Assembly: GCA_050012755.1 (NCBI GenBank) | Contig: JBEKGO010000007.1 | Span: 1 to 64,000, forward strand | DNA length: 64,000 bases | Source of the DNA: Candidatus Bathyarchaeia archaeon | Lineage (GTDB): Archaea; Thermoproteota; Bathyarchaeia; Bathyarchaeales; Bathycorpusculaceae | Direction: 5' to 3' | Part shown: piece after piece, positions 1 to 64,000 of the stretch | Layout of the letters: each line of letters starts with the position of its first letter | How positions within the stretch are numbered: position 1 is the first letter of the stretch | Program-made: the position numbers and the translations under genes | The notes under the pieces: generated by a model | Database searches by the model: none | What the model saw: only the letters and a program-made list of their open reading frames with translations | What the model was told of the DNA's origin: nothing

Positions 1-82
1 TTCGTTATATGGGGCGAAAGTAGCTGAAACTTCGGGGAAAGTTTTTAGCATAAACCGCGAGCTAAACAGGCAGTTAGCTATT

Positions 83-349
83 TTGGCTCAAACCGTTAAA
101 ATCAGAAAAATCCCAGTTATAATAACAAGTCAAGTGCGAAGCGTTTTTGACCAAGAAAATGGTAGTGTCAGGCCAGTGGCAACAAGAGTTTTGAAGTTTT
201 GGGCCGACAACATAATCGCTCTTAAACCTACCGATTACCTTCAAACGTTTAAGGCGGTTCTTGAAAAGTCGCGGGAAAATACTCAAGAAGTCACCTGTTA
301 TGTAAGAATACTGGAAAGGGGAATAGTAGACGCTGAATTTCAAGGATGA
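83..349 (+). CDS. hypothetical protein (88 aa)
   Basis: TTG-start ORF ending 13 nt before carS on the same strand; no recognisable motif. Confidence 0.6.
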   Translation: MAQTVKIRKIPVIITSQVRSVFDQENGSVRPVATRVLKFWADNIIALKPTDYLQTFKAVLEKSRENTQEVTCYVRILERGIVDAEFQG

Positions 350-362
350 TGGTTGACGCCGC

Positions 363-860
363 ATGGACATAGTTCTCCTGATAGTTGAAGCATTGAAGTT
401 TGTTTTTCCAGCATACTGCGCAAATGGTACGCCAGTGCTTGCCGGAGGAGGAGCAAAAATGGATTTCGGCAAAGATTTTATTGACGGCAAGCGCATTTTC
501 GGAAATAATAAGACTTTCAGGGGTTTCTTTTTCGGTTGGGCTATCGGCATGTTTGTCGGCTCAATTGAGTATGTGGTCTTTCCAGGGTTCCCAGTTTTAT
601 TCATCGTCTTAACACCTTTAGGGGCGCTCTTAGGTGATTTGGCAGGTGCGTTTTTGAAGAGAAGGCTTGGGATTGCACCGGGCGGTTTACTTCCAATCGT
701 TGACCAAATTGACTTTGTTGTTGGCGCTCTGGTGTTTGCGCTTCCACTTATGATCGTGTACTGGCAATTGGCCGTTACTGTTTTGCTGATAACGCCGCCA
801 ATTCACTTGTTTACAAATTTCGTAGCTTACAAAATGAAGCTAAAAAGACACCCGTGGTAA
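363..860 (+). CDS. carS: CDP-archaeol synthase (DUF46/CarS family)
   Basis: PAYCANGTPV, DFGKDFIDGKRIFGNNKTFRG, GDLAGAFLKRRLG and DQIDF motifs; multiple TM segments. Confidence 0.93.
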   Translation: MDIVLLIVEALKFVFPAYCANGTPVLAGGGAKMDFGKDFIDGKRIFGNNKTFRGFFFGWAIGMFVGSIEYVVFPGFPVLFIVLTPLGALLGDLAGAFLKRRLGIAPGGLLPIVDQIDFVVGALVFALPLMIVYWQLAVTVLLITPPIHLFTNFVAYKMKLKRHPW

Positions 861-888
861 CAGAATTTTAAAAAATGAAAAGAGTGGA

Positions 889-1314
889 TTACTGTCCGTT
901 ATTTACTTTGAAGGAGATGCAGCCTTCCAAGAATAAGTACGATAGAAACAGAAATGCTACGCCTATCACTAACATCATATACGCTTGCCTTGGTTTGTAA
1001 GCGCTCTTTGTACTTTGATAAATCATCAGTAGACCAACAAAGCCGAGGGCGTACAAGATCACTGAGATCAGAGTATCTGAGATGAATTGTGAACTTATGC
1101 CTGGATAGAGGAAGTAGAATTTTCCATTATAGTATGCTGAAGGTTGAGGATGATTAATAAGAGTAAACAAGCCTCCGCCAAACATGAAAATCGAATAAGC
1201 AAGGCCAGCTATGGCGGCTACAGTTATTGTTGGTGTTCCTGTTGAGATTCTTCTAAACCACCTGCTCAGCGAAAATGATAGAGACGATGAACTCTTCTTA
1301 ACTTTACTTGACAT
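889..1314 (-). CDS. OST3/OST6 (OSTC/DC2)-like oligosaccharyltransferase accessory membrane subunit
   Basis: 3 TM segments with GGLFTLINHP...F.YPG...QF..D pattern like OST3/OST6/DC2; start taken at ATG 1314 (MSSKVKK). Confidence 0.65.
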   Translation of the reverse strand: MSSKVKKSSSSLSFSLSRWFRRISTGTPTITVAAIAGLAYSIFMFGGGLFTLINHPQPSAYYNGKFYFLYPGISSQFISDTLISVILYALGFVGLLMIYQSTKSAYKPRQAYMMLVIGVAFLFLSYLFLEGCISFKVNNGQ

Positions 1315-1528
1315 TTTGGTCCTCTTCCTCAATTAGATGCTTTGCTACTTCTTTAGCCCATTCTCCTGTTAATGAATTTTTCTGAATCTCAACTAAATAC
1401 TCGTCCCAAGTAATACCTGAAGCTTTGTTCCATACATTCAATTTATCTACAATATTCATGTAAGCTTTCAGATGCAAATTACAAAATCCTTTCTCCTGAA
1501 CATCTCTACCGCAAATTTTGCATTTCAC
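1304..1528 (-). CDS. small Zn-finger protein
   Basis: CKIC...FCNLH; GTG start overlaps the topA stop (GTGA). Confidence 0.7.
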   Translation of the reverse strand: MKCKICGRDVQEKGFCNLHLKAYMNIVDKLNVWNKASGITWDEYLVEIQKNSLTGEWAKEVAKHLIEEEDQNVK

Positions 1529-3600
1529 TGATTTTTCATTCCTTTCAAGGGACAATTAGGATTCAAACATAACTTCCAAGGCTTCTTACCTTTCATCAAT
1601 ACATACACTATCGGACAACCGCAAATTTCACAAGCGCTAGCTAATGGCTTAACTGTTCCAAATTGAGGAAGCGGAAAGACAGCATCACATTTTTTTTCGA
1701 AATAGTTTGTGCAACCAACAAAGCGTTTTCCAGTTTTTTTAGAACGCAAAATTACTAGTTTCCCATCAACGCATTTTGGGCATCGACCGACCGCTTTTTC
1801 GTCTAGCCACGCCTGTTTTATTGCTAGATTTAGTTGTTTTCCAATAACTGATTCTTTTTCTTTAAGTTCTGATGTGACTGGCTTCAGAATTTCGATAACC
1901 TCCTGCAGTACAGCCTCTTTAGTTTCTCGTCCTTTTTGAATTTCTTCCATCTTCGCCTCTAATTCCCTAGTTAATTCAGGGGAAACAACGGTTGGGCAAT
2001 ACTTTGATAAGATTTCTATGACTTCAAACCCGAGGTCAGAAACCACTAGCCTATCTGCGCCATTGACGTATTTGCGGTCGTATAGCGTTTGAATTGTTGC
2101 TGCTCTTGTTGCTTTTGTTCCGATTGCCTCTTTTTCCATTTTCAAAAGTAAAGTCCGCGGGTTATATCGTGCAGGAGGTTTAGAATAATTTTCTTTAAGA
2201 ACCACTTTCGAAACGTAGATATTTTGATGTTCGATTAACGGAGGCAGAACTTCATCTTTCAATTGACCATACGGTTTGTAAAGCCTTACCCATCCTTCAC
2301 TTAGCGTTCTTATTCCAGTTATCTCAAAACAATTCCCGTTAATGCTTATTTTTGCTTTAGTAATTTGGCGAATTGCGGGTTCACCGAAAACAGCCATGAA
2401 CCTCCTAGCAACAAGATCAAAAATGTTCTTTTCTTCCACTTTCAGGGGTTTTTCAGGCAAATTTCCAGTCGGGTAAATCGCTGGGTGGGCTGAGTCAGTT
2501 TTTTGTCCTTCCTGTGGCTTCAATGTCGGTTTTGAAAGCAGCACAGTCGCCTGTTGTGCATAAGCGGGCAATCTACTTAGCTTTCTGAGTATGGCTTCGT
2601 AGCCGATTGTTGGCGGAAGTTTTTGGCTGCTTGTTCTTGGATAAGAAATCAGTGCATTCAAGTAAAGATGTTGAGCGATGTTTGAGGTACGCATCGGCAT
2701 GTAATGGAAAACTCTGTAAGCTTCGCTTTGCAATGTGCCTAAGTCAAAGGGCAAAGGTGGATTCTGCTCAAACTCTTCGACCAATACTTTTTCTATATGA
2801 CCTTCTTTGGTTTTACAAGCATCAACTATTTTCTTTGCTTCTTGCTTGATTTCGAGAGTTTTTTCATATTCCGCTTCACAAGGTGTGCCGTTTATGTTTA
2901 TTTTGGCGGTTATGGTCCAATATGGAGTGGATACGAAGCATTTTATAGTTTTTTCGCGTTCTTCCAAAAACTTCAGTGTGGGTCCTTGCACTCTGCCCGT
3001 GCTTATTGTTGCGTATTGGCGGCTATTATTTGTTACAGCTGTTGTTAGGGCTCTAGAAAGGTTTATGCCATAAAGCCAATCAACTTCATGCCGTGTTAAT
3101 CCAGCTTCTACAAGTGAAAAATCCAAATGAGGCAATAAGTGAGCATATGATTCTTGAAGTTCTTCTCGTGTAAGTGTAGAATATTTCATACGCTTCGCAT
3201 TTTCTTCTTTACCGCCACAAGCATACTTGAGAATGCAGTATCCTATGATGCTGCCTTCAATATCAAAGTCGCAAGCATCCACGAAGTCTTCTGCTTCGAC
3301 TGCTAATTTAGCAATTACTTTGAGCCAAACACGGATCTTTGATGCCCGTCGCTCGGCTAAGTATCTTGGAACCCATTGATAATCAAAAATTGGGTATTCC
3401 CGTTTTGTTTTTTCTTTGCCTACAACGGTGTATAAATGCCCAAGAGCAGGTACAATAATGATGTCGCCGTTTCTGTATACTTGATAGTATGGAACGCCAC
3501 TGTCAAACATCTTTTTGACTTTTCCATCATTGTCCAAAGCTATGGCTATTCTGTTCGCAGCATCGGGTTTTTCAGTTATGATTAACCTGTATTTTCCCAA
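1525..3600 (-). CDS. topA: DNA topoisomerase I (type IA)
   Basis: TOPRIM ITEKP and DFDIEG, STGRVQGP, catalytic ISYPRT, C-terminal Zn ribbons. Confidence 0.97.
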   Translation of the reverse strand: MGKYRLIITEKPDAANRIAIALDNDGKVKKMFDSGVPYYQVYRNGDIIIVPALGHLYTVVGKEKTKREYPIFDYQWVPRYLAERRASKIRVWLKVIAKLAVEAEDFVDACDFDIEGSIIGYCILKYACGGKEENAKRMKYSTLTREELQESYAHLLPHLDFSLVEAGLTRHEVDWLYGINLSRALTTAVTNNSRQYATISTGRVQGPTLKFLEEREKTIKCFVSTPYWTITAKININGTPCEAEYEKTLEIKQEAKKIVDACKTKEGHIEKVLVEEFEQNPPLPFDLGTLQSEAYRVFHYMPMRTSNIAQHLYLNALISYPRTSSQKLPPTIGYEAILRKLSRLPAYAQQATVLLSKPTLKPQEGQKTDSAHPAIYPTGNLPEKPLKVEEKNIFDLVARRFMAVFGEPAIRQITKAKISINGNCFEITGIRTLSEGWVRLYKPYGQLKDEVLPPLIEHQNIYVSKVVLKENYSKPPARYNPRTLLLKMEKEAIGTKATRAATIQTLYDRKYVNGADRLVVSDLGFEVIEILSKYCPTVVSPELTRELEAKMEEIQKGRETKEAVLQEVIEILKPVTSELKEKESVIGKQLNLAIKQAWLDEKAVGRCPKCVDGKLVILRSKKTGKRFVGCTNYFEKKCDAVFPLPQFGTVKPLASACEICGCPIVYVLMKGKKPWKLCLNPNCPLKGMKNQ

Positions 3601-3753
3601 AGTCTATTAGACCACTCTTAACACTCCAAATAATCTTTCTCTTAAAATAAGCTTTATACATCTTGCAGCTTGCCAAGTAAGTTTCAGTTGCAGACTAATT
3701 ATTTTAGCAAGCAATAAATAGCCCATACTAATGTATTTAGCGGGGGATTTGGG

Positions 3754-3930
3754 ATGCCGCAACGTGTTATTTGTCATGGATGCAATCACATTTTATATGA
3801 AGGCACTGAACTTAAACCGCCAGATGAAATTATTTCTCAAAACGGTGGAAAATGCCCAAAATGCAGCAGAAAACTTTCATTGCTGCCACTAGATGTTGAA
3901 GTAATACCTCTACCTAAACGTAGACAATAA
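3754..3930 (+). CDS. small Zn-ribbon protein (58 aa, not in ORF track)
   Basis: Hand translation MPQRVICHGCNHILYEGTELKPPDEIISQNGGKCPKCSRKLSLLPLDVEVIPLPKRRQ*; CxxC...CPxC; G-rich SD-like sequence upstream. Confidence 0.75.
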   Translation: MPQRVICHGCNHILYEGTELKPPDEIISQNGGKCPKCSRKLSLLPLDVEVIPLPKRRQ

Positions 3931-4157
3931 TCTCGACCCGAAAGAGCAGGAAATTCATTTAGCAGAATTCTGAAACAAGGATACAAACCTGAAAAAACGC
4001 TTTGCAAGAGTCTGTTTTTTTCCAAATCTTCTACTAATAAGATGTTGGCTTGTTTAACTTAGGATGGCAAGCCATTTTAATTCATTGTGGAAAGCCATAA
4101 ATAAACGTTGAATGTCTATAAATTAAGAAAAGTAACTTAGGACATAATTAACTACCT

Positions 4158-6488
4158 GTGAGATGGCTTAAAGTGGGGGAAGGAATTAAAGATAAACTTA
4201 GTAACCGTTTGGCACCATTTAGTAGACTACGCGTACAGTTAAGCCACGGTCAAATTATTGCGATGTCTGCGTTAGCAATAATACTTTTCGTTGCTTTTGT
4301 CATTCGCATTTTGCCTTTACGCTGGGAAAATCTATCAGGAGGAACCGCACTCCTTAACGAATTTGACCCATACTATCAATTCGGTATTACCCAGCATATG
4401 GTTAACTACGGTTTGCTTTCACCTTATACTGGATCGGGATGGGTCAACATGCAGCTATGGTATCCATACGGATACAACATGGCTACTTCTTTACCGTCAA
4501 CACCGATGACAGGCGCCGTTCTCTATGACATATTCAAGTTATTTGGCGCAAACATCGATTTAATGACGTTTTGCTCATTGATACCTCCTTTCATTGGTGT
4601 AATTTCATGTCTTGTAATATACTTCTTGGGCAAGGACATAGGAGGAAAAACAGTTGGTTTATTCGCTGCTTTGCTCTTGGCTCTCGAGCCTTCAATCGTC
4701 CAAAGAACCTCTCTGGGATTCTTTGATACACAAGTTGTAGGAACATTAGGTCTTGTCCTGTTTATTTTTCTGTTTCTAAGGGCAATCGACGACAATAGAT
4801 CTATTCGTGCTTCAGTGTTATACTCATTAAGTGCTGGTGCCGCATTAGCTTATTTCATCGGAGGTTGGGGAGGAGCATACTACATACTTGGCTTAAGCGT
4901 ATTGTTCACTTTCGTAATGATTTTAATGAAAAGATACAGTCAAAGACTTTTACTTAGTTATAGCATAACGTTTGGTCTTGGATTATTTATTGCAACGAAA
5001 ATCCCATACATCTCGCTGAGTTACCTAACTACTTATGCAGTTCTTCCGATAGCTGCAGGATTTCTATTGCTTCTTGTTTCAGAAACACTGCGTCAGAACT
5101 TATCGGCGAAAACCAAAATAACACTAGCGGCTTCGGCAATAGCTGTAATTGTCGGCGGCGCTATTGTCCTGTGGGTAACTGGATACCTTGGCAGAATCGC
5201 GGGAAAATTCGACACAGTTCTCGACCCCTTCATCAGAGCCACTGCCCCTATAATTAATTCAGTTGCGGAACAACAAATTTCAGCTTGGGGAAACATCTAC
5301 ATTGAACTCGGCATTGGCATATTGTTCTTCCTTATCGGCTTATACTTAATAATTAGGAATCCAACTAACAGAAACGTTTTCTTAATTATTTTCAGTGTAA
5401 CATCGCTTTATTTCGCGGCTTCAATGGTGCGACTACTCGCAATTTTTGCACCTGCCTTCGCAATTGCAGCAGCAATAGGCATTTTGGGAGTGCTAAAGCC
5501 ATTTTACACTTTGCTAAAAGAAAGCCCACGCAGCATTGCAAAAACAAAACGGAAACTGGCACGAGTGAGTAAGGAATACAGTGGTGTAGCAATATTCATA
5601 ATATTTATGATGTTGGTAACAAGCTTAGCTTTCTCGCCACAAACCGGTGGATTGCCACGAACTGTCAGCCAAGCTTTCGCACCTACAGCAATTAGCGGTT
5701 CAAGCCTTCCAATAGGCGGTTCATCTTTAACTACGTCTGTGGATGCATGGCCTAACGCGCTAGATTGGGTGAAAGCACATGTTCCCTCAAACAATGTAGT
5801 GGTTTCTTGGTGGGACTATGGCTTCTGGTTAACATACCTTGGAAACTGCACAACACTAAATGACAATACAACGGAAAACACTACGCAAATTGAAAACGTA
5901 GGATTCATCTTCATGGCCAACGAAACCCAAGCAATGCAGATGCTAAGCACCTACAATAACAAAGACAATCCTGGACGCGTCAATTACATCTTAGTCTTCA
6001 CTACCCTTCAGATAGAACAATCAAGCAGTAGCTCCTCATCATACGTTACAATCCCAGCCGGATATGGTGATGAAGGAAAATGGGTATGGATGGCAAGAAT
6101 TTCAGGCGGAGCAGAAAACAGGCTAATAAATGAAAGCTTCATGAACCCATCAACAGCATGGACAGATGAAAAAACCTTTGGTCAAACCGATAACTCAACA
6201 GGAAGATGGGACTGGAACGATCAAGGATTAAACTGCACAGTAGAGGAATTAATGAGCTATGCAGAAGTGTCATACGACAACCATTGGACCAGCGAAGGCA
6301 TCACTATTTCACCTTACAGCACAGCGACACAGCCAACTTACTTTAAAACAGCTTACATCGGAGGCTTAGATACATCGCCATTCCAGTACGGAGGAATAGT
6401 GCCATTAGTAGCTATCTACTCAATTGACTGGGATGCATACTATGCGGCCACAAACTCGACAGGAACAGGACATACTCCAACTTCATAA
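4158..6488 (+). CDS. aglB: oligosaccharyltransferase AglB/STT3
   Basis: EFDPYY, GFFD, SVAE and WWDYG motifs; many N-terminal TMs and a soluble C-terminal domain; start uncertain. Confidence 0.96.
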   Translation: MRWLKVGEGIKDKLSNRLAPFSRLRVQLSHGQIIAMSALAIILFVAFVIRILPLRWENLSGGTALLNEFDPYYQFGITQHMVNYGLLSPYTGSGWVNMQLWYPYGYNMATSLPSTPMTGAVLYDIFKLFGANIDLMTFCSLIPPFIGVISCLVIYFLGKDIGGKTVGLFAALLLALEPSIVQRTSLGFFDTQVVGTLGLVLFIFLFLRAIDDNRSIRASVLYSLSAGAALAYFIGGWGGAYYILGLSVLFTFVMILMKRYSQRLLLSYSITFGLGLFIATKIPYISLSYLTTYAVLPIAAGFLLLLVSETLRQNLSAKTKITLAASAIAVIVGGAIVLWVTGYLGRIAGKFDTVLDPFIRATAPIINSVAEQQISAWGNIYIELGIGILFFLIGLYLIIRNPTNRNVFLIIFSVTSLYFAASMVRLLAIFAPAFAIAAAIGILGVLKPFYTLLKESPRSIAKTKRKLARVSKEYSGVAIFIIFMMLVTSLAFSPQTGGLPRTVSQAFAPTAISGSSLPIGGSSLTTSVDAWPNALDWVKAHVPSNNVVVSWWDYGFWLTYLGNCTTLNDNTTENTTQIENVGFIFMANETQAMQMLSTYNNKDNPGRVNYILVFTTLQIEQSSSSSSSYVTIPAGYGDEGKWVWMARISGGAENRLINESFMNPSTAWTDEKTFGQTDNSTGRWDWNDQGLNCTVEELMSYAEVSYDNHWTSEGITISPYSTATQPTYFKTAYIGGLDTSPFQYGGIVPLVAIYSIDWDAYYAATNSTGTGHTPTS

Positions 6489-6505
6489 GACAAGGAAGCG
6501 ACCAT

Positions 6506-7387
6506 GTGTTTCCAAGGGTTCCTGATCAACACAAAGTTGGTCAACCTTTAATCCCCAACGGTTTAGGCGTAGTTTACGTCCTATTCACAACCATCTATCT
6601 TTTTACGATTTACTTCTCCAACAAAGTTTTTGATTTAGGGTTAGACACTTCGGTACTTGGTGTTTCTGGCGCATTAACTCTAGCTGTTTGCATATTGTTT
6701 GGTGGTTTCATGGGCCTTTTAGATGACTTTATGGATTTGAAATGGCGCTACAAAGCATTCATGCCCTTAATTGCAGCCCTACCGCTCATGTATTATGCCC
6801 TAGAAAATCCCGTGATTAGAACTTCAATAGCAGTACCGTTTGTTGGAACAATACAGTTAGGAGATGCATACATTTTCTTGATTATTCCACTGATAGTTAT
6901 GATAGTAACAAACACCATAAACATGTTAGGCGGCTTAAATGGGTTAGAGACAATATGCCCCGCCATAGTCATTTTAGGGCTAATGGCTTTATCATCCTCC
7001 TACATTCTGATGGTCGGCCCACTATTATTTTGGCTAATTTTGGCTTACTTTAATTACAACGGCAAGATATTTGTGGGCAACTCAGGATCTTTCGCCATAG
7101 GTCTAACGATTGCATCATTCGCCATCATTTCAGATTTGAAACTAAGCTTGCTAGTTTCGATTATTCCGTACATTTTTAATTCTTCACTAATATTGTTGAC
7201 AATTTTCTTTACACGCAAAAGAGCAGCCCTACGTTTTGATGGCAAAAAACTGTCATCTGACCACAGAAAAAGTTTAGCCACATTAATTACTTATCATCAT
7301 CCATTAAGCGAGCGGCAAGTGGTCATAATTATATCGGGAATGATTGGACTTTTCACTTTGTTCGGCTTTTTAATTGAATTTTGGTAA
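6506..7387 (+). CDS. aglH: UDP-HexNAc:polyprenol-phosphate HexNAc-1-P transferase (AglH/GPT/MraY family)
   Basis: DQHK..P.IP, GLLDD, NTINMLGGLNGLE, IFVGNSG; directly downstream of aglB. Confidence 0.8.
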   Translation: MFPRVPDQHKVGQPLIPNGLGVVYVLFTTIYLFTIYFSNKVFDLGLDTSVLGVSGALTLAVCILFGGFMGLLDDFMDLKWRYKAFMPLIAALPLMYYALENPVIRTSIAVPFVGTIQLGDAYIFLIIPLIVMIVTNTINMLGGLNGLETICPAIVILGLMALSSSYILMVGPLLFWLILAYFNYNGKIFVGNSGSFAIGLTIASFAIISDLKLSLLVSIIPYIFNSSLILLTIFFTRKRAALRFDGKKLSSDHRKSLATLITYHHPLSERQVVIIISGMIGLFTLFGFLIEFW

Positions 7388-10093
7388 TTATGCAAGGAAT
7401 CTTTCCAGTTTTGTCAAGCCAATAATTTCGTCAAAACTTAAGCCTAGGGCATCCAACACTTGATCGAAAGTGGCACGCAAATAGGCAATATATTTGTCAA
7501 CGTCAACTTCGTTTCTTGATGTCAACTCAACAGGTTTCACATGCGGTTCCCTAATAACTTTAACAAAACTGATTAAGTCGCCTGTATGCAACTCTTTTCC
7601 GCTTTCTTGCAGGATTCTTGCAGCTTTCACGTGTTGAGGCGTGGTTTTTGTATAACTTGAGAGTTCATCGCCCAATGCAACATGAAATGCAAGCTCACTA
7701 ATGTCTGCCCATTCTCTACGTTTCAGCCTTGTGTAGCGTTCACGTATTATTTCTGCAATTTCTTTTCGGGCTTTTTCGAAATCAGCGGGACTCTTAACTC
7801 TGGCGAGCGTCTCTTTCATTTTGTTAAAAGCATCTTTAATGTAAATTGGTATGTGTTTTTTCTTGCCTGTCAAGCCTTTAACGTCAACAGTCCCGTCTTC
7901 CAAGACGCCGAGGTAATTCTTTTTGCGAGAACTGAAAACTGCGTAGCGGTAGACTTTGTCTACGTCTATGCCCATGTTTAATTCATGTTCTGTAAAGCTG
8001 ACAACTTCTTCAATTTGCTCCTTTGACGGGTTTTTAAGAAAGAGGCTGTCCGTATCGCCGTAAAGAACCTGGATACCAACTGATTCGGCATGTTTGAGTA
8101 TTTGCGTGATTGAGTATCTGCCGATGGCGGCCGTGGCTTCAGCAACTGGCGGGCAGTATAGGTCAAAGCTGTCAGCGCCAAAAACACCATAACTAGCGTT
8201 CAGAATGACTTTTAGCGCTCCCTGAGTAGTGTTGTACCAGCTTCTCAGTTCAGAGGGCAAAGTTTTGTCTTTTGCTCGACTCTTATACCATTTTACACGC
8301 AAATCACGAAGCGACCCGATAAGTAGGCTTTCAAGTGCCCGTTTTTCCGTGCATACCCAATGTTGAGTGTCTGGAATGATGTGTCCTTTGCATCCCGGAT
8401 GGTCGCAACAGATGGATTGATAACCTAAATTCCAAACCTTTATGATTGATGGATACAGGCTTGGGAAGTCCATCACGGCGACATTGAAGTGCACGCCGGG
8501 CGTGGGCTCCACGACAATAGCGCCCTTGTACTTCTTACCCTTAATAACCGCGGTTGTGGAAGTCTTCCCTTTCTTGGTAAGAATATCTTCGGCGTTGGGG
8601 ATTAACATGTTTCTTTTTCGGTGTTCTCGGTGCATGAAGTTGCGTATCCAGCGGCTTACGCCTTGGCGACTTACATCCTCCATTGGCATGCTAGCGATTC
8701 TTGTTAGAATAAGGATAAGTTTCATCGCTGAATCGTTGTCAAAACTAGTCAGTTTGTAAGTAATCTCTGAGTCTCGCAGGCAGTAGGCTGCAAGTTCAGA
8801 ATACGTTAAATCTCCGAACGTTTTGTCCAGATGAATCTTCTGTTCGCCTAAAAGGGCATTGCTTACGTCGTCAAGCGTTACGTCTCGATATCGGTTGTTG
8901 TAAGCATAGATTTGAACTGATCTGTTAAAAAAGAACTTGTACAGATCAATGTGAACACCGTATCTTAACAGGCAGACTCGTTTGCCTACTTCTATTGGAA
9001 TTTCATTTCTTCTAAAGCCCAAGTTCATTGCTCTGTGGGCTAAATAGCGGAGGTCAAAGTCGTCGCCGTTGAAAGTTAAAATAAACGGGTAGTCAGATAG
9101 AAAATCAAATGTTTTTTTAAGCAGGTAGTGCTCGGTTTCGCAAAACTCTACGTCTATGTCTGGAGCTAAATGCTGATTGCCTTCACGAATTCCTTCTCGC
9201 TTAAGAATAAGCACTTTTTTCACGCCGTCTGAGCCATAAACTGAAACGGCAATTACTGGGCAAGCGCCCTCTCTCGCATCAGGCATTCTTGAGGATAATG
9301 GCGAATAAACTTCAATGTCTAAAGCCGCTCTTCTGAACTTTGGGGCTGGATACTCCAGCAGTGTTGCCCACATTTCAGCGTATCCGCGTTCTTCTTCGGT
9401 GCATTCTTTGAAAAGAGTTCTTATTTGGTTCAGATTCTCTTTTGCTTCTTCAAGAACTGTAGGAATTAGATCGCCATTCTTAATTTCGTAAATCATTCCG
9501 GGCAGTAGTTGTCGGTCGTAAATGTACGATTGATAATACTTTATTTTTGATTCCCAGACCTTGACTTCTTCAGAAGGTATGTTGCAAACGTTGGGGGCAT
9601 CTTCAGGAATTATGTCTCTGATTGTGCCTTGTGGTCTGCCTCCGATTGCTAAGGGGTCATTTGCAATTATTTTTGTTACCTGAATTTTTTTGTTATTTAA
9701 GGGGTCATATTTTTCGAGAACTTCAAAACGGTCAAAGCCTTCATGGTTAACGAGACGGTCGATTTTTTCTAAATCACTCTTCTTTAAATTTGTTAAACAG
9801 TAGGGTTTGTGACCTGTATTGTCATACCAAAAATAGATTTGGCCTGATTCAGGCTCATAAAGTTTGATAACTGCTTTTTTTTGGCGTCCATCGTAGGAGG
9901 CTGAAACAAAATATGATGGCGGCAGGTTTTCGGGTGCTATGGGTGGAAAACTGCGTGGCTTCTTTTCTTGTGAGTATTCTTCAGTTTTGGTAATAACTGG
10001 TGATGACGGGACTGAAGCTGCCGCTTTAGCTTCTTCTTTTACAGTAGGTTTAGCTTTTTCACTGGTACAGTAATCTAAGAGAGTGCGCGCCAT
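7388..10093 (-). CDS. polB: family B DNA polymerase (PolB1 type)
   Basis: Exo I DIEVY, Exo II FNGDDFD, DFPSLYPSII, KVILNASYG, YGDTDS, KKNY. Confidence 0.97.
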   Translation of the reverse strand: MARTLLDYCTSEKAKPTVKEEAKAAASVPSSPVITKTEEYSQEKKPRSFPPIAPENLPPSYFVSASYDGRQKKAVIKLYEPESGQIYFWYDNTGHKPYCLTNLKKSDLEKIDRLVNHEGFDRFEVLEKYDPLNNKKIQVTKIIANDPLAIGGRPQGTIRDIIPEDAPNVCNIPSEEVKVWESKIKYYQSYIYDRQLLPGMIYEIKNGDLIPTVLEEAKENLNQIRTLFKECTEEERGYAEMWATLLEYPAPKFRRAALDIEVYSPLSSRMPDAREGACPVIAVSVYGSDGVKKVLILKREGIREGNQHLAPDIDVEFCETEHYLLKKTFDFLSDYPFILTFNGDDFDLRYLAHRAMNLGFRRNEIPIEVGKRVCLLRYGVHIDLYKFFFNRSVQIYAYNNRYRDVTLDDVSNALLGEQKIHLDKTFGDLTYSELAAYCLRDSEITYKLTSFDNDSAMKLILILTRIASMPMEDVSRQGVSRWIRNFMHREHRKRNMLIPNAEDILTKKGKTSTTAVIKGKKYKGAIVVEPTPGVHFNVAVMDFPSLYPSIIKVWNLGYQSICCDHPGCKGHIIPDTQHWVCTEKRALESLLIGSLRDLRVKWYKSRAKDKTLPSELRSWYNTTQGALKVILNASYGVFGADSFDLYCPPVAEATAAIGRYSITQILKHAESVGIQVLYGDTDSLFLKNPSKEQIEEVVSFTEHELNMGIDVDKVYRYAVFSSRKKNYLGVLEDGTVDVKGLTGKKKHIPIYIKDAFNKMKETLARVKSPADFEKARKEIAEIIRERYTRLKRREWADISELAFHVALGDELSSYTKTTPQHVKAARILQESGKELHTGDLISFVKVIREPHVKPVELTSRNEVDVDKYIAYLRATFDQVLDALGLSFDEIIGLTKLERFLA

Positions 10094-10298
10094 CCCCGTT
10101 TAACCTTGGCTTCATTATGGCACATTGTAACTAAAAACCTTAGTGACAAAAACTACCAATTAGGCATGGCTCTTTGCAAATGCAGAGACAAAAAAGATTC
10201 CATCTTTAACGAGAGTAACTACACTGAATTCCTTTTTGAAAAAATAAAATTTTGAATTTGAAGCTTTTTCTTCAATTTTGCGCTTTGCCGTTTTGGAT

Positions 10299-10329
10299 GG
10301 GGCTTGGGTTGGGCTTGGGTTGGGCTTGG
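10299..10329. repeat. short tandem repeat (GGGCTT/GGGTT units)
   Basis: ggggcttgggttgggcttgggttgggcttgg visible directly. Confidence 0.6.
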
Positions 10330-10382
10330 ATTAGTGAATGCTTGGATATGGCGGCTTTTTTGTTTTTGAAGTTGTGAAGGAA

Positions 10383-10445
10383 TTTGACGTGTTTCTGCGT
10401 TGTTTTGACGTGATTTTGCGCATCTTTAACGTGTGTTTGCGTATT
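10383..10445. repeat. three degenerate 21-bp tandem repeats
   Basis: tttgacgtgtttctgcgttgt / tttgacgtgattttgcgcatc / tttaacgtgtgtttgcgtatt. Confidence 0.65.
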
Positions 10446-10476
10446 TTCAACGAACAAAAAATTTGTGTCAACACCC

Positions 10477-10507
10477 AGTCAAGAAACCTTGACTAAAATC
10501 AGTCAAG
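10477..10507. promoter_or_regulatory. palindrome AGTCAAG-N4-CTTGACT plus a third AGTCAAG half-site
   Basis: agtcaag-aaac-cttgact at 10477-10494 and agtcaag at 10501, just upstream of a TATA-like ttttatc and the 10556 gene. Confidence 0.4.
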
Positions 10508-10555
10508 AGAGCTTTACGAGAAGCCTTTTATCAGAAGCTCATTCCAGATGTTATC

Positions 10556-11371
10556 ATGGGAAGTATCAGCAAAAGTTTTGCATTAGTTCTAATTCTAATA
10601 GTGGCTATCTCAAGTCTAACTCTGTTGACGGCTAAACCTGCAAGTGCTCAAACTGCAACCCCTACGCCTTCTCCTGTGCCTATACCCACACCCTCCCTTC
10701 CACAGTTCAATTTGCGATATGTCAATTCATCTTATAGAATAACCACAACCGATCCATACACTGGAACAAACATAGTCAACATATACCTAAACGACACAAT
10801 AGAAGTCATTGTTACGAATCAGCCTTTCAACCAAGCCAACGCAAATGGCAACGCTTTATACTATCAAGTGGCTGAAAAAGGACATTTCAGTGATGAATGG
10901 AGCCAATCAACGATTTATCCTGCATCAAGTTCTCAATACACCATAGTTGATTTAGGATTTGCATCGGAAAACGGCTCATACAGCTCCTTCAAGATACAGG
11001 ATAACATTCCAGTTGGCGGTCAAGTAGACATAACGGTAATAGCGGAAATAGGCTATTTCACCACAGTTCCTTATTATCCCCCTGGAGATACAAGCATCCC
11101 TATGGGAACTACCCAAGTTTTTAATGGCAAATCAAGCGGTTGGAATACTCCTTTAACAATAAGCATACCAGATGGCTCCGTTTCAGCATCTTCCTCAAGT
11201 CCACCAGCTAACCCAATACCTACTTCAACTCAATCAACGCCTTCTACAATAACAAGTTCAACTTCTCCAACACCCACGATTCCGGAGTTTCCATCTTGGA
11301 CAATTCCAGTACTGGCTTTCATAATAACGTCTGCTGGTTTGTTGGTTTACTTCAAGAAACACAAGCGATAA
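10556..11371 (+). CDS. secreted surface protein with PEF-CTERM-like sorting signal
   Basis: Signal peptide, Ser/Thr/Pro-rich linkers, C-terminal IPEFP + TM + KKHKR. Confidence 0.85.
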   Translation: MGSISKSFALVLILIVAISSLTLLTAKPASAQTATPTPSPVPIPTPSLPQFNLRYVNSSYRITTTDPYTGTNIVNIYLNDTIEVIVTNQPFNQANANGNALYYQVAEKGHFSDEWSQSTIYPASSSQYTIVDLGFASENGSYSSFKIQDNIPVGGQVDITVIAEIGYFTTVPYYPPGDTSIPMGTTQVFNGKSSGWNTPLTISIPDGSVSASSSSPPANPIPTSTQSTPSTITSSTSPTPTIPEFPSWTIPVLAFIITSAGLLVYFKKHKR

Positions 11372-11734
11372 CCATTGAAAAACCAGAACGAACCTCCTCT
11401 ACTTCTTTGGCAATTTAGTAACTGTGGAATTAGCACCGCATCCTACTTCTAAACTTCAGAAAGAAGAATAAACCTACATGGTGCACCCTTCTTCTGCTTT
11501 TGACTTGATTCGCAGTTGGCGGTTTTTGAAAAGTTTCGATGTTCTTTCTATTTCTCTCACAAGTTGACTCTATAGGTCAAGAGTTGATACAGTATGTAGT
11601 ACAGTTTGATGTACAGTAGTCAGATGATATGTTCTTTCTTCTTTTGACCTTCTTGATTTGTTCCATAAAAAAACTGAAGTGCAATTCGAATTCTTATTTA
11701 CAAGCTTCACATCTGTTCTAATGCGTGAAAAATA

Positions 11735-13087
11735 TTGATCAAAGATGCCTGGACAATCGCCATAGAAACTCTAAGCTGGATGGAAAAGGAAAAACTAAGC
11801 GAACGCTTAGCCCTAGCAAGAACCGTCAAGCAGCTCAATGTAAAAGATTCAAACGCCATACGGTACGCCTACGGATTAGTGGTTGAAACAACAAGGCGAA
11901 AAAATCTCATAGACAAATTCGTCAACACAATAGTGTCTCCCAAAAAAATTAGTGAGTACAATTTAGGCATCCAATCTTTCCTTCGGCTCTATGTTTACCA
12001 AACCCGCGTTACCAAAAATTGGGTGAAAATTAACATTCAAGAAGCATCTCAAATCGCCAGTTTAGGTAGGGCAATTCTCGGATGGGAAAATCTCCGTGAG
12101 GTTGAGCCGTTTTTGGGTTTTATGCTTACACGTCAGTTGAAGCCGATTTTGAAGTCTGCGACTGAGGTGGAGAGGGTTAGCTTGCAGACTTTTCATCCCT
12201 CATGGTTCGTAAAATACTGTTACAAACTTATGGGACGCGATGAGGCAATTGCGTTTTTGGAAGGAAGTGTAACTCTGCCTCCCACATATATCCGACTTAA
12301 TACTTTGACGGCAAAAGAAGAGGAAATCCTACAGAAACTCGATGCAGAGGGCGTTAAATTAGAAAAAGTTCAGGCGTTAAAATACACCTACAAAATAGTA
12401 GAAATGAAACACCCATTAAACACGTTACTCAGCTACAAAGAAGGCTTATTCTACATACAAGACAAAGCAAGCTGCTTCGCTGCAGAAGCCGCAGACCCCA
12501 AGCCAGGCAACACAGTGTTCGATGTTTGTGCTGCACCAGGAGCGAAAACTACGTATTTAGCCCAGTTAATGCAGAATAATGGCGCAATCTACTCGGTGGA
12601 TTTTTCAAATCGAAGAATGAAAGTGTGGAAAAAAGAGACCGCCCGAATGGGAACCAAAATTGCTCAGCCAGTAAACGCTGACGCATGTGCTACATTACCA
12701 TTTGATGTAAAAGCTGATTTGGTGATTCTGGACCCGCCCTGCACAAGCACAGGTATCTTTGCCAAACAACCCTCAGCGAAATGGCGACTTCGTCCTAAAT
12801 CAGTTGAGAAAATGGCGGCTATCCAGTGGAAAATGATTGATAGCTGCGCAGAGAAAGTAGCCTCAGGCGGCACATTAACCTATTCTACCTGCAGCATAAC
12901 AATGGAAGAGAACGAAATGATAATTGAGCGGTTCCTAAAGGTACATCCAGAATTTGCCTTAGCGGAAATTGAGCCTAAGATCGGGTTGCCTGGATTGCGA
13001 GAACTAACAAAATGCCAAAGGCTTTACCCGCATATTCATCAATGCAACGGCTTCTTCATAGCGAAGCTCAGAAAAAATGACGCCTAA
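11735..13087 (+). CDS. RsmB/NOP2 family RNA m5C methyltransferase
   Basis: QDKAS, DVCAAPGAKT, LDPPCT, YSTCS..EENE. Confidence 0.93.
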   Translation: MIKDAWTIAIETLSWMEKEKLSERLALARTVKQLNVKDSNAIRYAYGLVVETTRRKNLIDKFVNTIVSPKKISEYNLGIQSFLRLYVYQTRVTKNWVKINIQEASQIASLGRAILGWENLREVEPFLGFMLTRQLKPILKSATEVERVSLQTFHPSWFVKYCYKLMGRDEAIAFLEGSVTLPPTYIRLNTLTAKEEEILQKLDAEGVKLEKVQALKYTYKIVEMKHPLNTLLSYKEGLFYIQDKASCFAAEAADPKPGNTVFDVCAAPGAKTTYLAQLMQNNGAIYSVDFSNRRMKVWKKETARMGTKIAQPVNADACATLPFDVKADLVILDPPCTSTGIFAKQPSAKWRLRPKSVEKMAAIQWKMIDSCAEKVASGGTLTYSTCSITMEENEMIIERFLKVHPEFALAEIEPKIGLPGLRELTKCQRLYPHIHQCNGFFIAKLRKNDA

Positions 13088-13091
13088 ACAC

Positions 13092-13277
13092 TTATTCTTC
13101 ATCAAAAATGAAAACGTCTTCAATCTTGGAACCCAAGGCTTTCGCTACATCATGCGCTAGCTTAAGCGAAGGGTTATACTTGCCTTTCTCTAAGAAAAGT
13201 ATTGTTTCTCTTCTTGCACCTACTTTTTGAGCAAGTTGCTCCTGTGTAATATGATTTTTTTCTCTCAACTCTTTCAT
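13092..13277 (-). CDS. XRE-family HTH regulator
   Basis: [26 protein letters not shown]. Confidence 0.9.
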
Positions 13278-13298
13278 CCGAGTCTTAAACGGGATGTT

Positions 13299-13646
13299 TT
13301 AGTCTCCTCTCAAATCATAATAGACAAATGACACCGTAAAGCTCAGCAGAGCTGCAACTGGGATCGCGACAGAAACCAGGAAGAAACTATCGAAAGTTCT
13401 TAAAAATGCAATGTTAAACATAGTGGGAATCAGAAAAACGAAAAATGCGTTTCTCGAGGCTTGGGTAACGTTTTTTCCCCACCGTTCATCGCTCAAGATT
13501 GTTCCTTCTTTGGTTGTTGGTCTGGCATAAGCGAAAAAGAAGAACAACATAAAGAGCATGTACAAATAGTAATGTCCGGAAATGAGTCCTAAAAAACCGG
13601 CGAACCCAAAAAACCCGAAATATCTTTGATTTAGGTTTATTTTCAT
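13299..13646 (-). CDS. small membrane protein (DUF3796-like)
   Basis: GFFGFAGFLG, DER...N...ASRNAF; upstream of the XRE gene. Confidence 0.7.
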   Translation of the reverse strand: MKINLNQRYFGFFGFAGFLGLISGHYYLYMLFMLFFFFAYARPTTKEGTILSDERWGKNVTQASRNAFFVFLIPTMFNIAFLRTFDSFFLVSVAIPVAALLSFTVSFVYYDLRGD

Positions 13647-13652
13647 TCGCTT

Positions 13653-13949
13653 TTACACCCTTATTACGCCGATAATTCCAAGTGGAGCCAGGATTAAACC
13701 TGTCAATCCCAAGAGCCCCAACCATTTGAGTTCATCTTTCCACTGTCTAAACTCCGAAAAAATAACAAAAAAACAGAAGAAAAACAGATACCAAGCGTTG
13801 TGGTATTCGAACGCCTGAAAGGCTTCAAAACCGATAAAGCCAAAAAAACCTGGAAATCCAGATAACGCTTTTCTCATTCCTTGCGTTCTATATTGTCCTG
13901 AGTTTTGTAGCAAAGACTTGGTTTGCTTGACTCTTTGCATGATTATCAC
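13653..13949 (-). CDS. small membrane protein
   Basis: GFPGFFGFIG motif resembling its neighbour; same operon. Confidence 0.55.
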   Translation of the reverse strand: MIIMQRVKQTKSLLQNSGQYRTQGMRKALSGFPGFFGFIGFEAFQAFEYHNAWYLFFFCFFVIFSEFRQWKDELKWLGLLGLTGLILAPLGIIGVIRV

Positions 13950-14102
13950 CGCAATGTTATATATTTCTAACGTTATGTATTTCTAACTATAAATATAAGC
14001 TTTGCCCAAAAGACACGAGGATTCCTCAAGTTAAACACAGCCTGTTTCTACAAATAAGAAAATCAGTGCAGAGCAACAATTTTTGCTTGTGAAATCGTTT
14101 TT

Positions 14103-14702
14103 CTAAGAAGTCCCGAAATCTCCAAGTTTTCTTTGAGGCGTTTCCTTCGCAAATAAGGGGTAGGTGATTTGGTTTCCTTCTACATGCGCCATCTCGTTGA
14201 GTTCGTGGTTCAGACGGCTGGTTGCGCTTATGATGTGCTCTACTTTTATGTGCCGTACCACTAATGCGTCTGAGATTAGGCTTCGGTGACACCGCCAGGG
14301 CAAGGCTTCAGCACACATCAACGCCAAACAGTTTTCCCGTGCAAGCGCGATGATTTTTAGCAGGTTGTCGGTGAACTCTTGGGTTTGCATGTAGTCTGCG
14401 TAGCCTCGGAAACTGCTGTTTCGCCATGCCAAATTTATGGAGTCACGTTTTGGATGGCGTAAGCCGCCGATGTCTGGCATGTGAATGTATTTTATGCCGT
14501 AGGATGTGAAAGTGTTTGGAAGGGTTTCCTTGTTAAATTGGGGGTTATGTCTGCTACGAGGAACTGTTCGAACATCTACAAGCATGGTGACGCCGTTGGT
14601 TTTAAGCAACTCAACAAACTCATCAATTGTTCTAGTGGAATGACCGATTGTAAAGATAGTTAAGTGCTGATCCTTAGCCAAACAGAGACCTTCAAGTACC
14701 AT
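14103..14702 (-). CDS. DUF488 family protein
   Basis: IFTIGHSTR, LVDVR..PRSRHNPQF, MCAE..PWRCHR. Confidence 0.9.
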   Translation of the reverse strand: MVLEGLCLAKDQHLTIFTIGHSTRTIDEFVELLKTNGVTMLVDVRTVPRSRHNPQFNKETLPNTFTSYGIKYIHMPDIGGLRHPKRDSINLAWRNSSFRGYADYMQTQEFTDNLLKIIALARENCLALMCAEALPWRCHRSLISDALVVRHIKVEHIISATSRLNHELNEMAHVEGNQITYPLFAKETPQRKLGDFGTS

Positions 14703-14850
14703 TATGTTGGGTTAAAATATAAGAATCCAATGCTGACCTTTTTTGATAGAGTGCGTGTCTTAAAACATGTGTGTTTCACTTTTTTTGTGTTTTGTGTTTC
14801 AGTTTGCTTTTTGAATTTAGGGCTTGTTTTGTTTGCAGGTTGCGGCTTTA

Positions 14851-14920
14851 AATGTAAGAAAATGTAAGAATCTGTAAAAAATGTAAGAAAAAGGAAGAAA
14901 ACAGAAGAAAAAGGAAAAGA
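14851..14920. repeat. ~10-bp low-complexity tandem repeats (AATGTAAGAA-like)
   Basis: aatgtaagaa aatgtaagaa tctgtaaaaa atgtaagaaa aaggaagaaa acagaagaaa. Confidence 0.55.
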
Positions 14921-15004
14921 CAGGTTGGTTTATAGTGTCCCTAATCAGTTATTGACAGTTTTTGTGCAGTTTTTGTTCTTTGTATTTTGGGTTGCTCTTT
15001 TGTT

Positions 15005-15907
15005 TTAAAACTTAGTTTTTGATTTTTCCAGTCGGCATAGCATTTCGAACATTACTTTTGCTGCTACTGCTGCTGATATTCCTTGGTCGTAAATTGGCGC
15101 AATCTCCAGCGCGTCAAAGCCTATCACGCGTTTATCGCATAATACGCAGACAAGGTCCAGCAGGTCGTGTGTAGTTATTCCTTCAGGCTCAGGATTCTGC
15201 ACTGCAGGAACAAACGCTGGATCGAGCACATCCATATCTACTGTCAAGTACAAGTTGTCGAAACAGGCTAGCTTCTCTTTTAACTGTTCAGCAATCTGTT
15301 CTGATCCCTTTTTGATGATTTCTTGAGAAGTGAAAAATTCTACGTCTGCCTTCTTGGCGTAAGCCAATTCTTCTTTGCAAACTGCGCGGGTTCCCACTTC
15401 AACTATTTTAGCTGGCTTCACTTCCTTATTTATTAGCTGCATAAATGTCGTGTGAGATAACGAAGAGCCCAAGAATTCACTTCGCAAATCTAAATGAGCA
15501 TCAAAACTTACCACCGCTGTCTTCGCTACTTTAGCTCCCAAACCTTTGGCAACCCCAAGTGTAATGGTGTGTTCGCCACCTAAAACCACGGGCATTTTGC
15601 CAGCGGCTAAAATATCTTCAACCACAAGGCGGGTCATATCAACCGTTTTGGCGGCGTCGGGTGAAACATGCAAGTCTCCGGCATCATAGATTGCTAAATC
15701 CTCGATGCCAATTCCGCTACGGAAACTGTAGGTTTCAATATTGAGAGAAGCTTGTCTAATCGAGTTAGGTCCAAATCTTGCACCCGTCCTATAGCTGCTT
15801 GTCAAATCAAAGGGAACGCCGAAAATAACGTATTTTGATTTCTCGAATGATTTTTGCATGCCGCTGAAAACGTTTGTTTGTGAAGTATACAATTCAAGGT
15901 AACTCAT
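15005..15907 (-). CDS. speB: agmatinase
   Basis: GGEHTIT, FDAHLD, DMDVLDP arginase-family Mn-binding motifs. Confidence 0.92.
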   Translation of the reverse strand: MSYLELYTSQTNVFSGMQKSFEKSKYVIFGVPFDLTSSYRTGARFGPNSIRQASLNIETYSFRSGIGIEDLAIYDAGDLHVSPDAAKTVDMTRLVVEDILAAGKMPVVLGGEHTITLGVAKGLGAKVAKTAVVSFDAHLDLRSEFLGSSLSHTTFMQLINKEVKPAKIVEVGTRAVCKEELAYAKKADVEFFTSQEIIKKGSEQIAEQLKEKLACFDNLYLTVDMDVLDPAFVPAVQNPEPEGITTHDLLDLVCVLCDKRVIGFDALEIAPIYDQGISAAVAAKVMFEMLCRLEKSKTKF

Positions 15908-16026
15908 TAGGCAATTTCAATCCTTGCTTCGTATTTTGTTTAAGATGCTCTAAACTCTTTCGCTCAAGCAAGATACATTAAATTTATTAGTGATTCTTAT
16001 ACTGCATAGGGTAAAGGCGAACAAAA

Positions 16027-16377
16027 GTGACTTTAGCAACCCAACTGAAAAGTTTCAAGCGAATAGAATTAGCAGCATTACTCTTCTATGTAGTCACGGG
16101 CATAATCTTTCTTGTTTTTCTGCCATTGAGCAATTTTGCTCCTCAGCTAGGTTTGCTTGGCATTCTAAGTTTAATTGTAGCTTTCGGTCTTTTTACAAAA
16201 CGGGGCTGGGCTCCATGGTTATTGTTCGTCTTATTTGTTGCAGCTTCAGCCTTTTCGATTTTTACTTTATCTGCAGCAGGATTGAGCAATCCACTTTTAG
16301 GCGTAGGTCTGATTGCTTTCGTTGCGCTCACATGGCTGTTTGGCGTTTACATCTTTTTGAGAAGAAAAACACCTTAA
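16027..16377 (+). CDS. 4-TM membrane protein
   Basis: Four hydrophobic segments; fills the gap between speB and moeA. Confidence 0.75.
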   Translation: MTLATQLKSFKRIELAALLFYVVTGIIFLVFLPLSNFAPQLGLLGILSLIVAFGLFTKRGWAPWLLFVLFVAASAFSIFTLSAAGLSNPLLGVGLIAFVALTWLFGVYIFLRRKTP

Positions 16378-17621
16378 ACTTTACCAGAACTGCGAAAAAG
16401 AACAACTGCGACCTCGGAATTTGCATCTACAAATTGTTCATTTTCTGGAATCTCAACAAATCCATCAGCGTTAGCCAAAGTAGTGATTGCTCCAGAAGCT
16501 CCGGTTTCCACAGGTTCAGCAAGCAACCGACAATCTTTGTCAAATTCTAACTTAACCATGACAAACGTTCGTCTACCTTTAGCACTAAACATCCGTGACC
16601 CTGCAAAAGCCCTCACCATTTTCATTGGAGCTACTGCTCTGCCAGCTAACCGCTGAATTAGAGGCCTAGCAAGCAAATAGAATATGAGCAATGCAGATGT
16701 GGGGTGACCGGGTAGCGAAAATACAGGTTTATCTCCAACAAACCCAACGGTTGTGGGTTTGCCAGGTTTGACTGAAATGCCGTAAACAATTATTCCAGGC
16801 TTCCCTAGAGAATCAAAAATTTGCGGAGTGTAGTCATGTGGACCAACGGAGACGCCTCCTGAAGTAATCACCATATCTGATGAAGCCAAAGCAGTGTGCA
16901 TAATCTTCGATAAAGCCGTTTTATCATCAGGAACAACCCCGAAGTAAACAGGTTTGCCTCCGCTTTCAATTACTGCAGTACTTAGGCTGTAAGCGTTAAT
17001 GTCATAAATCTTTCCTGCTGGCAAAGGCTTTCCTGGCTCAGTTACTTCACCGCCTGTGGACAAAACCGCTACTATTGGTATTTTTAGGACTTTAACCTTA
17101 GTTAAGCCCAAAGCGGCTAAAACACCTATCTCTGGAGAGCCCAGAACTTGCCCTTTTTTCAGCACTAGAGCGTCTTTCTTCAGGTCAGAGCCTTTCTTCA
17201 TAACATTCTCATTCACGTTGACACCGCTGAAGACACGCAGTTCGTCCCCCTCTCTCTCAGTGTCTTCAACCATTACCGCTGCATCTGCACCTTCAGGAAT
17301 TGGTGCGCCAGTTACTATTTCGACAGCTTCACCCTTAACCAAAACCACCTTCGGTAGCTCGCCGATATTCACCATTCCAGAAACCTTCAAAATTGCAGGT
17401 TGGTTTTCGTCTGCTCCAAAAGTGTCCTCGGCTTTCACGGCGTAACCATCAACGGTTGAACGGTTAAACGGCGGGATATCAAGCGTTGAAACTATGTCTT
17501 CGTTGAGCACGCGATTGTAAGCTTCAAGCAGCACTGTTTCTTCTTCACCTAAAAATACAGGTTTGAATTGGTCTCCAATTGCTTTTTGTGCTTCATCAAA
17601 CGTCATAAGCTTCCTAAACAC
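16374..17621 (-). CDS. moeA: molybdopterin molybdotransferase MoeA
   Basis: PPFNRSTVDGYA, TSGGVSVG, KPGKP, LPGHP. Confidence 0.95.
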   Translation of the reverse strand: MFRKLMTFDEAQKAIGDQFKPVFLGEEETVLLEAYNRVLNEDIVSTLDIPPFNRSTVDGYAVKAEDTFGADENQPAILKVSGMVNIGELPKVVLVKGEAVEIVTGAPIPEGADAAVMVEDTEREGDELRVFSGVNVNENVMKKGSDLKKDALVLKKGQVLGSPEIGVLAALGLTKVKVLKIPIVAVLSTGGEVTEPGKPLPAGKIYDINAYSLSTAVIESGGKPVYFGVVPDDKTALSKIMHTALASSDMVITSGGVSVGPHDYTPQIFDSLGKPGIIVYGISVKPGKPTTVGFVGDKPVFSLPGHPTSALLIFYLLARPLIQRLAGRAVAPMKMVRAFAGSRMFSAKGRRTFVMVKLEFDKDCRLLAEPVETGASGAITTLANADGFVEIPENEQFVDANSEVAVVLFRSSGKV

Positions 17622-18863
17622 TCAGGATTCAACCTCCACACCGCCAAACATGTGCACAACTACCGTTTCGCCTTCAGTGACGCCTTCCCGGTTTTCATCT
17701 ACAATCACAAACCCGTTGCTCTGCGTCATGGTAGATATTGATCCTGAACCTTTTGCACTAACTGGCTCAGCATAAAACTCCCCATCCTTCAGGGTTACTT
17801 TGACTCGGACATAGGTTTTTCTTCCAAGAACACTAGCAACCCTTCTCGCCAAAACCGCTTTCAACATTGGTCTTAGTTCTGTTTTACTCATTCCAAGCAT
17901 TCTGCAAACCATTGGTCTGCCGAACACTTCAAAACCAATTACTGAAGCCACAGGGTTACCTGATAAAATCAAAACAGGCTTGCCTTTCGAGATAGCAACA
18001 CCAGTCGGCATTGCCGGCCTAAGTGCGACGCCATGAACAATTACGCCAGGTTTACCAAGCTTGTTAACGGCATCAGGCACTAAGTCTAATCCTCCAACGC
18101 TTGTCCCACCTGTTGTGATTACAGCATCCTGCGTTTCTAAGGCTTTTTTGATTTTAGCGGCGATTTCATCTACATTATCTTTGGCTATGCCGAAGTCTGA
18201 GATTTCTGCACCAAGTTCTCTGCATTCAGCTGAAATCATAATTTTGTTTGAATCGTAAATGAGGTTTCCAGAAAGTTCAGTGCCCACTTCTGCAAGCTCA
18301 TTTCCAGTGGCTAAAATCCCGATTTTCGGTTTCTGAGCGACTTTTAATTGGCTATAACCTAATGCAGCAGCCAACCCAATGTGGTAGGGATTAATTCGAA
18401 CGCCAGCCTTTGCAACGATGAAGCCTTTTTTTACGTCCTCACCTGTCTTAGAAACATTTTCGCCTGGCGCAAGTTGACTCCAAACTTCCAGTTTCCCGTC
18501 CTGCATTTTGGTGTTTTCAATCATGACCACAGCGTTTGCGCCTTTTGGGATAGGATTTCCCGTCCAAACTTGCTTGGCCTGCTTGCTGGTTAATTCTTGT
18601 TTTTCGGTTGGTTGAAAAGTCGCTGGTTTAAACTGTGAAGCACCAGTTGAATCGACGGAGTTTAGGGCATATCCATCCATGGCGGATTTATCAAACCTAG
18701 GCAAAGCCTCCCTAGCAACTAAATCTTCTGCTAAAACACGACCTAACGCATCATGCAAAGAAACAACTGCGACTTTTGGAGCCCCAATCTGCAGTGCGCT
18801 AAGCCACATTTCCAGTGCTTTGTCAGTTAAAGTTAATTTTTGGAAGCCCTTGAGTTTCACCAA
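17622..18863 (-). CDS. moeA: molybdopterin molybdotransferase MoeA (paralog)
   Basis: PRFDKSAMDGYA, TGNEL, TTGGTSVG, LSGNP. Confidence 0.95.
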   Translation of the reverse strand: MVKLKGFQKLTLTDKALEMWLSALQIGAPKVAVVSLHDALGRVLAEDLVAREALPRFDKSAMDGYALNSVDSTGASQFKPATFQPTEKQELTSKQAKQVWTGNPIPKGANAVVMIENTKMQDGKLEVWSQLAPGENVSKTGEDVKKGFIVAKAGVRINPYHIGLAAALGYSQLKVAQKPKIGILATGNELAEVGTELSGNLIYDSNKIMISAECRELGAEISDFGIAKDNVDEIAAKIKKALETQDAVITTGGTSVGGLDLVPDAVNKLGKPGVIVHGVALRPAMPTGVAISKGKPVLILSGNPVASVIGFEVFGRPMVCRMLGMSKTELRPMLKAVLARRVASVLGRKTYVRVKVTLKDGEFYAEPVSAKGSGSISTMTQSNGFVIVDENREGVTEGETVVVHMFGGVEVES

Positions 18864-18924
18864 AATGGTCCCAGTACTGCACTAGCGATTTATCGTAAAA
18901 AACATATCGAAACAAAAAATGCTC

Positions 18925-19170
18925 TTATGATCGGGTCTCGTAGATTATGACTGAATCAACTTTTATCTGCATAACTAAGTCGTGCCCTTCAACTATTTTT
19001 CGTAGTGAACTCATGCTTTCTTTAGTAATGTTTGCTCTAATGTTAATGTGGTATCCTTGATAGAGTGGATACATCGCTTTCTGCGGAATCAACGCGATAG
19101 TGGCTCCGTCTAGGCTTGGGCACCTATCAACAATTTCTCTTAGAAGGATAGCAACTTCAGCAAATTTCAT
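18925..19170 (-). CDS. hypothetical protein
   Basis: 81-aa ATG ORF with GGGGT SD-like and TATA-like sequence upstream. Confidence 0.6.
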   Translation of the reverse strand: MKFAEVAILLREIVDRCPSLDGATIALIPQKAMYPLYQGYHINIRANITKESMSSLRKIVEGHDLVMQIKVDSVIIYETRS

Positions 19171-19296
19171 GACTTACCCCTATTTTATATATCTAATTTA
19201 ATCAAACCCTTATAATTCATTTTCTAATAAAGTTACTTTTTTTGTGAATAAGAGCATTCAGAAATAAAATTCAGCCATTTAATTCGTTGGTTAAAG

Positions 19297-19806
19297 TTAT
19301 TTTTTGTTTGCTTCTGTCGTCATTTTTTTGAGAAATTCCTTGATAGCTTCGGGTTGACCGTAGACTACTAGGCGTCCATCCTTTTGAGGGTTGACCGAGA
19401 GGCTGCTTTCTTTGGCGATTTGTTGTATTCGCTCTGTCGGTAGATTGCTGATTGGTTCTATTCGAATCCATTTTTGGTCTCTGGGAACATTGGTGATGAA
19501 CTTGTTTTCTTCCGTTTTTTCTTCACTGGTTTCGGCTGTAGCATCTTCTAAACGCCTAAGCCACTGATCAACGATTTCCGAGCCAAACGTTTTTTGTGCT
19601 TCATTGATAAGGTATGATTCAACATATCCGAGGTATTCTTCCACTTTTTGGGATACATCGCCTGTGCTGCCGGCTGATTCGGAAATTTTAATCATAAGTT
19701 TGGCGCTTCTCAAATCATTAATAACGTTCGGTGGTATGGTTACCTCTTTTTTCTTAAGCTCTATCATCAGGTCCTCAAGGATTTTCCAAGTTGCAGTGTG
19801 ACTCAT
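19297..19806 (-). CDS. DUF2096-like archaeal protein
   Basis: W..L..L..EL.K.....P......LR.AK N-terminus; E..L..VES.LI..A. Confidence 0.75.
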   Translation of the reverse strand: MSHTATWKILEDLMIELKKKEVTIPPNVINDLRSAKLMIKISESAGSTGDVSQKVEEYLGYVESYLINEAQKTFGSEIVDQWLRRLEDATAETSEEKTEENKFITNVPRDQKWIRIEPISNLPTERIQQIAKESSLSVNPQKDGRLVVYGQPEAIKEFLKKMTTEANKK

Positions 19807-19930
19807 GCTTTCTCCCTAATTATATAGTTGAAATGATGGCTATAAAATTTGGTTTTGGAAAGGAATAAATCAATATTCTTGCTGTTGTTTTTGTAGGAAG
19901 GTGCTATTTTTGTCTGCTGATAGAAAAGAC

Positions 19931-20004
19931 GGCTTTACCGATGTAAGCAATGTTCTTGGTGGCATGACCGCTGGACAAATCTCGGCTACCCAACAATAAA
20001 GTAG
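19931..20004 (+). pseudogene. rhodanese C-terminal remnant
   Basis: Reads GFTDVSNVLGGMTA-(1-nt deletion in W codon)-TNLGYPTIK*; upstream part degenerate. Confidence 0.55.
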
Positions 20005-20007
20005 CAT

Positions 20008-20331
20008 TCAGGTTATCCAATAAGAATAGACGGGCAATTTGTCGCCAAGCTCTCTTTTAAGGAAATTTCTTATCTCGTCATCTTCAATGCAGCGTGTTCC
20101 AGTTGCATCTTTGCGGATTGGAATCCCCGTTTCTCTTAACGAATCACCTTTGGGGAAATCTACGTAAACATAATAGTTTTTGGCTGGGATTATAAGCCGT
20201 AGGCTGGTGAACTCTCGGGTTTTTGAAATGCCAGTTTGCTCAATATTGTAAACTATCGAATCAGGTTTTAACTCGTTCACTAAACGCTTAAACTCTTCCC
20301 ACTTACTCACACGAACTAGTCTGTCACTCAA
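20008..20331 (-). CDS. hypothetical protein
   Basis: 107-aa ORF starting 12 nt after the ThyA-like stop. Confidence 0.75.
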   Translation of the reverse strand: MSDRLVRVSKWEEFKRLVNELKPDSIVYNIEQTGISKTREFTSLRLIIPAKNYYVYVDFPKGDSLRETGIPIRKDATGTRCIEDDEIRNFLKRELGDKLPVYSYWIT

Positions 20332-20343
20332 AATACTCGCCGA

Positions 20344-21069
20344 TTACTCTTTTTTGGCTTCTTGCATGCCCATAGCCATTCTGCCGGCTTTATCCTTGGG
20401 CTCCAAAAGTTCCTTGACTAAGTTAAATTGGCGTTTGTAAATATGGCAGTTTTTGGAGTGAAAAATCAGTTTGCCTGTTTTCAAACCGAGATTGGCTCGC
20501 TCGTTAATTTCAGAAACAAAAGCCTCATTAAACATCTGCAAACCCGCTATATTGGCTGGCAAACCAGCATAGGCATCCCACGAACGGAAATAGCATGTTA
20601 AATGCATTTTGCCGTCAAGGATTTCTGTGTCAATAAGGCTCAGGCAAGGAGGTTCATGACGTTCAGTGGTGCCTGGACGAAATAGCTTGATGTCTTCTGG
20701 CAGTCTTACTACCATTGTTATTTGTCGGTCATTTTGCTCTTTTGCGTAACGCTGGATGGCTTCTTCAACTTGGTCAACAGGTTCCCTTAGCCTGCTTCCA
20801 TAGGTGTAAGTTTCATCTTGTTTTCCTTCTCCGCACCACAAATACCTCAAGGCATACCACTGAACATACTTCATGTCGCAAGGTGCCTTATCAGCGACAA
20901 GCGGTCGATTCTCTGGACTTGTAATTTCGATTGATAAGTTGAGTTTCTTGGTTTCAGTTACTTCAGAACCGTAACCTACATTGAAGTTTTCGCCTTCTTT
21001 CCAAATTTGGTTTAATGTTTTGAACCAGGCGTCAGGGCAATCGAATGCATTAATCTTAACATGCTTCAT
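20344..21069 (-). CDS. thyA: thymidylate synthase (archaeal ThyA-like)
   Basis: YTYGSRL, PPCL, FRSWD...GLPAN, HIY; start at ATG 21069. Confidence 0.85.
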   Translation of the reverse strand: MKHVKINAFDCPDAWFKTLNQIWKEGENFNVGYGSEVTETKKLNLSIEITSPENRPLVADKAPCDMKYVQWYALRYLWCGEGKQDETYTYGSRLREPVDQVEEAIQRYAKEQNDRQITMVVRLPEDIKLFRPGTTERHEPPCLSLIDTEILDGKMHLTCYFRSWDAYAGLPANIAGLQMFNEAFVSEINERANLGLKTGKLIFHSKNCHIYKRQFNLVKELLEPKDKAGRMAMGMQEAKKE

Positions 21070-21195
21070 TGCAGGTCTCCAAGACACGGAATAATGTCTA
21101 TGCATTTGAATAATAAGTTTACTTAAAAACAAATAGAACAAAAACTACGAAAAAGTTTTTTTGAAAAAATGAAAAAAGAAGAAGAGTTTGGGTTT

Positions 21196-22872
21196 TTAGT
21201 AGGGCATTCCGCCGCCCATTCCGCCCATGCCACCCATTCCACCCATACCTCCCATTCCTCCAGGAGGCATTGGGGGCATTTTGCCGCCGCCTTTGATGCT
21301 GATTAAGTCATCGATTTTCAATATCATGTTTGCTGCTTCTGTGGCTGATTTTATTACTTGTTGCTTCACGCGAAGTGGCTCGAGGACTAGTAGGTCTTTC
21401 ATGTTTTTTATTTTGCCTGTTGAGACTTCTATTCCGAAGTATTGGCTGTCAGGTTTCTCGTGTTGCGCTCGGAGTGCTACCATGATGTCTATGGGATCTA
21501 AGCCTGCATTCTCTGCTAACGTGAGTGGGATTGCTTCAACTGCATCTGCATATGTTTCTACTGCTAGTTGTTCTCGTCCGCCGACTTTAACTGCGTAAGC
21601 GCGTAGACCTTTGGCTAGTTCTGCTTCTGGTGCGCCGCCGCCAGCAACGATTTTGCCATCTTCAATTGAATTGCGTACAACGCTTAAGCCGTCGTGTAGT
21701 GAGCGTTCTGCTTCATCGATGACTTGGTTAGATGCGCCTCTGATGACGATTGTCACAGCTTTGGGATTTTTGGCTTCTCGAACATATAGAAGTTTATCGT
21801 CGCCGATTTTTACTTCTTCAACACGTTTAGCTTTGCCAAGAACGTCAGCTTTAATGTCTTTTACGTTTGCAACTATTTGTGCTCCTGTAGCTTTGGACAA
21901 TTTTTCTATGTCGCTACTGCTTACGCTTTTAACGGCTAGAACTCCAGCTTTGCCTAGAAAATGCAGAACCATATCGTCTATGCCTTTTTCGCAGAAAACA
22001 ACGTTGGCGCCTGCTTTTGTAACTGAAGTAACCATCTCTTTGAGCATGCGTTCCTCTTCGTCGAGGAAAAGTTGCATTTGATTTGGACTTTCAATGTTTA
22101 TTTTAGCGTCAAACTCTGTCTTTTCAATTTCCATCTTCGCGTTCAAGAGAACGATTTTGGCACCTTCAATGATTTTTGGCATTTGTGAGCTTGCAATTTC
22201 TTTGTCGATGACCATACCTTTGACAAGTTCTGTTTCATCTAGGCTTTTTCCATGTTTCTTAACGACTTTTATTAGGTCAATGTCTGATACGTATTTGCCA
22301 TCTATTTTTTCTGTTACTTGTTTGACCGCTTCAACGATGATTTTTGCAAAGTGGTCTTCTGCAACGTTAATGCCTTTGCTAGATAGGGATGTAATTGCTA
22401 TATCCCTCAGAGTTTTGTCATCATCAAATGAAATGGGAATCGCGATCTTATCCAAAATTTCCTGAGCTTTCTCACTTGCTTTCCTAAAACCTTCAATAAT
22501 AACGGTTGGATGAACGTTTTTGTCAACCAAACCTTCAGCTTTAGAAAGTAATTCTCCCGCTAAAATCACTGCAGTTGTTGTTCCATCGCCAACTTCGTTG
22601 TCTTGAGCTTTTGCAACTTCAACGAGCATTTTTCCTGCTGGATGTTGAATGTCAAGCTCTTTCATTATGGTTGCGCCGTCATTAGTTATAGCGACATCGC
22701 CCATGCTGTTAACAAGCATTTTATCCATACCGCATGGACCAAGCGTGCTTTTTACTGATTCAGCAACTATTTTTGCCGCCATGATATTGTTTTTTAGCGC
22801 TTCGCGACCTGTTGATCGCCCTGTGCCTTCTTTTAATACTAGAACTGGAATGTTTCCTCCACCTTGAGACAT
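21196..22872 (-). CDS. ths: thermosome (group II chaperonin) subunit
   Basis: TLGP.GMDKML, TNDGATI, GDGTTT, GGM-repeat tail; GGTGA SD before ATG 22872. Confidence 0.97.
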
Positions 22873-23009
22873 AATTTCACCAAGTTTTTGTTTTTGAATA
22901 ATAACCGAATTCAACAATCAAATATTTAAATATAAATTTTTCCTAACAGCCAATACCATAGCTAACTTACGAATTAAGGTTATTCATGCGAGTTTACAGA
23001 TAAAATTAG

Positions 23010-24071
23010 CTATTCTGCCTTAATTATGCGGTAGCCTGATGCTTTGCGAAGCCTATTCATTACAGCTAAGCCCATTCCTTCAGAAGGAATACCTTCAGCG
23101 ATAATGACATCAACTTTTTCAGCGTCAACTTCCCTCAATAGACGAAATAAGTTTTGTGCAATAATTGCCAAATTGAATCGGCTGCCAAGAGACTTAACTA
23201 CGGCGGCTTTGTAGGATTTTTGAGTTTCATCTGTAGCTAAAATGCCCACTTTTGCATCTTTAAGTGCATATGCGTTAGCTAGTTCTTGTATTTTGTTTTT
23301 GACAGCTGAGACTGTTCCTTCAACCAAAATGACTTCTGCATTTGGCGCGTAATGTCTATGTTTCATTCCTGGAGATTTTATCTTTTCTAGGGGCAGTTCC
23401 TTTTCTGCTTCGACAAAAGGGTGAAGCTGCACGTTGCCGAGAACTTGTTTTAGCGCTTCATATGTCGTTCCACCTGGACGAAGAACCATTGGAGGATCAA
23501 CGCTTAAGTCTAAAACAGTGGATTCGACACCGATAGTGGTTCGTCCTCCGTCAAGGATGAGATCGATTCTTCCGTTGAGATCTTCATAAACATGCTTCGC
23601 AGTTGTTGGGCTGGGTTTGCCTGCCAGATTTGCGCTCGGGGCAGCAATGGGACAATTGCTTTGTTTGATTAATGCGAGCGCGACTTTATGTTTTGGCATC
23701 CGAATTGCAACGGTATCTAAACCCGCCACCGTCACGTTTGGAACTATGCTAGAACGCTTAAAAATCAGCGTTAAAGGACCCGGCCAAAACTCTCTCATAA
23801 TCAACTCAGCTTTTTCAGGAACCTCTTGTGCTAATTTGTAAACTTCGCGTGCGTCTGCTATATGTATGATTGGTGGGTTATCTAAGGGTCTTTTTTTGGC
23901 TTCAAAAAGTGCTAAAACCGCAGTCGTGTTGAGGGCGTCTGCGCCTAATCCGTAAACGGTTTCAGTTGGAAAAGCCACCAAACCGCCATTTTGAATAATT
24001 TGTGCTGCAGTCTGAATTCTTGCTGGGTTAGGGTTTTCTGGGTTGACTTTTAAGAGAAGAGTTTGTTTCAT
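23010..24071 (-). CDS. sua5: L-threonylcarbamoyladenylate synthase (Sua5)
   Basis: FPTETVYGLGA, KKRP.DNP, PSANL, PGMKHRHYAP, C-terminal SUA5 domain. Confidence 0.96.
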   Translation of the reverse strand: MKQTLLLKVNPENPNPARIQTAAQIIQNGGLVAFPTETVYGLGADALNTTAVLALFEAKKRPLDNPPIIHIADAREVYKLAQEVPEKAELIMREFWPGPLTLIFKRSSIVPNVTVAGLDTVAIRMPKHKVALALIKQSNCPIAAPSANLAGKPSPTTAKHVYEDLNGRIDLILDGGRTTIGVESTVLDLSVDPPMVLRPGGTTYEALKQVLGNVQLHPFVEAEKELPLEKIKSPGMKHRHYAPNAEVILVEGTVSAVKNKIQELANAYALKDAKVGILATDETQKSYKAAVVKSLGSRFNLAIIAQNLFRLLREVDAEKVDVIIAEGIPSEGMGLAVMNRLRKASGYRIIKAE

Positions 24072-24574
24072 TGAAGTTGCCTTTTTAGTTCCAGTACCAC
24101 AGATGTTTCAATTTGTCGCTCAGGAATGCACCAATACTTCTTTAAGAGTTTATTCCTTTCCTCTTTCGATACCAGTTAGAACCCATGTTTCTCATAAAAC
24201 TTTATTGCCCAACCTGCCGCTTCCCAAGTTCCAACATAAACCTTTGATGTTTGAACTAAACTGAGCAGGTAGGTGAGTAGTTTTTCGCCGAATCCCATTC
24301 GCTGGTGACTTGTCAAAACGTAGGCATGCCTGATTAATGTGACATCGTTGACCCTTTGTATCCCCATGACAGCAATCGACGCGCCTTTTTCTTTTAAGCC
24401 ATAAAATTGTACTCCTCTTCGGATTTCTTCTTTAAGCTCTTGCTCTGGCAGGTAAGGAATTTTCCACCTGTCCGCTGGGATTTTTCCTTTGTAAACTGTT
24501 GAAGCATCATTCACTACCGTCAAGATGTCTTGGAAATCAATGTTTGTTAATTTACAAATCATCTGGGTTTTCAC
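24068..24574 (-). pseudogene. GNAT acetyltransferase interrupted by an in-frame TAA
   Basis: ...FYEKHGF*LVSKEERNKLLKKYWCIPERQIETSVVLELKRQLQ*; the read-through stop overlaps the sua5 ATG. Confidence 0.7.
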
Positions 24575-24604
24575 GGTTTAGATTAGGCTGGAAATGGCTG
24601 ATTT

Positions 24605-24976
24605 TTAGGTTGCGATTGGTTCCTTCTGGTTTTCGGACTTGATAAGTTTATCAACAAGATGCATGAAGAATTCTTGCGCTTGTATCTCACCTATTTTATC
24701 TAAGTAAACGGAAACCATGGCGATTTTTCCTTTTTTTGATGCAACATATTCAGCAAACATTCTTGCAGAAATTTCATTTTTGTCACCTAAAAGCACTGAC
24801 GAAGTAGCAGTTCCAACCGTGTCTTTGCCTTTGGGAACCGCAATTGCCAAGGTCCCAAGTTTATCTTCTTTTTCGCTAAGCATAATCATGCATGAGTTTT
24901 TTGCTTCTACACAAACAGCTAGAAAATGCATGTCTCTTTCAAGTATCTCTTTCTTAACGACTTTGGCACGTTCCAT
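24605..24976 (-). CDS. proteasome assembly chaperone 4 (PAC4/PSMG4)-like protein
   Basis: LGTLAIAVP...SSVLLGD....ARMFAEYVA.K.GK...VSVYL aligns by eye to the PSMG4 core; 123 aa. Confidence 0.6.
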   Translation of the reverse strand: MERAKVVKKEILERDMHFLAVCVEAKNSCMIMLSEKEDKLGTLAIAVPKGKDTVGTATSSVLLGDKNEISARMFAEYVASKKGKIAMVSVYLDKIGEIQAQEFFMHLVDKLIKSENQKEPIAT

Positions 24977-25108
24977 AAACTTTTTCCCTCAAAGGTTGCT
25001 ATAGTTTAGACTGCTTAAAAAGACTTCACCAAACAATTACGTTTAAAACCGCAAAGCAAAAGAACTTCTATACATCAACCTTTCGGTTAACAAACCATAG
25101 GTCAATAA

Positions 25109-25807
25109 ATGACTCGGACGTCAAAGATCAGAATGAACACAAAAAATAAGAAAATCGCAGGAGTTGGCATAGCTATCTTAATTTTAGCTTTAGGTTTAAT
25201 AGTGGTTTTTTCACAAAATCTTGCAAGCACCAGTGGTGATAGCAAATTAGCCCGTGTTGCATGCCTTGGTGACAGCATCACTGAGTTGACAGGCTATCCA
25301 GAGGACCTGCAGAAGCTGATGGGCAATGCTTCAGTTGTATGTAATTTTGGTTTTAGTGGTTCAACAGTAATTTTCGACTCTACCGAACCATACTTTTTTG
25401 AACATGAATTCAAAAATGCCAAAGCTTTTGGGCCGACAACCGTTATTATAATGCTTGGAACCAACGACGCCCACCCAGACGTTTATTCATCAATTAGCGA
25501 TTTCGTGCCAAATTACGAGATAATGATACGAAGCATACAGGCAATAAGCAGTAAACCACAAATTTTTCTGGTAGAGCCGCCCCCAATATTTAACAACACA
25601 CTCGGAGTAAACATCGACAGTTATGTGCAAGGAGTAATTCCTCGCATACAAGAAGTAGCAAATCAGACTGGCGTACATTTAATAGATGTTTACACGCCTT
25701 TGCTTAATCATCCTGAATATTTTACGGATGGCCTCCACCCCAACAGTGACGGTGCGAAGATAATTGCCAACATAATTTATAAGGCAATCACTTCAAATTC
25801 ATCATAG
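25109..25807 (+). CDS. membrane-anchored SGNH/GDSL esterase
   Basis: GDSIT, NFGFSG, GTND, DGLHP; N-terminal TM. Confidence 0.92.
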   Translation: MTRTSKIRMNTKNKKIAGVGIAILILALGLIVVFSQNLASTSGDSKLARVACLGDSITELTGYPEDLQKLMGNASVVCNFGFSGSTVIFDSTEPYFFEHEFKNAKAFGPTTVIIMLGTNDAHPDVYSSISDFVPNYEIMIRSIQAISSKPQIFLVEPPPIFNNTLGVNIDSYVQGVIPRIQEVANQTGVHLIDVYTPLLNHPEYFTDGLHPNSDGAKIIANIIYKAITSNSS

Positions 25808-25811
25808 ATTG

Positions 25812-26891
25812 TTACCCTATCAGTTTTCTGAGAACAGGCACTTTTTTCATTAACAAAACTAAACCTAAAGTGATGAAAAAAGTAAGCATGGCGAGTAATG
25901 GAATTTCAATAATTGGGTTTAACGTGGAAAAGCTTAGTTTGAATCCGAGCAAGCCTCTTTCGAATGTCTCTAAAATTATTACATGAAACAGGAAAATAGG
26001 TAGAGTGTTTTTGCTAATGGCTTGAACAACTTTGCTGGATACCTTGTGATTAGTTCCTGGCCAATCTGGACGAAACTTTAGCAGAATCAAAAACAGAGCT
26101 ACTGACCCTACGATTACGTTTATTGTAAGGTACCCAAAAAAGAAGTTGCCTTGTCCTAAGGTATTTAATGGGTAATACATGAGCCAAATTCCAAACACTG
26201 TTGAAGCAATACCTAAAATTAATAAAACGTAAAGCAAAGCAGACCGCAATTTTATGGTCTGCAAGTATATGCCTAGTACAAAGTAGCCGATGAATCCGCC
26301 GATTAAGAAGACAGCGGTGTTTAAGGTGTTGCCACTGGCAAATTGTGCAAGAGGCACAATAGCGACACCTATGAACCAGAGCAGAATTAGGTATCGAATA
26401 ATCTTGGGGTCGCCCTTAGCTATCACGACTCTTAGGATCGGCGTAATCAAGTAAAGGCCAACTAGCAGGTAAATAAACCAGAACTGGTAATAAGCACCCG
26501 TAAACAGGTCACGGATTATTCCTAGACCAATATTGCTCAATGTAACTGGAGTTTGGGTAATGAAAAAACTCCATGCAAGATACACTGCACTCCAAAAAGC
26601 AAAAGCTAATCCAATACGGGTTAATCGTTTCTTGAGGAACACGCGAATTGGTTCATCGAGTTTAGCAGGCTGAAGCAACAGAGCCCCGCTTAACATTACA
26701 AACAGCGGCACACAAGACAAAGACACGCTTTTGTAAACGACAGCGGTCCACCAGTAAGCCGCTGGCACAGAAGATGCTTGCAAAGCTTCATTTGATGCAT
26801 GCAGAAGTACGACCAAAAAAAGGGCTAAGGTGCGGATAAGGTCGTCTGGAATAGCAAGCCTCTTACTTGAATCCAAACTCTGCCCTTCCAA
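25812..26891 (-). CDS. acyltransferase family 3 (WecH/OafA-like)
   Basis: DLIR.LA..LVVLLH, VPLFVMLSG, YQFWFIY; about 10 TM. Confidence 0.92.
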   Translation of the reverse strand: MEGQSLDSSKRLAIPDDLIRTLALFLVVLLHASNEALQASSVPAAYWWTAVVYKSVSLSCVPLFVMLSGALLLQPAKLDEPIRVFLKKRLTRIGLAFAFWSAVYLAWSFFITQTPVTLSNIGLGIIRDLFTGAYYQFWFIYLLVGLYLITPILRVVIAKGDPKIIRYLILLWFIGVAIVPLAQFASGNTLNTAVFLIGGFIGYFVLGIYLQTIKLRSALLYVLLILGIASTVFGIWLMYYPLNTLGQGNFFFGYLTINVIVGSVALFLILLKFRPDWPGTNHKVSSKVVQAISKNTLPIFLFHVIILETFERGLLGFKLSFSTLNPIIEIPLLAMLTFFITLGLVLLMKKVPVLRKLIG

Positions 26892-27108
26892 TCAAAAGCG
26901 CCCTTAAGCGTGATATAGAGTATTTGCCTAGCAAATAACTTATAAAAGTACTTGTTTACTGCAACAAAATTGGTCAGAAATAACTGAAGTTGAAAATCAA
27001 TTTTTCGACTTTAAATCAATCGCATTATTGGTCGCAGCGGTTTTTTCCTAAGAAGAAAGCAATTACGTTAAGCCTTATTAGCGAAAAGAAGCAAAATGTA
27101 GACATGTT

Positions 27109-28185
27109 ATGCAGCAGGGAAAGAAATTAACTCCAGAGAGAGGACTCTCTATTCCCGTAGACCTTATCCGAACAATAGCCATAGTAGGCGTAATCCTGCT
27201 ACATGCTGCTAACGATTTAACCATTCAACAAATGGGTCAATTAGAAATCGTACGTTGGTGGACTGTGGATATTTACCAAAGTTTGGGACGATTAGGAGTT
27301 CCATTGTTTGTGATGTTAACTGGTGCTCTTCTGCTTCAGCCTTCAAAAAATGAAAGCCTCAGTGTTTTTTTCAAGAAACGATGGGCTAGAATTGGGTTAC
27401 CATTCATCTTCTGGGGAGCCATTTACTTTGCATATGACTTTCTCGTTTTACATCAAGCAATCACTACAAATGCAATCGTTCAAGGCATACTAACAGGTCC
27501 ATACTACCAATTTTGGTACCTCTACATGCTGATAGGACTGTATCTTCTAACGCCAATCTTACGCATACTGATAGCCCATGCAGATAACAAGATAATGAAA
27601 TACTTCACAATATTGTGGTTTCTGGGCGCATCCATCATACCGTTCGCAGGTTTGTTAACAACATACCATTTGGACAGCAATGTTCTAACAATTACAGGTA
27701 TGGTAGGCTATTTCGTTTTAGGTGCAGTTCTTCTAACAGTAAAGATGCGCCGCTCAGTTATCGCAATAATTATGGCTATTGGAATGGCGCTAACTGTGAT
27801 TGGCACCTACGCGCTTGCCGCCACTATAGGAGGAGGAACAATGTTTTTCTTCCAAGAATATTTTAGCCCAACATTGATTCTTGCGTCAGTTATGTTGTTC
27901 CTGCTTTTAACCACTCTTAAACCGCCTGAAGAGCACAAAGAAGTAATCCCATCCAAAGGCAATAAACTTCTTAAAGTGATCAGCCAAAATACGTTACCGC
28001 TATTTTTGTTTCACGTAATGGTCCTTGAGTCCCTTCAAGCAGGCTACTTCGGTTTTGCGATTAACGGAAACACAATAAATTCAATAATTGGAGTTCCATT
28101 GATGACTGCTGTTACATTGTTGATTTGCCTTGCCGTAATTATTCCTTTGAAAAAGGTACCCGTGTTAAAGCAATTAATCGGCTAA
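27109..28185 (+). CDS. acyltransferase family 3 (paralog)
   Basis: DLIRTIA..GVILLH, VPLFVMLTG, YQFWYLY. Confidence 0.92.
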   Translation: MQQGKKLTPERGLSIPVDLIRTIAIVGVILLHAANDLTIQQMGQLEIVRWWTVDIYQSLGRLGVPLFVMLTGALLLQPSKNESLSVFFKKRWARIGLPFIFWGAIYFAYDFLVLHQAITTNAIVQGILTGPYYQFWYLYMLIGLYLLTPILRILIAHADNKIMKYFTILWFLGASIIPFAGLLTTYHLDSNVLTITGMVGYFVLGAVLLTVKMRRSVIAIIMAIGMALTVIGTYALAATIGGGTMFFFQEYFSPTLILASVMLFLLLTTLKPPEEHKEVIPSKGNKLLKVISQNTLPLFLFHVMVLESLQAGYFGFAINGNTINSIIGVPLMTAVTLLICLAVIIPLKKVPVLKQLIG

Positions 28186-28283
28186 TGCCTCATCTGCTCT
28201 TTTGCAGGTAACCGGTTTAAAGGATGGTTTATCGTAAATAAGATAAGAGAGAGTCCTTCGGTATTGTATAGTAGGCTTAGGGC

Positions 28284-29570
28284 ATGAGTAGTCCCAGAAA
28301 AGTTAGAAAATATTTGCTTCCAACCTTGCTGATACTTATTCTGGCGATTTCCATTCCAGCAACTTACATGGTGTTTTCAAGCGTAAACAAGCCTAAAGCG
28401 AACCCAGGCGCTTACATCGGAGTTGCTTTCTGCGGAAACACCACTCAAGAAGCTGAACTGCTGATTGATAGGGTGAAAAGTTATACAAACCTATTCATCT
28501 TGGATGCAGGCGTAAACGTTCGAGCGAACCAAACAACTGTTGAGGAAATTTGCGATTATGCTGTTGCTAATGGTTTAAGCGTTATCATAAACATGGGAAT
28601 CAAAGACGTTACTAACCCCGCGAGTTGGAATTGGTTCTGGCAAACCCAATCTCTTGATGCTATTAAGCAGCGCTGGACCCAGCGTTGGGGTGACAAATTT
28701 CTAGGTATATACTATAATGATGAAGTCGGCGGATTACAGTTGGATGCAAACTGGAGAACCTTTTACACGATTTTTGGATCCCGCCTAAACAAAATAGGCG
28801 TACCAGTAGCTGAGGATTTGGATGCTATTAAACTTAAGATGCAAGCTTACTTGGACAACGGGACGTTACCTACAAACTATGATTTGGAAGCCAATTTTTT
28901 TGTGAATGATGTTATGGGGATGGATCCTGGAGTTCAAAATTTAACTGCTGCTAAAATCCCAATGTTCATCTCTGATTACGGCTTGTACTGGTGGGATTAT
29001 TTGGGCGGATATAGTACGGTTTTTACAGAGTTAGGTTGGAACGTCAGTGTGGCTGAGCAGATAGCACAAGTTAAGGGTGCAGCGCGTATGCAAGGGAAAG
29101 ATTGGGGCGTCATGATAACTTGGACATATGAACAGTGGCCGTATCTTGCTGAAGGAGACGAAATTTACAATCAAATGTTAACATCTTATGAGGCAGGCGC
29201 TAAATACATTGCAGTTTTTAATTATCCGTATAATGGAAGCGTTTATGGAGCCATGGATAACGGCGGCCAGTTTCTTGCGCTCCAAAGGTTCTGGGACGAC
29301 ATAACCACCAAAAAGTTTCCTAATTTAAGCGCTCCTGAAGCCGCTTTGGTGCTGCCTCACAACTTCGGCTGGGGCATGCGTAACCCTAATGATACCATTT
29401 GGGGGTTCTGGTTAAGCGACAATAGAACTCAAATGATTGGAACCGAAATCAGCATGCTTCTCGCCAAGTACGGTCCAGCACTTGACATAGTATTCGACGA
29501 TACAGCCTACCCTGTTTCGAATGTGCCTTACCAGCATGTTTACTATTGGAATCAGACAATTAATCTGTAG
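28284..29570 (+). CDS. membrane-anchored extracellular protein, possible glycoside-hydrolase-like TIM barrel
   Basis: N-terminal TM, Trp-rich, GIYYNDE and FTELGW motifs. Confidence 0.7.
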   Translation: MSSPRKVRKYLLPTLLILILAISIPATYMVFSSVNKPKANPGAYIGVAFCGNTTQEAELLIDRVKSYTNLFILDAGVNVRANQTTVEEICDYAVANGLSVIINMGIKDVTNPASWNWFWQTQSLDAIKQRWTQRWGDKFLGIYYNDEVGGLQLDANWRTFYTIFGSRLNKIGVPVAEDLDAIKLKMQAYLDNGTLPTNYDLEANFFVNDVMGMDPGVQNLTAAKIPMFISDYGLYWWDYLGGYSTVFTELGWNVSVAEQIAQVKGAARMQGKDWGVMITWTYEQWPYLAEGDEIYNQMLTSYEAGAKYIAVFNYPYNGSVYGAMDNGGQFLALQRFWDDITTKKFPNLSAPEAALVLPHNFGWGMRNPNDTIWGFWLSDNRTQMIGTEISMLLAKYGPALDIVFDDTAYPVSNVPYQHVYYWNQTINL

Positions 29571-29647
29571 GGTTATTGTTCGCTGTTTCCTTGTTGGAAA
29601 CGCTTAATTAAGAGCTTATCTTATTGCTGGATACGGATGGATAAAAT

Positions 29648-30019
29648 TTGAGTGACGAAATTTCCAAGTTACCGCCTAACGTGCAAGAAAGGCTTCTCAG
29701 ATTACAACAGTTGCAGCAAACCTTACAATCAATTTTGGCGCAGAAACAGCAGGTTGAGATGGAAAAAACAGAGGTCGAACAAACAATCGCTGAACTTCAG
29801 AAAACCGCCGAAGATGCAGTGATTTACAAGGCTATAGGTTCATTGCTGGTTAAAGCGGAGAAACCAAAAGTGACTGAAGATTTAGTTGAGCGAAAAGAGC
29901 TTTTGGACACAAGAAGCACGGTTTTGGCAAGGCAAGAAGAAAGAATGCGTAGCCAAGTAAAAGAAGCGCAGACTAAACTCCAAGAAGACTTAAGTCCAGT
30001 TTCTCAGCCATCATCTTAA
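29648..30019 (+). CDS. pfdB: prefoldin beta subunit
   Basis: Coiled coil with IYKAIGSLLVK hairpin. Confidence 0.93.
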   Translation: MSDEISKLPPNVQERLLRLQQLQQTLQSILAQKQQVEMEKTEVEQTIAELQKTAEDAVIYKAIGSLLVKAEKPKVTEDLVERKELLDTRSTVLARQEERMRSQVKEAQTKLQEDLSPVSQPSS

Positions 30020-30020
30020 G

Positions 30021-30317
30021 GTGACGCTTGTGGTAGAGCTGGGTATACCAGAGCTAACCACTGAGCAGATAGAAACTTTATGTTCAACTGCTGAGAACGC
30101 AGCAAGAAAATATGTTCTCTCCAAGGTTTCTTCTAAAATGGTTGACAGATTAGATATTAGTGTTGAAGCTGCAGGGTCAAAACCAGTAAACGTTACTGTA
30201 GAGGTTGACCTTGTTTTAACGCCTCAAGCTGAAGGCGTCGATGCCAAGGATTTGGTTAAGGAAGCCACAAATGAAGCACACAAAGCAACTGAAAACTACT
30301 TGAGAAAAATAAAATGA
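30021..30317 (+). CDS. DUF3194-like protein
   Basis: GIPELT.EQ...L...AE..AR; position after prefoldin beta. Confidence 0.7.
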   Translation: MTLVVELGIPELTTEQIETLCSTAENAARKYVLSKVSSKMVDRLDISVEAAGSKPVNVTVEVDLVLTPQAEGVDAKDLVKEATNEAHKATENYLRKIK

Positions 30318-31309
30318 ACGATTTCCAAAAACTAATTCAAATTTTAGACCAAAGTGATGCAGCTTTTGTCCTTTTGTTATGCCACCGTAGTGCAGACGCA
30401 GATGCAATATGTTCAGCTTATGCGTTGCAATGTTTGCTGAAACGGTTCAAACCCGACGTTGTAACTGAGATTGGGTGCCCCCAAGGCATCAACAAACCAT
30501 CTAAAGTGCTTCTTGAACATATGTCCATCACAGTCAATCTCAAGCCCAACATAGAATCAGCAGACGTCATAGTACTCCTAGACCTAAACACCATTGACCA
30601 ACTAGACGAGGTTGCAGAAACCATAAAGAAGTCTAAGGCACCAAAAATCATAATTGACCACCATTATCCAAATCCAGAAACAACAAAAATCTGTAAACTA
30701 TGCATAATAGACCAGAAAGCAGCAGCCAACTGCGAAATAATCTACAGGCTTTATCTGCAAGCTAAAGCTAAACCAGACAACAACGAGGCTAAAGCGTTGT
30801 TTGTTGGAATAGCTTTTGACACCCGTCATTTTGCTTTGGCATCATCAGCTACATTGCAAATTATTGGCAAATTGGTCACTTCCGGGATAGATGCACAGGA
30901 AACGCTGGCAACGTTTGCACTGCCTATAGACATTTCTGAGCGGCTAGCAAAGTTGAAAGCTTGCAAAAGAGCTAAAATAATAAGAATCAACGACTGGATA
31001 ATTGCGCTGTCCCATGTTAGTGCCTACCAAGCGTCAGCAGCTAAAGCCCTAATCGATTTAGGAGCTCATGTGTCAGCTGTCGCAGGATTAAAAAACGGGA
31101 AAATCGAAATCAGCCTACGTAGCACTCGCCAGTTTACTGAGAAGACAGGCGTAAATTTGGGAAAGGATATTGCAGCGCCACTAGGTGAGTGGTTACAGGG
31201 AGTCGGCGGAGGACACGCCATGGCGGCAGGAGTAAGCGGCAAAGGCGAAATAGAACCAACACTTAAGCAGTGTCTTTTGCTGTTGAAAAAAGACCTTAAA
31301 CACTCATAA
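30314..31309 (+). CDS. DHH family phosphoesterase
   Basis: HRSADADA, IIDHH, SLRS, GGGHAMAAG. Confidence 0.92.
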   Translation: MNDFQKLIQILDQSDAAFVLLLCHRSADADAICSAYALQCLLKRFKPDVVTEIGCPQGINKPSKVLLEHMSITVNLKPNIESADVIVLLDLNTIDQLDEVAETIKKSKAPKIIIDHHYPNPETTKICKLCIIDQKAAANCEIIYRLYLQAKAKPDNNEAKALFVGIAFDTRHFALASSATLQIIGKLVTSGIDAQETLATFALPIDISERLAKLKACKRAKIIRINDWIIALSHVSAYQASAAKALIDLGAHVSAVAGLKNGKIEISLRSTRQFTEKTGVNLGKDIAAPLGEWLQGVGGGHAMAAGVSGKGEIEPTLKQCLLLLKKDLKHS

Positions 31310-31653
31310 CAGACGGATTAAAAGCCTATTACACGGCAGGTGTGGAAATCTATCCAGCAACCAACCATATCAAAAGCATCAAATTTACAAGCGCAATAAA
31401 CAACAATAACAAGATGGAAAGGATGAACGGTGAAATCCGAGATAGAGAAATCGTCATGCGAGGACTAAAAACAAAAGATACAGCAATTCTAACAGGTTAT
31501 CAACTATTTCACAATTACTTTAGACCACATGAAGGTTTAGATGGAAAAACTCCTAGTGAAGCGTGTGGAATAACCATAGAAGGCGAAAACAAGTGGAAAA
31601 CCTTGATAGAGAATGCTAGCAAAAGCTCATTAAGCAAAACAAGTAATAATTGA
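31303..31653 (+). pseudogene. 5'-truncated IS6-like DDE transposase
   Basis: The 31342 ORF frame extends upstream to LITDGLKAY (second D); NNKMERMNG (E); HNYFRPH.GL.GKTP. Confidence 0.8.
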
Positions 31654-31659
31654 AAATCT

Positions 31660-32091
31660 ATGGTCTCTCCCGTTGATATGATTCCAGTTTTATCCACATT
31701 CTCAGTGGTTGGCTTTGCCATCACATTTAGCCTTCCAGAAATCCTAAAGTCAGCGAAAGATTTCCCTAACGAGCGACTTATGAGCAGTTACATTCGATTT
31801 GTTATTTCTTTCGAAGGTTGGGGTTTTTTAACGCTGGAATTTCTTTCATTGTTATTCATGATTTCAGGTTCATTCTGTCTCTTCTTTTATATTATGCCAT
31901 TACCTTTCTTAGTGACAATAGCTTTATCCCTTGAGATAATTTCTGTTTTCGGCGTAATTATGATTATAATTTCGGCTATTCTTCAGTCCGCTTTTTTTAT
32001 TCGTTCAAAAGAAGTTACCGAGATATTGCGACTGAGAACTGAAGTACAGACAAAACTACAAAAGGCGAAAGACCAAAACTCCGAGCAGTAG
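31660..32091 (+). CDS. hypothetical 3-TM membrane protein (IS passenger)
   Basis: T-rich hydrophobic ORF 6 nt after the transposase stop. Confidence 0.6.
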   Translation: MVSPVDMIPVLSTFSVVGFAITFSLPEILKSAKDFPNERLMSSYIRFVISFEGWGFLTLEFLSLLFMISGSFCLFFYIMPLPFLVTIALSLEIISVFGVIMIIISAILQSAFFIRSKEVTEILRLRTEVQTKLQKAKDQNSEQ

Positions 32092-32244
32092 ACTCAATAA
32101 GAATGCATTTGGTGTAGTCATGTAAAGGTATCAACCGAAATTTCACATGAACCCCATTTCAACCGAAGAGTTCACAGAACCTTAAGAAAGCAAATAGCCA
32201 AAAATGCGTAGTTACGCTTAAATGAGCAAACTCTTACGCTTAAG

Positions 32245-33114
32245 GTGAGCAGGCACAAAAAATTGGCTATAATTGAAACAAAAAACCTCACCTACACCTA
32301 TCCGGGCGCATCTAAACCATCAATTTTAGATGTCTCCTTTAAGGTGGAGAAAGGAGAGTTTGTTTTAATTACTGGGCCAAGCGGCTGCGGCAAAACAACT
32401 TTGTGCCGATGCTTCAATGGGTTAGTACCGCACTTTTATCAGGGCGAGTTAAAAGGCGAAATCTCTGTTGCAGGTGTAGACCCGCTTAAATGTCACACTT
32501 ACGAGATGGCTCAGCATGTTGGTTTGGTTTTTCAGAACCCAGAAAACCAGTTATTCGCACTCTCAGTTGAGAAAGATGTTGCTTTTGGTCTGGAAAATGT
32601 TGGAGTTCCCCGAGATGAAATCCGAAAAAAAGTCGACTATGCGCTAAACTTAACAGGCATTTATGATTTACGGGAACGTTCACCTCATGAGATTTCAGGT
32701 GGACAACAGCAGCGGGTTGCAATAGCATCCGTTTTGGCGATGGAGCCTGAAATCATCGTTTTGGATGAGCCAACATCCTTTTTGGATCCGTTAAGTGCAG
32801 AAAAAATTTTTGAAGTAATTAATGACTTAAACAAAAAACAGGGAATTACTGTTATCCTTGTCGAGCATCGATTGGATTTAACGGCAAAATACGCAAATCA
32901 CCTAATCGTTATGGACGAAGGAAAAGTCCGATTCGAAGGAAATCCAAGAGAAATTCTCGCCGCAGATGAAACTCGATTAATCGGCGTCGGAATCCCAAAA
33001 GCAACCTTGCTCTACCAAATGCTGAAAAAGGACGGCTTAAACCTCAGCGGCACAACGCCTTTGTCGTCTGAAGAATTGGCTGACCAACTGCTGGAGGCAT
33101 TAACGCCCAAATGA
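32245..33114 (+). CDS. ECF transporter ATPase (EcfA)
   Basis: GPSGCGKT, FQNPENQ, SGGQQQR, LDEP. Confidence 0.93.
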   Translation: MSRHKKLAIIETKNLTYTYPGASKPSILDVSFKVEKGEFVLITGPSGCGKTTLCRCFNGLVPHFYQGELKGEISVAGVDPLKCHTYEMAQHVGLVFQNPENQLFALSVEKDVAFGLENVGVPRDEIRKKVDYALNLTGIYDLRERSPHEISGGQQQRVAIASVLAMEPEIIVLDEPTSFLDPLSAEKIFEVINDLNKKQGITVILVEHRLDLTAKYANHLIVMDEGKVRFEGNPREILAADETRLIGVGIPKATLLYQMLKKDGLNLSGTTPLSSEELADQLLEALTPK

Positions 33115-33938
33115 TCGAAGCAGAAAACGTTCACTTTTCTTACCCAAACAAAGTGGAAGCGTTAAAGGGCGTCTCAATCACTATTAAAGACGGCGAATTC
33201 GTCGCCATTATGGGGCAAAACGGCGCGGGAAAATCAACATTTGTCAAGCATTTTAACGGTCTTTTGAAGCCTTCTTCAGGAACTGTACGGGCAGATGGGG
33301 TTGAAACAACCAAAACCAGTGTGGCAACCCTAGCCAGAAACGTCGGTTTTGTTTTTCAGAATCCAGACCATCAATTATTCAGCGAGACAGTGGAAGATGA
33401 AATTGCATTTGCACTAAAGAATTTTGGTTTTGAACCAAAAGTAATTGAAGACCGAGTTACTTGGGCTTTGAATCTTTTATCTTTAACTCAGTACCGCAAA
33501 ACCTCGCCTTTCCTTCTCAGTGGCGGCGAACGGAAACGTGTTGCTTTGGCTTCCGTTTTGGCTTGGGATCCAAAAACTTTGATTTTGGATGAACCTACAA
33601 TCGGTCAAGATCACGAGCAGAAGGAAATCTTGCGTCAGTTCATTTTGCAGTTGCAGACGCAGGGAAAAACTGTGGTTATTGTTACGCATGATGTTGAGTT
33701 TGTGGCGGAGAGCAATCCAAGGGTTGTCTTGATGAAGGAAGGCAAAATCTTGGCTGACGGCATTGGAAAAGATATTCTAACCGACCCAGCGCTATTGGAA
33801 ATGTCGTCTATTGTTCTGCCACAGATAGCACAATTATTCATGAAACTCTCGCCCCTGGGGCTCCCCAAAAACATTATTGACATTTACGAAGCTAAAGAAA
33901 TAATTTTGAAAGCAAAGGAGAGCAAAAATCCGAAATGA
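33111..33938 (+). CDS. ECF transporter ATPase (EcfA')
   Basis: GQNGAGKS, FQNPDHQ, LSGGERKR, LDEP. Confidence 0.93.
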   Translation: MIEAENVHFSYPNKVEALKGVSITIKDGEFVAIMGQNGAGKSTFVKHFNGLLKPSSGTVRADGVETTKTSVATLARNVGFVFQNPDHQLFSETVEDEIAFALKNFGFEPKVIEDRVTWALNLLSLTQYRKTSPFLLSGGERKRVALASVLAWDPKTLILDEPTIGQDHEQKEILRQFILQLQTQGKTVVIVTHDVEFVAESNPRVVLMKEGKILADGIGKDILTDPALLEMSSIVLPQIAQLFMKLSPLGLPKNIIDIYEAKEIILKAKESKNPK

Positions 33939-34717
33939 GTGTTTTTGACGGCTTAAGGTTTAGGAAAGTTTACTCTCCGATCCACAATCTAGACCCTAGA
34001 ATAAAATTTGTCTATGTGATCTCAATTTTCGTTGTTGCCATTCTATTCTCGCAAATTATACCTCTGCTACTGCTCTTCCTCTTGCAGGTTCCTTTTGTTT
34101 TGTTGGCTAGAGTTCAGAGACAGTGGCTTCGTTCCCTTCGAGGAGCAGCTTTTTTGGCAGCACTCATCTTCGTCATCAACATTGCAACATCCTATTTTAC
34201 TTCAGGCTACAGAATAACGGCTCTCAGCGTAGAGAACTCTGCCTCATTGACACTACGTTTCGTTGTGCTTGTGGAGTCCTTCTCAGTTTTCTTCCTCACC
34301 ACTTCCCCAGACCATTTAGGCTTAGCTTTGGAAGAATCGAAAGTGCCTTATGAGTTTGCTTTCGCCTTCACCACTGCAGTGCGGTTTGTTCCAGTTTTGG
34401 CGGAGGAAGCCCAGACAATTATGGATGCACAGAAAGCAAGAGGACTTGAGCTAGAGAAGGGCGGGCTACTCAAGAGAATTAGAAATTATGTGCCTGTCCT
34501 GATTCCCTTGATTGTTAGCGCTATACGCAGAAGTTTGGAGTTGGCGGAGGCTATGGAATCTCGGGCATGGGGAGCAACGAAGAAACGGACAAATCTCTAT
34601 GCGTTGAAGCTGCATCGTGGAGATTATGCTTTGCTAGCAATCAGTGCCGGAATTTTAGCAATAGCTATTTATACTCATTTTTTTGTGACTGTTCCGACCA
34701 TAACCAGTTTAATATGA
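33935..34717 (+). CDS. ecfT: ECF transporter transmembrane component EcfT
   Basis: LDPRIK, AQKARG, AMESR motifs. Confidence 0.92.
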   Translation: MSVFDGLRFRKVYSPIHNLDPRIKFVYVISIFVVAILFSQIIPLLLLFLLQVPFVLLARVQRQWLRSLRGAAFLAALIFVINIATSYFTSGYRITALSVENSASLTLRFVVLVESFSVFFLTTSPDHLGLALEESKVPYEFAFAFTTAVRFVPVLAEEAQTIMDAQKARGLELEKGGLLKRIRNYVPVLIPLIVSAIRRSLELAEAMESRAWGATKKRTNLYALKLHRGDYALLAISAGILAIAIYTHFFVTVPTITSLI

Positions 34718-34865
34718 AATTGAAATGTTACCAAAATGCTGGAGTTAGGACAGAAGTAAGCTCAAATAACTGTGCATCTCCTAAAGTGTTAGCTATTTTT
34801 TTACATTGAGACAAAGAAAAGGTTTAAAAATGCCATTTTTTCCCTAGCATTCGGAGTTTCCATGC

Positions 34866-35294
34866 TTGAGCTTTCAATTTAGTGATTCTTTTACATTGAC
34901 ATTGTCGGTTGTTGCAGTATTTTTACTAGTTTTAGGGCTACCTCTTGTCAAGGGCATAGACACTAAAAAAAACCTTACTAGACACGGAATCTTAACGATA
35001 GTTGCATTGGGGTTGCAGACTGTTCTGATCTTTGTAATTATGGTTCCTTCTTTCGTTGACCATTTTGGCGAGATTGTTTCTCTTCAGCCAACGTTTTCAA
35101 TTAATATTTGGCTTCACGTTGTTTTGGGCTCATTGGCTCTTATCTCAGGATTTTTCTACGTCGGTTTGTGGCTCAGCCTTTATTCTTCTGGGCTCAGATG
35201 TGCAAGAGCAAAAAAGTACATGATGCCAACATTGATTATTTGGATAATAGCAATTATCAACGGAGCACTAATTTTCCTATTAGGAATGCTATAA
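34866..35294 (+). CDS. 4-TM membrane protein (DUF420-like)
   Basis: Four TMs with two His (RHG, WLH). Confidence 0.65.
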   Translation: MSFQFSDSFTLTLSVVAVFLLVLGLPLVKGIDTKKNLTRHGILTIVALGLQTVLIFVIMVPSFVDHFGEIVSLQPTFSINIWLHVVLGSLALISGFFYVGLWLSLYSSGLRCARAKKYMMPTLIIWIIAIINGALIFLLGML

Positions 35295-35366
35295 AATAAT
35301 CTACATCTTATTTTTTTGAGGGGAAAACGATATTGACAACTTGTCGCACACTTATGACTGAATAAG

Positions 35367-36248
35367 ATGACAGAGCAAACTCGTTTTGGTCCAGCTGGAG
35401 TACCGCCTATGTTTAGGCTAATGGGAGCAACAACATTTGACGTGCCAAAGCTACTGCGCGAAGAAGGTTTAGACGCTTTCGAGTATGAAGCGGTTCAGTG
35501 GGGTCAAAAACCACAAATAAAACAGGAACATGCACAAAAAATCGGCGAAGAAACGAGAAAAAACGATGTTAGACTTAGCATGCATGGCTCATACTTCATT
35601 AACTTGGCAGGTAAGCAGGACGTTGTAGAAGCGAGCAAACGACGTTTGATTGCATGCGCAACAGCCGCCGACTGGATGGGAGCATACGTCTTAGTTTTTC
35701 ACACCGGCTTTCATGGACGCTTTGAAAAAGAGTTTGCCTTCAAAACATGCCTTGATGCAATCAAAGATGTTAGTGCTGAAATGCACAGCCTTGGTTTGAA
35801 GGTGAAGCTGGGTCCCGAAACTATGGGAAGAAAATTTCAAGTCGGAAGCCTAGACGAAATTTTAACTATCAACGAGCAAGTGGAGAACACACAACTTGTC
35901 ATTGATTGGGGGCACTTGCATGCAAGAGAGCTGGGCGCCTTGAAGAAAGTTGAGGATTTTCGGGCAATCGCTGAAAAAGTTGAACAGCAGCTTGGAACCG
36001 AAGCCCTCAGAAGCATGCATTGCCACTTCTCAGCTATCGAGTTTAACAGCCAAGGAGAAAAAGAACACCATACGCTTGACGAGAAAAGGTATGGACCTGA
36101 CTTTAGATTACTGGCTGAAGTAATTACAGACTTTCAAATGCATCCGACGATAATATGCGAAACACCAAATCTCGATGTGGATGCAAGAAAAATGCAAGCC
36201 ATTCTTAAGGATGTAATAGAAAGCAAGGCTCAAAAACCTCAACCATAA
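35367..36248 (+). CDS. endonuclease IV (Nfo)-like TIM barrel
   Basis: HGSYFINL, VFH.G, PETMG, DWGH, HCHFS, E.EH, ICE. Confidence 0.88.
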   Translation: MTEQTRFGPAGVPPMFRLMGATTFDVPKLLREEGLDAFEYEAVQWGQKPQIKQEHAQKIGEETRKNDVRLSMHGSYFINLAGKQDVVEASKRRLIACATAADWMGAYVLVFHTGFHGRFEKEFAFKTCLDAIKDVSAEMHSLGLKVKLGPETMGRKFQVGSLDEILTINEQVENTQLVIDWGHLHARELGALKKVEDFRAIAEKVEQQLGTEALRSMHCHFSAIEFNSQGEKEHHTLDEKRYGPDFRLLAEVITDFQMHPTIICETPNLDVDARKMQAILKDVIESKAQKPQP

Positions 36249-36275
36249 TCGATTAGACAGTATTATAAAGCCCAA

Positions 36276-36893
36276 TCAAGTATTTTTCATGGCTAGTAAC
36301 CGCTCGGCTAAGTGTAGCTCTTCCACTGTGTTTATGTTTACGGCTAATTCGGGTAAATCAAGTAGGAAGATATCTTGATCAAGCCATTCATCGCCATACC
36401 GTTTATGCCCATTAATGACATTGATGCCGACGGGAACAACTTCTTTGTTATCGATTTTGAAGGAGTATTCAATACTCATGCAAAGCTTTGTTTTGGTTTC
36501 AAGCGGAACTGCAACGGTCAGTGCTGGTTTGCCGCAACGCTCGTAACGTTCAATGATGGCATCTAACGCTTGGCTTGTAACCAGTGGCAAATCGGCTGCA
36601 ATGGCTAAGAAAACTCCGAGTTTGAGGTTTTGACTGGCATAACCCATGTCAGAAACATAGTCCTTTCCCGGTGTTTCTAAGACTTTGACTGGGAACTGGC
36701 TAAGGTACTTGGCAGTTTTAGGCGTGCAACCAGTCACAGCAACAACGATGGAATCGATCTTGTTGGAATTTTTCAATGCTGCAATCACGTATTCGATGAC
36801 TGGTTTCCCACAGATTTTGATGAGCGGTTTTTCTTCGGCGAGATGCATACGGGTTCCTTTGCCGCCTGCCATAACAAGTGCTGTTACGCCCAT
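36276..36893 (-). CDS. cobY: adenosylcobinamide-phosphate guanylyltransferase CobY
   Basis: MAGGKGTRM..EKP, ADLPL, NINT; start ATG 36893 overlaps the cobS end. Confidence 0.85.
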   Translation of the reverse strand: MGVTALVMAGGKGTRMHLAEEKPLIKICGKPVIEYVIAALKNSNKIDSIVVAVTGCTPKTAKYLSQFPVKVLETPGKDYVSDMGYASQNLKLGVFLAIAADLPLVTSQALDAIIERYERCGKPALTVAVPLETKTKLCMSIEYSFKIDNKEVVPVGINVINGHKRYGDEWLDQDIFLLDLPELAVNINTVEELHLAERLLAMKNT

Positions 36894-37663
36894 GCAACCG
36901 CCGCCAACAAAACAATCACACAAACCATCCGCGTTATCTCGTTTGTTGCTCCGAACACGTCGCCTGTAACTCCGTTGAAGTTCCCATGTGCAACAGCAGT
37001 CATGATTAAACCTGTGATTACAGCTGCCAAAACAACGAAAATGCCTGCCCAACGCAGTAAAGGAAAGGCAATTACCAACGAAATTATTAACGCAACAATC
37101 AGTCGCAAATCGCCTTTGCCGCTGTGCATGGCTTCTAGAAATGGCGAGTTCATTCCTTCGTGGACTGATTTTCCTGCCCGAGCCATAACCACCATGGAGA
37201 GCTTTGCTGAAAGTTCAATAACAACGACGCCGCCGATTATTAGGCTAAGATTCAACAGACCAACAGAACTATTGTTCAACTGGCCAATAGCTAAAGCCGT
37301 AATCAGTATAGTCATGATTCCTAAGGTTAAACCGCCTGCGCCCGTTAACTGGTCATGCATAACCTCAATTTTATGCTCAGATGTACCATGAGCCATAATT
37401 CCATCGCCAAAATCTAGCAAGCCGTCGGTGTGGTGAAGCCCAGTAATCAACAGAAGCAAAGCCAACACTAAACCGCCTACAACTATGCCTGGCAAAAAAT
37501 AGTACGCAACCCACCCAAACACTCCAGCCAACAAACCGATAAAGGCGCCTATTAAAGGAAAAAACCACATGTACTTGGCGCAGTCAGTGAGCATGTCTTT
37601 ATCCATTGCTACTGGAAAGATGGTTAGGAAAGAAAAAAGATTCTTTAACTCTTTAACAACCAA
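36884..37663 (-). CDS. cobS: cobamide synthase CobS
   Basis: FLTIFP, TGLHHTDGLLDFGDG, MHD...GAGG, GVTGDVFGA.NE. Confidence 0.92.
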   Translation of the reverse strand: MVVKELKNLFSFLTIFPVAMDKDMLTDCAKYMWFFPLIGAFIGLLAGVFGWVAYYFLPGIVVGGLVLALLLLITGLHHTDGLLDFGDGIMAHGTSEHKIEVMHDQLTGAGGLTLGIMTILITALAIGQLNNSSVGLLNLSLIIGGVVVIELSAKLSMVVMARAGKSVHEGMNSPFLEAMHSGKGDLRLIVALIISLVIAFPLLRWAGIFVVLAAVITGLIMTAVAHGNFNGVTGDVFGATNEITRMVCVIVLLAAVAWA

Positions 37664-37670
37664 GCTCGTC

Positions 37671-38771
37671 TCACTTCAAACCCATCAAAGAGGCATAATT
37701 GCGTTCAATCTCTTTAAGCAATAGGTCTTTTGTTACTGCCCCGCCAAGTTTAGCCATCGCTGCTATGGAAGCGCCGCCTGCACCAACACCTTCTTTCACA
37801 AGCCCAGTCTCGTAAATCTGCAAACCTGGAAAACGTGAACAAGTAAAATTTAAGTCAGCGGCTAAAACTGGGACGTCACAGAACTGGGAAACTATACCTT
37901 TGAGGTCAGAGGATTTATCTTTTGCAATCCATCTCGTCGTGCCAACCGCGACGTTGCAGAGTACATCAGGGTTCAAGGCGTTGACAATGGCTAAAATTGC
38001 ACTCATCTGAGTTCCACCAGCCATAAGCACAGGAACCTGCGAAGCTGCACCAACCACTAAGCCTGAGAAAGCAGCCATCATCGGGTCGCCAACACATGAA
38101 ATGGCTCTAACGGGATTTTTTGCTAAACTGCCAAAACTCTCGCCCGCAGCCGTTAAGCCTGCTCTAACAGTTTCAGCCTTCAAACTATGCGGGTTCTCGG
38201 GCAACGTGCTGCTTACTTTTCCTTCAGCTTTCACGCCTAAAGCAGATAATACGCCAAGAGCGGTTGTGGTTCCGCCTGGGATGCTTTCGCCAATCACAAG
38301 ATAATCAACAGCCTTAGCTAAGTGGAGTCCAGCAATTTTCGCTCGCTCAATAACTTCTGCAACGTTGTCAACCGAGTTGCCTGTTCGTATGTCTCTTCCT
38401 GGACTTCCGCCGAAGTCTAGAAAAGGAATTTGTGGTTTCACTTTCACTCCGCCACTAGCAATCAGCACCGGAATGTCAGCTAAATGCAGAGCCGACATAG
38501 TTATGAGGGCTGGTGTCGGGATCCCGTCAGGAGTTATAGGCACTCCGGCAATTGATTTGCAGCGTCCAAGCAGAAGCAATTCAGCGTCGGCTGGTGGAGT
38601 GTAATCGGTGAATTCTGGGTTTGCTCCAGCCGCTGATATGCCTGAGATTTTGCCGGTTTCTGTTGTGCCGATTGTGCAGATGAAAAGGGGGTTTTTGCCT
38701 TCGATTTCTTCGAGGAAAGCTTTCGCTTTCAACGGGTTATTAGCTATTAGAACGTCAAGTGATGTACTCAT
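37671..38771 (-). CDS. cobT: archaeal CobT base phosphoribosyltransferase
   Basis: GISAAG, TPPADAE, PTPALIT, GESIPGGTTTA, GDPM, AGGTQM, KEGVGAGG. Confidence 0.9.
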   Translation of the reverse strand: MSTSLDVLIANNPLKAKAFLEEIEGKNPLFICTIGTTETGKISGISAAGANPEFTDYTPPADAELLLLGRCKSIAGVPITPDGIPTPALITMSALHLADIPVLIASGGVKVKPQIPFLDFGGSPGRDIRTGNSVDNVAEVIERAKIAGLHLAKAVDYLVIGESIPGGTTTALGVLSALGVKAEGKVSSTLPENPHSLKAETVRAGLTAAGESFGSLAKNPVRAISCVGDPMMAAFSGLVVGAASQVPVLMAGGTQMSAILAIVNALNPDVLCNVAVGTTRWIAKDKSSDLKGIVSQFCDVPVLAADLNFTCSRFPGLQIYETGLVKEGVGAGGASIAAMAKLGGAVTKDLLLKEIERNYASLMGLK

Positions 38772-38772
38772 T

Positions 38773-39459
38773 CTACGGTTTTACCTTGCCTTTCAGCTTG
38801 ACCTCGAACTTCTTAATTTCCAAGTATCCGAAGCCGCCGTCTAGCTTGTGCTTTGCAGTTTCTAGAATTTCAATCTTTTTCTTGAAAGTAGGTCCATCAG
38901 TCACGACAGTGTGATATTCGCCACCTTCACCGCATGGATCAACGTTTCCTAGTTTGAGTATGTTGTCGTAGAAATTTTTGTCGAGCACTCTTCCAAGCCA
39001 TTCGATGCCTAGCTTTTCAAGGTTTGTTCGCACCACGGTGGCTTTGTAACCCGTTTTTAAGTAGTCAAGGTAAATCTGTTTTGTGTCACCCATCCAAAGG
39101 GGTTTTACAGGTTTTAGGCCAACTTCTTTGAGCACTCTGCCCAACCATCCTTTCTCATGTCCTGCAACTTCGTAAATGTCGCCTGTAACTAAGCCTTCGG
39201 CGCCTTTGAGCTTTAAGCTTCTGAGCGCACTTTTGAAATCGTTTTCGTAAGTTCCAGGGGTAGCTTGCTGTTTTACCAGTGGAATTCCAATTGCATCTGA
39301 CTGCGCATCCAAGATGGCGGAGGGTATCATGTGGAAGTTTGATTTTTCTTTACTCATCATCATAGTTAACAGGTTGATTACTTCGTAGCCTTGCTGGCTT
39401 GCCAGGTAGTATGCGTAGCAGCTGTCTTTGCCGCCACTCCATGATGCAACAACTTTCAT
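38773..39459 (-). CDS. DUF71/Dph6-like PP-loop ATP pyrophosphatase
   Basis: SWSGGKDS, TGDI, PLW, DPCGEGGEYHT.V.DGP; first gene of the cob operon. Confidence 0.88.
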   Translation of the reverse strand: MKVVASWSGGKDSCYAYYLASQQGYEVINLLTMMMSKEKSNFHMIPSAILDAQSDAIGIPLVKQQATPGTYENDFKSALRSLKLKGAEGLVTGDIYEVAGHEKGWLGRVLKEVGLKPVKPLWMGDTKQIYLDYLKTGYKATVVRTNLEKLGIEWLGRVLDKNFYDNILKLGNVDPCGEGGEYHTVVTDGPTFKKKIEILETAKHKLDGGFGYLEIKKFEVKLKGKVKP

Positions 39460-39771
39460 TTTGTTTTTCTCTCCTTAATTGTCACCCTCAAATATTGTTT
39501 CTTGTAAAGGGTGAATGTGAGGAATATATTTTTCAATAAAAACAAGCTGAGAGTCAGGTAAACATGAAAACAATGTTTTGATCGTCAAACTTTCAGATAA
39601 TCTGCTTTCTAATAGAATATTGTACTTTAAATCGGTTTTTTTCTCGATGATTAGCAAATTATCACACCAATTCATGGTTGGTTTATCCAACCTCTTCATA
39701 TAAGTATTAGGGTAATTAGGGGCGCGTAACGCTTAAAGCACACTTCACCTTCTAAAAACGAGGTTGAAAAA

Positions 39772-40281
39772 ATGCCCAAAGAAAATTCCACGCTCCTCGA
39801 ATTTTTAGAAAAACACGACATTTCCCTCAAAAGCCTTATCGATTGCGCACTTGAAATGTACGTTCCACATCCCGGCATAGAGACTGAAGAAAAAGCAGCT
39901 GAAATGCTAAGAGAAGAATTTCTTGATGTTCTCAACGACGTTAACGTAGCCATCCTTGAAACGGCAGCTTTCCATGCTCAAGAAGATGCAGAGAAAGGCT
40001 TGATCCCGGGACTAACGCAGGAAAGATTTAAGGGTAGACCGGGACCAGTTGCTGACGAGATTTTAGGGATAGCCATTGCCACTTATATAGGTGGAACCCG
40101 AGCAGTTTTCGAGTATGTTCGGTTTGACCAAGCCAAACCAGGGATTTTAAAGAAGTTGGGCTCAATCACAAACGACGCAATCGGAGCGTTGGTTGCAGGT
40201 GTATCATCCAATGCGTATACTCGAGCTACTAAGAATGCTAACGCAAATCAAACAAGACGAGAAGACGCAGTTTTCTATTAA
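39772..40281 (+). CDS. cobZ: alpha-ribazole phosphatase CobZ (PgpA-like)
   Basis: DVNV, ADEILG..IA.YIGG....FEY.RFD..KPGI; divergent from the cob operon. Confidence 0.8.
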   Translation: MPKENSTLLEFLEKHDISLKSLIDCALEMYVPHPGIETEEKAAEMLREEFLDVLNDVNVAILETAAFHAQEDAEKGLIPGLTQERFKGRPGPVADEILGIAIATYIGGTRAVFEYVRFDQAKPGILKKLGSITNDAIGALVAGVSSNAYTRATKNANANQTRREDAVFY

Positions 40282-40423
40282 TGGGGCAGGATAGGTAGGG
40301 TATTTCTTGGTTTTATCATTCAAGTAATAAAATTTATCTTTAAATTTATTTTTCTGGCTCTAAGTTTTGTTTTACCATAACGTTATAATACTATGTCGAT
40401 TGAGGAGTTAACGTTGGGCTTCC

Positions 40424-41581
40424 ATGGTTCAAACAAAGCTGTGCATTGTTACACACACTTTTCTGCCCCATGTCGGCGGAATAGAAAAGGTCGTGAATGA
40501 ACAAAGCAAACGGCTACTTAAAAAAAACTTTGAGCCCATAGTGGTCACGAATCGGATTGGAACACCGAAACATTACGTTGTTGACGGCGTAAGCGTTGAG
40601 TGTTATGAGTCTTTAAACACAGGTTTTCGCCTTGGAATTCCTTATTCGATTCCGACTGTGCCAAGTTTTGGAACGTTTCTTAAGGCTGTAAAATCAAGCA
40701 AAATAGTTCACGCGCATGGTCACCCGTACCTTACCTCGCTTATAGCCGCTAAGCTTGCCAAGAGATATGATAAGCCATTTGTGCTGACTCAACATAACAC
40801 TTTCATTAAGTACGAAAATTTTTTTGACAAAGTTGAACGGTTAAATGATTTAGCCGTCGGGAAAGAAACACTGAAAGAAGCAGACAAGATAATCACTGTA
40901 AGCAACGCCACTAGGGATTATGTTCTAAGTTTAGGTGCGAAACCAAAAAAAGTTGAAGTTATGTATAACGGGGTTGATTTGGAACGTTTCAGGCCTTTGA
41001 CTGGGAAAAGAGAAGAAATGAGAAAAAAACTTGAAATTCCGCAAAACTCCAAAGTGGTCATAACTGTTAGGAGACTAGTTTTCAAAAACGGCATAGACAC
41101 TCTAATGGAATGCGCAAACGTCGTTGTCAAGAAGGACCCAAATATTATTTTTCTAGTTGTTGGCAAAGGCCCAGATCAAATTACCGTGCAGATGAGAGCT
41201 CAACAATTAGGGATAGAAAATAATTTTAGGCTCACTGGATTTGTGAAAGATGAAGATTTACCATTCTACTATAACGCTGCTGACTTCTTCGTCTTGCCTT
41301 CAAAATCAGGAGAAGGCTTGCCTTTGGTCGCCCTTGAAGCTATGGCTTGTGGATTACCAGTAATAGCGACGGATGTTGGTGGCATAAATGAAGTCTTGAC
41401 GGAGAAATGGGGGAGATTGGTCCCCGCTAACCAGCCTGAGTTACTTGCAGAGGCAGTTTTGGAGTTTGCAAATGAAGATTTTTCTTCGCGCAGAAGAGAA
41501 CTGAGGGCATTTGTAGAAGAGAAGTTCAGTTGGTACAAAAACGTAGAAAGGCTCGTCGAAATATACGAAGAGCTTATTTAA
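40424..41581 (+). CDS. glycosyltransferase family 4
   Basis: PHVGGIE, YNGVD, EGLPLVALEAMACG. Confidence 0.93.
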   Translation: MVQTKLCIVTHTFLPHVGGIEKVVNEQSKRLLKKNFEPIVVTNRIGTPKHYVVDGVSVECYESLNTGFRLGIPYSIPTVPSFGTFLKAVKSSKIVHAHGHPYLTSLIAAKLAKRYDKPFVLTQHNTFIKYENFFDKVERLNDLAVGKETLKEADKIITVSNATRDYVLSLGAKPKKVEVMYNGVDLERFRPLTGKREEMRKKLEIPQNSKVVITVRRLVFKNGIDTLMECANVVVKKDPNIIFLVVGKGPDQITVQMRAQQLGIENNFRLTGFVKDEDLPFYYNAADFFVLPSKSGEGLPLVALEAMACGLPVIATDVGGINEVLTEKWGRLVPANQPELLAEAVLEFANEDFSSRRRELRAFVEEKFSWYKNVERLVEIYEELI

Positions 41582-41626
41582 CCAAACTATGGAATCAATA
41601 TAGCCTTCACATCGGAGAAGCACAAG

Positions 41627-42364
41627 ATGACGTCCAAGGTTGAAATGGTTTCGGTTGTCATTCCAACACTCAACGAGGCGGGAAACATTCTGCAAGCAGT
41701 AACTACTATCCACAACGATTTAGCTTATCCCAAAGAAATAATCGTGGTGGATGGCAACTCAACGGACGGCACAAAAGAAATCGTCAAAGACCTAAGTTTT
41801 TGCAAGTTAATTATTGAACCAAGACGGGGATACGGTATTGCGCTCAAAACAGGCATGCAAAAGGCGAAGGGCAACATTATTGTGATGGTTGATGGCGACG
41901 GAACATATGAGGTTAGACATATCAACCGAATGCTGGAAAAAATGGTTGAAAAAGACGCCGATATGGTTTTGGCCACCCGTATGTACGATCCCAAAAAAGC
42001 TATGGGATTTTTGAATTTTATCGGCAATAAAGTCATCACTTTCAGTTTTGATTTTTTCTATAGCCAATTTTTAAGTGACAGCCAGTCGGGTTTTAGAGCA
42101 ATCTCCCATGAAGCCTTCAACAACGTAACTTTGAAAGAGGGAGACATGGCATTTGCCACAGAGATGCTTATCCAATTTGCTAGAGAAGGATACAACATGG
42201 TTGAAATTCCGACTACTTACAAAGCCCGACATTATGGGAAAACAAAACTTAAACCATTTAAGTCAGGGATTGAAATATTCAGTACAATATTCCGGGGGAT
42301 TCTTGATCCAACGACGTTTAGAACGTGTTACGAGCATTGGAAGAAAAATCGGCTTAAACGATGA
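41627..42364 (+). CDS. glycosyltransferase family 2 (DPM1-like)
   Basis: VIPTLNE, VDGNSTDGT, DGDG, DSQSGFR. Confidence 0.92.
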   Translation: MTSKVEMVSVVIPTLNEAGNILQAVTTIHNDLAYPKEIIVVDGNSTDGTKEIVKDLSFCKLIIEPRRGYGIALKTGMQKAKGNIIVMVDGDGTYEVRHINRMLEKMVEKDADMVLATRMYDPKKAMGFLNFIGNKVITFSFDFFYSQFLSDSQSGFRAISHEAFNNVTLKEGDMAFATEMLIQFAREGYNMVEIPTTYKARHYGKTKLKPFKSGIEIFSTIFRGILDPTTFRTCYEHWKKNRLKR

Positions 42365-42830
42365 GAAAGGCTACGCAGTTGCCATTCTTATTGTTTTAAT
42401 AATTGTATCCGCACTCGTCGCAGGCTACTATTTAGTATTTAATACACCACCAGCAGGGTACAACACAATCTACATCCTTGACGCTCAAAAACAAGCGGTT
42501 AATTACCCAGTTTCGTTAGTTGCCAACCAGAACAGCACTTTTGACCTTTGGATAGGCGTTGTAAACAATATGGGAGGAAACGGAAACCAAAGTTATCAGG
42601 TCCTCGTTAAAATAACCTCGAACCCTCCAAGTTTCCCAGTTAACGTTCAGCCAACCCAAACATACGATTTAAGCTTAAGAAACACCGCAACTTGGCAAAC
42701 TGAATCAACGATAACTCTGAATCAGGTTGGAAACTATTGGGTTGTGTTTGAGCTATGGCATCAAAATTCTGCGGGCACGTACGATTTTACAAATGATGAA
42801 GCTGACTTAAACGTTCAAGTTACCAGTTAA
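42153..42830 (+). CDS. DUF1616-like membrane-anchored protein (true start probably near 42340-42350)
   Basis: TM followed by YILD.Q.QAVNYP and an Ig-like beta domain; the 5' part of the ORF overlaps the GT2 gene. Confidence 0.6.
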   Translation: MPQRCLSNLLEKDTTWLKFRLLTKPDIMGKQNLNHLSQGLKYSVQYSGGFLIQRRLERVTSIGRKIGLNDEKGYAVAILIVLIIVSALVAGYYLVFNTPPAGYNTIYILDAQKQAVNYPVSLVANQNSTFDLWIGVVNNMGGNGNQSYQVLVKITSNPPSFPVNVQPTQTYDLSLRNTATWQTESTITLNQVGNYWVVFELWHQNSAGTYDFTNDEADLNVQVTS

Positions 42831-44288
42831 TTTTTGTCTTTGGGCAAATTCTTTTTCGATGGCTACTCGATGGATGTTGTTGTAGGCGCAGAATGGTATG
42901 ATTTTGAGGTCGGGTGTAATGTAGTGGACTACGCAGCGTCTGACTCGGTTAACATCAAAATTGTATGAGTCCATGAATGCCATGCACCCCAGCAGAAAGA
43001 TTCTTCTGCGGATTTTGCCTAGCGACTGATAAGAGGGGGATAGGTGCATTCGCATAATTGAGTTCATCAGGGTAAGCATGCCGACTTCTTTGGTCACTAA
43101 GAACATGTCCATCGAAAGCATAGAAGCCATAAACAGAGAAGAGAGCAACGAGAGTTTGCCTTTAGACTCTGCGGTCTCTGCAGTTTTGCGAATGCTATTA
43201 AAGAATCTGTCAAAGTTGACGAAGCGATTGATTGGGAACATTTTGCCATCTTTTGAAACGTAAATCCAGTTTACAATGCCGCATTGTGGGCTACAGGAGA
43301 AGAGAGGCCAAGGTTTCTGCATGAATTTACGCATTATCTTTATGGGAGAAGTCATGACCGACATCGGGTACAGGTCAGTGCTTTTAATTTCGCCACGTGT
43401 TTGCCTCTCGACGTCTTCGGCAAAATGCCATTCACGGAAGTTTTCCCTAAATCTGTTTGCCGTAGCCCTGCCCGTGAAGGCGATTGGCTGGAAAATCAAG
43501 CCCCTAACAATATCAGTGTTTTTTGACGCGAACCTAATTATGTCGCCGACTTCTTCATCGTTTAAACTCTTCATAAGTGTGTTTACGAGGATTACTTCTA
43601 TGTCGTATTGACGGCAAACGTCCAGAGCTTTTAACTTGTAGTCAAAAAGCGCTTGCCCTCGAACCTTCTTGTAGAAGTCATCATGAAAACTGTCAAATTG
43701 CAAGTAAACAATGTTTAACCCGCTTTTCTTTAGCCTTTCCGCTAACTGGGGATTTTCAGCTAAACGCACGCCGTTAGTGGCAAGAATAGTCATGAACTTG
43801 AGTTTATGTGCTACAGCGATGATTTCAGGCATATCTTCCCGTTCAGTCGGTTCTCCACCTGAGAAGAGTATGGCTGGTGGTTTGGGGTTGGCTTGGCTTG
43901 CGAATTCAAGCATTCTGATAAGGTGTTCGTTGGTGGGTTCGTAATCGATTTCTTGCTCAGGAAAAGTTGAGAAGCAGATGGCGCATTTTAGGTTGCACCG
44001 TTTGGTTACATCGATGACTCCTATGACCGTGCCTGAAGCGTGGTTGTTGCATGTTTCGCAAACGTAGGGACAGCCTTTTGGGTCTTTTGGAGCGTTTAAG
44101 TCGCCGAGGTATTGGAATTGATCGTAGGTTTGCATGTGATTGTAAACATCTGTGCTCTGCCAATGAGTCGCTTCAAAGTTTCCGTGTTCGGGGCATTGCT
44201 TGGTGATTTGAATTTTTCCGTTTGCCTGTGTTAATTGAGCATCGATTTTTTTCTGGCATTCAGGGCAGATGCTCTTGGTGTCGGTCAT
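42807..44288 (-). CDS. tes: tetraether synthase (Tes/GDGT-MAS, MJ0619 family)-like radical SAM
   Basis: N-terminal CPEC...CPEH, GCPYVCETCNNH, rSAM CNLKCAIC, SGGEPT, C-terminal CSPQCG, MAFMDSYNFD..R..RCVVHY, IPFCAYN. Confidence 0.85.
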   Translation of the reverse strand: MTDTKSICPECQKKIDAQLTQANGKIQITKQCPEHGNFEATHWQSTDVYNHMQTYDQFQYLGDLNAPKDPKGCPYVCETCNNHASGTVIGVIDVTKRCNLKCAICFSTFPEQEIDYEPTNEHLIRMLEFASQANPKPPAILFSGGEPTEREDMPEIIAVAHKLKFMTILATNGVRLAENPQLAERLKKSGLNIVYLQFDSFHDDFYKKVRGQALFDYKLKALDVCRQYDIEVILVNTLMKSLNDEEVGDIIRFASKNTDIVRGLIFQPIAFTGRATANRFRENFREWHFAEDVERQTRGEIKSTDLYPMSVMTSPIKIMRKFMQKPWPLFSCSPQCGIVNWIYVSKDGKMFPINRFVNFDRFFNSIRKTAETAESKGKLSLLSSLFMASMLSMDMFLVTKEVGMLTLMNSIMRMHLSPSYQSLGKIRRRIFLLGCMAFMDSYNFDVNRVRRCVVHYITPDLKIIPFCAYNNIHRVAIEKEFAQRQKLTGNLNV

Positions 44289-45160
44289 ATTAACCCTCCA
44301 AGTGTTGCTTCGATTATTAACGCTAACGGAAGAAGAATCATCGACATCGTGACTAAACGCTCATATTTCCTAACATTCTGCACTGTTGAAGCTGAAGTTG
44401 CTAAACGAATTGAAGAGTAAATTAAAAGAACACTCCACAACAAAATGAAGGGCAAATAGGCAATTGTAAACTTGCCTATGAAGTAGGGAAGAGGAGCAAG
44501 AACTCCAGTTAAAGTGAAAAAAACTGCAGCCAGTTTCGCTGAGTTTACGCTGCCGATTTTCTGTGGAAGAGTTGGATAACCAACCTTTGAATCCCCATCG
44601 ATGCTGAGGATGTCACGCAACACATTGCCACCTATTGTGCCAAAAGCTATTGGGTATAGACTTAAAGAAATTAAGTTGATCGTGCCTGAGATGGTGGCTT
44701 GTCCGTACATGAAAGCTGTTCCAGTTAAAATTCCGACCAAGATGTTAGCGGCAAAACCTGATTTACGTTTCACAATCGTTGAGTAAATCAGAAGTAGTGT
44801 TGAATCAGCCGCGATAATTGCGAAACTTAACCAGTTAATGAATGCAGCCATAATCAAACCTACAACGAAAAGTATTCCTGAAATTGCCACTACTTGTTTT
44901 AGTGAAAGAGCACCCGACGGAATGGGGCGTTTTGGATTTATTACTGCGTCGCTTTCTCTGTCGAAAAAGTCGTTGATTGCAAAGCCTGCAGACGTTATGA
45001 AAGCCATGGAAAAGAAAATGAGCAAAATTGTTTGTATGCTGAGGCTAAGAGGGTTTTTCGTGATGGCAAAAGCCGTTAAAAGTGATAAGCCGCCAGTCAT
45101 CAGCCAGTAGGGAAGCCGCAGAAGAGCGACTAATCCTCTAGCTGGCATCGGCTTGCTCAT
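44285..45160 (-). CDS. UbiA-family prenyltransferase, DGGGP synthase-like
   Basis: NDFFDRESD..INP.RPIPSG, LRDI..IDGD...G..TLP; about 8 TM; overlaps the tes start. Confidence 0.82.
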   Translation of the reverse strand: MSKPMPARGLVALLRLPYWLMTGGLSLLTAFAITKNPLSLSIQTILLIFFSMAFITSAGFAINDFFDRESDAVINPKRPIPSGALSLKQVVAISGILFVVGLIMAAFINWLSFAIIAADSTLLLIYSTIVKRKSGFAANILVGILTGTAFMYGQATISGTINLISLSLYPIAFGTIGGNVLRDILSIDGDSKVGYPTLPQKIGSVNSAKLAAVFFTLTGVLAPLPYFIGKFTIAYLPFILLWSVLLIYSSIRLATSASTVQNVRKYERLVTMSMILLPLALIIEATLGGLI

Positions 45161-46092
45161 TTTGATATTTTCCTGTCGTCGATGACTTCTTTAATGCTAT
45201 CTTCAAGGCTTACTTTGGGATTCCAATTTAACTCTTTTTTAGCTTTAGAAATGTCAAACCAAATTGTGTTAATGTCGCCTTGCCAAGAAACACCAGTTGT
45301 TGTAACAAATGTTTTCTTTTCCAAACCCAAAATTTTAATCATCATTTTGGCAAGGTCTATTATCTTGGTTGTAGTGCCAAAGCCTAAGTTGTAGGTTTTA
45401 CCGTTTGTTGACTTATTTGACCCGACAATGACTAATGCATCGACAACATCGGAAACATGCACAAGGTCTCTTGACTGCAATCCAGTGCCGATAATTTCTA
45501 GTTTGCCCGGGTTTTTAGCGAGTTTATCAAGAAAGTCATGGATAACTCCATGGCATCTTAACCCGTATACGTTGGCGAACCTCGTAATAGTAATGTCTAA
45601 ACCATATTGGTCCACGTACATGCCGCAATATTCTTCACCAACTACCTTGGATAAGCCGTAGCATGAAACAGGGTGAAAGCCGTATTCTTCTTTTGTCGGC
45701 AATTCTGTAGGATTGCCATAAACTGCCGCGCTAGATGCGAAAACAAGTTTTGCATCATCCTTCCTTGCTTTTTCTAATACGGCGAGGGTACCTTTGGCGT
45801 TTGTTTCGAAATCTATCATGGGATTCTCCATGGAGTAGGGAACCACAACCTGGGCTGCTAAGTGATAAATCAAGTCAGCCTTCTCTTGAGAGCATAGTTT
45901 TTTGACGTCAAGAATGTCGCCTTTTACAAGTTTTGCTTTAGGTACGTCTTTTACGTTTTCCATTTTGCCGCTTGACAAGTTATCGTAAATAGTTAAGTTA
46001 GAAGCTAGTTTTGACAGTCTAGTACAAAGGTGAAAGCCAATAAAACCCGCGCCGCCAGTAACAAGTATTTTTTTCCCCTCAAGTTCTCCCAT
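45157..46092 (-). CDS. NAD-dependent nucleotide-sugar epimerase/dehydratase
   Basis: TGGAGFIG, HLAA, SSAAVYG, YGLSK, RFANVYG. Confidence 0.93.
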   Translation of the reverse strand: MGELEGKKILVTGGAGFIGFHLCTRLSKLASNLTIYDNLSSGKMENVKDVPKAKLVKGDILDVKKLCSQEKADLIYHLAAQVVVPYSMENPMIDFETNAKGTLAVLEKARKDDAKLVFASSAAVYGNPTELPTKEEYGFHPVSCYGLSKVVGEEYCGMYVDQYGLDITITRFANVYGLRCHGVIHDFLDKLAKNPGKLEIIGTGLQSRDLVHVSDVVDALVIVGSNKSTNGKTYNLGFGTTTKIIDLAKMMIKILGLEKKTFVTTTGVSWQGDINTIWFDISKAKKELNWNPKVSLEDSIKEVIDDRKISK

Positions 46093-46139
46093 TTAAATCA
46101 CGATAAAGCCTATATTTCTTTAAGTCAGTTGTAGGGTAT

Positions 46140-46985
46140 ATGTCGCCAGTGAAACCTATAAAAACTTTTAGGGATTTGCTGTCTTTCCTAACCATTATTC
46201 CAGTTGGCGGAAAAGAAGACTTTGTTTTCACAACAGCCGAAAATGTGTATCTTTTTCCATTAATCGGCGGCTTTATTGGGCTGTTAGCGGCGGCTTACTT
46301 TGTCGGTTCAGGCTTTATTGTAAGGTTTTTGTTTGGTTTGGTGAATTCGGTTATTGTGTTGCCGACCGATTTCTTATCTAGGCTCGCGGTTGCTGCTATG
46401 ACCGTGGCTTTCCTTCTTGTTATAACAGGGCTTCAACACTTTGATGGCTTAATCGATTTAGGCAACGCAGTTGGACTGGGGAACATGCATGACCGAAAAA
46501 TGGTTGCTCACGCTTGGACCGTAACTTACGCAGGAGCTTTGCTTGCGATAATCGTAGAGTTCGCCGCGTTTGTCGGTTTATTTTTTGTTTTTAGCCCATT
46601 GCTTGCTTTTGCCGCAATAATTGCTGCTGAAGTTTCAGCTAAATTGGCTATGGTTACAATTGTTTGGGTTGGAAAGCCCACGCACAAGGGGTTAGGCTCA
46701 ATTTTTCTGTCAAAGGCAAAAAAGAAATTAAACGTTATCGCTTATGGGCTTTCGGCTTTGATTGTTTATCCATTTTTCGCTTATGCACTTAACCCGCTTC
46801 TGGGTTTAGTCGGCGTCGCTGTAGTGCTGGTTAGCATTCCAGTAGCCCTTGTAATGGAGAAAGTTTCAGAAAGAGTCTTTGGAGGAGTGTCAGGCGATAC
46901 TATCGGAGCAACCAACGAGGTCGCCAGGGCAGTCACACTTATTTTGCTTGCAGCCATGTTTGCAGTGCTGGCGATTTTGAAATGA
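46140..46985 (+). CDS. divergent CobS-like protein (second copy)
   Basis: FLTIIP, TGLQHFDGLIDLGNA, GGVSGDTIGATNE. Confidence 0.8.
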   Translation: MSPVKPIKTFRDLLSFLTIIPVGGKEDFVFTTAENVYLFPLIGGFIGLLAAAYFVGSGFIVRFLFGLVNSVIVLPTDFLSRLAVAAMTVAFLLVITGLQHFDGLIDLGNAVGLGNMHDRKMVAHAWTVTYAGALLAIIVEFAAFVGLFFVFSPLLAFAAIIAAEVSAKLAMVTIVWVGKPTHKGLGSIFLSKAKKKLNVIAYGLSALIVYPFFAYALNPLLGLVGVAVVLVSIPVALVMEKVSERVFGGVSGDTIGATNEVARAVTLILLAAMFAVLAILK

Positions 46986-47605
46986 AAGTTCCCGCGTTAA
47001 TTATGGCTGGCGGCAAAGGCATTCGAATGGGTTTGCCAACTGAGAAGCCGCTTTTGCCCCTCTTAGGCAAACCGCTTGTCGATTGGGTTGCAGATGCAGT
47101 TGCCAATGCCCAAAAGGTTTCAGAGTTTTATGTGGTTACCAGCTCGAATACTCCTGAAACGGAGAAATATTGCCAAAACAAGGGATGGAAAGTGTTACGC
47201 ACGGACGCCAAAGGCTACCACAATGACCTCAAACAGGCTGCGAAGTTGGCTGGTTTGATGGGCCCAATTCTAACAATACCAGCTGATTCTCCAGCTGTCA
47301 CAGGCGAATTCCTTGACAAAATTGTTAGCCAGTTTGAAGCTTGCGGTAAAGACTTCTATGCAGTTTTTGTGCCAATTTCAGCTCGCGAAGCTTTGGGATT
47401 ATCAATCGACTCAACCGACGAATACAAGGGCGAATGGTATGCAGTTTCAGGAGTCAACATTGTCAATGGCGATAAAAGTCAGGGAGAGGGCAAAATCGAA
47501 ACAAGCGCTCTAATTACAGAGGAAATTGAAGTTCTTCTAAATATTAATACACTGAAAGATTTAGAAATCGCAGAAAAAATAATGCAAATCAGAAAGTTAA
47601 GTTAA
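46982..47605 (+). CDS. CobY-like nucleotidyltransferase (second copy)
   Basis: MAGGKGIRM..EKP, ADSP, GVNI, NINT. Confidence 0.82.
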   Translation: MKVPALIMAGGKGIRMGLPTEKPLLPLLGKPLVDWVADAVANAQKVSEFYVVTSSNTPETEKYCQNKGWKVLRTDAKGYHNDLKQAAKLAGLMGPILTIPADSPAVTGEFLDKIVSQFEACGKDFYAVFVPISAREALGLSIDSTDEYKGEWYAVSGVNIVNGDKSQGEGKIETSALITEEIEVLLNINTLKDLEIAEKIMQIRKLS

Positions 47606-47692
47606 GCTGCAAGGGACGCAGTTTTTAGAGAAATATTTAACATCCTAAGTACCTACTCTAAACCAGTTGCAGCCTCAGGAGACAAATCTCGG

Positions 47693-49135
47693 ATGAGCCT
47701 ACTAAGTCACGATAGCTTCTGGAATGCAGTGATAACTCTGCCCATGACCAAAAAAATGCTGCAACTATCTCTAAAAAAATGCCCTGCGTGTGGCAGAACA
47801 GTTCTTGAAGCGGCATTGGACGCTTATGCTGGGAAAACCGATCGTGACTGTGAAAAATGCAGCGTTTTTTACTCGCAGATTATTGGTTTCTGGGTTGAAT
47901 TTCTAAGACGAAGCTTAAATTTTAAGCGAGAAAAGGTTGAGAAGCTTTTAGCTGACCCGTATGCAAGGCGGGCGGTAATAAACTTAACCAAGAGTTTTGC
48001 TTACGTTGGAATCAAAAAGCCAATCTCACTTTATGCTCCCTTCTTGATTGTTTGGGATTTTACGCATAATTGCAATTTGAAATGCAAGCACTGCTACTCA
48101 AATAGCGGCGCAATCAGGGAAGAAGAATTGACCACGCAGCAGGCTAAAGATGTGGTAGATCAGATTGCAGATGCCGGAGTGACGGCTCTTGCTTTTTCAG
48201 GTGGTGAACCCTTAACCCGCAGTGACTTTTTTGAGGTTGCACGATATGCGGCCGACCGTGGGCTCTATATATCCGTCGCCACAAACGGCACTCTGCTAAC
48301 CAAAGAAAATGTGCAGAAACTCAAAGCCGCCAAAGTCAACTATTTGGACATCAGCATTGATGGTGCCTGCGCCAAAACACACGACGAATTCCGAGGCGTT
48401 CCAGGAGCGTTTGACAAAGCGGTCGCTGGTTTGAAGAACTGTATTGAAGCAGATTTATGCGTGTGCATAGCTACAACGGCAACAAAAAGTAATCTTGAAG
48501 AAATGCCAGCAATAATTGATTTAGCCGAAGAATTAGGGGCAGAGAGATTTACTAACTTTAATTTTGTTCCAGCAGGCAGAGGCAAAGCACATTATGAACA
48601 GGACCTGTCCCCTGAAGAACGGGAAAAACTTATGCGGTACCTGCTGGCAAGGATGTCTAAGGGCTGCAAAACGACCATTCTTACAACTGCTCCTCAGCTA
48701 GCCCGCGTTGGTATACAGTGTCAAGGAACAGAAGGCACAGGCGAAATAACTATGTCCATGGCCCACATGCAAACCGTCAAAGTAACCAAAAAAGCGGTTC
48801 CATTGGCAGATTTTATCGGCGGATGCGGTGCCGGACGTCTATATTGCTCACTCTCACCCCAAGGAGATGTTCACCCATGTGTCTTTCTACCAGTAAATGT
48901 GGGCAACCTCAAAACCGAAAAGTTCCAAGACATCTGGATAAACGCGCCACTCTTTAACGCGTTTAGAAATAGAGCAAACCTAAAGGGAGCCTGCGGTAAA
49001 TGCACTTACAAATATATTTGCGGTGGGTGCAGAGCACGGTCAGCAGCCTACCATAACGGTGACATGTTAAATTCTGACCCCGGCTGCATAATGGGAGTGA
49101 AAGGTGCCAAAAGTGCTTATCCCACAAACAGTTAA
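47693..49135 (+). CDS. radical SAM/SPASM protein with N-terminal Cys domain; possible GMGT synthase (Gms)-like
   Basis: CPAC..CEKC, APFLIVWDFTHNCNLKCKHCY, SGGEP, SPASM CGAG...PC...C..C.Y...CGGCRA...DP.C; the Gms assignment is inferred. Confidence 0.7.
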   Translation: MSLLSHDSFWNAVITLPMTKKMLQLSLKKCPACGRTVLEAALDAYAGKTDRDCEKCSVFYSQIIGFWVEFLRRSLNFKREKVEKLLADPYARRAVINLTKSFAYVGIKKPISLYAPFLIVWDFTHNCNLKCKHCYSNSGAIREEELTTQQAKDVVDQIADAGVTALAFSGGEPLTRSDFFEVARYAADRGLYISVATNGTLLTKENVQKLKAAKVNYLDISIDGACAKTHDEFRGVPGAFDKAVAGLKNCIEADLCVCIATTATKSNLEEMPAIIDLAEELGAERFTNFNFVPAGRGKAHYEQDLSPEEREKLMRYLLARMSKGCKTTILTTAPQLARVGIQCQGTEGTGEITMSMAHMQTVKVTKKAVPLADFIGGCGAGRLYCSLSPQGDVHPCVFLPVNVGNLKTEKFQDIWINAPLFNAFRNRANLKGACGKCTYKYICGGCRARSAAYHNGDMLNSDPGCIMGVKGAKSAYPTNS

Positions 49136-50069
49136 AATCTTCCGTGCAGAAGCTGATATAAGCGAAATTGTAAAGGAAGCCGTCGCTAATTCGGGGTTAC
49201 GTGGCAAACACAAAATTTTCGTTAAGCCTAACCTAAGTCACCCAGAGTACTTGCCGGGTGTTGTTACAAGCCCTGAATTAATGCAGCAACTCGTCGGCTT
49301 GCTACGCGATGGAAACAGCGAAGTCATTGTGGGCGAATCAAACGGCTTCAACTATCCCTGTTGGACAGCGTTTGATAAAACAGGCGCCGAAGCCGCAGTG
49401 AAAGCGGCAGGTGGCAGTGTAATCAACCTCTCCGAAGAAAAAGTGGTTGAAGTAAAATTCCAGGGTAACACTCCACTGAAACGGCTGTTTCTGCCCAAAA
49501 CTATCCTTGATGCCGACGCTGTTGTGGATTTGCCCTTGATGAAAACACATGAGTTCATGGCATTCAGTGGCGCAATCAAAAATCTATTTGGCTGCGTTCC
49601 CAGCAACAAACGAATCTATTTACATCCATATTTGCCTGAGGTGTTTTATCGACTATACACCCTTTTCAAACCTCAATTAACGATTATGGATGCGAGGACA
49701 GGCATTGAAGGCAATGGACCAACTAAAGGCAAACCAGTTAAAATGGGGTTAATGCTAACAGGCAACGATGCATTAGCAGTAGATATAACCGCCGCCAAAG
49801 TCATGATGCTCGATTGGAAAGAAACCTATCTGAATTACATCACCAATAAAACGGGTTTACGCGAAGACGATATCAATGTTGAAGGCTTGCCGATTGGCAA
49901 AGTTGAGCACAGGTTTGAGCTGCCTCGGATTGATTTGCCCTTGAAAGCACAAATGATGATTTACCAACATGAATACCTAACGAAATTTTTCTTCTGCTCA
50001 TTGGATATTGTTAAGTTGTTCCAGAAGGTAACTGTGGCCTATCGAGGCGAACCCGTAGAAATCGGTTAA
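49104..50069 (+). CDS. DUF362 family protein
   Basis: VKPNL, LPLMKTH, GAIKNLFG, GNGP; overlaps the upstream radical SAM. Confidence 0.88.
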   Translation: MPKVLIPQTVKIFRAEADISEIVKEAVANSGLRGKHKIFVKPNLSHPEYLPGVVTSPELMQQLVGLLRDGNSEVIVGESNGFNYPCWTAFDKTGAEAAVKAAGGSVINLSEEKVVEVKFQGNTPLKRLFLPKTILDADAVVDLPLMKTHEFMAFSGAIKNLFGCVPSNKRIYLHPYLPEVFYRLYTLFKPQLTIMDARTGIEGNGPTKGKPVKMGLMLTGNDALAVDITAAKVMMLDWKETYLNYITNKTGLREDDINVEGLPIGKVEHRFELPRIDLPLKAQMMIYQHEYLTKFFFCSLDIVKLFQKVTVAYRGEPVEIG

Positions 50070-51259
50070 CTTAGAGCTTCATCATAGACTCTCATGGCGT
50101 CTTTAACGACAATTCGCCAGTCAAGTTGTTGTTCAACCGTTTTGCGTGCTTTTGCACCCATCTCCTCTGCCTCTACTTGATGCTCAAGCAAATACAAGAT
50201 TTTTTCAGAGAATTGCATTGGATTGAAGGGGCCCACTAGAAATCCGTTTTTGCCGCTGTCAATGGTTTCAGGGATTCCGCCCACAGTGGTTGTCACGACA
50301 GGTAAGCCTGTAGCCATTGCTTCGAGCACGGCGAAGGGATGATGCTCATAGAAGGTCGAGAAAGCAAAGACGTCTGCGGCTTGATAGAGTTTTGGCAGTT
50401 TCTTGTCTGGGTAGTAGCCTGTGAAGACGATGTTGTCTTTGACGCCGAGTTTCTCAGCATGAGAGATTAGTTTGTGCATTTCGTTGCTCTGTCCTTTGCC
50501 TGAAATGATGAATTTGGCGTTGGGGAAACGTTTTGTGACGGCTGGCATGCTTTCGATTAGGGTAAACAAGCCTTTGCGGGCATAGAGACGCCCTACAGAG
50601 ACGATGGCTAAATCGTCAGGGTCAAAGCCCAATTCTGCTTTGACTTTGCGTTTGTCGGCGGTTGGCTTAAACTTGTTGATGTCAACGCCGTTGTGGATGA
50701 CCCGTATCTTGCTTGCGGAAATCTTGTAGTAATTTGTCAACTCCCATTTGGTAAAGTGGCTGACAGCGATGATTTTTCGTGCTCGCCTGAGCATGCCTTC
50801 CTCAAAAAACCTTAAGAACGGGTTAAAACTCACCAAAAATTTTTCGTTTGCGTTGAGGCGGCTGTAGGGTTCACCGCGGATAGCTTCGGCCTCTCCTTTC
50901 CATGTGGAGTGGACAGTGCAGACGAGGGCTTTTCCAAAGTGGGGTGGCACAGCAAAGTTGGGTGTCAGGGGCAGTTGGGGATGGGTAATATCCACATTTG
51001 CTGTGTTGCGGATGCTCTGGAGTTTGCGGTTGCTGGCAGCCGCAAGCATGAACGATTTCACAATGGGCGTCTTGGGGATTTTCAGGAAGGAAACATCTAG
51101 GTTAGGGTTGACTTGGATATCTTGGGCTTGGTTTGAGCCTGTGACGACGTAGACTTTGTAGCCGTTTTTGAGGAGTTCGTTTGAAAGGTAATAGACATAT
51201 GAGCCTGTTCCTCCTGATAATGGCCAATATTCAGGCGAGACGAAGCATACTTTAGGCAT
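50066..51259 (-). CDS. glycosyltransferase family 4
   Basis: P..GGTG, HNGVD, GRL..RKG, EHHPFAVLEAMA. Confidence 0.92.
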   Translation of the reverse strand: MPKVCFVSPEYWPLSGGTGSYVYYLSNELLKNGYKVYVVTGSNQAQDIQVNPNLDVSFLKIPKTPIVKSFMLAAASNRKLQSIRNTANVDITHPQLPLTPNFAVPPHFGKALVCTVHSTWKGEAEAIRGEPYSRLNANEKFLVSFNPFLRFFEEGMLRRARKIIAVSHFTKWELTNYYKISASKIRVIHNGVDINKFKPTADKRKVKAELGFDPDDLAIVSVGRLYARKGLFTLIESMPAVTKRFPNAKFIISGKGQSNEMHKLISHAEKLGVKDNIVFTGYYPDKKLPKLYQAADVFAFSTFYEHHPFAVLEAMATGLPVVTTTVGGIPETIDSGKNGFLVGPFNPMQFSEKILYLLEHQVEAEEMGAKARKTVEQQLDWRIVVKDAMRVYDEALS

Positions 51260-52256
51260 TAGGTGTCTTCCTCCCTTTGCTGCCTAAATAATCAGCTGCG
51301 GTGATAAAGGCGCCGACAAACCAAGCTAAAGCACGTACAAAATAAAGCACAATCAACCGCAAAACAACACCATCATGGTATTCAACGGAAATTTTGATTG
51401 CACAGTAAACGAAGTAAACAAACATTGCGAGCAAGATTAAGCCCGAAGCATACCATAAAGGCCTGAGCAACGGTATTATTCCTACAAGGAAAGAAGCAAT
51501 TACAACCAAGAGTAGAATTGGCTGGAGGTTCATGCCGAAATCCGTGATTTCGTCACCCTTAGCTAAATCGCCATGTTTGAAGTAAAGTTTAAGCGTGTTT
51601 TTTCCATACTGCAACTGTTGCCTGTAATATGCCCTCAGTGTTGGACGGTTGAAGTGATAACAGACTGCTTTTGGTTCATAGGCAATTCGGAAACCTTTAG
51701 CGTTGATTCTGAAGCCAAGGTCTGTGTCGTATTGACTGGGCAAGTTTTCATCCCATCCGCCTGCCTCTTCAATAACGTTTTTTTTCAGTAACAGATTCAT
51801 GGTGGCTATGCGTCCAGTATATTTTCCAATTCTGCGATAGCGGTTTTTAAGTTCATAACCAATGCTTTTTGCCCACAGGTTGTCAGCGTTCCAAGTCTCT
51901 ATGCTGCCGCTGACGCCTGCGACCTTTGGCTCTTCTAAGTGAGACACAAGAAGTTTGAGCCACTGCGGCTCAACTTTGGCGTCGGCATCTATGAAGCCTA
52001 AAACCGGATGTGAAGCAATTTTCATGGCATAATTGTACGCAGCTGGGGCATTCAAGCGAATAGAGATAACTTTGACGGGATATTTCTGCGCTAACTGAGC
52101 CGTGCCATCTTTGGAGTTCCCATCCATCACGATAACTTCAATTGAGCTTTCCGCGTAATCGAGCGCCAAAATTGATTTGAGGCATTCTTCGATTGTTTGC
52201 TCGCTATTGTAGGCTGCAACTATTATCGAGACTTTGGGGTAGGTGTTGTAAGCCAC
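51252..52256 (-). CDS. glycosyltransferase family 2 with C-terminal TMs
   Basis: VAAYN, DGNSKDGT, FIDAD, YRQQ..YG. Confidence 0.92.
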   Translation of the reverse strand: MAYNTYPKVSIIVAAYNSEQTIEECLKSILALDYAESSIEVIVMDGNSKDGTAQLAQKYPVKVISIRLNAPAAYNYAMKIASHPVLGFIDADAKVEPQWLKLLVSHLEEPKVAGVSGSIETWNADNLWAKSIGYELKNRYRRIGKYTGRIATMNLLLKKNVIEEAGGWDENLPSQYDTDLGFRINAKGFRIAYEPKAVCYHFNRPTLRAYYRQQLQYGKNTLKLYFKHGDLAKGDEITDFGMNLQPILLLVVIASFLVGIIPLLRPLWYASGLILLAMFVYFVYCAIKISVEYHDGVVLRLIVLYFVRALAWFVGAFITAADYLGSKGRKTPNA

Positions 52257-52259
52257 TTG

Positions 52260-52976
52260 TTAAGCCTTCACATATGCTAAAATTATGGATACGAGAATTT
52301 TGAAGCCGTCAAACATGGGGTCAACGCCTGATGTGCCATACGTTCGCTGTTCAAAACTTATAGGGACCTCTGTGACGCGGAAGTTTTGTTTGGCTGTTCT
52401 TACAAGAATCTCAGATTCTATTTCGTATTCGCCTGACTTTAATTCTTGGCTTTTCAACACTTCTCTTTTCATGGCTCTGTAGCCAGATTGGGAATCAGTT
52501 ATGGCTACGCCCGTTAAAAGTTCAATGAAACGGTTAAAGAGTTTAACGCCGAAAGCGTTCAGTTTTCTTGCCTCTACTTTTTTGTGATTCATGTATCTTG
52601 ACCCAATAACCAAATCGGCTTTGCCTTCCAAGATAGGCACTAACACTTCTGGGAGTTCTTCCGGTTTATGTGAGCCGTCCGAGTCGATAGTTAGAATTAT
52701 GTCGCCCATTGCGTGGGCAAAGCCTGCCCTTAACGCATAGCCTTTTCCCAAGTGCTGTTTCAGGCTGAAAACCTTTGCATTACGCGCCTTTGCTACCTCA
52801 AACGAATTGTCGTACGAGTGGTCATCTACAACTATAACTTCAAAATTCAAGCCAGTTTGTTGCATAACCTTTTCCGTGCGGTCGATGATGTTGCCTATAG
52901 TCAATTCCTCGTTGTATACGGGAATTATTATGGAAAGCAGCATTTCCCCTCGGCTCATTTTACTTTTAGATGCCAA
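52260..52976 (-). CDS. glycosyltransferase family 2 (DPM1-like)
   Basis: IPVYNEE, VDD.S.D, DSDG.H, GSR, DSQSGYR. Confidence 0.92.
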   Translation of the reverse strand: MASKSKMSRGEMLLSIIIPVYNEELTIGNIIDRTEKVMQQTGLNFEVIVVDDHSYDNSFEVAKARNAKVFSLKQHLGKGYALRAGFAHAMGDIILTIDSDGSHKPEELPEVLVPILEGKADLVIGSRYMNHKKVEARKLNAFGVKLFNRFIELLTGVAITDSQSGYRAMKREVLKSQELKSGEYEIESEILVRTAKQNFRVTEVPISFEQRTYGTSGVDPMFDGFKILVSIILAYVKA

Positions 52977-53022
52977 TGGAAGACCTTATAAAGTTTGGCA
53001 CTGCAACCTTCTAAGCAGTTAA

Positions 53023-53601
53023 ATGGAAAGTTTGATATCAAAGATGGAAACCACTATGCAGACCGGTAAAGTTTACGTTGACAAAAAAATTTGGTTTTCC
53101 ATGTGGTTTCTGGGCGCGGTTGTTACTTTCGGCGTAGCTTTTTTCCCCATGTTTTACCGTCTAGTTGATGGCAGAAATAAGCATTTTCAACATGAAAAGG
53201 AATTTGAAAAACAAGTAGCTGAACGTTTAGAAAAACAAGGCAAAAAACCGCCAGCAACAAGCCAGCGTTTTGCAGAGATGAATGCTAAGGCATGGGCAGT
53301 AAGCATCATTTTGGTTGTGCCGGTTTTCATTATTGTTTACTTGTTATCGAGGGATTTGGTGGTGCATGAGCGGAGTGAAGATGCTTTTCTCGCATCTGCT
53401 TTTCCAACGCGGATTTTTATGCCTCAGACGATACCGATAAAAACATATGTTTTAGTTACAATTTGTACGCTGGGTGTCGGAGTTGTTTATTGGCTGTACA
53501 AGGTTGTTAACTTGTATAACGCTCACTACAAAGCCGAGCTGCAAGTGGAAAAAGAAGTAAACAAATTAACGGAGGAAGAGAGCGGTGTCAGACAATTGTA
53601 A
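53023..53601 (+). CDS. membrane protein (DUF4234-like)
   Basis: ICTLG...VYWLYK.V..YN.H motif; TM segments. Confidence 0.65.
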   Translation: MESLISKMETTMQTGKVYVDKKIWFSMWFLGAVVTFGVAFFPMFYRLVDGRNKHFQHEKEFEKQVAERLEKQGKKPPATSQRFAEMNAKAWAVSIILVVPVFIIVYLLSRDLVVHERSEDAFLASAFPTRIFMPQTIPIKTYVLVTICTLGVGVVYWLYKVVNLYNAHYKAELQVEKEVNKLTEEESGVRQL

Positions 53602-54703
53602 AGCGCGCAGGTTTGTCAGCCATGGCGGAGACATTTGGGGTTTTAGCAGAAAATATAATGTTCCGATTGAAGAAGTGCTTGAGTTCAGTGGACCCATCAA
53701 TTTTCTCGGACCCTCGCCTAAAGCTGTTGAAGCTGTAAAGCAGAACGCCAAATTCATCAAGTTTTACCCTGACCCTAACCCTGTCGAATTCAAAACGGAA
53801 GTTGCAAAATACGTGGGGCATGGCGTAGATGAAGAAAACATCGTTTTAGGAAATGGCTCAATTGAGTTAATTTACGCCATTACAGAAATATTGCCTCGAG
53901 GCTTCAAAGCACTTATTCCTGTGCCATCATTCAGCGAGTACGAAAAGGCGGCGATACGCGTAGGCGGGGAGGCAGTGTTTGTCCAGTTACCCGAAAGCTA
54001 CGCTTTAGAAACAGAAAAAATCAAACGAGCAGTTTCCGTCGACACGAAGATTCTTTGCATCTGTAACCCTCACAGCCCCTCGGGAACTCTCTACAGCAAA
54101 GAAACGCTGGTAGATCTTCTTGATTTTTGCCATAAAAAAAATGTCATTTTCAGTGTGGATGAAAATTACATTGAGTTTGCTGAGAAAGGGCAAGAGACAA
54201 CGTTAGCAGGTTTGGTTAAAGACTACGCGAATCTTTTTGTTATTAGATCAGTTACAAAATTCTACGGTATGGCAGGCATACGCTTAGGCTACGGAATAGC
54301 AGCGCCAAACTTGGTCGAGAAGCTTGAAAATGTTAGGATACCGTGGAGTATTAACAGTCTCGCAAGCTGCGCGACTCTTGCCGCGTTTAATGACGCTGAT
54401 TTCATTGAAAACACAAAGAGAACAATAAGCAAAGAACGAGCAGAACTTGCAAAGAACCTAAGTGAAATTGAATGTTTACAGGTCTACCCATCAGTGACGA
54501 ATTTTCTGCTCATAAGAATCACGAATCGAAAAATCACTTCCACAAAGCTCAAGGAACTACTCTCTAAGGAGCATATGCTAATCCGCGATTGCTGCACATT
54601 TGTGGGCTTGGACGACAGCTACTTCAGGGTTACGGTAAGATCTGCCAAAGATAACGCAAAACTGGTACACTCAATAAAGCAAATCCTAGGCAAAGTCATT
54701 TAG
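53585..54703 (+). CDS. cobD: L-threonine-O-3-phosphate decarboxylase (CobD, HisC-like PLP enzyme)
   Basis: HGG, FS..IN.LG, YPD, GNG..E, CNP..P.G, RSVTKFYG.AG.RLGY, IRDC. Confidence 0.8.
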   Translation: MSDNCKARRFVSHGGDIWGFSRKYNVPIEEVLEFSGPINFLGPSPKAVEAVKQNAKFIKFYPDPNPVEFKTEVAKYVGHGVDEENIVLGNGSIELIYAITEILPRGFKALIPVPSFSEYEKAAIRVGGEAVFVQLPESYALETEKIKRAVSVDTKILCICNPHSPSGTLYSKETLVDLLDFCHKKNVIFSVDENYIEFAEKGQETTLAGLVKDYANLFVIRSVTKFYGMAGIRLGYGIAAPNLVEKLENVRIPWSINSLASCATLAAFNDADFIENTKRTISKERAELAKNLSEIECLQVYPSVTNFLLIRITNRKITSTKLKELLSKEHMLIRDCCTFVGLDDSYFRVTVRSAKDNAKLVHSIKQILGKVI

Positions 54704-54707
54704 GATT

Positions 54708-55556
54708 TTATTTTTTTGCTATCCAGAAACTCATTTCGGGGCTACCGATTAACCGATAAATCAGAGACATAGGATTCCAAATCCAAGTGCTTGTTTGATA
54801 GTAATCCGTTCTCTTCGAAAATTTGTAGCCTTCTTGTTTGAAAACCTCTTCTATGTTTTTGTGGTTTAATGCATGCTCCTTCTTGTGCCAATAATCAGAC
54901 AAAGAATAATCAATAAGAGGAACCTTTAACCCGATAATTTGGAAATACAGGCTGTTTAGTAATGGGTTTGAATGAAAATAGATGCCTTTGATGAGGCTTG
55001 CTAAGCCGCTTTGTTCACTTTTCCAATAAGATGGGGATGCTTCGTGGTCAACGTAGACTACGCCGCCCTTCTTGAGAAAAACGCTGAGGCTTCTAAGCGC
55101 AGATACATAATCGGGTAGATGATGCAGTGCGGAGTAGCAAGTTATTAAATCAAATTTTCCAATGTCGAAATCGAGGTTTTCGATTGGAGAATTAATTATT
55201 GTCAACTTATTTGATTTTAAGTAGGCACTGTATTTTTTTTGCAGAATCGCACACATTTCCGGCGAAATGTCAACAGCCGTAACCTGATAGCCCATCTGCA
55301 ATAGCTTGCCTGTTAAATTGCCTGTGCCTGCTCCGACATCAAGAGCAAACTTTTTGTTGTCGGTCACAAGTTTATCTGCCATTTTCAGTTTGTCACTTAT
55401 TCTCTTCTGCTCTTTTTTGCTATAAACTTCCGGATGGAGCATTTCGTAGTATTTCGCTTCAGAGCGATGTACCGAAACGTTTGCTTGGTGAATTTGTTCT
55501 TTGAGACTTGGGTTGTTTAGCAATCCGGTTTCCATCCAGACAGACTGAGTTGTCAC
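54708..55556 (-). CDS. class I SAM-dependent methyltransferase
   Basis: LDVGAGTG, VDIS, FDLI...ALHH, LKKGG; start may be ATG 55535. Confidence 0.88.
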   Translation of the reverse strand: MTTQSVWMETGLLNNPSLKEQIHQANVSVHRSEAKYYEMLHPEVYSKKEQKRISDKLKMADKLVTDNKKFALDVGAGTGNLTGKLLQMGYQVTAVDISPEMCAILQKKYSAYLKSNKLTIINSPIENLDFDIGKFDLITCYSALHHLPDYVSALRSLSVFLKKGGVVYVDHEASPSYWKSEQSGLASLIKGIYFHSNPLLNSLYFQIIGLKVPLIDYSLSDYWHKKEHALNHKNIEEVFKQEGYKFSKRTDYYQTSTWIWNPMSLIYRLIGSPEMSFWIAKK

Positions 55557-55592
55557 TATGTCTGTTTTGGAGTTTATATATTGTTTGAAAAC

Positions 55593-56951
55593 TCAGGACA
55601 AAATCAGGGGAGCTTTCTTAATAACGGTCCAGAACCCTTCTCGCTTAATCTTGTGCAGAATCCGCTTTGGCGACTTGTTGAAGTTCATGTGGAATTGCCG
55701 CTGAATCTTCAGCAATGAAGCGTAGTCGAAGTCAGCAGTTTTTACATATGCCGCGTAATCTTCAATTTGGTCGTAGAGGTGTTTTTGCATGACTTCATCA
55801 TAGAGGGGACTGCCTGGAACTGCAATGTAGATGTTCCAACGAATGAAGTCAGGGTCAAGTTTTCTAGCGAACTTGAATGAAGTTTTCATGTCCTCGACTG
55901 TTTCGCCTGGGATGCCTAGCAGAAAAGAACAAGCAGTTTGAATGCCCTCATCTCTGCACAGCTCAAACGCACATTCAGTCTGCTCGACGGTGACGCCCTT
56001 GTTAATTTTCTCAAGAATTCGGGGAGAACCGGATTCGACGCCGAACCATATTGTTTTGCAGCCTGCAGATTTCATTTCTTGCAGGAGCTCTTTTGAGAGG
56101 AGGTCGGCTCGGGTGTCGCATACCCATTGGAGGTCAAGCTTATTTTCACGGATTAATCTACATAGTTCAATGGTTTCTTTCTTTTTGATGGTAAAGTTAT
56201 CGTTTATGAAGTAGACGCCTTTTGTGTCGAAGTTTGTCATTAAATATTTGATTTCGTCCACAACCCTTTGAGGGCTGAAGGTGCGGCATGTTCGTCCCAT
56301 TAATCCGGTGGTTTCACAGAAAGCACAATTAAACGGGCAGCCTCTTGCGATACTCATGTTGTCTATGGGTTTAACGTTTAGGTATTCCATTTCCCTGACA
56401 TAACGGTCCATCGGCAACAGATGCCAAGCGGGGAAAGGAATCTCATCCATATTAGTAATGAATTGCCGTTGGTTTTTGATTATTTTGTCGTCATTTCTGT
56501 AGACGAGTCCAGCAATCTTGGAGGGGTCGTTGGCTTTGTCGCCTTTAACGATATAGTTGGCAAGCTGCACCATGGCGCATTCGCCCTCGCCCATAACAAC
56601 GTAGTCAACTTCGGGGTTCTGCAACAAGGTTTCAGGTTCATATGAGGCATGCCAGCCGCCAACCACAACTTTGCAGGCGGGAACGGTTTCTTTAACTGCC
56701 TTGGCGGTTTCGATGACACGACTGTAAGTTACTGAGCTACAGGTTATACCGACTATTTCAGGTTTGAGTTTCGCTAGTTCAGTCTTTATTTCTTCAATTG
56801 GTTTCTCCAGCATGTAGTTATCTATCATCTGGACCTGAAAACCGCCTTTTTCAAGGGCTGCTGCAACGTAAGCTAAGCCTATTGGAATGAATCTTCTGCC
56901 ATGAATCCAAGGTCCCTTTGTTGGGGGTGCTGGCGTCATTAACAAAATCAA
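55593..56951 (-). CDS. B12-binding radical SAM enzyme #1
   Basis: PIGLAYVAA, GGWH, GEGE, RGCPFNCAFC, DDNF-like NDNF, GVESG; start TTG 56951 or ATG 56939. Confidence 0.9.
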   Translation of the reverse strand: MILLMTPAPPTKGPWIHGRRFIPIGLAYVAAALEKGGFQVQMIDNYMLEKPIEEIKTELAKLKPEIVGITCSSVTYSRVIETAKAVKETVPACKVVVGGWHASYEPETLLQNPEVDYVVMGEGECAMVQLANYIVKGDKANDPSKIAGLVYRNDDKIIKNQRQFITNMDEIPFPAWHLLPMDRYVREMEYLNVKPIDNMSIARGCPFNCAFCETTGLMGRTCRTFSPQRVVDEIKYLMTNFDTKGVYFINDNFTIKKKETIELCRLIRENKLDLQWVCDTRADLLSKELLQEMKSAGCKTIWFGVESGSPRILEKINKGVTVEQTECAFELCRDEGIQTACSFLLGIPGETVEDMKTSFKFARKLDPDFIRWNIYIAVPGSPLYDEVMQKHLYDQIEDYAAYVKTADFDYASLLKIQRQFHMNFNKSPKRILHKIKREGFWTVIKKAPLILS

Positions 56952-57183
56952 TCGATATGCATCCTGTTTATTGCGAGTAGAAATATTTACTATGGAAGTT
57001 TGTAGATAAAGATTTCTTAAAAAAGCGCAATCTTGGTTTTTTCGCAGTTTGAGGTTGAGTGAAGTGGAAGTTGCGGGTGTTTCATCAAGCAAACTCAATT
57101 TTGCAGTTTTTAGCTAAATCTACGAAATGTTTAAGCATCCGTCATCTTGTAATTTCAGGAAATAGGGCACTTAGTGAAACGGA

Positions 57184-58569
57184 ATGAAGCCGCACGTAAC
57201 TCTTGTAAATCCACCCACCCCGCAGGGATCCATGGGGCATTTACCATTCGCAGTTTTAGGTTTAGGCTATTTAGCCGCGGTTTTGGAGAAAAACAACTTC
57301 AAAGTTGACGTTATCGACTGTCAGGCGCTCAAACTCTCATTTGAACAAACTAAAGAGGAGATCAAAAAGCGCCAGCCCGACATAGTCGGCTTAACAGCAA
57401 GCACGCTCTCATACAAATCAGGATTAAAAATTATACAATTGGCAAAAGAAGTTAACCCTAACATCTTAACCATGATGGGTGGACCACATGTCACCTTCTG
57501 GGACACCCAAGCCCTTGAAGAGTGCCCACAACTCGATGTCGTGGTAAGAAGAGAAGGCGAGTACACAGTACTAGAGTTAGTGCAAAAGGTGGAGGCAAAA
57601 CAAGGCTTCCAAGATGTCCTCGGAATAACATACCGTAGCAATGGCAAAATCGTCAAAAATGAAGACCGACCCTACATAGAAAACCTCGATGAACTCCCCT
57701 TTCCCGCACGCCATCTCTGGCCTATGGAGCAACTGCGCAAGTATGAAGATGTCCTTTACTTAACCACCAGCAGAGGCTGCGTATTCTGGTGCAACTTCTG
57801 TGCAACCGTACGAATGCATGGTCGAAAATATCGGTGGAGAAGCCCCGAAAATGTGGCAGATGAACTAGAGTTCCTGCATAAAAACTATGGCGTAGTCACA
57901 TTCACCTTCTGTGACGACGCATTCACCGTGGACCAAGCAAGAACCGAGAAGTTGTGCAAAGAAATTCTCGACCGTAAATTACAAATAAAATGGAACTGCG
58001 GTACCCGCGTTGACATGCTAACCAAAGAGTTGCTTGTTAAAATGAGGGAGGCGGGTTGCATTTCGGTTTGGTTTGGGGTGGAGTCGGGTTGTCAGCAGGT
58101 TCTTGATGAAATGAAGAAAGGCATCACCACTGAACAAACCATAAAAGTGTTGGGTTGGGTTAGAGAAGTCGGGTTGAAACCGGTTCCCAACGTAATCTTA
58201 GGGTTTCCTAGTGAAACAAAGAAGACTGCTTGGAAAACCATTAGGTACGCGGAGAAACTTGGTCCTAAAGATGTGCCGTTCTATAATATTGCTACGCCGT
58301 TTCCGGGGACGCCCATGTATGATCAGGTTGTAGAGAAGGGCTGGCTGAAAGTAACTGACTTTGACAAGTATGATACTGCAACGCCCATTTTTGAAACGCC
58401 TTGGATAAGCATGAAACAGCTTAAAGAGATTCGGCAGCAGGCGTTCAACCACTTCTATCTGAGACGCGCTTACTATCTTGACAAGTCCCGACGGTTCAAA
58501 ATTTCCACGGCACTCACGGTTGGAATCAACTTGGCGGCATTTATAAAATCGAAGTTTAGAGCACTATAA
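57184..58569 (+). CDS. B12-binding radical SAM enzyme #2
   Basis: LGLGYLAA, GGPH, EGE, SRGCVFWCNFC, DDAF, GVESG, TPFPGT. Confidence 0.92.
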   Translation: MKPHVTLVNPPTPQGSMGHLPFAVLGLGYLAAVLEKNNFKVDVIDCQALKLSFEQTKEEIKKRQPDIVGLTASTLSYKSGLKIIQLAKEVNPNILTMMGGPHVTFWDTQALEECPQLDVVVRREGEYTVLELVQKVEAKQGFQDVLGITYRSNGKIVKNEDRPYIENLDELPFPARHLWPMEQLRKYEDVLYLTTSRGCVFWCNFCATVRMHGRKYRWRSPENVADELEFLHKNYGVVTFTFCDDAFTVDQARTEKLCKEILDRKLQIKWNCGTRVDMLTKELLVKMREAGCISVWFGVESGCQQVLDEMKKGITTEQTIKVLGWVREVGLKPVPNVILGFPSETKKTAWKTIRYAEKLGPKDVPFYNIATPFPGTPMYDQVVEKGWLKVTDFDKYDTATPIFETPWISMKQLKEIRQQAFNHFYLRRAYYLDKSRRFKISTALTVGINLAAFIKSKFRAL

Positions 58570-58763
58570 CAAAAAATAATCTTGCTTATTGAGCAAGCAG
58601 CAAGACTTTTTTCGTATTGGCTCCTTAGCGTCAATATTCCGTTCTGCCTAATTGCCTGAAAATCAATAATTATTAAAAACGTCAGTCGTTTAGGTACTTT
58701 ACGTGAAAACATTGATAGCAAGCAAACACCCATTTGTTGTCAGTGCTTCCCATAAGAGTGAGC

Positions 58764-58883
58764 GACCCCCGGTTCATGAAGTTATGTTGACCTATGTTGA
58801 AAAGCAGTCGCACGAAATGCATGAAAGGTATCACCTACTTTTTGAAGTTGACCCCCCGGTTCATGAAACTATGTTCACCCATG
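58764..58883. repeat. two ~33-bp imperfect direct repeats with TTCATGAA core
   Basis: gacccccggttcatgaagttatgttgacctatg (58764) and gaccccccggttcatgaaactatgttcacccatg (58850). Confidence 0.8.
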
Positions 58884-59103
58884 ATACCCCCTATTTATAG
58901 GGGTCGAAGACAAAAATCCAGTGAATTTAGATGAACTGTGGATAGCTAATAGCCAGTGAGGGAATATGAAAATCTTAGTAAAGCGATTTTCAGGCATTTC
59001 TCTGGTTTTTGAGGTATCTGTTTAGTGAGCTGCAGAAATATGCAAAATATATATGGTGCAGTTCGTATTAGAGCTACCTAACAATGTATATTAGGGAAGA
59101 GAA

Positions 59104-60507
59104 ATGACCGTTCACATTACACTGGTAAATCCTCCATATCCTTTGGGGTCTCATTTGCACCCGCCGTTCCTCCCATTGGGTCTTGGTTATTTAGCTGCAG
59201 TTTTGGAAAAAAACAATTACAAAGTTGACATAATCGATTGCCAAGCCCTCAAAATTGGCTATGACGAAGCTAAAGAGGAAATCAAAACTCGCCAGCCTGA
59301 CATCGTCGGAATTACCTCAACAACGCTTACTTACAAATCTGCGTTGAAAATTGTGCAGATGGCTAAAGAAGTAAACTCTAACATCTTAACAATTATGGGA
59401 GGACCACATGTCACCTTCTGGGACACCCAAGCCCTTGAAGAGTGCCCACAACTCGATGTCGTGGTAAGAAGAGAAGGCGAACAAACCGTATTAGAGTTAG
59501 TGCAAAAAGCCGAAGCAAAACAAAGCTTCAAAGACATATTAGGCATCACATACCGCGACAATGGGCAAATAGTCAGAACCGAAGACCGCCCCTGGCTAGA
59601 AAACCTCGACGAATTACCCTTCCCAGCCATTCATCTGTGGCCTATTGAAAAAATGCGAAGCTTCGGCGAAGTAATCTTCCCCTTAACCACCAGCAGAGGC
59701 TGCGTCTTTTGGTGCAACTTCTGTACTGCCGTTCGAATGTTTGGCAGAAAATACCGCATGAGAAGCGTAAAGAACGTCGTAGATGAAATTGAATATCTGC
59801 ACAAAACCTTTGGCGCAGAACACTTTACCTTCTACGATGATGCATTCACAGTAGATCAAGCCCGAACAGAAGCACTCTGCCAAGACATCCTTGACCGCGG
59901 GTTAAAGATACGGTGGAACTGCGAAACCCGTGTTGACATGGTAACCAAAGAGCTACTTGCTAAAATGAAAGCTGCAGGATGCACTGATGTCTGGTTCGGC
60001 GTCGAATCCGGTTCTAATAAAGTCTTAAACTCCATGGACAAGGGAATCTCCATTGAACGAACGCAGCAAGCCTTCAAGTGGGCACACGAAGTCAAACTAA
60101 TGACCGTCGCAAACGTCATTCTTGGCTTCCCAACTGAAACAAAAGAAAGCATCTGGGAAACCGTAAAATTCATTGAAAAACTAGACCCCAACGACGTCGG
60201 CTACTACATCGCAACACCTTACCCAGGAACACCCATGTACAACCAAGTGAAAGAAAGCGGCGCACTTCAAGTCTTCGATTTCGACAAATACGACACAGCA
60301 ACACCAACCTTCAAACTCGACAACTTAACCATGGAAGAACTCAGAGAAACACGCGAAAAAGCATTCCACAGCTTCTACCTGCGACCCCGCTACATGCTCA
60401 GCGTGATCTTTAAAGGCGGGGTCTACGGGCGAGCCTCAACCATGCTGGTCTTAGCTCACCTTCGAAGAGCAATAAGATCCAAATTCTCCTCCAGAAAATC
60501 ATCATAG
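59104..60507 (+). CDS. B12-binding radical SAM enzyme #3 (close paralog of #2)
   Basis: PLGLGYLAA, GGPH, SRGCVFWCNFC, GVESG, TPYPGT. Confidence 0.92.
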   Translation: MTVHITLVNPPYPLGSHLHPPFLPLGLGYLAAVLEKNNYKVDIIDCQALKIGYDEAKEEIKTRQPDIVGITSTTLTYKSALKIVQMAKEVNSNILTIMGGPHVTFWDTQALEECPQLDVVVRREGEQTVLELVQKAEAKQSFKDILGITYRDNGQIVRTEDRPWLENLDELPFPAIHLWPIEKMRSFGEVIFPLTTSRGCVFWCNFCTAVRMFGRKYRMRSVKNVVDEIEYLHKTFGAEHFTFYDDAFTVDQARTEALCQDILDRGLKIRWNCETRVDMVTKELLAKMKAAGCTDVWFGVESGSNKVLNSMDKGISIERTQQAFKWAHEVKLMTVANVILGFPTETKESIWETVKFIEKLDPNDVGYYIATPYPGTPMYNQVKESGALQVFDFDKYDTATPTFKLDNLTMEELRETREKAFHSFYLRPRYMLSVIFKGGVYGRASTMLVLAHLRRAIRSKFSSRKSS

Positions 60508-60612
60508 CTCCACGTTTTCGTGTAGGCGAGCTCCCGTCAATTTTTCTTTTCTGTTTTCAGTTAAAAGTGAGGCTTTATATCACATTCCAGTAATTTCATC
60601 CTCGGGGATATT

Positions 60613-61446
60613 ATGAAAGTCGCTGCTATGTGGAGCGGAGGAAAAGACAGTTCGCTTGCCACTTACGATGCTGTTATGCAAGGGCTAGAAGTTTCAGACA
60701 TCGTAAACTACAGCTATAAGGGAATTGCTCAGCCAAATCCAAACATGCCCACTAGTCCCCTAAGTCGGATTTTCAGTACAGTTGGAAGAGCAAGCCCAAG
60801 TATAGTATCCAACCTCGCAAGCGTCATCTACCATAAAGACCTCAGCACCATGATTCCCCATGAGGTTGCACCAGAAATCATTCAGAAGCAAGCCCAAGCA
60901 ATCGAAGTGCCGCTTGTTCAGGGCGAAGTAAGATGGGACACAATTGACCAATTCTTAAAAACCAGCATTCGCTCACTAAAGACAAAAGGGGTCGAAGGTT
61001 TAGTTTTCGGAGTCGTTCCACCCCATTTTCCTCTGGACACTACTGAGAAACTCAGAGAATACCAAACTCTTGTGGCACATAAAGAATGGATGAATCGCAT
61101 CTGCCGCGAATTAGACATAAAACCAATTACACCGCTATGGGAAAGCAACCCTGATCAGATTCTAGAAGACCTTATCGCCAAAGGGTTTGAATCAATCATA
61201 CTTGTGGTGGATTCGAAATATTTTGGCGCAGAATGGTTGGGTCGAAAAATAGACAAGGACTTCTTGGATGCCGTATACAAACTTAAACGGGAAAAAAGCG
61301 TGCATATCGGAGGCAGCGGATACCACACGCTGGTTTTAGACGGCCCGCTTTTCAAGAAACGGCTGAAGATTCAAAAAAGCCGAAAAATTTGGAAACGCGG
61401 ATACGGTGTATTAGAAATCGATGCACTGGATCTCGTTGCAAAATAA
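60613..61446 (+). CDS. divergent DUF71/Dph6-like PP-loop ATPase with internal insertions
   Basis: MWSGGKDS, PLW, WLGR, YHT.V.DGP.FKK; GEGGE replaced by GGSG. Confidence 0.75.
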   Translation: MKVAAMWSGGKDSSLATYDAVMQGLEVSDIVNYSYKGIAQPNPNMPTSPLSRIFSTVGRASPSIVSNLASVIYHKDLSTMIPHEVAPEIIQKQAQAIEVPLVQGEVRWDTIDQFLKTSIRSLKTKGVEGLVFGVVPPHFPLDTTEKLREYQTLVAHKEWMNRICRELDIKPITPLWESNPDQILEDLIAKGFESIILVVDSKYFGAEWLGRKIDKDFLDAVYKLKREKSVHIGGSGYHTLVLDGPLFKKRLKIQKSRKIWKRGYGVLEIDALDLVAK

Positions 61447-61538
61447 TAAAACAGCAAGTTTAAGCCATCTTGCTCTTTGACTGGTTTTTTTGGAAACTAT
61501 ATAAACTGTAGCTACGTATAGTTTTCGAAACTAAATGG

Positions 61539-63005
61539 GTGCCTCGTATGTCGATGGTGGAAAAGAAAAATGTGAAGGTCGCATTAGTTAACCCACCTAT
61601 CACTGAAGGCACCTTCCGCCATCAACTCTATCTGCCCATGGGCTTAGCCTATTTAGCGGCTGTTCTTCAACAAAACGGCATCGAAGTTAAAATCATCGAT
61701 TGCCAGGCCCTTTACATAAATCATGAGCGCCTAAAATCAGAGTTAAGCTCTTTTCAACCAGACATTGTAGGGATAACATCAATTGCCCCGTTGATGAGTT
61801 CAGCGTTGCTATCAGCAAAGGCGGCAAAAGAAACCCTGCCAGCCGTCCAAGTGATAATGGGTGGGCCTCACGCGACATTTATGGATGAGCAAATCATTGC
61901 CCAGGAATCAGCGGTTGACCTCATCGTTAGAGGTGAAGGCGAACAGACGCTACTCGAAATTGCACAAAACCTATGTGAAAACAGCAAACTCCACGACATT
62001 CAAGGAATCACTTACAAAGAAAACTACCAGGTTCTCCGAACGCCCAATCGACCTTTCATTCAAGATTTGGATGCACTGCCCAAGCCAGCCTACGAACTCT
62101 TCGAGCTTGACAGGTATCGGCTGTTTGGAAAAAGACTCTTACCCGTAATCACAAGCCGAGGATGCCCATTTCAATGCAATTTCTGTGTCGCAACACGCAT
62201 GTTCGGCAAAGAATACCGTATGCGAAGTGCAGAAGGAGTGCTCGACGAGTTGGAATGGCTAAAGAACACTCATGGAGCTGAAGCTTTCACGTTCTATGAC
62301 GATACATTAACATTTAACAAGGAGAGACTTTTCAAAATCTGCGACGGAATGAAAACCCGAGGAATCAACCTGCCCTGGGATTGCCAAACAAGAGTTGACC
62401 AAGTGACACTTGAGGTTTTAGCGAAGATGCACGCAGCGGGCTGCCAACAGGTGTTCTTCGGTGTAGAATCGGGTTGCCAAAAAATCCTCAATGCAGTAAG
62501 CAAAAAAACAAATGTTGAACAAAACGAAAAAGCGATAAAAATGGCAAAAGAAGCGGGTCTTTTCGTTACTATCTCGCTAATAATTGGTTATCCAGGGGAA
62601 ACGCAAGATACATTGAGAGAAACATTGACTTTTGTTCAAAAAACAAAACCTGACGATGTTTATGTCTGTGTCGCTACGCCTTTTCCAGGAACTGAGCTAC
62701 GGAATGTTGTTGAGAAAAATGGGTGGAAAATATCTGCTAACTGGGATTGCTTTGATACAATGACACCTGTTTTTGAAAACCCCGAGTTATCACTGTCACC
62801 CGAAGAAATTAAGAGATTTAGAAAACAATTCTACGACAGCATCTATTCTCCAAGCTACGTTATACAGCATTTGCTAAGAAGAAATTCCTACAGCAGAATG
62901 ATGGCGAGAACAGCCGCAAACCACATTTTATGGAGAATCAAATCCTCTCGAAAACATTCGAAGGATATAGCCGCAGCAAACAGTGCCCAACAGACAGCTA
63001 CCTGA
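61539..63005 (+). CDS. B12-binding radical SAM enzyme #4
   Basis: PMGLAYLAA, GGPH, GEGE, SRGCPFQCNFC, GVESG, TPFPGT. Confidence 0.92.
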   Translation: MPRMSMVEKKNVKVALVNPPITEGTFRHQLYLPMGLAYLAAVLQQNGIEVKIIDCQALYINHERLKSELSSFQPDIVGITSIAPLMSSALLSAKAAKETLPAVQVIMGGPHATFMDEQIIAQESAVDLIVRGEGEQTLLEIAQNLCENSKLHDIQGITYKENYQVLRTPNRPFIQDLDALPKPAYELFELDRYRLFGKRLLPVITSRGCPFQCNFCVATRMFGKEYRMRSAEGVLDELEWLKNTHGAEAFTFYDDTLTFNKERLFKICDGMKTRGINLPWDCQTRVDQVTLEVLAKMHAAGCQQVFFGVESGCQKILNAVSKKTNVEQNEKAIKMAKEAGLFVTISLIIGYPGETQDTLRETLTFVQKTKPDDVYVCVATPFPGTELRNVVEKNGWKISANWDCFDTMTPVFENPELSLSPEEIKRFRKQFYDSIYSPSYVIQHLLRRNSYSRMMARTAANHILWRIKSSRKHSKDIAAANSAQQTAT

Positions 63006-63012
63006 AAAAGAA

Positions 63013-64000
63013 CTATTTTGGATAATAACCTAAAACCTTCAGTAACGCCTTGGTGGATGGATATCTTCCATACTTAACATGGATTGCCTGAAGAATCTCT
63101 TTTGCAGGAAAAAGAAAATTAACGGTCTTGTTTAATTCATGAAAGGGTTTCCCGCTGAACTGGGAGTAATTGTGAATGTAGAAGAGGAGGGCTTGTTTGC
63201 GCGAATAAAAGTGAGGAATGAAATTTTCGATTTTGTATTTTCTGCAGATAGAATCGAACCGAACGTATGTAGCGTACAAGTAAGACTCTTCCATGTTACC
63301 ACATGAAGGCGACGTTGGTCTGCCCTCATATAGCTCATTATATTTTGAAAGCAGGGGCGTAGGTTGGTGGTTCAGGAAATTTTTGAAGCGGTCCGATCCC
63401 CTCATATCTAACATTCCGCTTAAAACAAATTTGGCACCGTTTTTCTTAGCTGCCTCAATAACCTGTGACATATTTTCCTCGGTGTCTGTTACATATGGAA
63501 TAAGCGGAATCATCCACAAACCGACGGTTATGCCCCTATCTGACAGTTTTTTTATCACTTCTAATCTTCTTTGCGGAGAAGGCGCATTCGGTTCTAGAGT
63601 TTTTGCTAGTTTTTCATCAAGGGTTGTTATGGTTACCGCGATGCAACACCATGATTTTTTAGAAGCCTCTTCCAAAAGATCTATATCACGTAGAATAAGA
63701 TCGGACTTTGTGCCGATTGCAAAAGGCCAACTGTTCTCATTTAACACTTCCAAAATTTTACGTGTAATTTGATATTTCTTTTCCGCTGGCTGGTAAGGGT
63801 CTGTGCTCAAGCTTAATCTGACCACGCCTTTCCTCTTGAAGGTGGATAATTCTTTGGCTAATATTTCGGGTGCATTTGTCTTAGCGTAAACAGGAACTGA
63901 AAAATCTTTGCACTTTTCATATTTTTGAGAACTAGTGTGGCAGTACAAACAATTGAATTCGCAGTTATTGTAGGGATCAAAACAGTAGCTTGTCCAAAAC
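63013..64000 (-). CDS. SplB-like radical SAM protein (5' end outside window)
   Basis: Reading to the edge gives FDPYNNCEFNCLYCH; TDPYQP.E, TKS.LI.RD.D, LEP.AP....R. Confidence 0.85.
   Translation of the reverse strand, partial: FWTSYCFDPYNNCEFNCLYCHTSSQKYEKCKDFSVPVYAKTNAPEILAKELSTFKRKGVVRLSLSTDPYQPAEKKYQITRKILEVLNENSWPFAIGTKSDLILRDIDLLEEASKKSWCCIAVTITTLDEKLAKTLEPNAPSPQRRLEVIKKLSDRGITVGLWMIPLIPYVTDTEENMSQVIEAAKKNGAKFVLSGMLDMRGSDRFKNFLNHQPTPLLSKYNELYEGRPTSPSCGNMEESYLYATYVRFDSICRKYKIENFIPHFYSRKQALLFYIHNYSQFSGKPFHELNKTVNFLFPAKEILQAIHVKYGRYPSTKALLKVLGYYPK

Follow-up and report, generated by a model that had tools for sequence, protein, structure and literature searches.

A conserved gene cluster combining divergent tetraether-lipid-type genes and cobamide genes in peat and soil Bathyarchaeia

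Results

The window analysed here comprises 64,000 nt from a peat Bathyarchaeia archaeon, whose metagenome-assembled genome consists of 65 contigs (2.41 Mb); the host contig terminates at 65656. Using open reading frames together with Pfam and NCBIfam profile searches, we found all genes that an earlier note on this DNA had listed for positions 36276-64000, the cluster studied here (Table 1). These ~28 kb hold both CobS and both CobY-like genes of the genome, two of its three DUF71 genes, one of two Tes, one of two DGGGPS-like UbiA, four of seven B12-binding radical SAM genes (B12-rSAMs) of the cluster type and the only rSAM-SPASM gene with an N-terminal extension, a clustering that far exceeds chance. 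Within the family of the window, conservation already sets in upstream, with an ECF transporter, which flanks the cobamide operon and adjoins cobY1 in most loci of this family, and an AP_endonuc_2 gene. CbiB2 and a further B12-rSAM, both placed in the cluster by relatives, sit on contig C10 in this assembly. The last radical SAM gene (63013 onward), which had been counted as part of the locus, does exist and belongs to the PA0069/Rv2578c family, but lies outside the conserved cluster, as none of the 15 extended regions from relatives contained this type.

Table 1. Features of the cluster and its upstream flank (profile scores are given against the curated cut-off; > above, < below).
Feature	Position	Strand	Evidence
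ECF-type transporter: two ABC ATPases and CbiQ/EcfT component	32245..34717	+	Pfam ABC_tran x2, CbiQ
AP_endonuc_2 (xylose-isomerase-like TIM barrel)	35367..36248	+	Pfam; synteny: kept between ECF genes and cobY1
cobY1, CobY-like nucleotidyltransferase	36276..37052	-	NTP_transf_3; TIGR00454 142 < 174.7
cobS1, canonical cobamide synthase	36884..37663	-	TIGR00317 150 > 110; motif HHTDGLLDFGDG with Asp
Archaeal cobT	37671..38771	-	TIGR00303 384.6 > 240; one genomic copy
DUF71a, PP-loop ATPase	38773..39459	-	PF01902; Dph6 136.8 < 197.3; DUF71-B12-like motif
cobZ-like PgpA-family phosphatase	39772..40281	+	TIGR03161 124.5 < 152.5; one genomic copy
GT4a and GT2a glycosyltransferases	40424..42364	+	Pfam; GT2a AglJ-like 165.8 < 325
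DUF1616 membrane protein	42153..42830	+	PF07760, residues 75-215
Tes2, divergent second tetraether-synthase paralogue	42807..44288	-	NF045702 475.2 > 450; Zn_ribbon_HMPTM domain
UbiA2, DGGGP-synthase-like prenyltransferase paralogue	44285..45160	-	PF01040; DGGGPS profile 163.8 < 296
Extended SDR (GalE-like epimerase/dehydratase)	45157..46092	-	Pfam Epimerase; galE 167.4 < 262.3; GGAGFIG, YGLSK motifs
Divergent intergenic region, 47 bp, A/T-rich	46093..46139	.	Sequence; between SDR-UbiA2-Tes2 operon and cobS2-cobY2
cobS2, diverged CobS	46140..46985	+	TIGR00317 113.6 > 110; motif QHFDGLIDLGNA
cobY2, second CobY-like nucleotidyltransferase	46982..47605	+	TIGR00454 119.7 < 174.7; overlaps cobS2 by 4 nt
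rSAM-SPASM, Gms architecture	47693..49135	+	AhbD-like core 314.8 bits, residues 118-466
DUF362 protein	49104..50069	+	PF04015; overlaps rSAM-SPASM gene by 32 nt; co-conserved
GT4b, GT2b, GT2c glycosyltransferases	50066..52976	-	Pfam; NCBIfam all below cut-offs; synteny
o192, small membrane protein, no family match	53023..53601	+	Overlaps cobD2 by 17 nt; always adjoins cobD2
cobD2, diverged threonine-phosphate-decarboxylase-like PLP enzyme	53585..54703	+	TIGR01140 275 < 290.55
Class I SAM methyltransferase	54708..55556	-	Pfam
B12-binding radical SAM 1	55593..57098	-	PF02310 and PF04055; CX3CX2C
B12-binding radical SAM 2	57184..58569	+	Pfam; 65-68% identical to B12-rSAM 3
B12-binding radical SAM 3	59104..60507	+	Pfam
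DUF71b, second PP-loop ATPase, between B12-rSAM genes	60613..61446	+	PF01902
B12-binding radical SAM 4	61539..63005	+	Pfam

The operon of SDR, which leads it, UbiA2 and Tes2 is tightly packed, with 4-nt overlaps at both junctions, and the spacer separating it from cobS2-cobY2 is a putative shared promoter. As proposed before, Tes2 is a Tes-like radical SAM protein: besides clearing the curated cut-off, it retains the rubredoxin, N-terminal, radical-SAM and C-terminal cluster motifs of GDGT-MAS, as listed in PMC9433317. Its score to the solved structure 7TOL is 386 bits versus 550 for the better Tes copy on contig C42, to which it is 38% identical, and in the tree it forms a separate clade apart from 21 Tes1 proteins of 14 families. 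UbiA2 has DGGGP synthase (6M31, 109 bits) as its best solved relative and carries the NDxxDxxxD motif; a better-scoring DGGGPS-like UbiA is encoded on contig C31. Judged from their sequences, Tes2 and UbiA2 are accessory, divergent second copies rather than housekeeping genes. In M. acetivorans, the second Tes homologue MA_1114 is reported to have yielded no GDGT upon expression (PMC8941075), so that likeness to Tes does not guarantee GDGT synthesis.

Concerning the cobamide genes, tblastn with cobY2 aligns over 36285-36893, and the true start of cobY1 is probably near 36893. DUF71a carries the motif GEGGEYH, which is of the His type and DUF71-B12-like (compared with PMC3541065); DUF71b retains SGGKDS and YH, while its glutamates are gone. 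CobY1, CobY2, CobZ and CobD2 all stay below their curated cut-offs. A CobD copy on contig C20, which adjoins CbiB1, scores 310.2, and CbiB2 clears the CbiB cut-off (237.6 > 165.9). A genome-wide search returned no second CobT or CobZ. Since neither CbiC nor a CobQ/CbiP-type GATase_3 protein was found among the corrin-ring genes searched for in the host genome, the host appears to be a corrinoid salvager and the cobamide genes of the cluster would serve salvage and remodelling. The idea that the locus supplies its own cobamide is supported insofar as these genes are truly interleaved and co-inherited with the others; in a host that makes no corrin ring, assembly would start from salvaged corrinoids. 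In a 61-genome order sample, 13 of 14 cluster holders have at least two CbiZ matches (genome G082 has one) and 13/14 at least two CbiB matches, and the two non-cluster holders of CbiZ and CbiB carry one copy of each. In genomes G118 and G032, a CbiZ copy lies <2 kb from a B12-rSAM.

The closest solved relative of CobY2 is M. jannaschii CobY (68.5 bits). CobS2 has Asn at a position that is acidic in every other CobS examined, including 103/103 non-CobS2 CobS representatives. This D-to-N substitution is fixed in 87/87 and 80/80 CobS2 orthologues, which form one clade, and a search with CobS2 yielded 17 representatives at E <= 1e-30 among 1.84 billion. Because a family-invariant acidic residue is lost, CobS2 may not make a standard cobamide and, on this sequence feature, may not be a cobamide synthase.

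The cluster contains five glycosyltransferases (two GT4, three GT2), as previously stated, but the assumption that they act on a lipid is less certain: GT2a and GT2c are similar to AglJ/dolichyl-phosphate hexose transferases, with scores under the cut-off, which leaves a protein-glycan carrier as an alternative. The gene following Tes2 is GT2a or DUF1616 in 59 of 73 loci with room; the true start of the DUF1616 gene is probably later than 42153. The class I methyltransferase lies in the cluster in 7/15 extended regions, from both families.

The rSAM-SPASM protein was rightly called Gms-like, since its architecture, with a Cys-rich N-terminal extension of 117 aa, matches the Gms description in PMC11214058. 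None of B12-rSAMs 1-4 reaches any curated equivalog cut-off among the NCBIfam profiles. Multi-copy relatives of B12-rSAM 3 (>=51% identity) are limited to Tes2 holders, save one partial match in genome G148. In five Bathyarchaeia genomes of three families without Tes2 and the rest of the cluster, a Gms-like gene directly adjoins a B12-rSAM, which is the published gms-gmm pattern, and Garcia et al. (2024, PMC11214058) report numerous Gms homologues as well as multi-copy Gmm2 homologues from Bathyarchaeota. The tentative assignment of these enzymes to the lipid-type radical SAMs is backed by the Gms architecture and the B12-rSAM homologues beside Gms-like genes, but not by the equivalog profiles.

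To follow the cluster in relatives, we compared 80 named relatives and 80 metagenome loci, counting only loci with room. The invariant core is SDR-UbiA2-Tes2 facing cobS2-cobY2: among the named relatives, UbiA2 adjoins Tes2 in 79/79, and SDR (76/76), cobS2 (75/75) and cobY (72/73) accompany them, and the metagenome loci give SDR 45/45, UbiA2 26/26, Tes2 20/20 and cobY 56/56. Across 201 genomes sampled from the class, genes of the Tes2 type and of the CobS2 type share one distribution: both are present in 25 genomes, which belong to two families, and both are absent from the remaining 176; with holders in only two lineages, this co-occurrence represents few independent events. The near types of both share the same 19 genomes and the distant types the same 6 genomes of the second family, where they lie 2-6 kb apart. 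Of the 15 extended relative regions, 12 hold cobD2-o192-GT2c-GT2b-GT4b with rSAM-SPASM, 10 B12-rSAMs and 6 CbiB2; clusters of relatives additionally carry CbiB2, extra B12-rSAMs and further DUF71 genes. The distant family is represented in this set by four genomes, all of which retain the order at ~45% protein identity. The neighbourhood, whose conservation the earlier note had proposed to test, is kept in relatives, a second family included, despite rearrangements. In genera g3 and g7, the Gms-like/B12-rSAM module and the Tes2 core are found on different contigs, so that the two halves are not always physically linked.

Discussion

Our data establish family-level gene identities, paralogy, synteny, co-occurrence and the CobS2 substitution, and show a real supercluster that is shared by related species and lineage-specific to peat and soil Bathyarchaeia. 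We found no paper describing the SDR-UbiA2-Tes2/cobS2-cobY2 core or its cluster. With a probability of roughly 0.55, we favour the view that the cluster couples a toolkit for tetraether-lipid tailoring to corrinoid salvage and remodelling, and the gene arrangement points towards a B12-dependent membrane-lipid pathway not yet described. The dedicated lipid and cobamide locus of the earlier note is partly supported, by synteny, Tes2, Gms architecture and co-inheritance; Tes2 and UbiA2 are accessory paralogues, however, and the cobamide genes would serve salvage and remodelling.

Every substrate and product of such a pathway is inferred, as is the delivery of cobamide to the B12-rSAMs. Corrinoids, whose ring the cell would not make, would be imported, possibly via the adjacent ECF transporter, and stripped by CbiZ and perhaps also by the DUF71 proteins, whereupon CbiB, CobD, CobY, CobS, CobT and CobZ would rebuild the linker and lower loop. 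The cobamide would then reach at least four B12-radical-SAM enzymes of Gmm/BchE-like type in the cluster, which together with the Gms-type rSAM-SPASM may modify membrane-spanning lipids by cross-linking plus methylation or other C-H functionalisation. SDR-UbiA2-Tes2 could build or couple a variant diether or tetraether core, with housekeeping Tes and UbiA encoded elsewhere, and the glycosyltransferases could add sugars. The second copies CbiZ2, CbiB2, CobD2, CobY2 and CobS2 would most likely still handle corrinoids and yield a non-standard loop for the B12-rSAMs of the cluster. BDGT, PDGT or methylated GMGT as products are guesses.

It is also conceivable, albeit unlikely, that CobD2, CbiB2, CobY2 and CobS2 were recruited from cobamide synthesis to act on a lipid or glycolipid that UbiA2, Tes2 and the glycosyltransferases would make. 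The chemistry of the aminopropanol-phosphate linker, i.e. amide formation, GMP activation and transfer to a hydroxyl, could for example attach a polar head group. Such a recruitment would fit with the perfect co-occurrence and constant adjacency of CobS2 and Tes2, the 47-bp spacer common to both operons, the Asn fixed in a single CobS2 clade, the mere 17 representatives found in the search with CobS2, the single CobT and CobZ of the host, and the integral-membrane nature of CobS and CbiB. However, CbiZ, which to our knowledge has only corrinoids as substrates, is duplicated in the holders too and lies beside B12-rSAMs in G118 and G032; moreover, CbiB2 and CobS2 pass the cut-offs of their families, CobY2 is closest to a genuine CobY among solved proteins, and all holders carry many cobamide-requiring B12-rSAMs.

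We likewise doubt that two or three unrelated functions, namely a cobamide salvage island, an N-glycosylation-type surface-glycan set (glycosyltransferases, SDR, DUF1616) and lipid radical-SAM genes, became neighbours through a shared need for B12 or in a genomic island and make no single product. DUF1616 and GalE-like SDR proteins are common in glycan clusters, the best matches of GT2a and GT2c are AglJ and dolichyl-phosphate hexose transferase, and modules are rearranged among relatives up to the unlinked Gms/B12-rSAM module of g3 and g7. Against this stand the translational coupling of SDR to UbiA2 and Tes2, the constant presence of SDR with these two in all loci with room, the same module set in the second family at ~45% identity, and the all-or-none presence in the class sample. 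That the genes came together by chance or through faulty assembly or binning is highly improbable: although the source is a metagenome-assembled genome in 65 contigs, the order recurs in the 80 named records, some of them complete chromosomes or contigs >1 Mb, in 80 metagenome contigs and in the 15 extended regions, and the stretch is present in peat and wetland sequencing runs from 23 studies.

The proposed coupling of lipid tailoring to corrinoid salvage has parallels in the organohalide-respiration regions of Sulfurospirillum multivorans and Dehalococcoides, where loci of corrinoid-dependent enzymes also encode corrinoid salvage or biosynthesis. As there, genes of a cobamide-dependent pathway adjoin those supplying or remodelling its cobamide, but the clients in the window are archaeal lipid-type radical SAMs, and the second copies of the loop enzymes differ strongly from the first instead of being near-identical to them. 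The first cobamide set matches archaeal cobinamide salvage and nucleotide-loop assembly with DUF71-B12 gene for gene, including a His-type DUF71 within the cobamide operon (PMC3541065); the second, diverged set travelling with lipid genes, with Asn at the acidic position of CobS2, sets the window apart. Tes2 resembles Tes/GDGT-MAS of M. jannaschii (PDB 7TOL; Zeng 2022; Lloyd 2022) in its full-length match and cluster-binding motifs, but is an accessory paralogue in a clade of its own. As described in PMC11214058, archaeal gms-gmm(-grs) clusters likewise combine an AhbD-core rSAM-SPASM protein with a ~100-aa N-terminal extension and nearby B12-rSAM genes, which makes the corresponding genes of the window candidate Gms and Gmm relatives. 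The cluster studied here goes beyond them: it further contains Tes2 and the DGGGPS-like UbiA2 as second copies, the SDR, five glycosyltransferases, a class I methyltransferase and a complete, diverged set of late-cobamide genes. In bacteria, the same paper describes gms clustered with tes (Garcia et al., 2024).

Gene content and organization

The genome (2.41 Mb in 65 contigs, scored 100% complete) carries the cluster on contig C7, which has a length of 65656 bases and of which the window covers the initial 64000. For this region, the earlier note had proposed a cobalamin-dependent tetraether-lipid supercluster with its own cobamide-assembly genes, and every item of its gene list was recovered with Pfam and NCBIfam. 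The first stretch encodes a CobY-like protein, CobS, an archaeal CobT, a DUF71 protein and a CobZ-like protein, followed by GT4, GT2 and DUF1616 proteins. The middle part contains a Tes-like radical SAM enzyme, a UbiA protein, a GalE-like SDR, a second CobS, a second CobY-like protein, a radical SAM-SPASM enzyme (rSAM-SPASM) and a DUF362 protein. The last stretch combines a GT4, two GT2, a small membrane protein, a CobD-like protein, a class I methyltransferase, four B12-binding radical SAM enzymes (B12-rSAMs) with a second DUF71 protein among them, and a final radical SAM enzyme. This final enzyme belongs to the PA0069/Rv2578c family (NCBIfam) and is present in 0/15 extended regions of relatives; it was rejected as a cluster member.

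Upstream of the cluster, the genes of an ECF transporter and of an AP_endonuc_2 protein (Pfam) are syntenic with the cobamide operon within the window's family (f1), and this stretch may represent a corrinoid uptake system plus a salvage step. An Rfam search at the gathering threshold over positions 30000-64000 gave zero matches and no riboswitch was found. At the other end, contig C10 may continue the locus past the end of contig C7, because the pair of a B12-rSAM and a second CbiB (CbiB2) at its start belongs to the supercluster in relatives. The CobZ-like protein might act as a lipid phosphatase.

Coordinates of features in and around the gene cluster
Feature	Position	Observation
GDSL and acyltransferase genes	25109-28185	Upstream of the cluster; GDSL lipase-like gene, then two Acyl_transf_3 membrane acyltransferases
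ECF to AP_endonuc_2 stretch	32245-36248	ECF transporter (two ATPases plus CbiQ/EcfT) and AP_endonuc_2 TIM-barrel gene; adjoining cobY1 in most f1 loci
Small membrane ORF	34866-35294	Weak DUF420 match; inside the conserved ECF to AP_endonuc_2 stretch
Cluster	36276-64000	27 likely genes in the ORF listing
cobZ-like gene	39772-40281	PgpA (phosphatidylglycerophosphatase A) fold family; 124.5, below the CobZ cut-off of 152.5; at the end of the cob operon that faces the glycosyltransferases and Tes2
rSAM-SPASM	47693-49135	Gms architecture
o192	53023-53601	192 aa, membrane protein, no family; translationally coupled to cobD2 and kept with it in both holder families
B12-rSAM 1-4	55593-63005
Gap between B12-rSAM 2 and 3	58570-59103	534 bp, no listed ORF of at least 100 aa; no Rfam match
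B12-rSAM and CbiB2 (L095)	G000:C10:3859-7094	Start of contig C10; fifth cluster-type B12-rSAM

Tes2, UbiA2 and their operon

The window copy of the tetraether synthase (Tes2) matches NF045702 over its full length (residues 4-483) with 475.2 bits, above the cut-off of 450. Searching the whole genome with this model gave two matches over the cut-off, the copy on contig C42 (Tes1) with 660.5 bits and the window copy with 474.9 bits, and against the GDGT-MAS of M. jannaschii (7TOL) the two copies reach 550 and 386 bits, respectively. They are 38% identical to each other. Using the metal-cluster motifs of GDGT-MAS (PMC9433317) and an alignment to 7TOL, we found that Tes2 retains i) the rubredoxin motif CX2C...CX2H, ii) the N-terminal CX3CX2C plus His, iii) the radical SAM CX3CX2C and iv) the C-terminal cluster residues, with the CX3CX2C motifs lying at residues 73 and 98. 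The better copy on C42 argues against Tes2 being the ortholog of the class's housekeeping Tes, as does the separate position of Tes2 in the Tes tree: ten Tes2 rows, from both holder families, stand opposite 21 Tes1 rows of 14 families across a branch with 100% SH-aLRT, in a quick, unrooted tree of 31 rows for which the program warns of long branches meeting. Identity across the two holder lineages is ~68% for Tes1 and ~45-46% for Tes2. At the level of family assignment, Tes2 is a predicted second, accessory-type copy of the tetraether synthase, which would join phytanyl termini into biphytanyl chains.

UbiA2 stays below the DGGGP-synthase cut-offs (163.8 against 296 for NF009521; 166.6 against 269 for NF009523), and so does the UbiA protein on contig C31 with scores of 181 and 236. 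UbiA2 gives 109 bits against the DGGGP synthase 6M31 and keeps the Asp-rich motifs of UbiA prenyltransferases, with NDFFDRESD at residue 63 and a second D...D motif that aligns with 6M31. Judged from these matches, UbiA2 resembles a DGGGP synthase, and a second, better-scoring DGGGPS-like UbiA is encoded on C31. Overlaps of 4 nt link SDR to UbiA2, UbiA2 to Tes2 and cobS2 to cobY2, and the two divergent operons are separated by an A/T-rich spacer of 47 bp.

Conservation of the neighbourhood and distribution of the genes

Comparison across Bathyarchaeia bore out a conserved neighbourhood, both in the window's family and, at ~45% identity, in the distant family f5, although with rearrangements. 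Counting only loci with room around the respective gene among 80 named loci, Tes2 is accompanied by UbiA2 (79/79), SDR (76/76), cobS2 (75/75) and cobY (72/73), whereas the remaining modules are usually adjacent to this core yet rearranged: GT2a or DUF1616 directly follows Tes2 in 59/73 loci and rSAM-SPASM follows cobY2 in 47/65. A metagenome scan with the CobS2 alignment, from which 80 loci out of 359 relatives were kept (close relatives only, 65-92% identity), gave SDR in 45/45, UbiA2 in 26/26, Tes2 in 20/20 and cobY in 56/56 loci with room, and revealed no new independent lineage.

We extended the comparison to regions of 40-60 kb from 15 relatives. The core is present in all 15, the module cobD2-o192-GT2c-GT2b-GT4b and rSAM-SPASM in 12, the B12-rSAMs in ten, the methyltransferase in seven, and CbiB2 in six, often beside the B12-rSAM type that is found on C10 here. 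All four regions fetched from f5 retain cluster genes at ~45% identity: GT4a and/or GT2a (DUF1616 in 3/4) precede SDR-UbiA2-Tes2, together with cobS2-cobY2-cobD2-o192, GT2c-GT2b-GT4b, rSAM-SPASM, DUF362 (3/4), the methyltransferase and the B12-rSAMs (3/4; just outside the fetched stretch for genome G199). In contrast, the canonical operon cobY1-cobS1-cobT-DUF71 lies beside the cluster in 11/11 extended regions of f1 and in 0/4 of f5. The core and the module of Gms-like and B12-rSAM genes are found on separate contigs in the genera g3 and g7. Genes for a pyridine-nucleotide-disulphide oxidoreductase, a hydrolase and a HemN-like radical SAM enzyme between Tes2 and cobS2 in f5 are absent from f1 and were set aside.

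Among 201 genomes of the class, the Tes2 type was found at an identity of at least 64% in 19 genomes, one of them the window's own and all from five genera of f1, and at 46-47% in six genomes of genus g20 of f5; all remaining Tes matches in this sample are of the Tes1 type (36-43%). The CobS2 type occurs in exactly the same 19 and six genomes, 2-6 kb away from Tes2, and neither type was found in the other 176 genomes. A CobS1-type gene is present in all 25 holders, while 32 other genomes have CobS1 only, and no CobS of any kind was found in the eight f1 genomes without Tes2. Since the holders represent only two lineages, few independent events lie behind this co-occurrence.

A CobS variant and duplicated cobamide genes

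Both CobS proteins pass the TIGR00317 cut-off of 110 (CobS1 150, CobS2 113.6), and CobS2 deviates at the acidic residue that ends the signature HxDGxxDxx[D/E] (TIGR00317/PF02654), where it carries Asn. The same Asn is found in 87/87 CobS2 orthologues in which the motif was located, both families included, and in 80/80 metagenome loci; CobS1 orthologues keep the last Asp of HxDGxxDxxD in 46/46 cases. The motif is visible in 120 of the best 150 matches among 1.84 billion representatives and ends in D in 102, in E in one and in N in 17 of them, all 17 Asn representatives being the nearest kin of CobS2. Only 17 of the 1.84 billion representatives reach E <= 1e-30. A quick maximum-likelihood tree, calculated from 117 CobS rows, separates the 12 Asn rows from all others by a branch with 99% SH-aLRT. 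No solved structure exists for CobS; the acidic residue replaced by this Asn is presumably catalytic. Nearest neighbours in the ESM Atlas were CobS and Tes clusters only and are taken as leads.

CbiC was not found in the genome. For a GATase_3 of the CobQ/CbiP type, only two weak matches came up, of which the higher-scoring one had 26.3 bits (27.5 summed with its neighbours) at a cut-off of 27. We read this as absence of CobQ/CbiP and the genome as that of a corrinoid salvager. It holds two copies each of CbiZ, CbiB, CobD-like, CobY-like and CobS proteins together with a single CobT and a single CobZ-like protein. In a sample of 61 genomes of the order, at least two CbiZ matches occur in 13 of 14 cluster holders (one in G082) and at least two CbiB matches likewise in 13 of 14, and two further CbiZ/CbiB holders without the cluster have one of each. 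Besides, no more than 2 kb separate a CbiZ copy from a B12-rSAM in the genomes G118 and G032. Together with the duplication of CbiZ and CbiB in the holders, this proximity ties the second set to corrinoids. CobY1 (142) and CobY2 (119.7) both remain below the cut-off of 174.7 (TIGR00454/NF045495), with M. jannaschii CobY as the best solved relative of CobY2 (68.5 bits), and CobD2 reaches 275 of the required 290.55 for TIGR01140, the copy beside CbiB1 on contig C20 scoring 310.2. The DUF71-B12 subgroup is described by an ENGE[F/Y]H-type motif, in which His replaces the Glu of Dph6 (PMC3541065); DUF71a of the window shows GEGGEYH, and DUF71b shows GGSGYH, with the His kept and the glutamates lost.

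Radical SAM enzymes

rSAM-SPASM contains an AhbD-like core (TIGR04545, 314.8 bits over residues 118-466, below the cut-off of 500), a SPASM domain and a Cys-rich N-terminal extension of 117 aa before the core. It thereby shares its architecture with Gms, an AhbD homologue that according to Garcia et al. (2024, PMC11214058) is extended by ~100 aa at its N terminus. It is the only gene of this architecture in the genome, the similarity of the next paralogue being limited to the core. Full-length homologues with 41-49% identity are found in many Bathyarchaeia families without Tes2, and in five such genomes of three families the Gms-like gene is located directly beside a B12-rSAM (37-41% identical to those of the window), which corresponds to the gms-gmm clusters of that publication and lends indirect support to a putative Gmm-type identity of the B12-rSAMs.

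All four B12-rSAMs combine a B12-binding domain with a radical SAM domain carrying CX3CX2C. None passes a curated NCBIfam equivalog cut-off, the best scores being those to BchE/HpnJ with 233-264 bits against 481-578. Relatives with at least 51% identity, in 2-5 copies, are confined to Tes2 holders, the sole exception being a partial hit in genome G148. According to a recent preprint, a Bathyarchaeota B12-rSAM of this broad kind desaturates GDGTs (bioRxiv 10.1101/2025.10.20.683597), and methylation is therefore not the sole option for the enzymes of the window.

Possible function of the cluster

The most economical account is that of a locus for lipid tailoring, in which genes for corrinoid salvage and remodelling are inherited together with the B12-radical-SAM enzymes and serve them. 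The cluster offers a concrete conserved gene set for expression tests, namely an additional Tes, an additional DGGGPS-like protein, an enzyme of the Gms type and several B12-radical SAM enzymes that resemble Gmm. In peat, soil and sediment, Bathyarchaeia rank among the most abundant archaea, and to our knowledge their lipids are known only indirectly. Expression of these genes would be informative about the biological source of the cross-linked or methylated tetraethers that serve as palaeo-proxies in peat.

A full second version of the late cobamide pathway, in diverged form, is also present here. Its CobS lacks the acidic residue that is invariant in the family and is strictly co-inherited with the lipid genes. 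This could mean either a second cobamide form for the radical SAM enzymes or recruitment of cobamide-loop chemistry to a new substrate, and each would be new biochemistry if true. In a more far-reaching reading, which we consider quite improbable, the diverged set (CbiZ2, CbiB2, CobD2, CobY2 and the Asn-type CobS2) would make no ordinary cobamide. CobS2 would instead transfer the GMP-activated corrinoid-aminopropanol-phosphate onto an acceptor that is not a nucleotide, namely a lipid or glycolipid hydroxyl provided by SDR-UbiA2-Tes2 and the glycosyltransferases, and the product would be a membrane-anchored cobamide for membrane-associated B12-radical-SAM lipid enzymes. No description of this gene organization was found in the literature searched; the supplementary trees and datasets of Garcia 2024 and 2025 may already list the Bathyarchaeota Gms and Gmm2 sequences.

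Occurrence in named records and metagenomes

Counterparts of Tes2 with 79-97% identity are present in 80 named records, the majority of which are titled Bathyarchaeota, Bathyarchaeia or Bathycorpusculum, and the stretch was found in peat and wetland metagenome runs of 23 studies. For positions 42800-50100 of the window, no RNA run was listed. Three Tes2 loci with 79-93% identity (L011, L069 and L087) are titled Acidoferrum, Methanocella and Limnocylindrales; they are probably mis-binned contigs of Bathyarchaeia.

Follow-up and report, generated by a model that had tools for sequence, protein, structure and literature searches.

A conserved three-gene operon in Bathyarchaeia couples divergent DGGGPS-like and Tes-like paralogues to a candidate sugar-nucleotide epimerase

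Structure of the operon

The locus raises the question of why a bathyarchaeal genome should carry divergent relatives of two consecutive core-lipid genes in translational coupling with a sugar-nucleotide epimerase candidate. It lies in a 64,000-nucleotide window of contig JBEKGO010000007.1 from a Candidatus Bathyarchaeia archaeon and comprises three program-listed minus-strand open reading frames. The first (45157 to 46092, 311 amino acids, PF01370) encodes SDR, a candidate GalE-type NAD-dependent sugar-nucleotide 4-epimerase; the second (44285 to 45160, 291 amino acids, PF01040) encodes UbiA2, a prenyltransferase paralogue of the DGGGPS clan; and the third (42807 to 44288, 493 amino acids, NF045702) encodes Tes2, a radical SAM paralogue of the Tes/GDGT-MAS clan. 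The original prediction described three minus-strand genes with 4-nucleotide overlaps, and the coordinates and the sequence read at both junctions agree: each junction is an ATGA in which a TGA stop overlaps an ATG start. A GGAGG-like motif lies 5 nucleotides upstream of the Tes2 start. Overlaps of 4 nucleotides were found again, from coordinates, at orthologous loci, which indicates conservation rather than chance. An AT-rich spacer of 47 bp (46093 to 46139) separates the start codons of SDR and the divergent gene CobS2 and is presumed to be a candidate shared promoter region of the two. The host of the operon is a soil archaeon.

Paralogy and distribution across Bathyarchaeia

A count of the relevant paralogues, which had been proposed as a check, gave two Tes-family and three UbiA genes in this genome. 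The canonical Tes, encoded elsewhere, scores 660.9 bits on the Tes model against 475.2 for Tes2, which is 38% identical to it; UbiA2 shares 29% identity with the other DGGGPS-like gene of this genome, and the C31 UbiA reaches 236 bits on the DGGGPS-type model NF009523 versus 166.6 for UbiA2. The presence of a canonical Tes and a better-scoring DGGGPS elsewhere rules out that the window copies are the sole, orthologous housekeeping genes. GGGPS and CarS gave one match each.

Among 151 Bathyarchaeia genomes, Tes2 (at least 46% identity, the G136 copy being in two pieces) and UbiA2 (at least 44%) occur in the same 14, which belong to Bathy-6 and to the Bathy-8 genus Bathyarchaeum. The remaining matches reach at most 42% for Tes and 36% for UbiA, save one interrupted Tes-like gene of 41 to 47% identity (G008). 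The order SDR-UbiA-Tes is kept at all 14 paralogue-type loci, including the 45%-identical ones, while none of 16 canonical Tes loci has an SDR or UbiA neighbor within 1.5 kb. The best 80 named Tes2 loci all belong to Bathy-6, with UbiA2 matched in 79 and SDR in 78; in the exceptions (L047 and L052) the Tes match lies near a contig end. In the distant version of the cassette, the UbiA2 proteins are letter-identical to proteins named in NCBI as Candidatus Bathyarchaeum tardum or Bathyarchaeum sp., a genus-level Bathy-8 lineage that includes lignin-enrichment MAGs. The second branch postulated originally is thus borne out at the level of genes, as second divergent copies forming, with SDR, a conserved coupled unit.

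Three genomes that are 92 to 95% complete showed a paralogue and no canonical counterpart (Tes2 in G118 and G094, UbiA2 in G124), which may reflect incompleteness or mean that the paralogue can serve alone. In the congeneric genome G148, a stretch spanning some 20 kb or more is missing in its entirety, so that the co-absences there represent one event. Since the cassette is confined to two lineages of one order, all counts of co-occurrence rest on roughly two independent events, and its conserved neighbors could reflect inherited gene order.

The Tes-like radical SAM protein

Tes2 contains a radical SAM domain and an HMPTM zinc ribbon; its 475.2 bits exceed the NF045702 cut-off of 450, and it matches the GDGT-MAS structure 7TOL over its full length (386 bits). 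The earlier claim that the N-terminal metal site and all cysteine clusters are retained holds for every ligand named for GDGT-MAS (C8/C11/C32/H35, C73/C77/C80/H83, C98/C102/C105, and M436), and the conserved C-terminal cysteines C336/C452/C467 are kept as well. Four metal sites are shared with GDGT-MAS (M. jannaschii MJ0619, 7TOL; M. acetivorans Tes MA_1486): the rubredoxin-like site (CX2C...CX2H), an N-terminal site made up of CX3CX2C and a His, the CX3CX2C of the radical SAM domain, and a Cys/Met site at the C terminus. The motif variants CETC and CSPQCG pointed out originally are real, but the canonical string is H-x-H-C-G and not "CHPHCG". Tes2 has CPYVCETC where M. jannaschii GDGT-MAS reads CPYDCGLC and the canonical Tes of this genome reads CPNDCGIC, and it has SCSPQCG where canonical forms read HQHCG and AHPHCG. 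Two positions, both beside residues of the C-terminal cluster, distinguish the groups. Of 45 Tes-proper representatives, 40 have His437, the neighbor of the labile Met ligand, and 36 have His333; in Tes2, position 437 is Ala in 13 of 13 sequences and position 333 is Ser or Thr, with Ser in the window copy.

The Tes2 proteins form a separate, long-stemmed clade (support 100, stem 0.64), placed outside the Bathyarchaeia housekeeping-Tes clade, and unlike canonical Tes they always share an operon with UbiA and SDR. A search of 1.84 billion protein representatives returned a single other full-length cluster above the canonical level of 332 bits, P0273 (47% identity, 495 bits), when short fragments resembling pieces of the query's own cluster are set aside, and no Tes2-like cluster outside Bathyarchaeia. 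An extra Tes-family copy in a genome with a functional Tes already is also seen in M. acetivorans, where, in the available excerpts of Zeng et al. (2022), MA_1114 gave no GDGT and only trace macrocyclic archaeol; the same excerpts report two Tes copies in 22 of 322 methanogen genomes. A Tes paralogue therefore need not make tetraethers. Tes2 differs from MA_1114 in that those excerpts mention no UbiA/SDR operon for the latter and in that the Tes2 clade is without a close relative outside Bathyarchaeia.

The prenyltransferase and the epimerase candidate

The description of UbiA2 as DGGGPS-like is upheld at the clan level only. The protein (PF01040, 114.6 bits) has DGGGPS-type models as its best NCBIfam matches, at 166.6 and 163.8 bits, far under the cut-offs of 269 and 296, and its best PDB match is M. 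jannaschii DGGGPS (6M31, 109 bits). Matches to other NCBIfam models are weaker (ChlG, 90 bits; heme o synthase, 64 bits), which places UbiA2 with DGGGPS and apart from the quinone and heme prenyltransferases. UbiA2 retains DGGGPS motifs 1 (N-x3-D-x3-D) and 2 (Y-x4-K), with equivalents of N62/D66/D70 and Y125/K130 of the M. jannaschii enzyme. It departs from that enzyme in motif 3, which reads D-x5-D-x-D rather than D-x2-D-x3-D, and from the family in lying beneath all DGGGPS cut-offs.

SDR is an extended SDR/epimerase (PF01370, 184.5 bits) that resembles small archaeal GalE proteins in its length of about 310 amino acids and in the GxxGxxG and YxxxK motifs, readable in the translation as GGAGFIG and YGLSK. 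Among solved structures it comes closest to UDP-glucose/galactose 4-epimerases of archaeal/thermophile origin (3ICP, 3EHE, and 4ZRM, at 165 to 185 bits). It differs from GalE in scoring 167.4 bits on TIGR01179, under the cut-off of 262.3, and in its unique coupling to lipid-core genes.

Conserved neighborhood

The operon belongs to a neighborhood of about 20 genes common to both lineages, which the original prediction overlooked. Besides glycosyltransferases and DUF1616 it holds duplicates of CobS and CobY, an AhbD-like radical SAM protein, and four B12-radical SAM proteins. A gene for a short DUF1616-type membrane protein (42366 to 42830, plus strand; PF07760, 37.9 bits; start codon uncertain) is convergent with Tes2 and overlaps its 3′ end by 24 nucleotides. 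The same strand carries GT2, an AglJ/dolichyl-phosphate-hexose-synthase-like glycosyltransferase (41627 to 42364; TIGR04182, 165.8 bits, below the cut-off of 325), and the glycosyltransferase GT4a (40424 to 41581; PF00534), and another glycosyltransferase, GT4b, is encoded on the minus strand (50066 to 51259; PF00534). In the best 80 named, Bathy-6 loci, DUF1616 is matched in 63, GT2 in 67, and GT4a in 70. Counterparts of all four flank the Bathy-8 cassette despite rearrangement (GT4b at 42% identity): DUF1616 lies immediately upstream of SDR on the same strand and GT4a (48%) two genes upstream, so that GT4-DUF1616-SDR-UbiA-Tes runs on one strand. The gene-level part of the sugar link in the original prediction is supported by these conserved glycosyltransferase neighbors and by the UDP-hexose 4-epimerase relatives of SDR.

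The AhbD-like radical SAM/SPASM protein (47693 to 49135, plus strand) matches TIGR04545 over residues 118 to 466 (314.8 bits, below the cut-off of 500) and has an N-terminal extension of about 117 amino acids; it is matched in 47 of the best 80 named loci and has a 52% counterpart in Bathy-8. According to its published description, Gms is homologous to AhbD and carries an additional N-terminal domain; this protein is a candidate GMGT synthase (Gms). The B12-binding radical SAM enzyme B12-rSAM1 (55593 to 57098, minus strand; PF02310 and PF04055) reached no curated family. At 52% identity or more it is found in 14 of 14 cassette genomes and 0 of 137 others, all remaining matches being at most 40%. 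An adjoining class I SAM methyltransferase (54708 to 55556, minus strand; PF08241), with a 53% counterpart in Bathy-8, was matched in 9 of the 151 genomes, each of which carries the cassette.

CobS2 (46140 to 46985, plus strand) flanks the operon and scores 113.6 bits on TIGR00317 (cut-off 110) versus 150 bits for CobS1 (36884 to 37663), to which it is 35% identical. Both contain H-x-DGL-x-D and GD-x2-GATNE stretches, which we take to be conserved motifs of the CobS family, and the role of CobS2 is probably cobamide related. It differs from ordinary CobS as a divergent second copy confined to cassette genomes: two CobS-family matches occur in all 14 of these, compared with one in 25 of 26 other CobS-positive genomes. 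In 13 of the 14, CobS2 is found near the cassette; the G145 copy is a contig-edge fragment. Further cobamide genes nearby are CobY2, a second CobY-like nucleotidyltransferase (46982 to 47605, plus strand; 36% identical to CobY1 at 36276 to 36893), a CobD-like gene (275 bits, cut-off 290.6), CobT, CobZ, and CbiQ, so that a "lipid island" is not the sole reading of the region.

Possible roles of the operon

With moderate confidence, and on sequence grounds, we favor the view that the operon is an accessory unit, restricted to two lineages, that doubles two consecutive core-lipid steps, adds a sugar-nucleotide epimerase, and would constitute a specialized second ether-lipid branch. The three-gene set probably makes a special membrane lipid beside the ordinary lipid genes. 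Because GGGPS and CarS are single copy, this branch would most likely depart from the normal pathway after GGGP. UbiA2 would then attach a second prenyl chain, possibly from a different prenyl donor, to GGGP or modified GGGP, and Tes2 would act on the tails of the UbiA2-derived product by radical C-C chemistry, yielding a lipid that spans the membrane or is macrocyclic and that differs from bulk GDGT. An epimerized UDP-hexose from the GalE-type SDR may serve as a head group, added by the neighboring GT4/GT2 glycosyltransferases. The sequences establish the layout of the genes, their paralogy and family assignment, the retained motifs, the narrow distribution, and the conserved order and surroundings; the substrates, the product, and the tie to glycosylation are all inferred.

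We regard it as rather doubtful that the operon yields the same archaeol-to-GDGT products under other conditions, such as stress or growth phase, with the epimerase a passenger of a glycosylation cluster. Tes2 passes the equivalog cut-off with all metal ligands kept, UbiA2 retains DGGGPS motifs, and the absence of canonical Tes from two cassette genomes and of canonical DGGGPS from one would fit interchangeability; those three genomes are, however, incomplete to the extent given above. The low identities to the canonical copies, the invariant replacement of His437, and the distance of UbiA2 from every DGGGPS cut-off argue against equivalence, and a translationally coupled SDR at 14 of 14 paralogue loci fits a passenger poorly. 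The operon may be connected with butanetriol tetraethers (BDGT), and it might make butanetriol/pentanetriol tetraethers (BDGT/PDGT) with B12-rSAM1 and the methyltransferase, the former methylating the glycerol backbone and UbiA2/Tes2 being adapted to a methylated intermediate; in this full form we hold the proposal to be unlikely. It is suggested by the strict co-occurrence of B12-rSAM1 with the cassette, by the confinement of the methyltransferase to cassette genomes, and by the distant version in Bathyarchaeum. Two papers ascribe BDGTs to Bathy-8 Baizosediminiarchaeum/Bathyarchaeia, and a review, in discussing Coffinet 2022, derives the extra methyl from methionine by a radical mechanism and a probable SAM enzyme that it leaves unnamed. 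Yet the cassette is much commoner in Bathy-6, for which we found no BDGT report, and the review restricts BDGT to the Bathy-8 genus and, in its summary, places methylation on finished GDGTs, so that a second DGGGPS would not be needed. M. luminyensis, a cultured BDGT producer, can have no close Tes2, since the protein representatives held no Tes2-like cluster outside Bathyarchaeia.

It seems to us very unlikely that the operon serves a lipoglycan-type surface glycan, built by the GT4/GT2/DUF1616 genes, by making its minor ether-lipid anchor or carrier rather than a bulk lipid. The conservation of GT4a, AglJ-like GT2, DUF1616, GT4b, GT2b, and GT2c around the cassette in both lineages, the single-strand run in Bathy-8, and an extra outer sheath on the cultured Bathy-8 organism are consistent with it, but glycosyltransferase clusters are common and may be mere neighbors, and several Bathy-6 loci keep the operon intact while having the DUF1616-GT2-GT4a block at another place. 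Scarcely credible is a role outside membrane lipids in which the operon would work alongside CobS2/CobY and the surrounding B12 genes, such as the synthesis or anchoring of a special corrinoid. We know of no cobamide step that involves a DGGGPS-like or Tes-like enzyme, which counts against the idea. Tes2 also aligns full length with GDGT-MAS, in which the pocket forms a narrow, hydrophobic tunnel for lipid. The second CobS of every cassette genome and the nearby CobD-like, CobT, CobZ, and CbiQ genes speak for such a role, but their proximity has an ordinary reason in the cobamide need of the neighboring B12-radical SAM enzymes. CobY types also swap positions, with a different type adjoining CobS2 in different genomes, which fits ordinary cobamide genes merely nearby; CobY2 is therefore probably one of these.

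Operon structure and paralogy in the genome

The operon comprises three minus-strand genes, which encode an SDR epimerase of 311 aa (45157-46092; Pfam NAD-dependent epimerase/dehydratase, 184.5 bits), the prenyltransferase UbiA2 of 291 aa (44285-45160; PF01040, 114.6 bits), and the Tes paralogue Tes2 of 493 aa (42807-44288; Pfam radical SAM domain and HMPTM/Tes N-terminal zinc ribbon). The original prediction of three minus-strand genes with 4-nt overlaps was borne out, with open reading frames at exactly these coordinates and ATGA at both junctions, where the stop TGA of the upstream gene and the next ATG have three bases in common. The Tes2 start is preceded at 5 nt by a GGAGG-like motif, and the GC content of the operon (0.417 to 0.424) shows no anomaly against the 0.39 to 0.47 found over the window. 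The 3′ end of Tes2 (42807-42830) overlaps the 3′ end of a convergent DUF1616-type open reading frame by 24 nt.

The genes SDR, UbiA, and Tes occur in the same order in all 14 paralogue-type loci among 151 Bathyarchaeia genomes, and canonical Tes has a UbiA or SDR neighbor within 1.5 kb in 0 of 16 loci. The 4-nt overlaps are repeated in most orthologous loci; those of Bathy-8 retain the UbiA-Tes overlap, with the SDR gene set apart by about 11 nt. A species-level genome scan using a Tes2-specific peptide pattern retrieved 540 relatives, and among the 80 named loci that were the best of these (65 to 97% identity), 79 contain UbiA2 and 78 the SDR; in the two exceptional loci, L047 and L052, the Tes match lies near a contig end. 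No fused UbiA-Tes proteins were found among longer proteins, which is weak evidence, and a search of the ESM Atlas returned expected families only.

The window's genome (2.41 Mb in 65 contigs, reported as 100% complete) encodes two Tes-family genes above the cutoff in a profile search, the window copy and one on contig C42, along with three UbiA genes, so that the window copies are not the sole housekeeping copies, a point that the original prediction had left to a paralogue count. The C42 Tes carries the canonical CPNDCGIC and AHPHCG motifs and shares 38% identity with Tes2. On the DGGGPS-type model that gives UbiA2 166.6 bits, the UbiA gene on contig C31 reaches 236 bits, and the two proteins are 29% identical. 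GGGPS (PF01884) and CarS (PF01864) have one match each in the genome, which indicates that duplication is confined to the DGGGPS and Tes steps. The single CarS (CDP-archaeol synthase) match falls within the window (375-857, plus strand). The third UbiA gene (1372-2175, minus strand, of locus L013 on contig C13) is very divergent, has no NCBIfam match at 1e-10, and adjoins a large polytopic membrane protein.

Identity and catalytic motifs of the three enzymes

The best NCBIfam models for UbiA2 are all of the DGGGPS type, yet its scores fall below every cutoff (166.6 versus 269, 163.8 versus 296, and 108.4 versus 353 bits), and we therefore class it as a DGGGPS-clan paralogue and not as DGGGPS. 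Other prenyltransferase models score lower still (ChlG, 90; UbiA-like, 66; heme o synthase, 64; MqnP, 47; and UbiA, 44 bits), and the best solved relative is the DGGGPS of M. jannaschii (109 bits), with chlorophyll synthase at 53 bits. Both profile and PDB scores thus place UbiA2 with DGGGPS, as the original prediction held, and not with the quinone, heme, or chlorophyll prenyltransferases. When compared with the DGGGPS motif residues given in a review, motif 1 (N-x3-D-x3-D) is kept, with NDFFDRESD aligning with N62/D66/D70 of M. jannaschii, and so is motif 2, with Y126 and K131 at the positions of Y125 and K130. By column reading of the alignments, motif 3 is a variant (RDILSIDGD) with equivalents of D180 and D187 and a Ser at D183; the genome's other DGGGPS-like gene lacks the D180 equivalent in this motif.

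Tes2 passes the NCBIfam Tes equivalog model NF045702 narrowly, at 475.2 bits against a cutoff of 450 (660.5 to 660.9 bits for the C42 copy), and aligns over its full length with the M. jannaschii GDGT-MAS (7TOL; 386 bits). Thirteen paralogue-type and 17 canonical Bathyarchaeia Tes sequences were compared at the metal ligands given by Lloyd et al. 2022, the split gene of locus L025 being left out. Window Tes2 retains every GDGT-MAS ligand. The radical SAM CX3CX2C motif (C98/C102/C105, RCNLKCAIC) is conserved in all 13 Tes2 and all 17 canonical sequences, and the rubredoxin-like N-terminal site CX2C-X20-CX2H corresponds to C8/C11/C32/H35 (PF23545, 58 bits). The N-terminal auxiliary [4Fe-4S] site consists of C73/C77/C80, of which C77 is retained in 12 of 13 Tes2 sequences, plus a conserved His, H83, which we infer to be the liganding His of this site from the topology legend of Lloyd et al. 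2022. For the auxiliary cluster at the C terminus, M436 aligns with the labile Met439 of M. jannaschii, and neither group shows variation at C336, C452, or C467.

The motif variants noted in the original prediction proved to be real: Tes2 has CPYVCETC, and it has SCSPQCG where canonical Tes has H-x-H-C-G. Two histidine positions set Tes2 apart. His437, beside the labile Met, is present in 40 of 45 representatives on the Tes-proper side of the family tree and is Ala in window Tes2, Ala being found on this side in the paralogue type only, and His333 is present in 36 of 45. Across the whole family (137 representatives of at least 400 aa among the 150 matches listed), the first position holds His in 63 and Ala in 41, the latter mostly in a distant subgroup of about 450 aa. 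The change at His437 is therefore diagnostic within Tes proper and not unique in the superfamily, and the view that the histidine losses are unique was tempered to this extent. No discussion of His437 or His333 was found in the papers examined. A supposed 9-residue insertion in the Tes2 lipid pocket was rejected, as the alignment to M. jannaschii GDGT-MAS contains no insertion; the segment varies in length across the family, with a deletion in the housekeeping Tes of Bathyarchaeia. Tes/GDGT-MAS joins two phytanyl termini to yield a GDGT or macrocyclic archaeol, and Tes2 may share this activity.

The nearest solved relatives of the SDR protein are small UDP-glucose/galactose 4-epimerases (165 to 185 bits), and it scores 167.4 bits on the galE model TIGR01179, below the cutoff of 262.3. 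Extended SDRs are defined by a GxxGxxG motif and a catalytic YxxxK, and the translation contains both, as GGAGFIG in the Rossmann fold and YGLSK. The protein is accordingly classed, by its sequence, as a probable GalE-type extended SDR.

Distribution and phylogeny of the paralogue

A Tes-family match (E ≤ 1e-30) is present in 132 of the 151 Bathyarchaeia genomes, and the identities form two groups. The Tes2 type occurs in 14 genomes including that of the window, at 65 to 100% identity in ten and 46 to 47% in three genomes of the Bathy-8 genus Bathyarchaeum; in G136 (L025, contig C6, 329-1696) a frameshift or an assembly error is suggested by a match split into two abutting pieces (69% and 56%). 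Other Tes matches reach at most 42%, save one interrupted Tes-like gene (41 to 47%) in G008. This gene (L130 7666-9089, contig C55) forms two adjacent pieces (45% and 37%) with an apparent break near 8292-8298, and might represent either a pseudogene or a further, third type of paralogue; as a lone interrupted gene with neither UbiA2 nor SDR nearby, it is uninformative as a candidate remnant of the cassette. UbiA2 is found at ≥44% identity in exactly the same 14 genomes as Tes2, and other UbiA matches reach at most 36%. The cassette is limited to two lineages of one order, and all co-occurrence counts therefore amount to about two independent events.

When 1.84 billion protein representatives at 50% identity were searched exhaustively, a single full-length cluster lay above the canonical level (P0273; 47%, 495 bits), followed by a full-length match at 332 bits and 36%; a few short fragments of higher identity appear to be pieces of the query's own cluster. 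The best 80 of the 540 relatives are nearly all labeled Bathyarchaeota or Bathyarchaeia and include a Bathy6-F90_cMAG record and the termite-gut Candidatus Bathycorpusculum. Candidatus Termitimicrobium, a Bathy-6 genus according to PMC11697101, is among the named members of the Tes2 cluster, and the UbiA2 proteins of the Bathy-8 genomes are letter-identical to NCBI proteins of Candidatus Bathyarchaeum tardum and Bathyarchaeum sp. Two loci labeled "Methanocella sp." (L084) and "Candidatus Nanoarchaeia archaeon" (L117) carry a Bathyarchaeia-type cassette (79% and 66%) in full synteny, probably through mis-binning of contigs or wrong labeling and not through transfer.

Phylogenetic analysis included 85 Tes sequences: nine of the 13 paralogue sequences, 17 canonical sequences from Bathyarchaeia, and 59 representatives of 430 to 620 aa from clusters P0273 to P0344, others being left out. 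Tes2 formed a clade with an SH-aLRT support of 100 and a stem of 0.64, outside a 20-sequence clade (support of 98) in which all 17 canonical Bathyarchaeia sequences fall. Tes2 is thus no recent duplicate that arose within the lineage. The sequences nearest to the Tes2 clade, one of them labeled Hodarchaeales, are joined to it with weak support.

Conserved neighborhood and B12-binding radical SAM genes

In Bathy-6, the divergent CobS and CobY lie upstream of the operon in 76 and 72 of the best 80 loci, and a DUF1616-GT2-GT4 block lies downstream in 63 to 70; in several loci this block is found elsewhere with the operon intact. The Bathy-8 genome G086 has GT4-DUF1616-SDR-UbiA-Tes on one strand, and a 34-kb stretch of it holds counterparts of almost all window genes from 40.4 to 63.0 kb. 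These include four B12-radical SAM proteins (55 to 64%), a SAM methyltransferase (53%), an AhbD-like radical SAM protein (52%), GT4b, GT2b, GT2c, a 192-aa protein, a CobD-like aminotransferase, CobY, CobS2, the operon itself, DUF1616, and GT4a. By comparison with G148, a genome of the same genus (90% complete), the window match ends at about 36.2 kb while the G148 contig runs more than 11 kb further, and none of the window content from 36.2 to about 57 kb was found in G148; the whole block is therefore absent as one event.

The four B12-binding radical SAM genes span 7.4 kb (55593-57098, minus strand; 57184-58569, 59104-60507, and 61539-63005, plus strand). None reached a curated family cutoff, and a lipid-modifying role like that of the Grs/Gmm/Ted class is possible for them. 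B12-rSAM1 (55593-57098) is present at ≥52% identity in exactly the 14 cassette genomes and at ≤40% in the rest of the 151; within 10 kb of the cassette it is found (≥50% identity) in only 3 of the best 80 Bathy-6 loci. The SAM methyltransferase occurs in nine of the 151 genomes, all with the cassette, and B12-rSAM4 is less clean, at ≥50% in 13 cassette genomes and in the cassette-less G148 and at 46% in the cassette genome G124. An AhbD-like radical SAM/SPASM gene (47693-49135, plus strand) encodes a Cys-containing N-terminal extension of about 117 aa and is followed by a DUF362 gene (49104-50069). The published description of GMGT synthase (Gms), reported as common in Bathyarchaeota, matches this AhbD-like protein.

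A canonical CobT-CobS1-CobY1 operon (36276-38771, minus strand) lies in the window, and the divergent CobS2-CobY2 pair (46140-47605, plus strand; 35 to 36% identity to CobS1/CobY1) flanks it. CobS2 (46140-46985) narrowly passes TIGR00317 (113.6 versus a cutoff of 110), while CobS1 scores 150 bits. Each of the 14 cassette genomes contains a pair of CobS-family matches, of which one scores 130 to 152 bits and the other 51 to 98 bits, and the weaker one lies close to the cassette in 13, the match in G145 being a fragment at a contig edge. The 26 cassette-less CobS-positive genomes have one match in 25 cases and two in G040, and the same query found no CobS match in five cassette-less relatives. 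The positions of the two CobY types are swapped from one genome to another, and only one CobY match occurs in Bathy-8, located next to CobS2 in G086 and G094. A 192-aa protein and a CobD-like aminotransferase (275 bits versus a cutoff of 290.6) follow at 53023-54703 on the plus strand, and the same pair stands beside CobY/CobS2 in the Bathy-8 locus. A role for CobY2 and CobS2 in activating and transferring a lipid head group had been considered; the exchange of CobY types, the single CobY of Bathy-8, and the conserved CobD-like gene nearby weaken this idea, which is now unlikely. Two Diphthami_syn_2 (Dph6-like ATP pyrophosphatase) paralogues are located amid the cobamide and B12-radical SAM genes (38773-39459, minus strand, and 60613-61446, plus strand), neither of which was placed above the archaeal Dph6 cutoff.

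A candidate second branch of ether-lipid synthesis

Paralogy, retained catalytic motifs, coupling, a restricted distribution, and a conserved context characterize this operon, and the best reading as a whole is a specialized second ether-lipid branch, whose chances we put at roughly even. Such a branch would leave the normal pathway after GGGP: UbiA2 would form a variant diether from another donor or a modified acceptor, Tes2 would carry out Tes-type radical C-C chemistry on the tails of this diether, and the SDR epimerase would supply the neighboring glycosyltransferases. A product serving as a glycoconjugate anchor is, by our estimate, quite improbable. It is unlikely that UbiA2 and Tes2 are condition-specific isozymes of the canonical pair. 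Canonical Tes accompanies them in 12 of the 14 cassette genomes and a canonical DGGGPS-like gene in 13, and the genomes without one or the other copy (G118, G094, and G124) are 92 to 95% complete. Second Tes copies are already known in print from methanogens, where Zeng et al. 2022 report them in 22 of 322 genomes and state that the second copy of M. acetivorans, MA_1114, gave no GDGT.

The operon could also be the core of a cluster of about 20 genes, shared by Bathy-6 and the BDGT-producing Bathy-8 genus, for backbone-methylated (butanetriol/pentanetriol, BDGT/PDGT) or otherwise "unconventional" tetraethers. B12-rSAM1 and the neighboring methyltransferase would then be the long-sought backbone methylase, with UbiA2 and Tes2 as DGGGPS and Tes versions that accept a methylated backbone. 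Reviews describe BDGTs as a lineage-specific biomarker of the Bathy-8 Baizosediminiarchaeum, and both the cassette and the strictly co-occurring B12-radical SAM gene are present in the Bathy-8 genus. However, the cassette is much commoner in Bathy-6 than in Bathy-8, and close Tes2 relatives are absent outside Bathyarchaeia among the 1.84 billion representatives. In M. luminyensis, another review derives the extra methyl from methionine by a radical mechanism on GDGTs, through a probable SAM enzyme that it leaves unnamed (for the review statements: PMC12694404, PMC13003381, PMC11767167), and methylating finished GDGTs would need no second DGGGPS. We regard this explanation as unlikely; if true, it would give a genetic basis for BDGT biomarkers and predict that the Bathy-6 of soils and peat make BDGTs too. 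A cobamide-related role of the operon is highly improbable, and the B12-radical SAM genes provide an ordinary reason for cobamide genes close by.

Tetraether lipids are of major importance as biomarkers and climate proxies, and in sediments and soils the Bathyarchaeia rank with the most abundant archaea. A full-text literature search, with Dong et al. 2025 and Coffinet et al. 2022 outside its scope, brought up neither a Tes-UbiA-epimerase operon nor Bathyarchaeia Tes paralogues, and no named BDGT biosynthetic enzymes. A dedicated second DGGGPS-Tes pair would offer a ready case for studying what sets substrate specificity in both enzymes; this one is joined with an epimerase and is confined to the two lineages linked to the use of lignin and methoxy-aromatics, and the operon could help to find genes for lineage-specific lipids, BDGTs among them. 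In public annotation the cassette proteins appear as Tes, radical SAM protein, or DGGGPS, and since the paralogue is labeled plainly "Tes", surveys that count Tes genes would take Tes2 for ordinary GDGT capacity.
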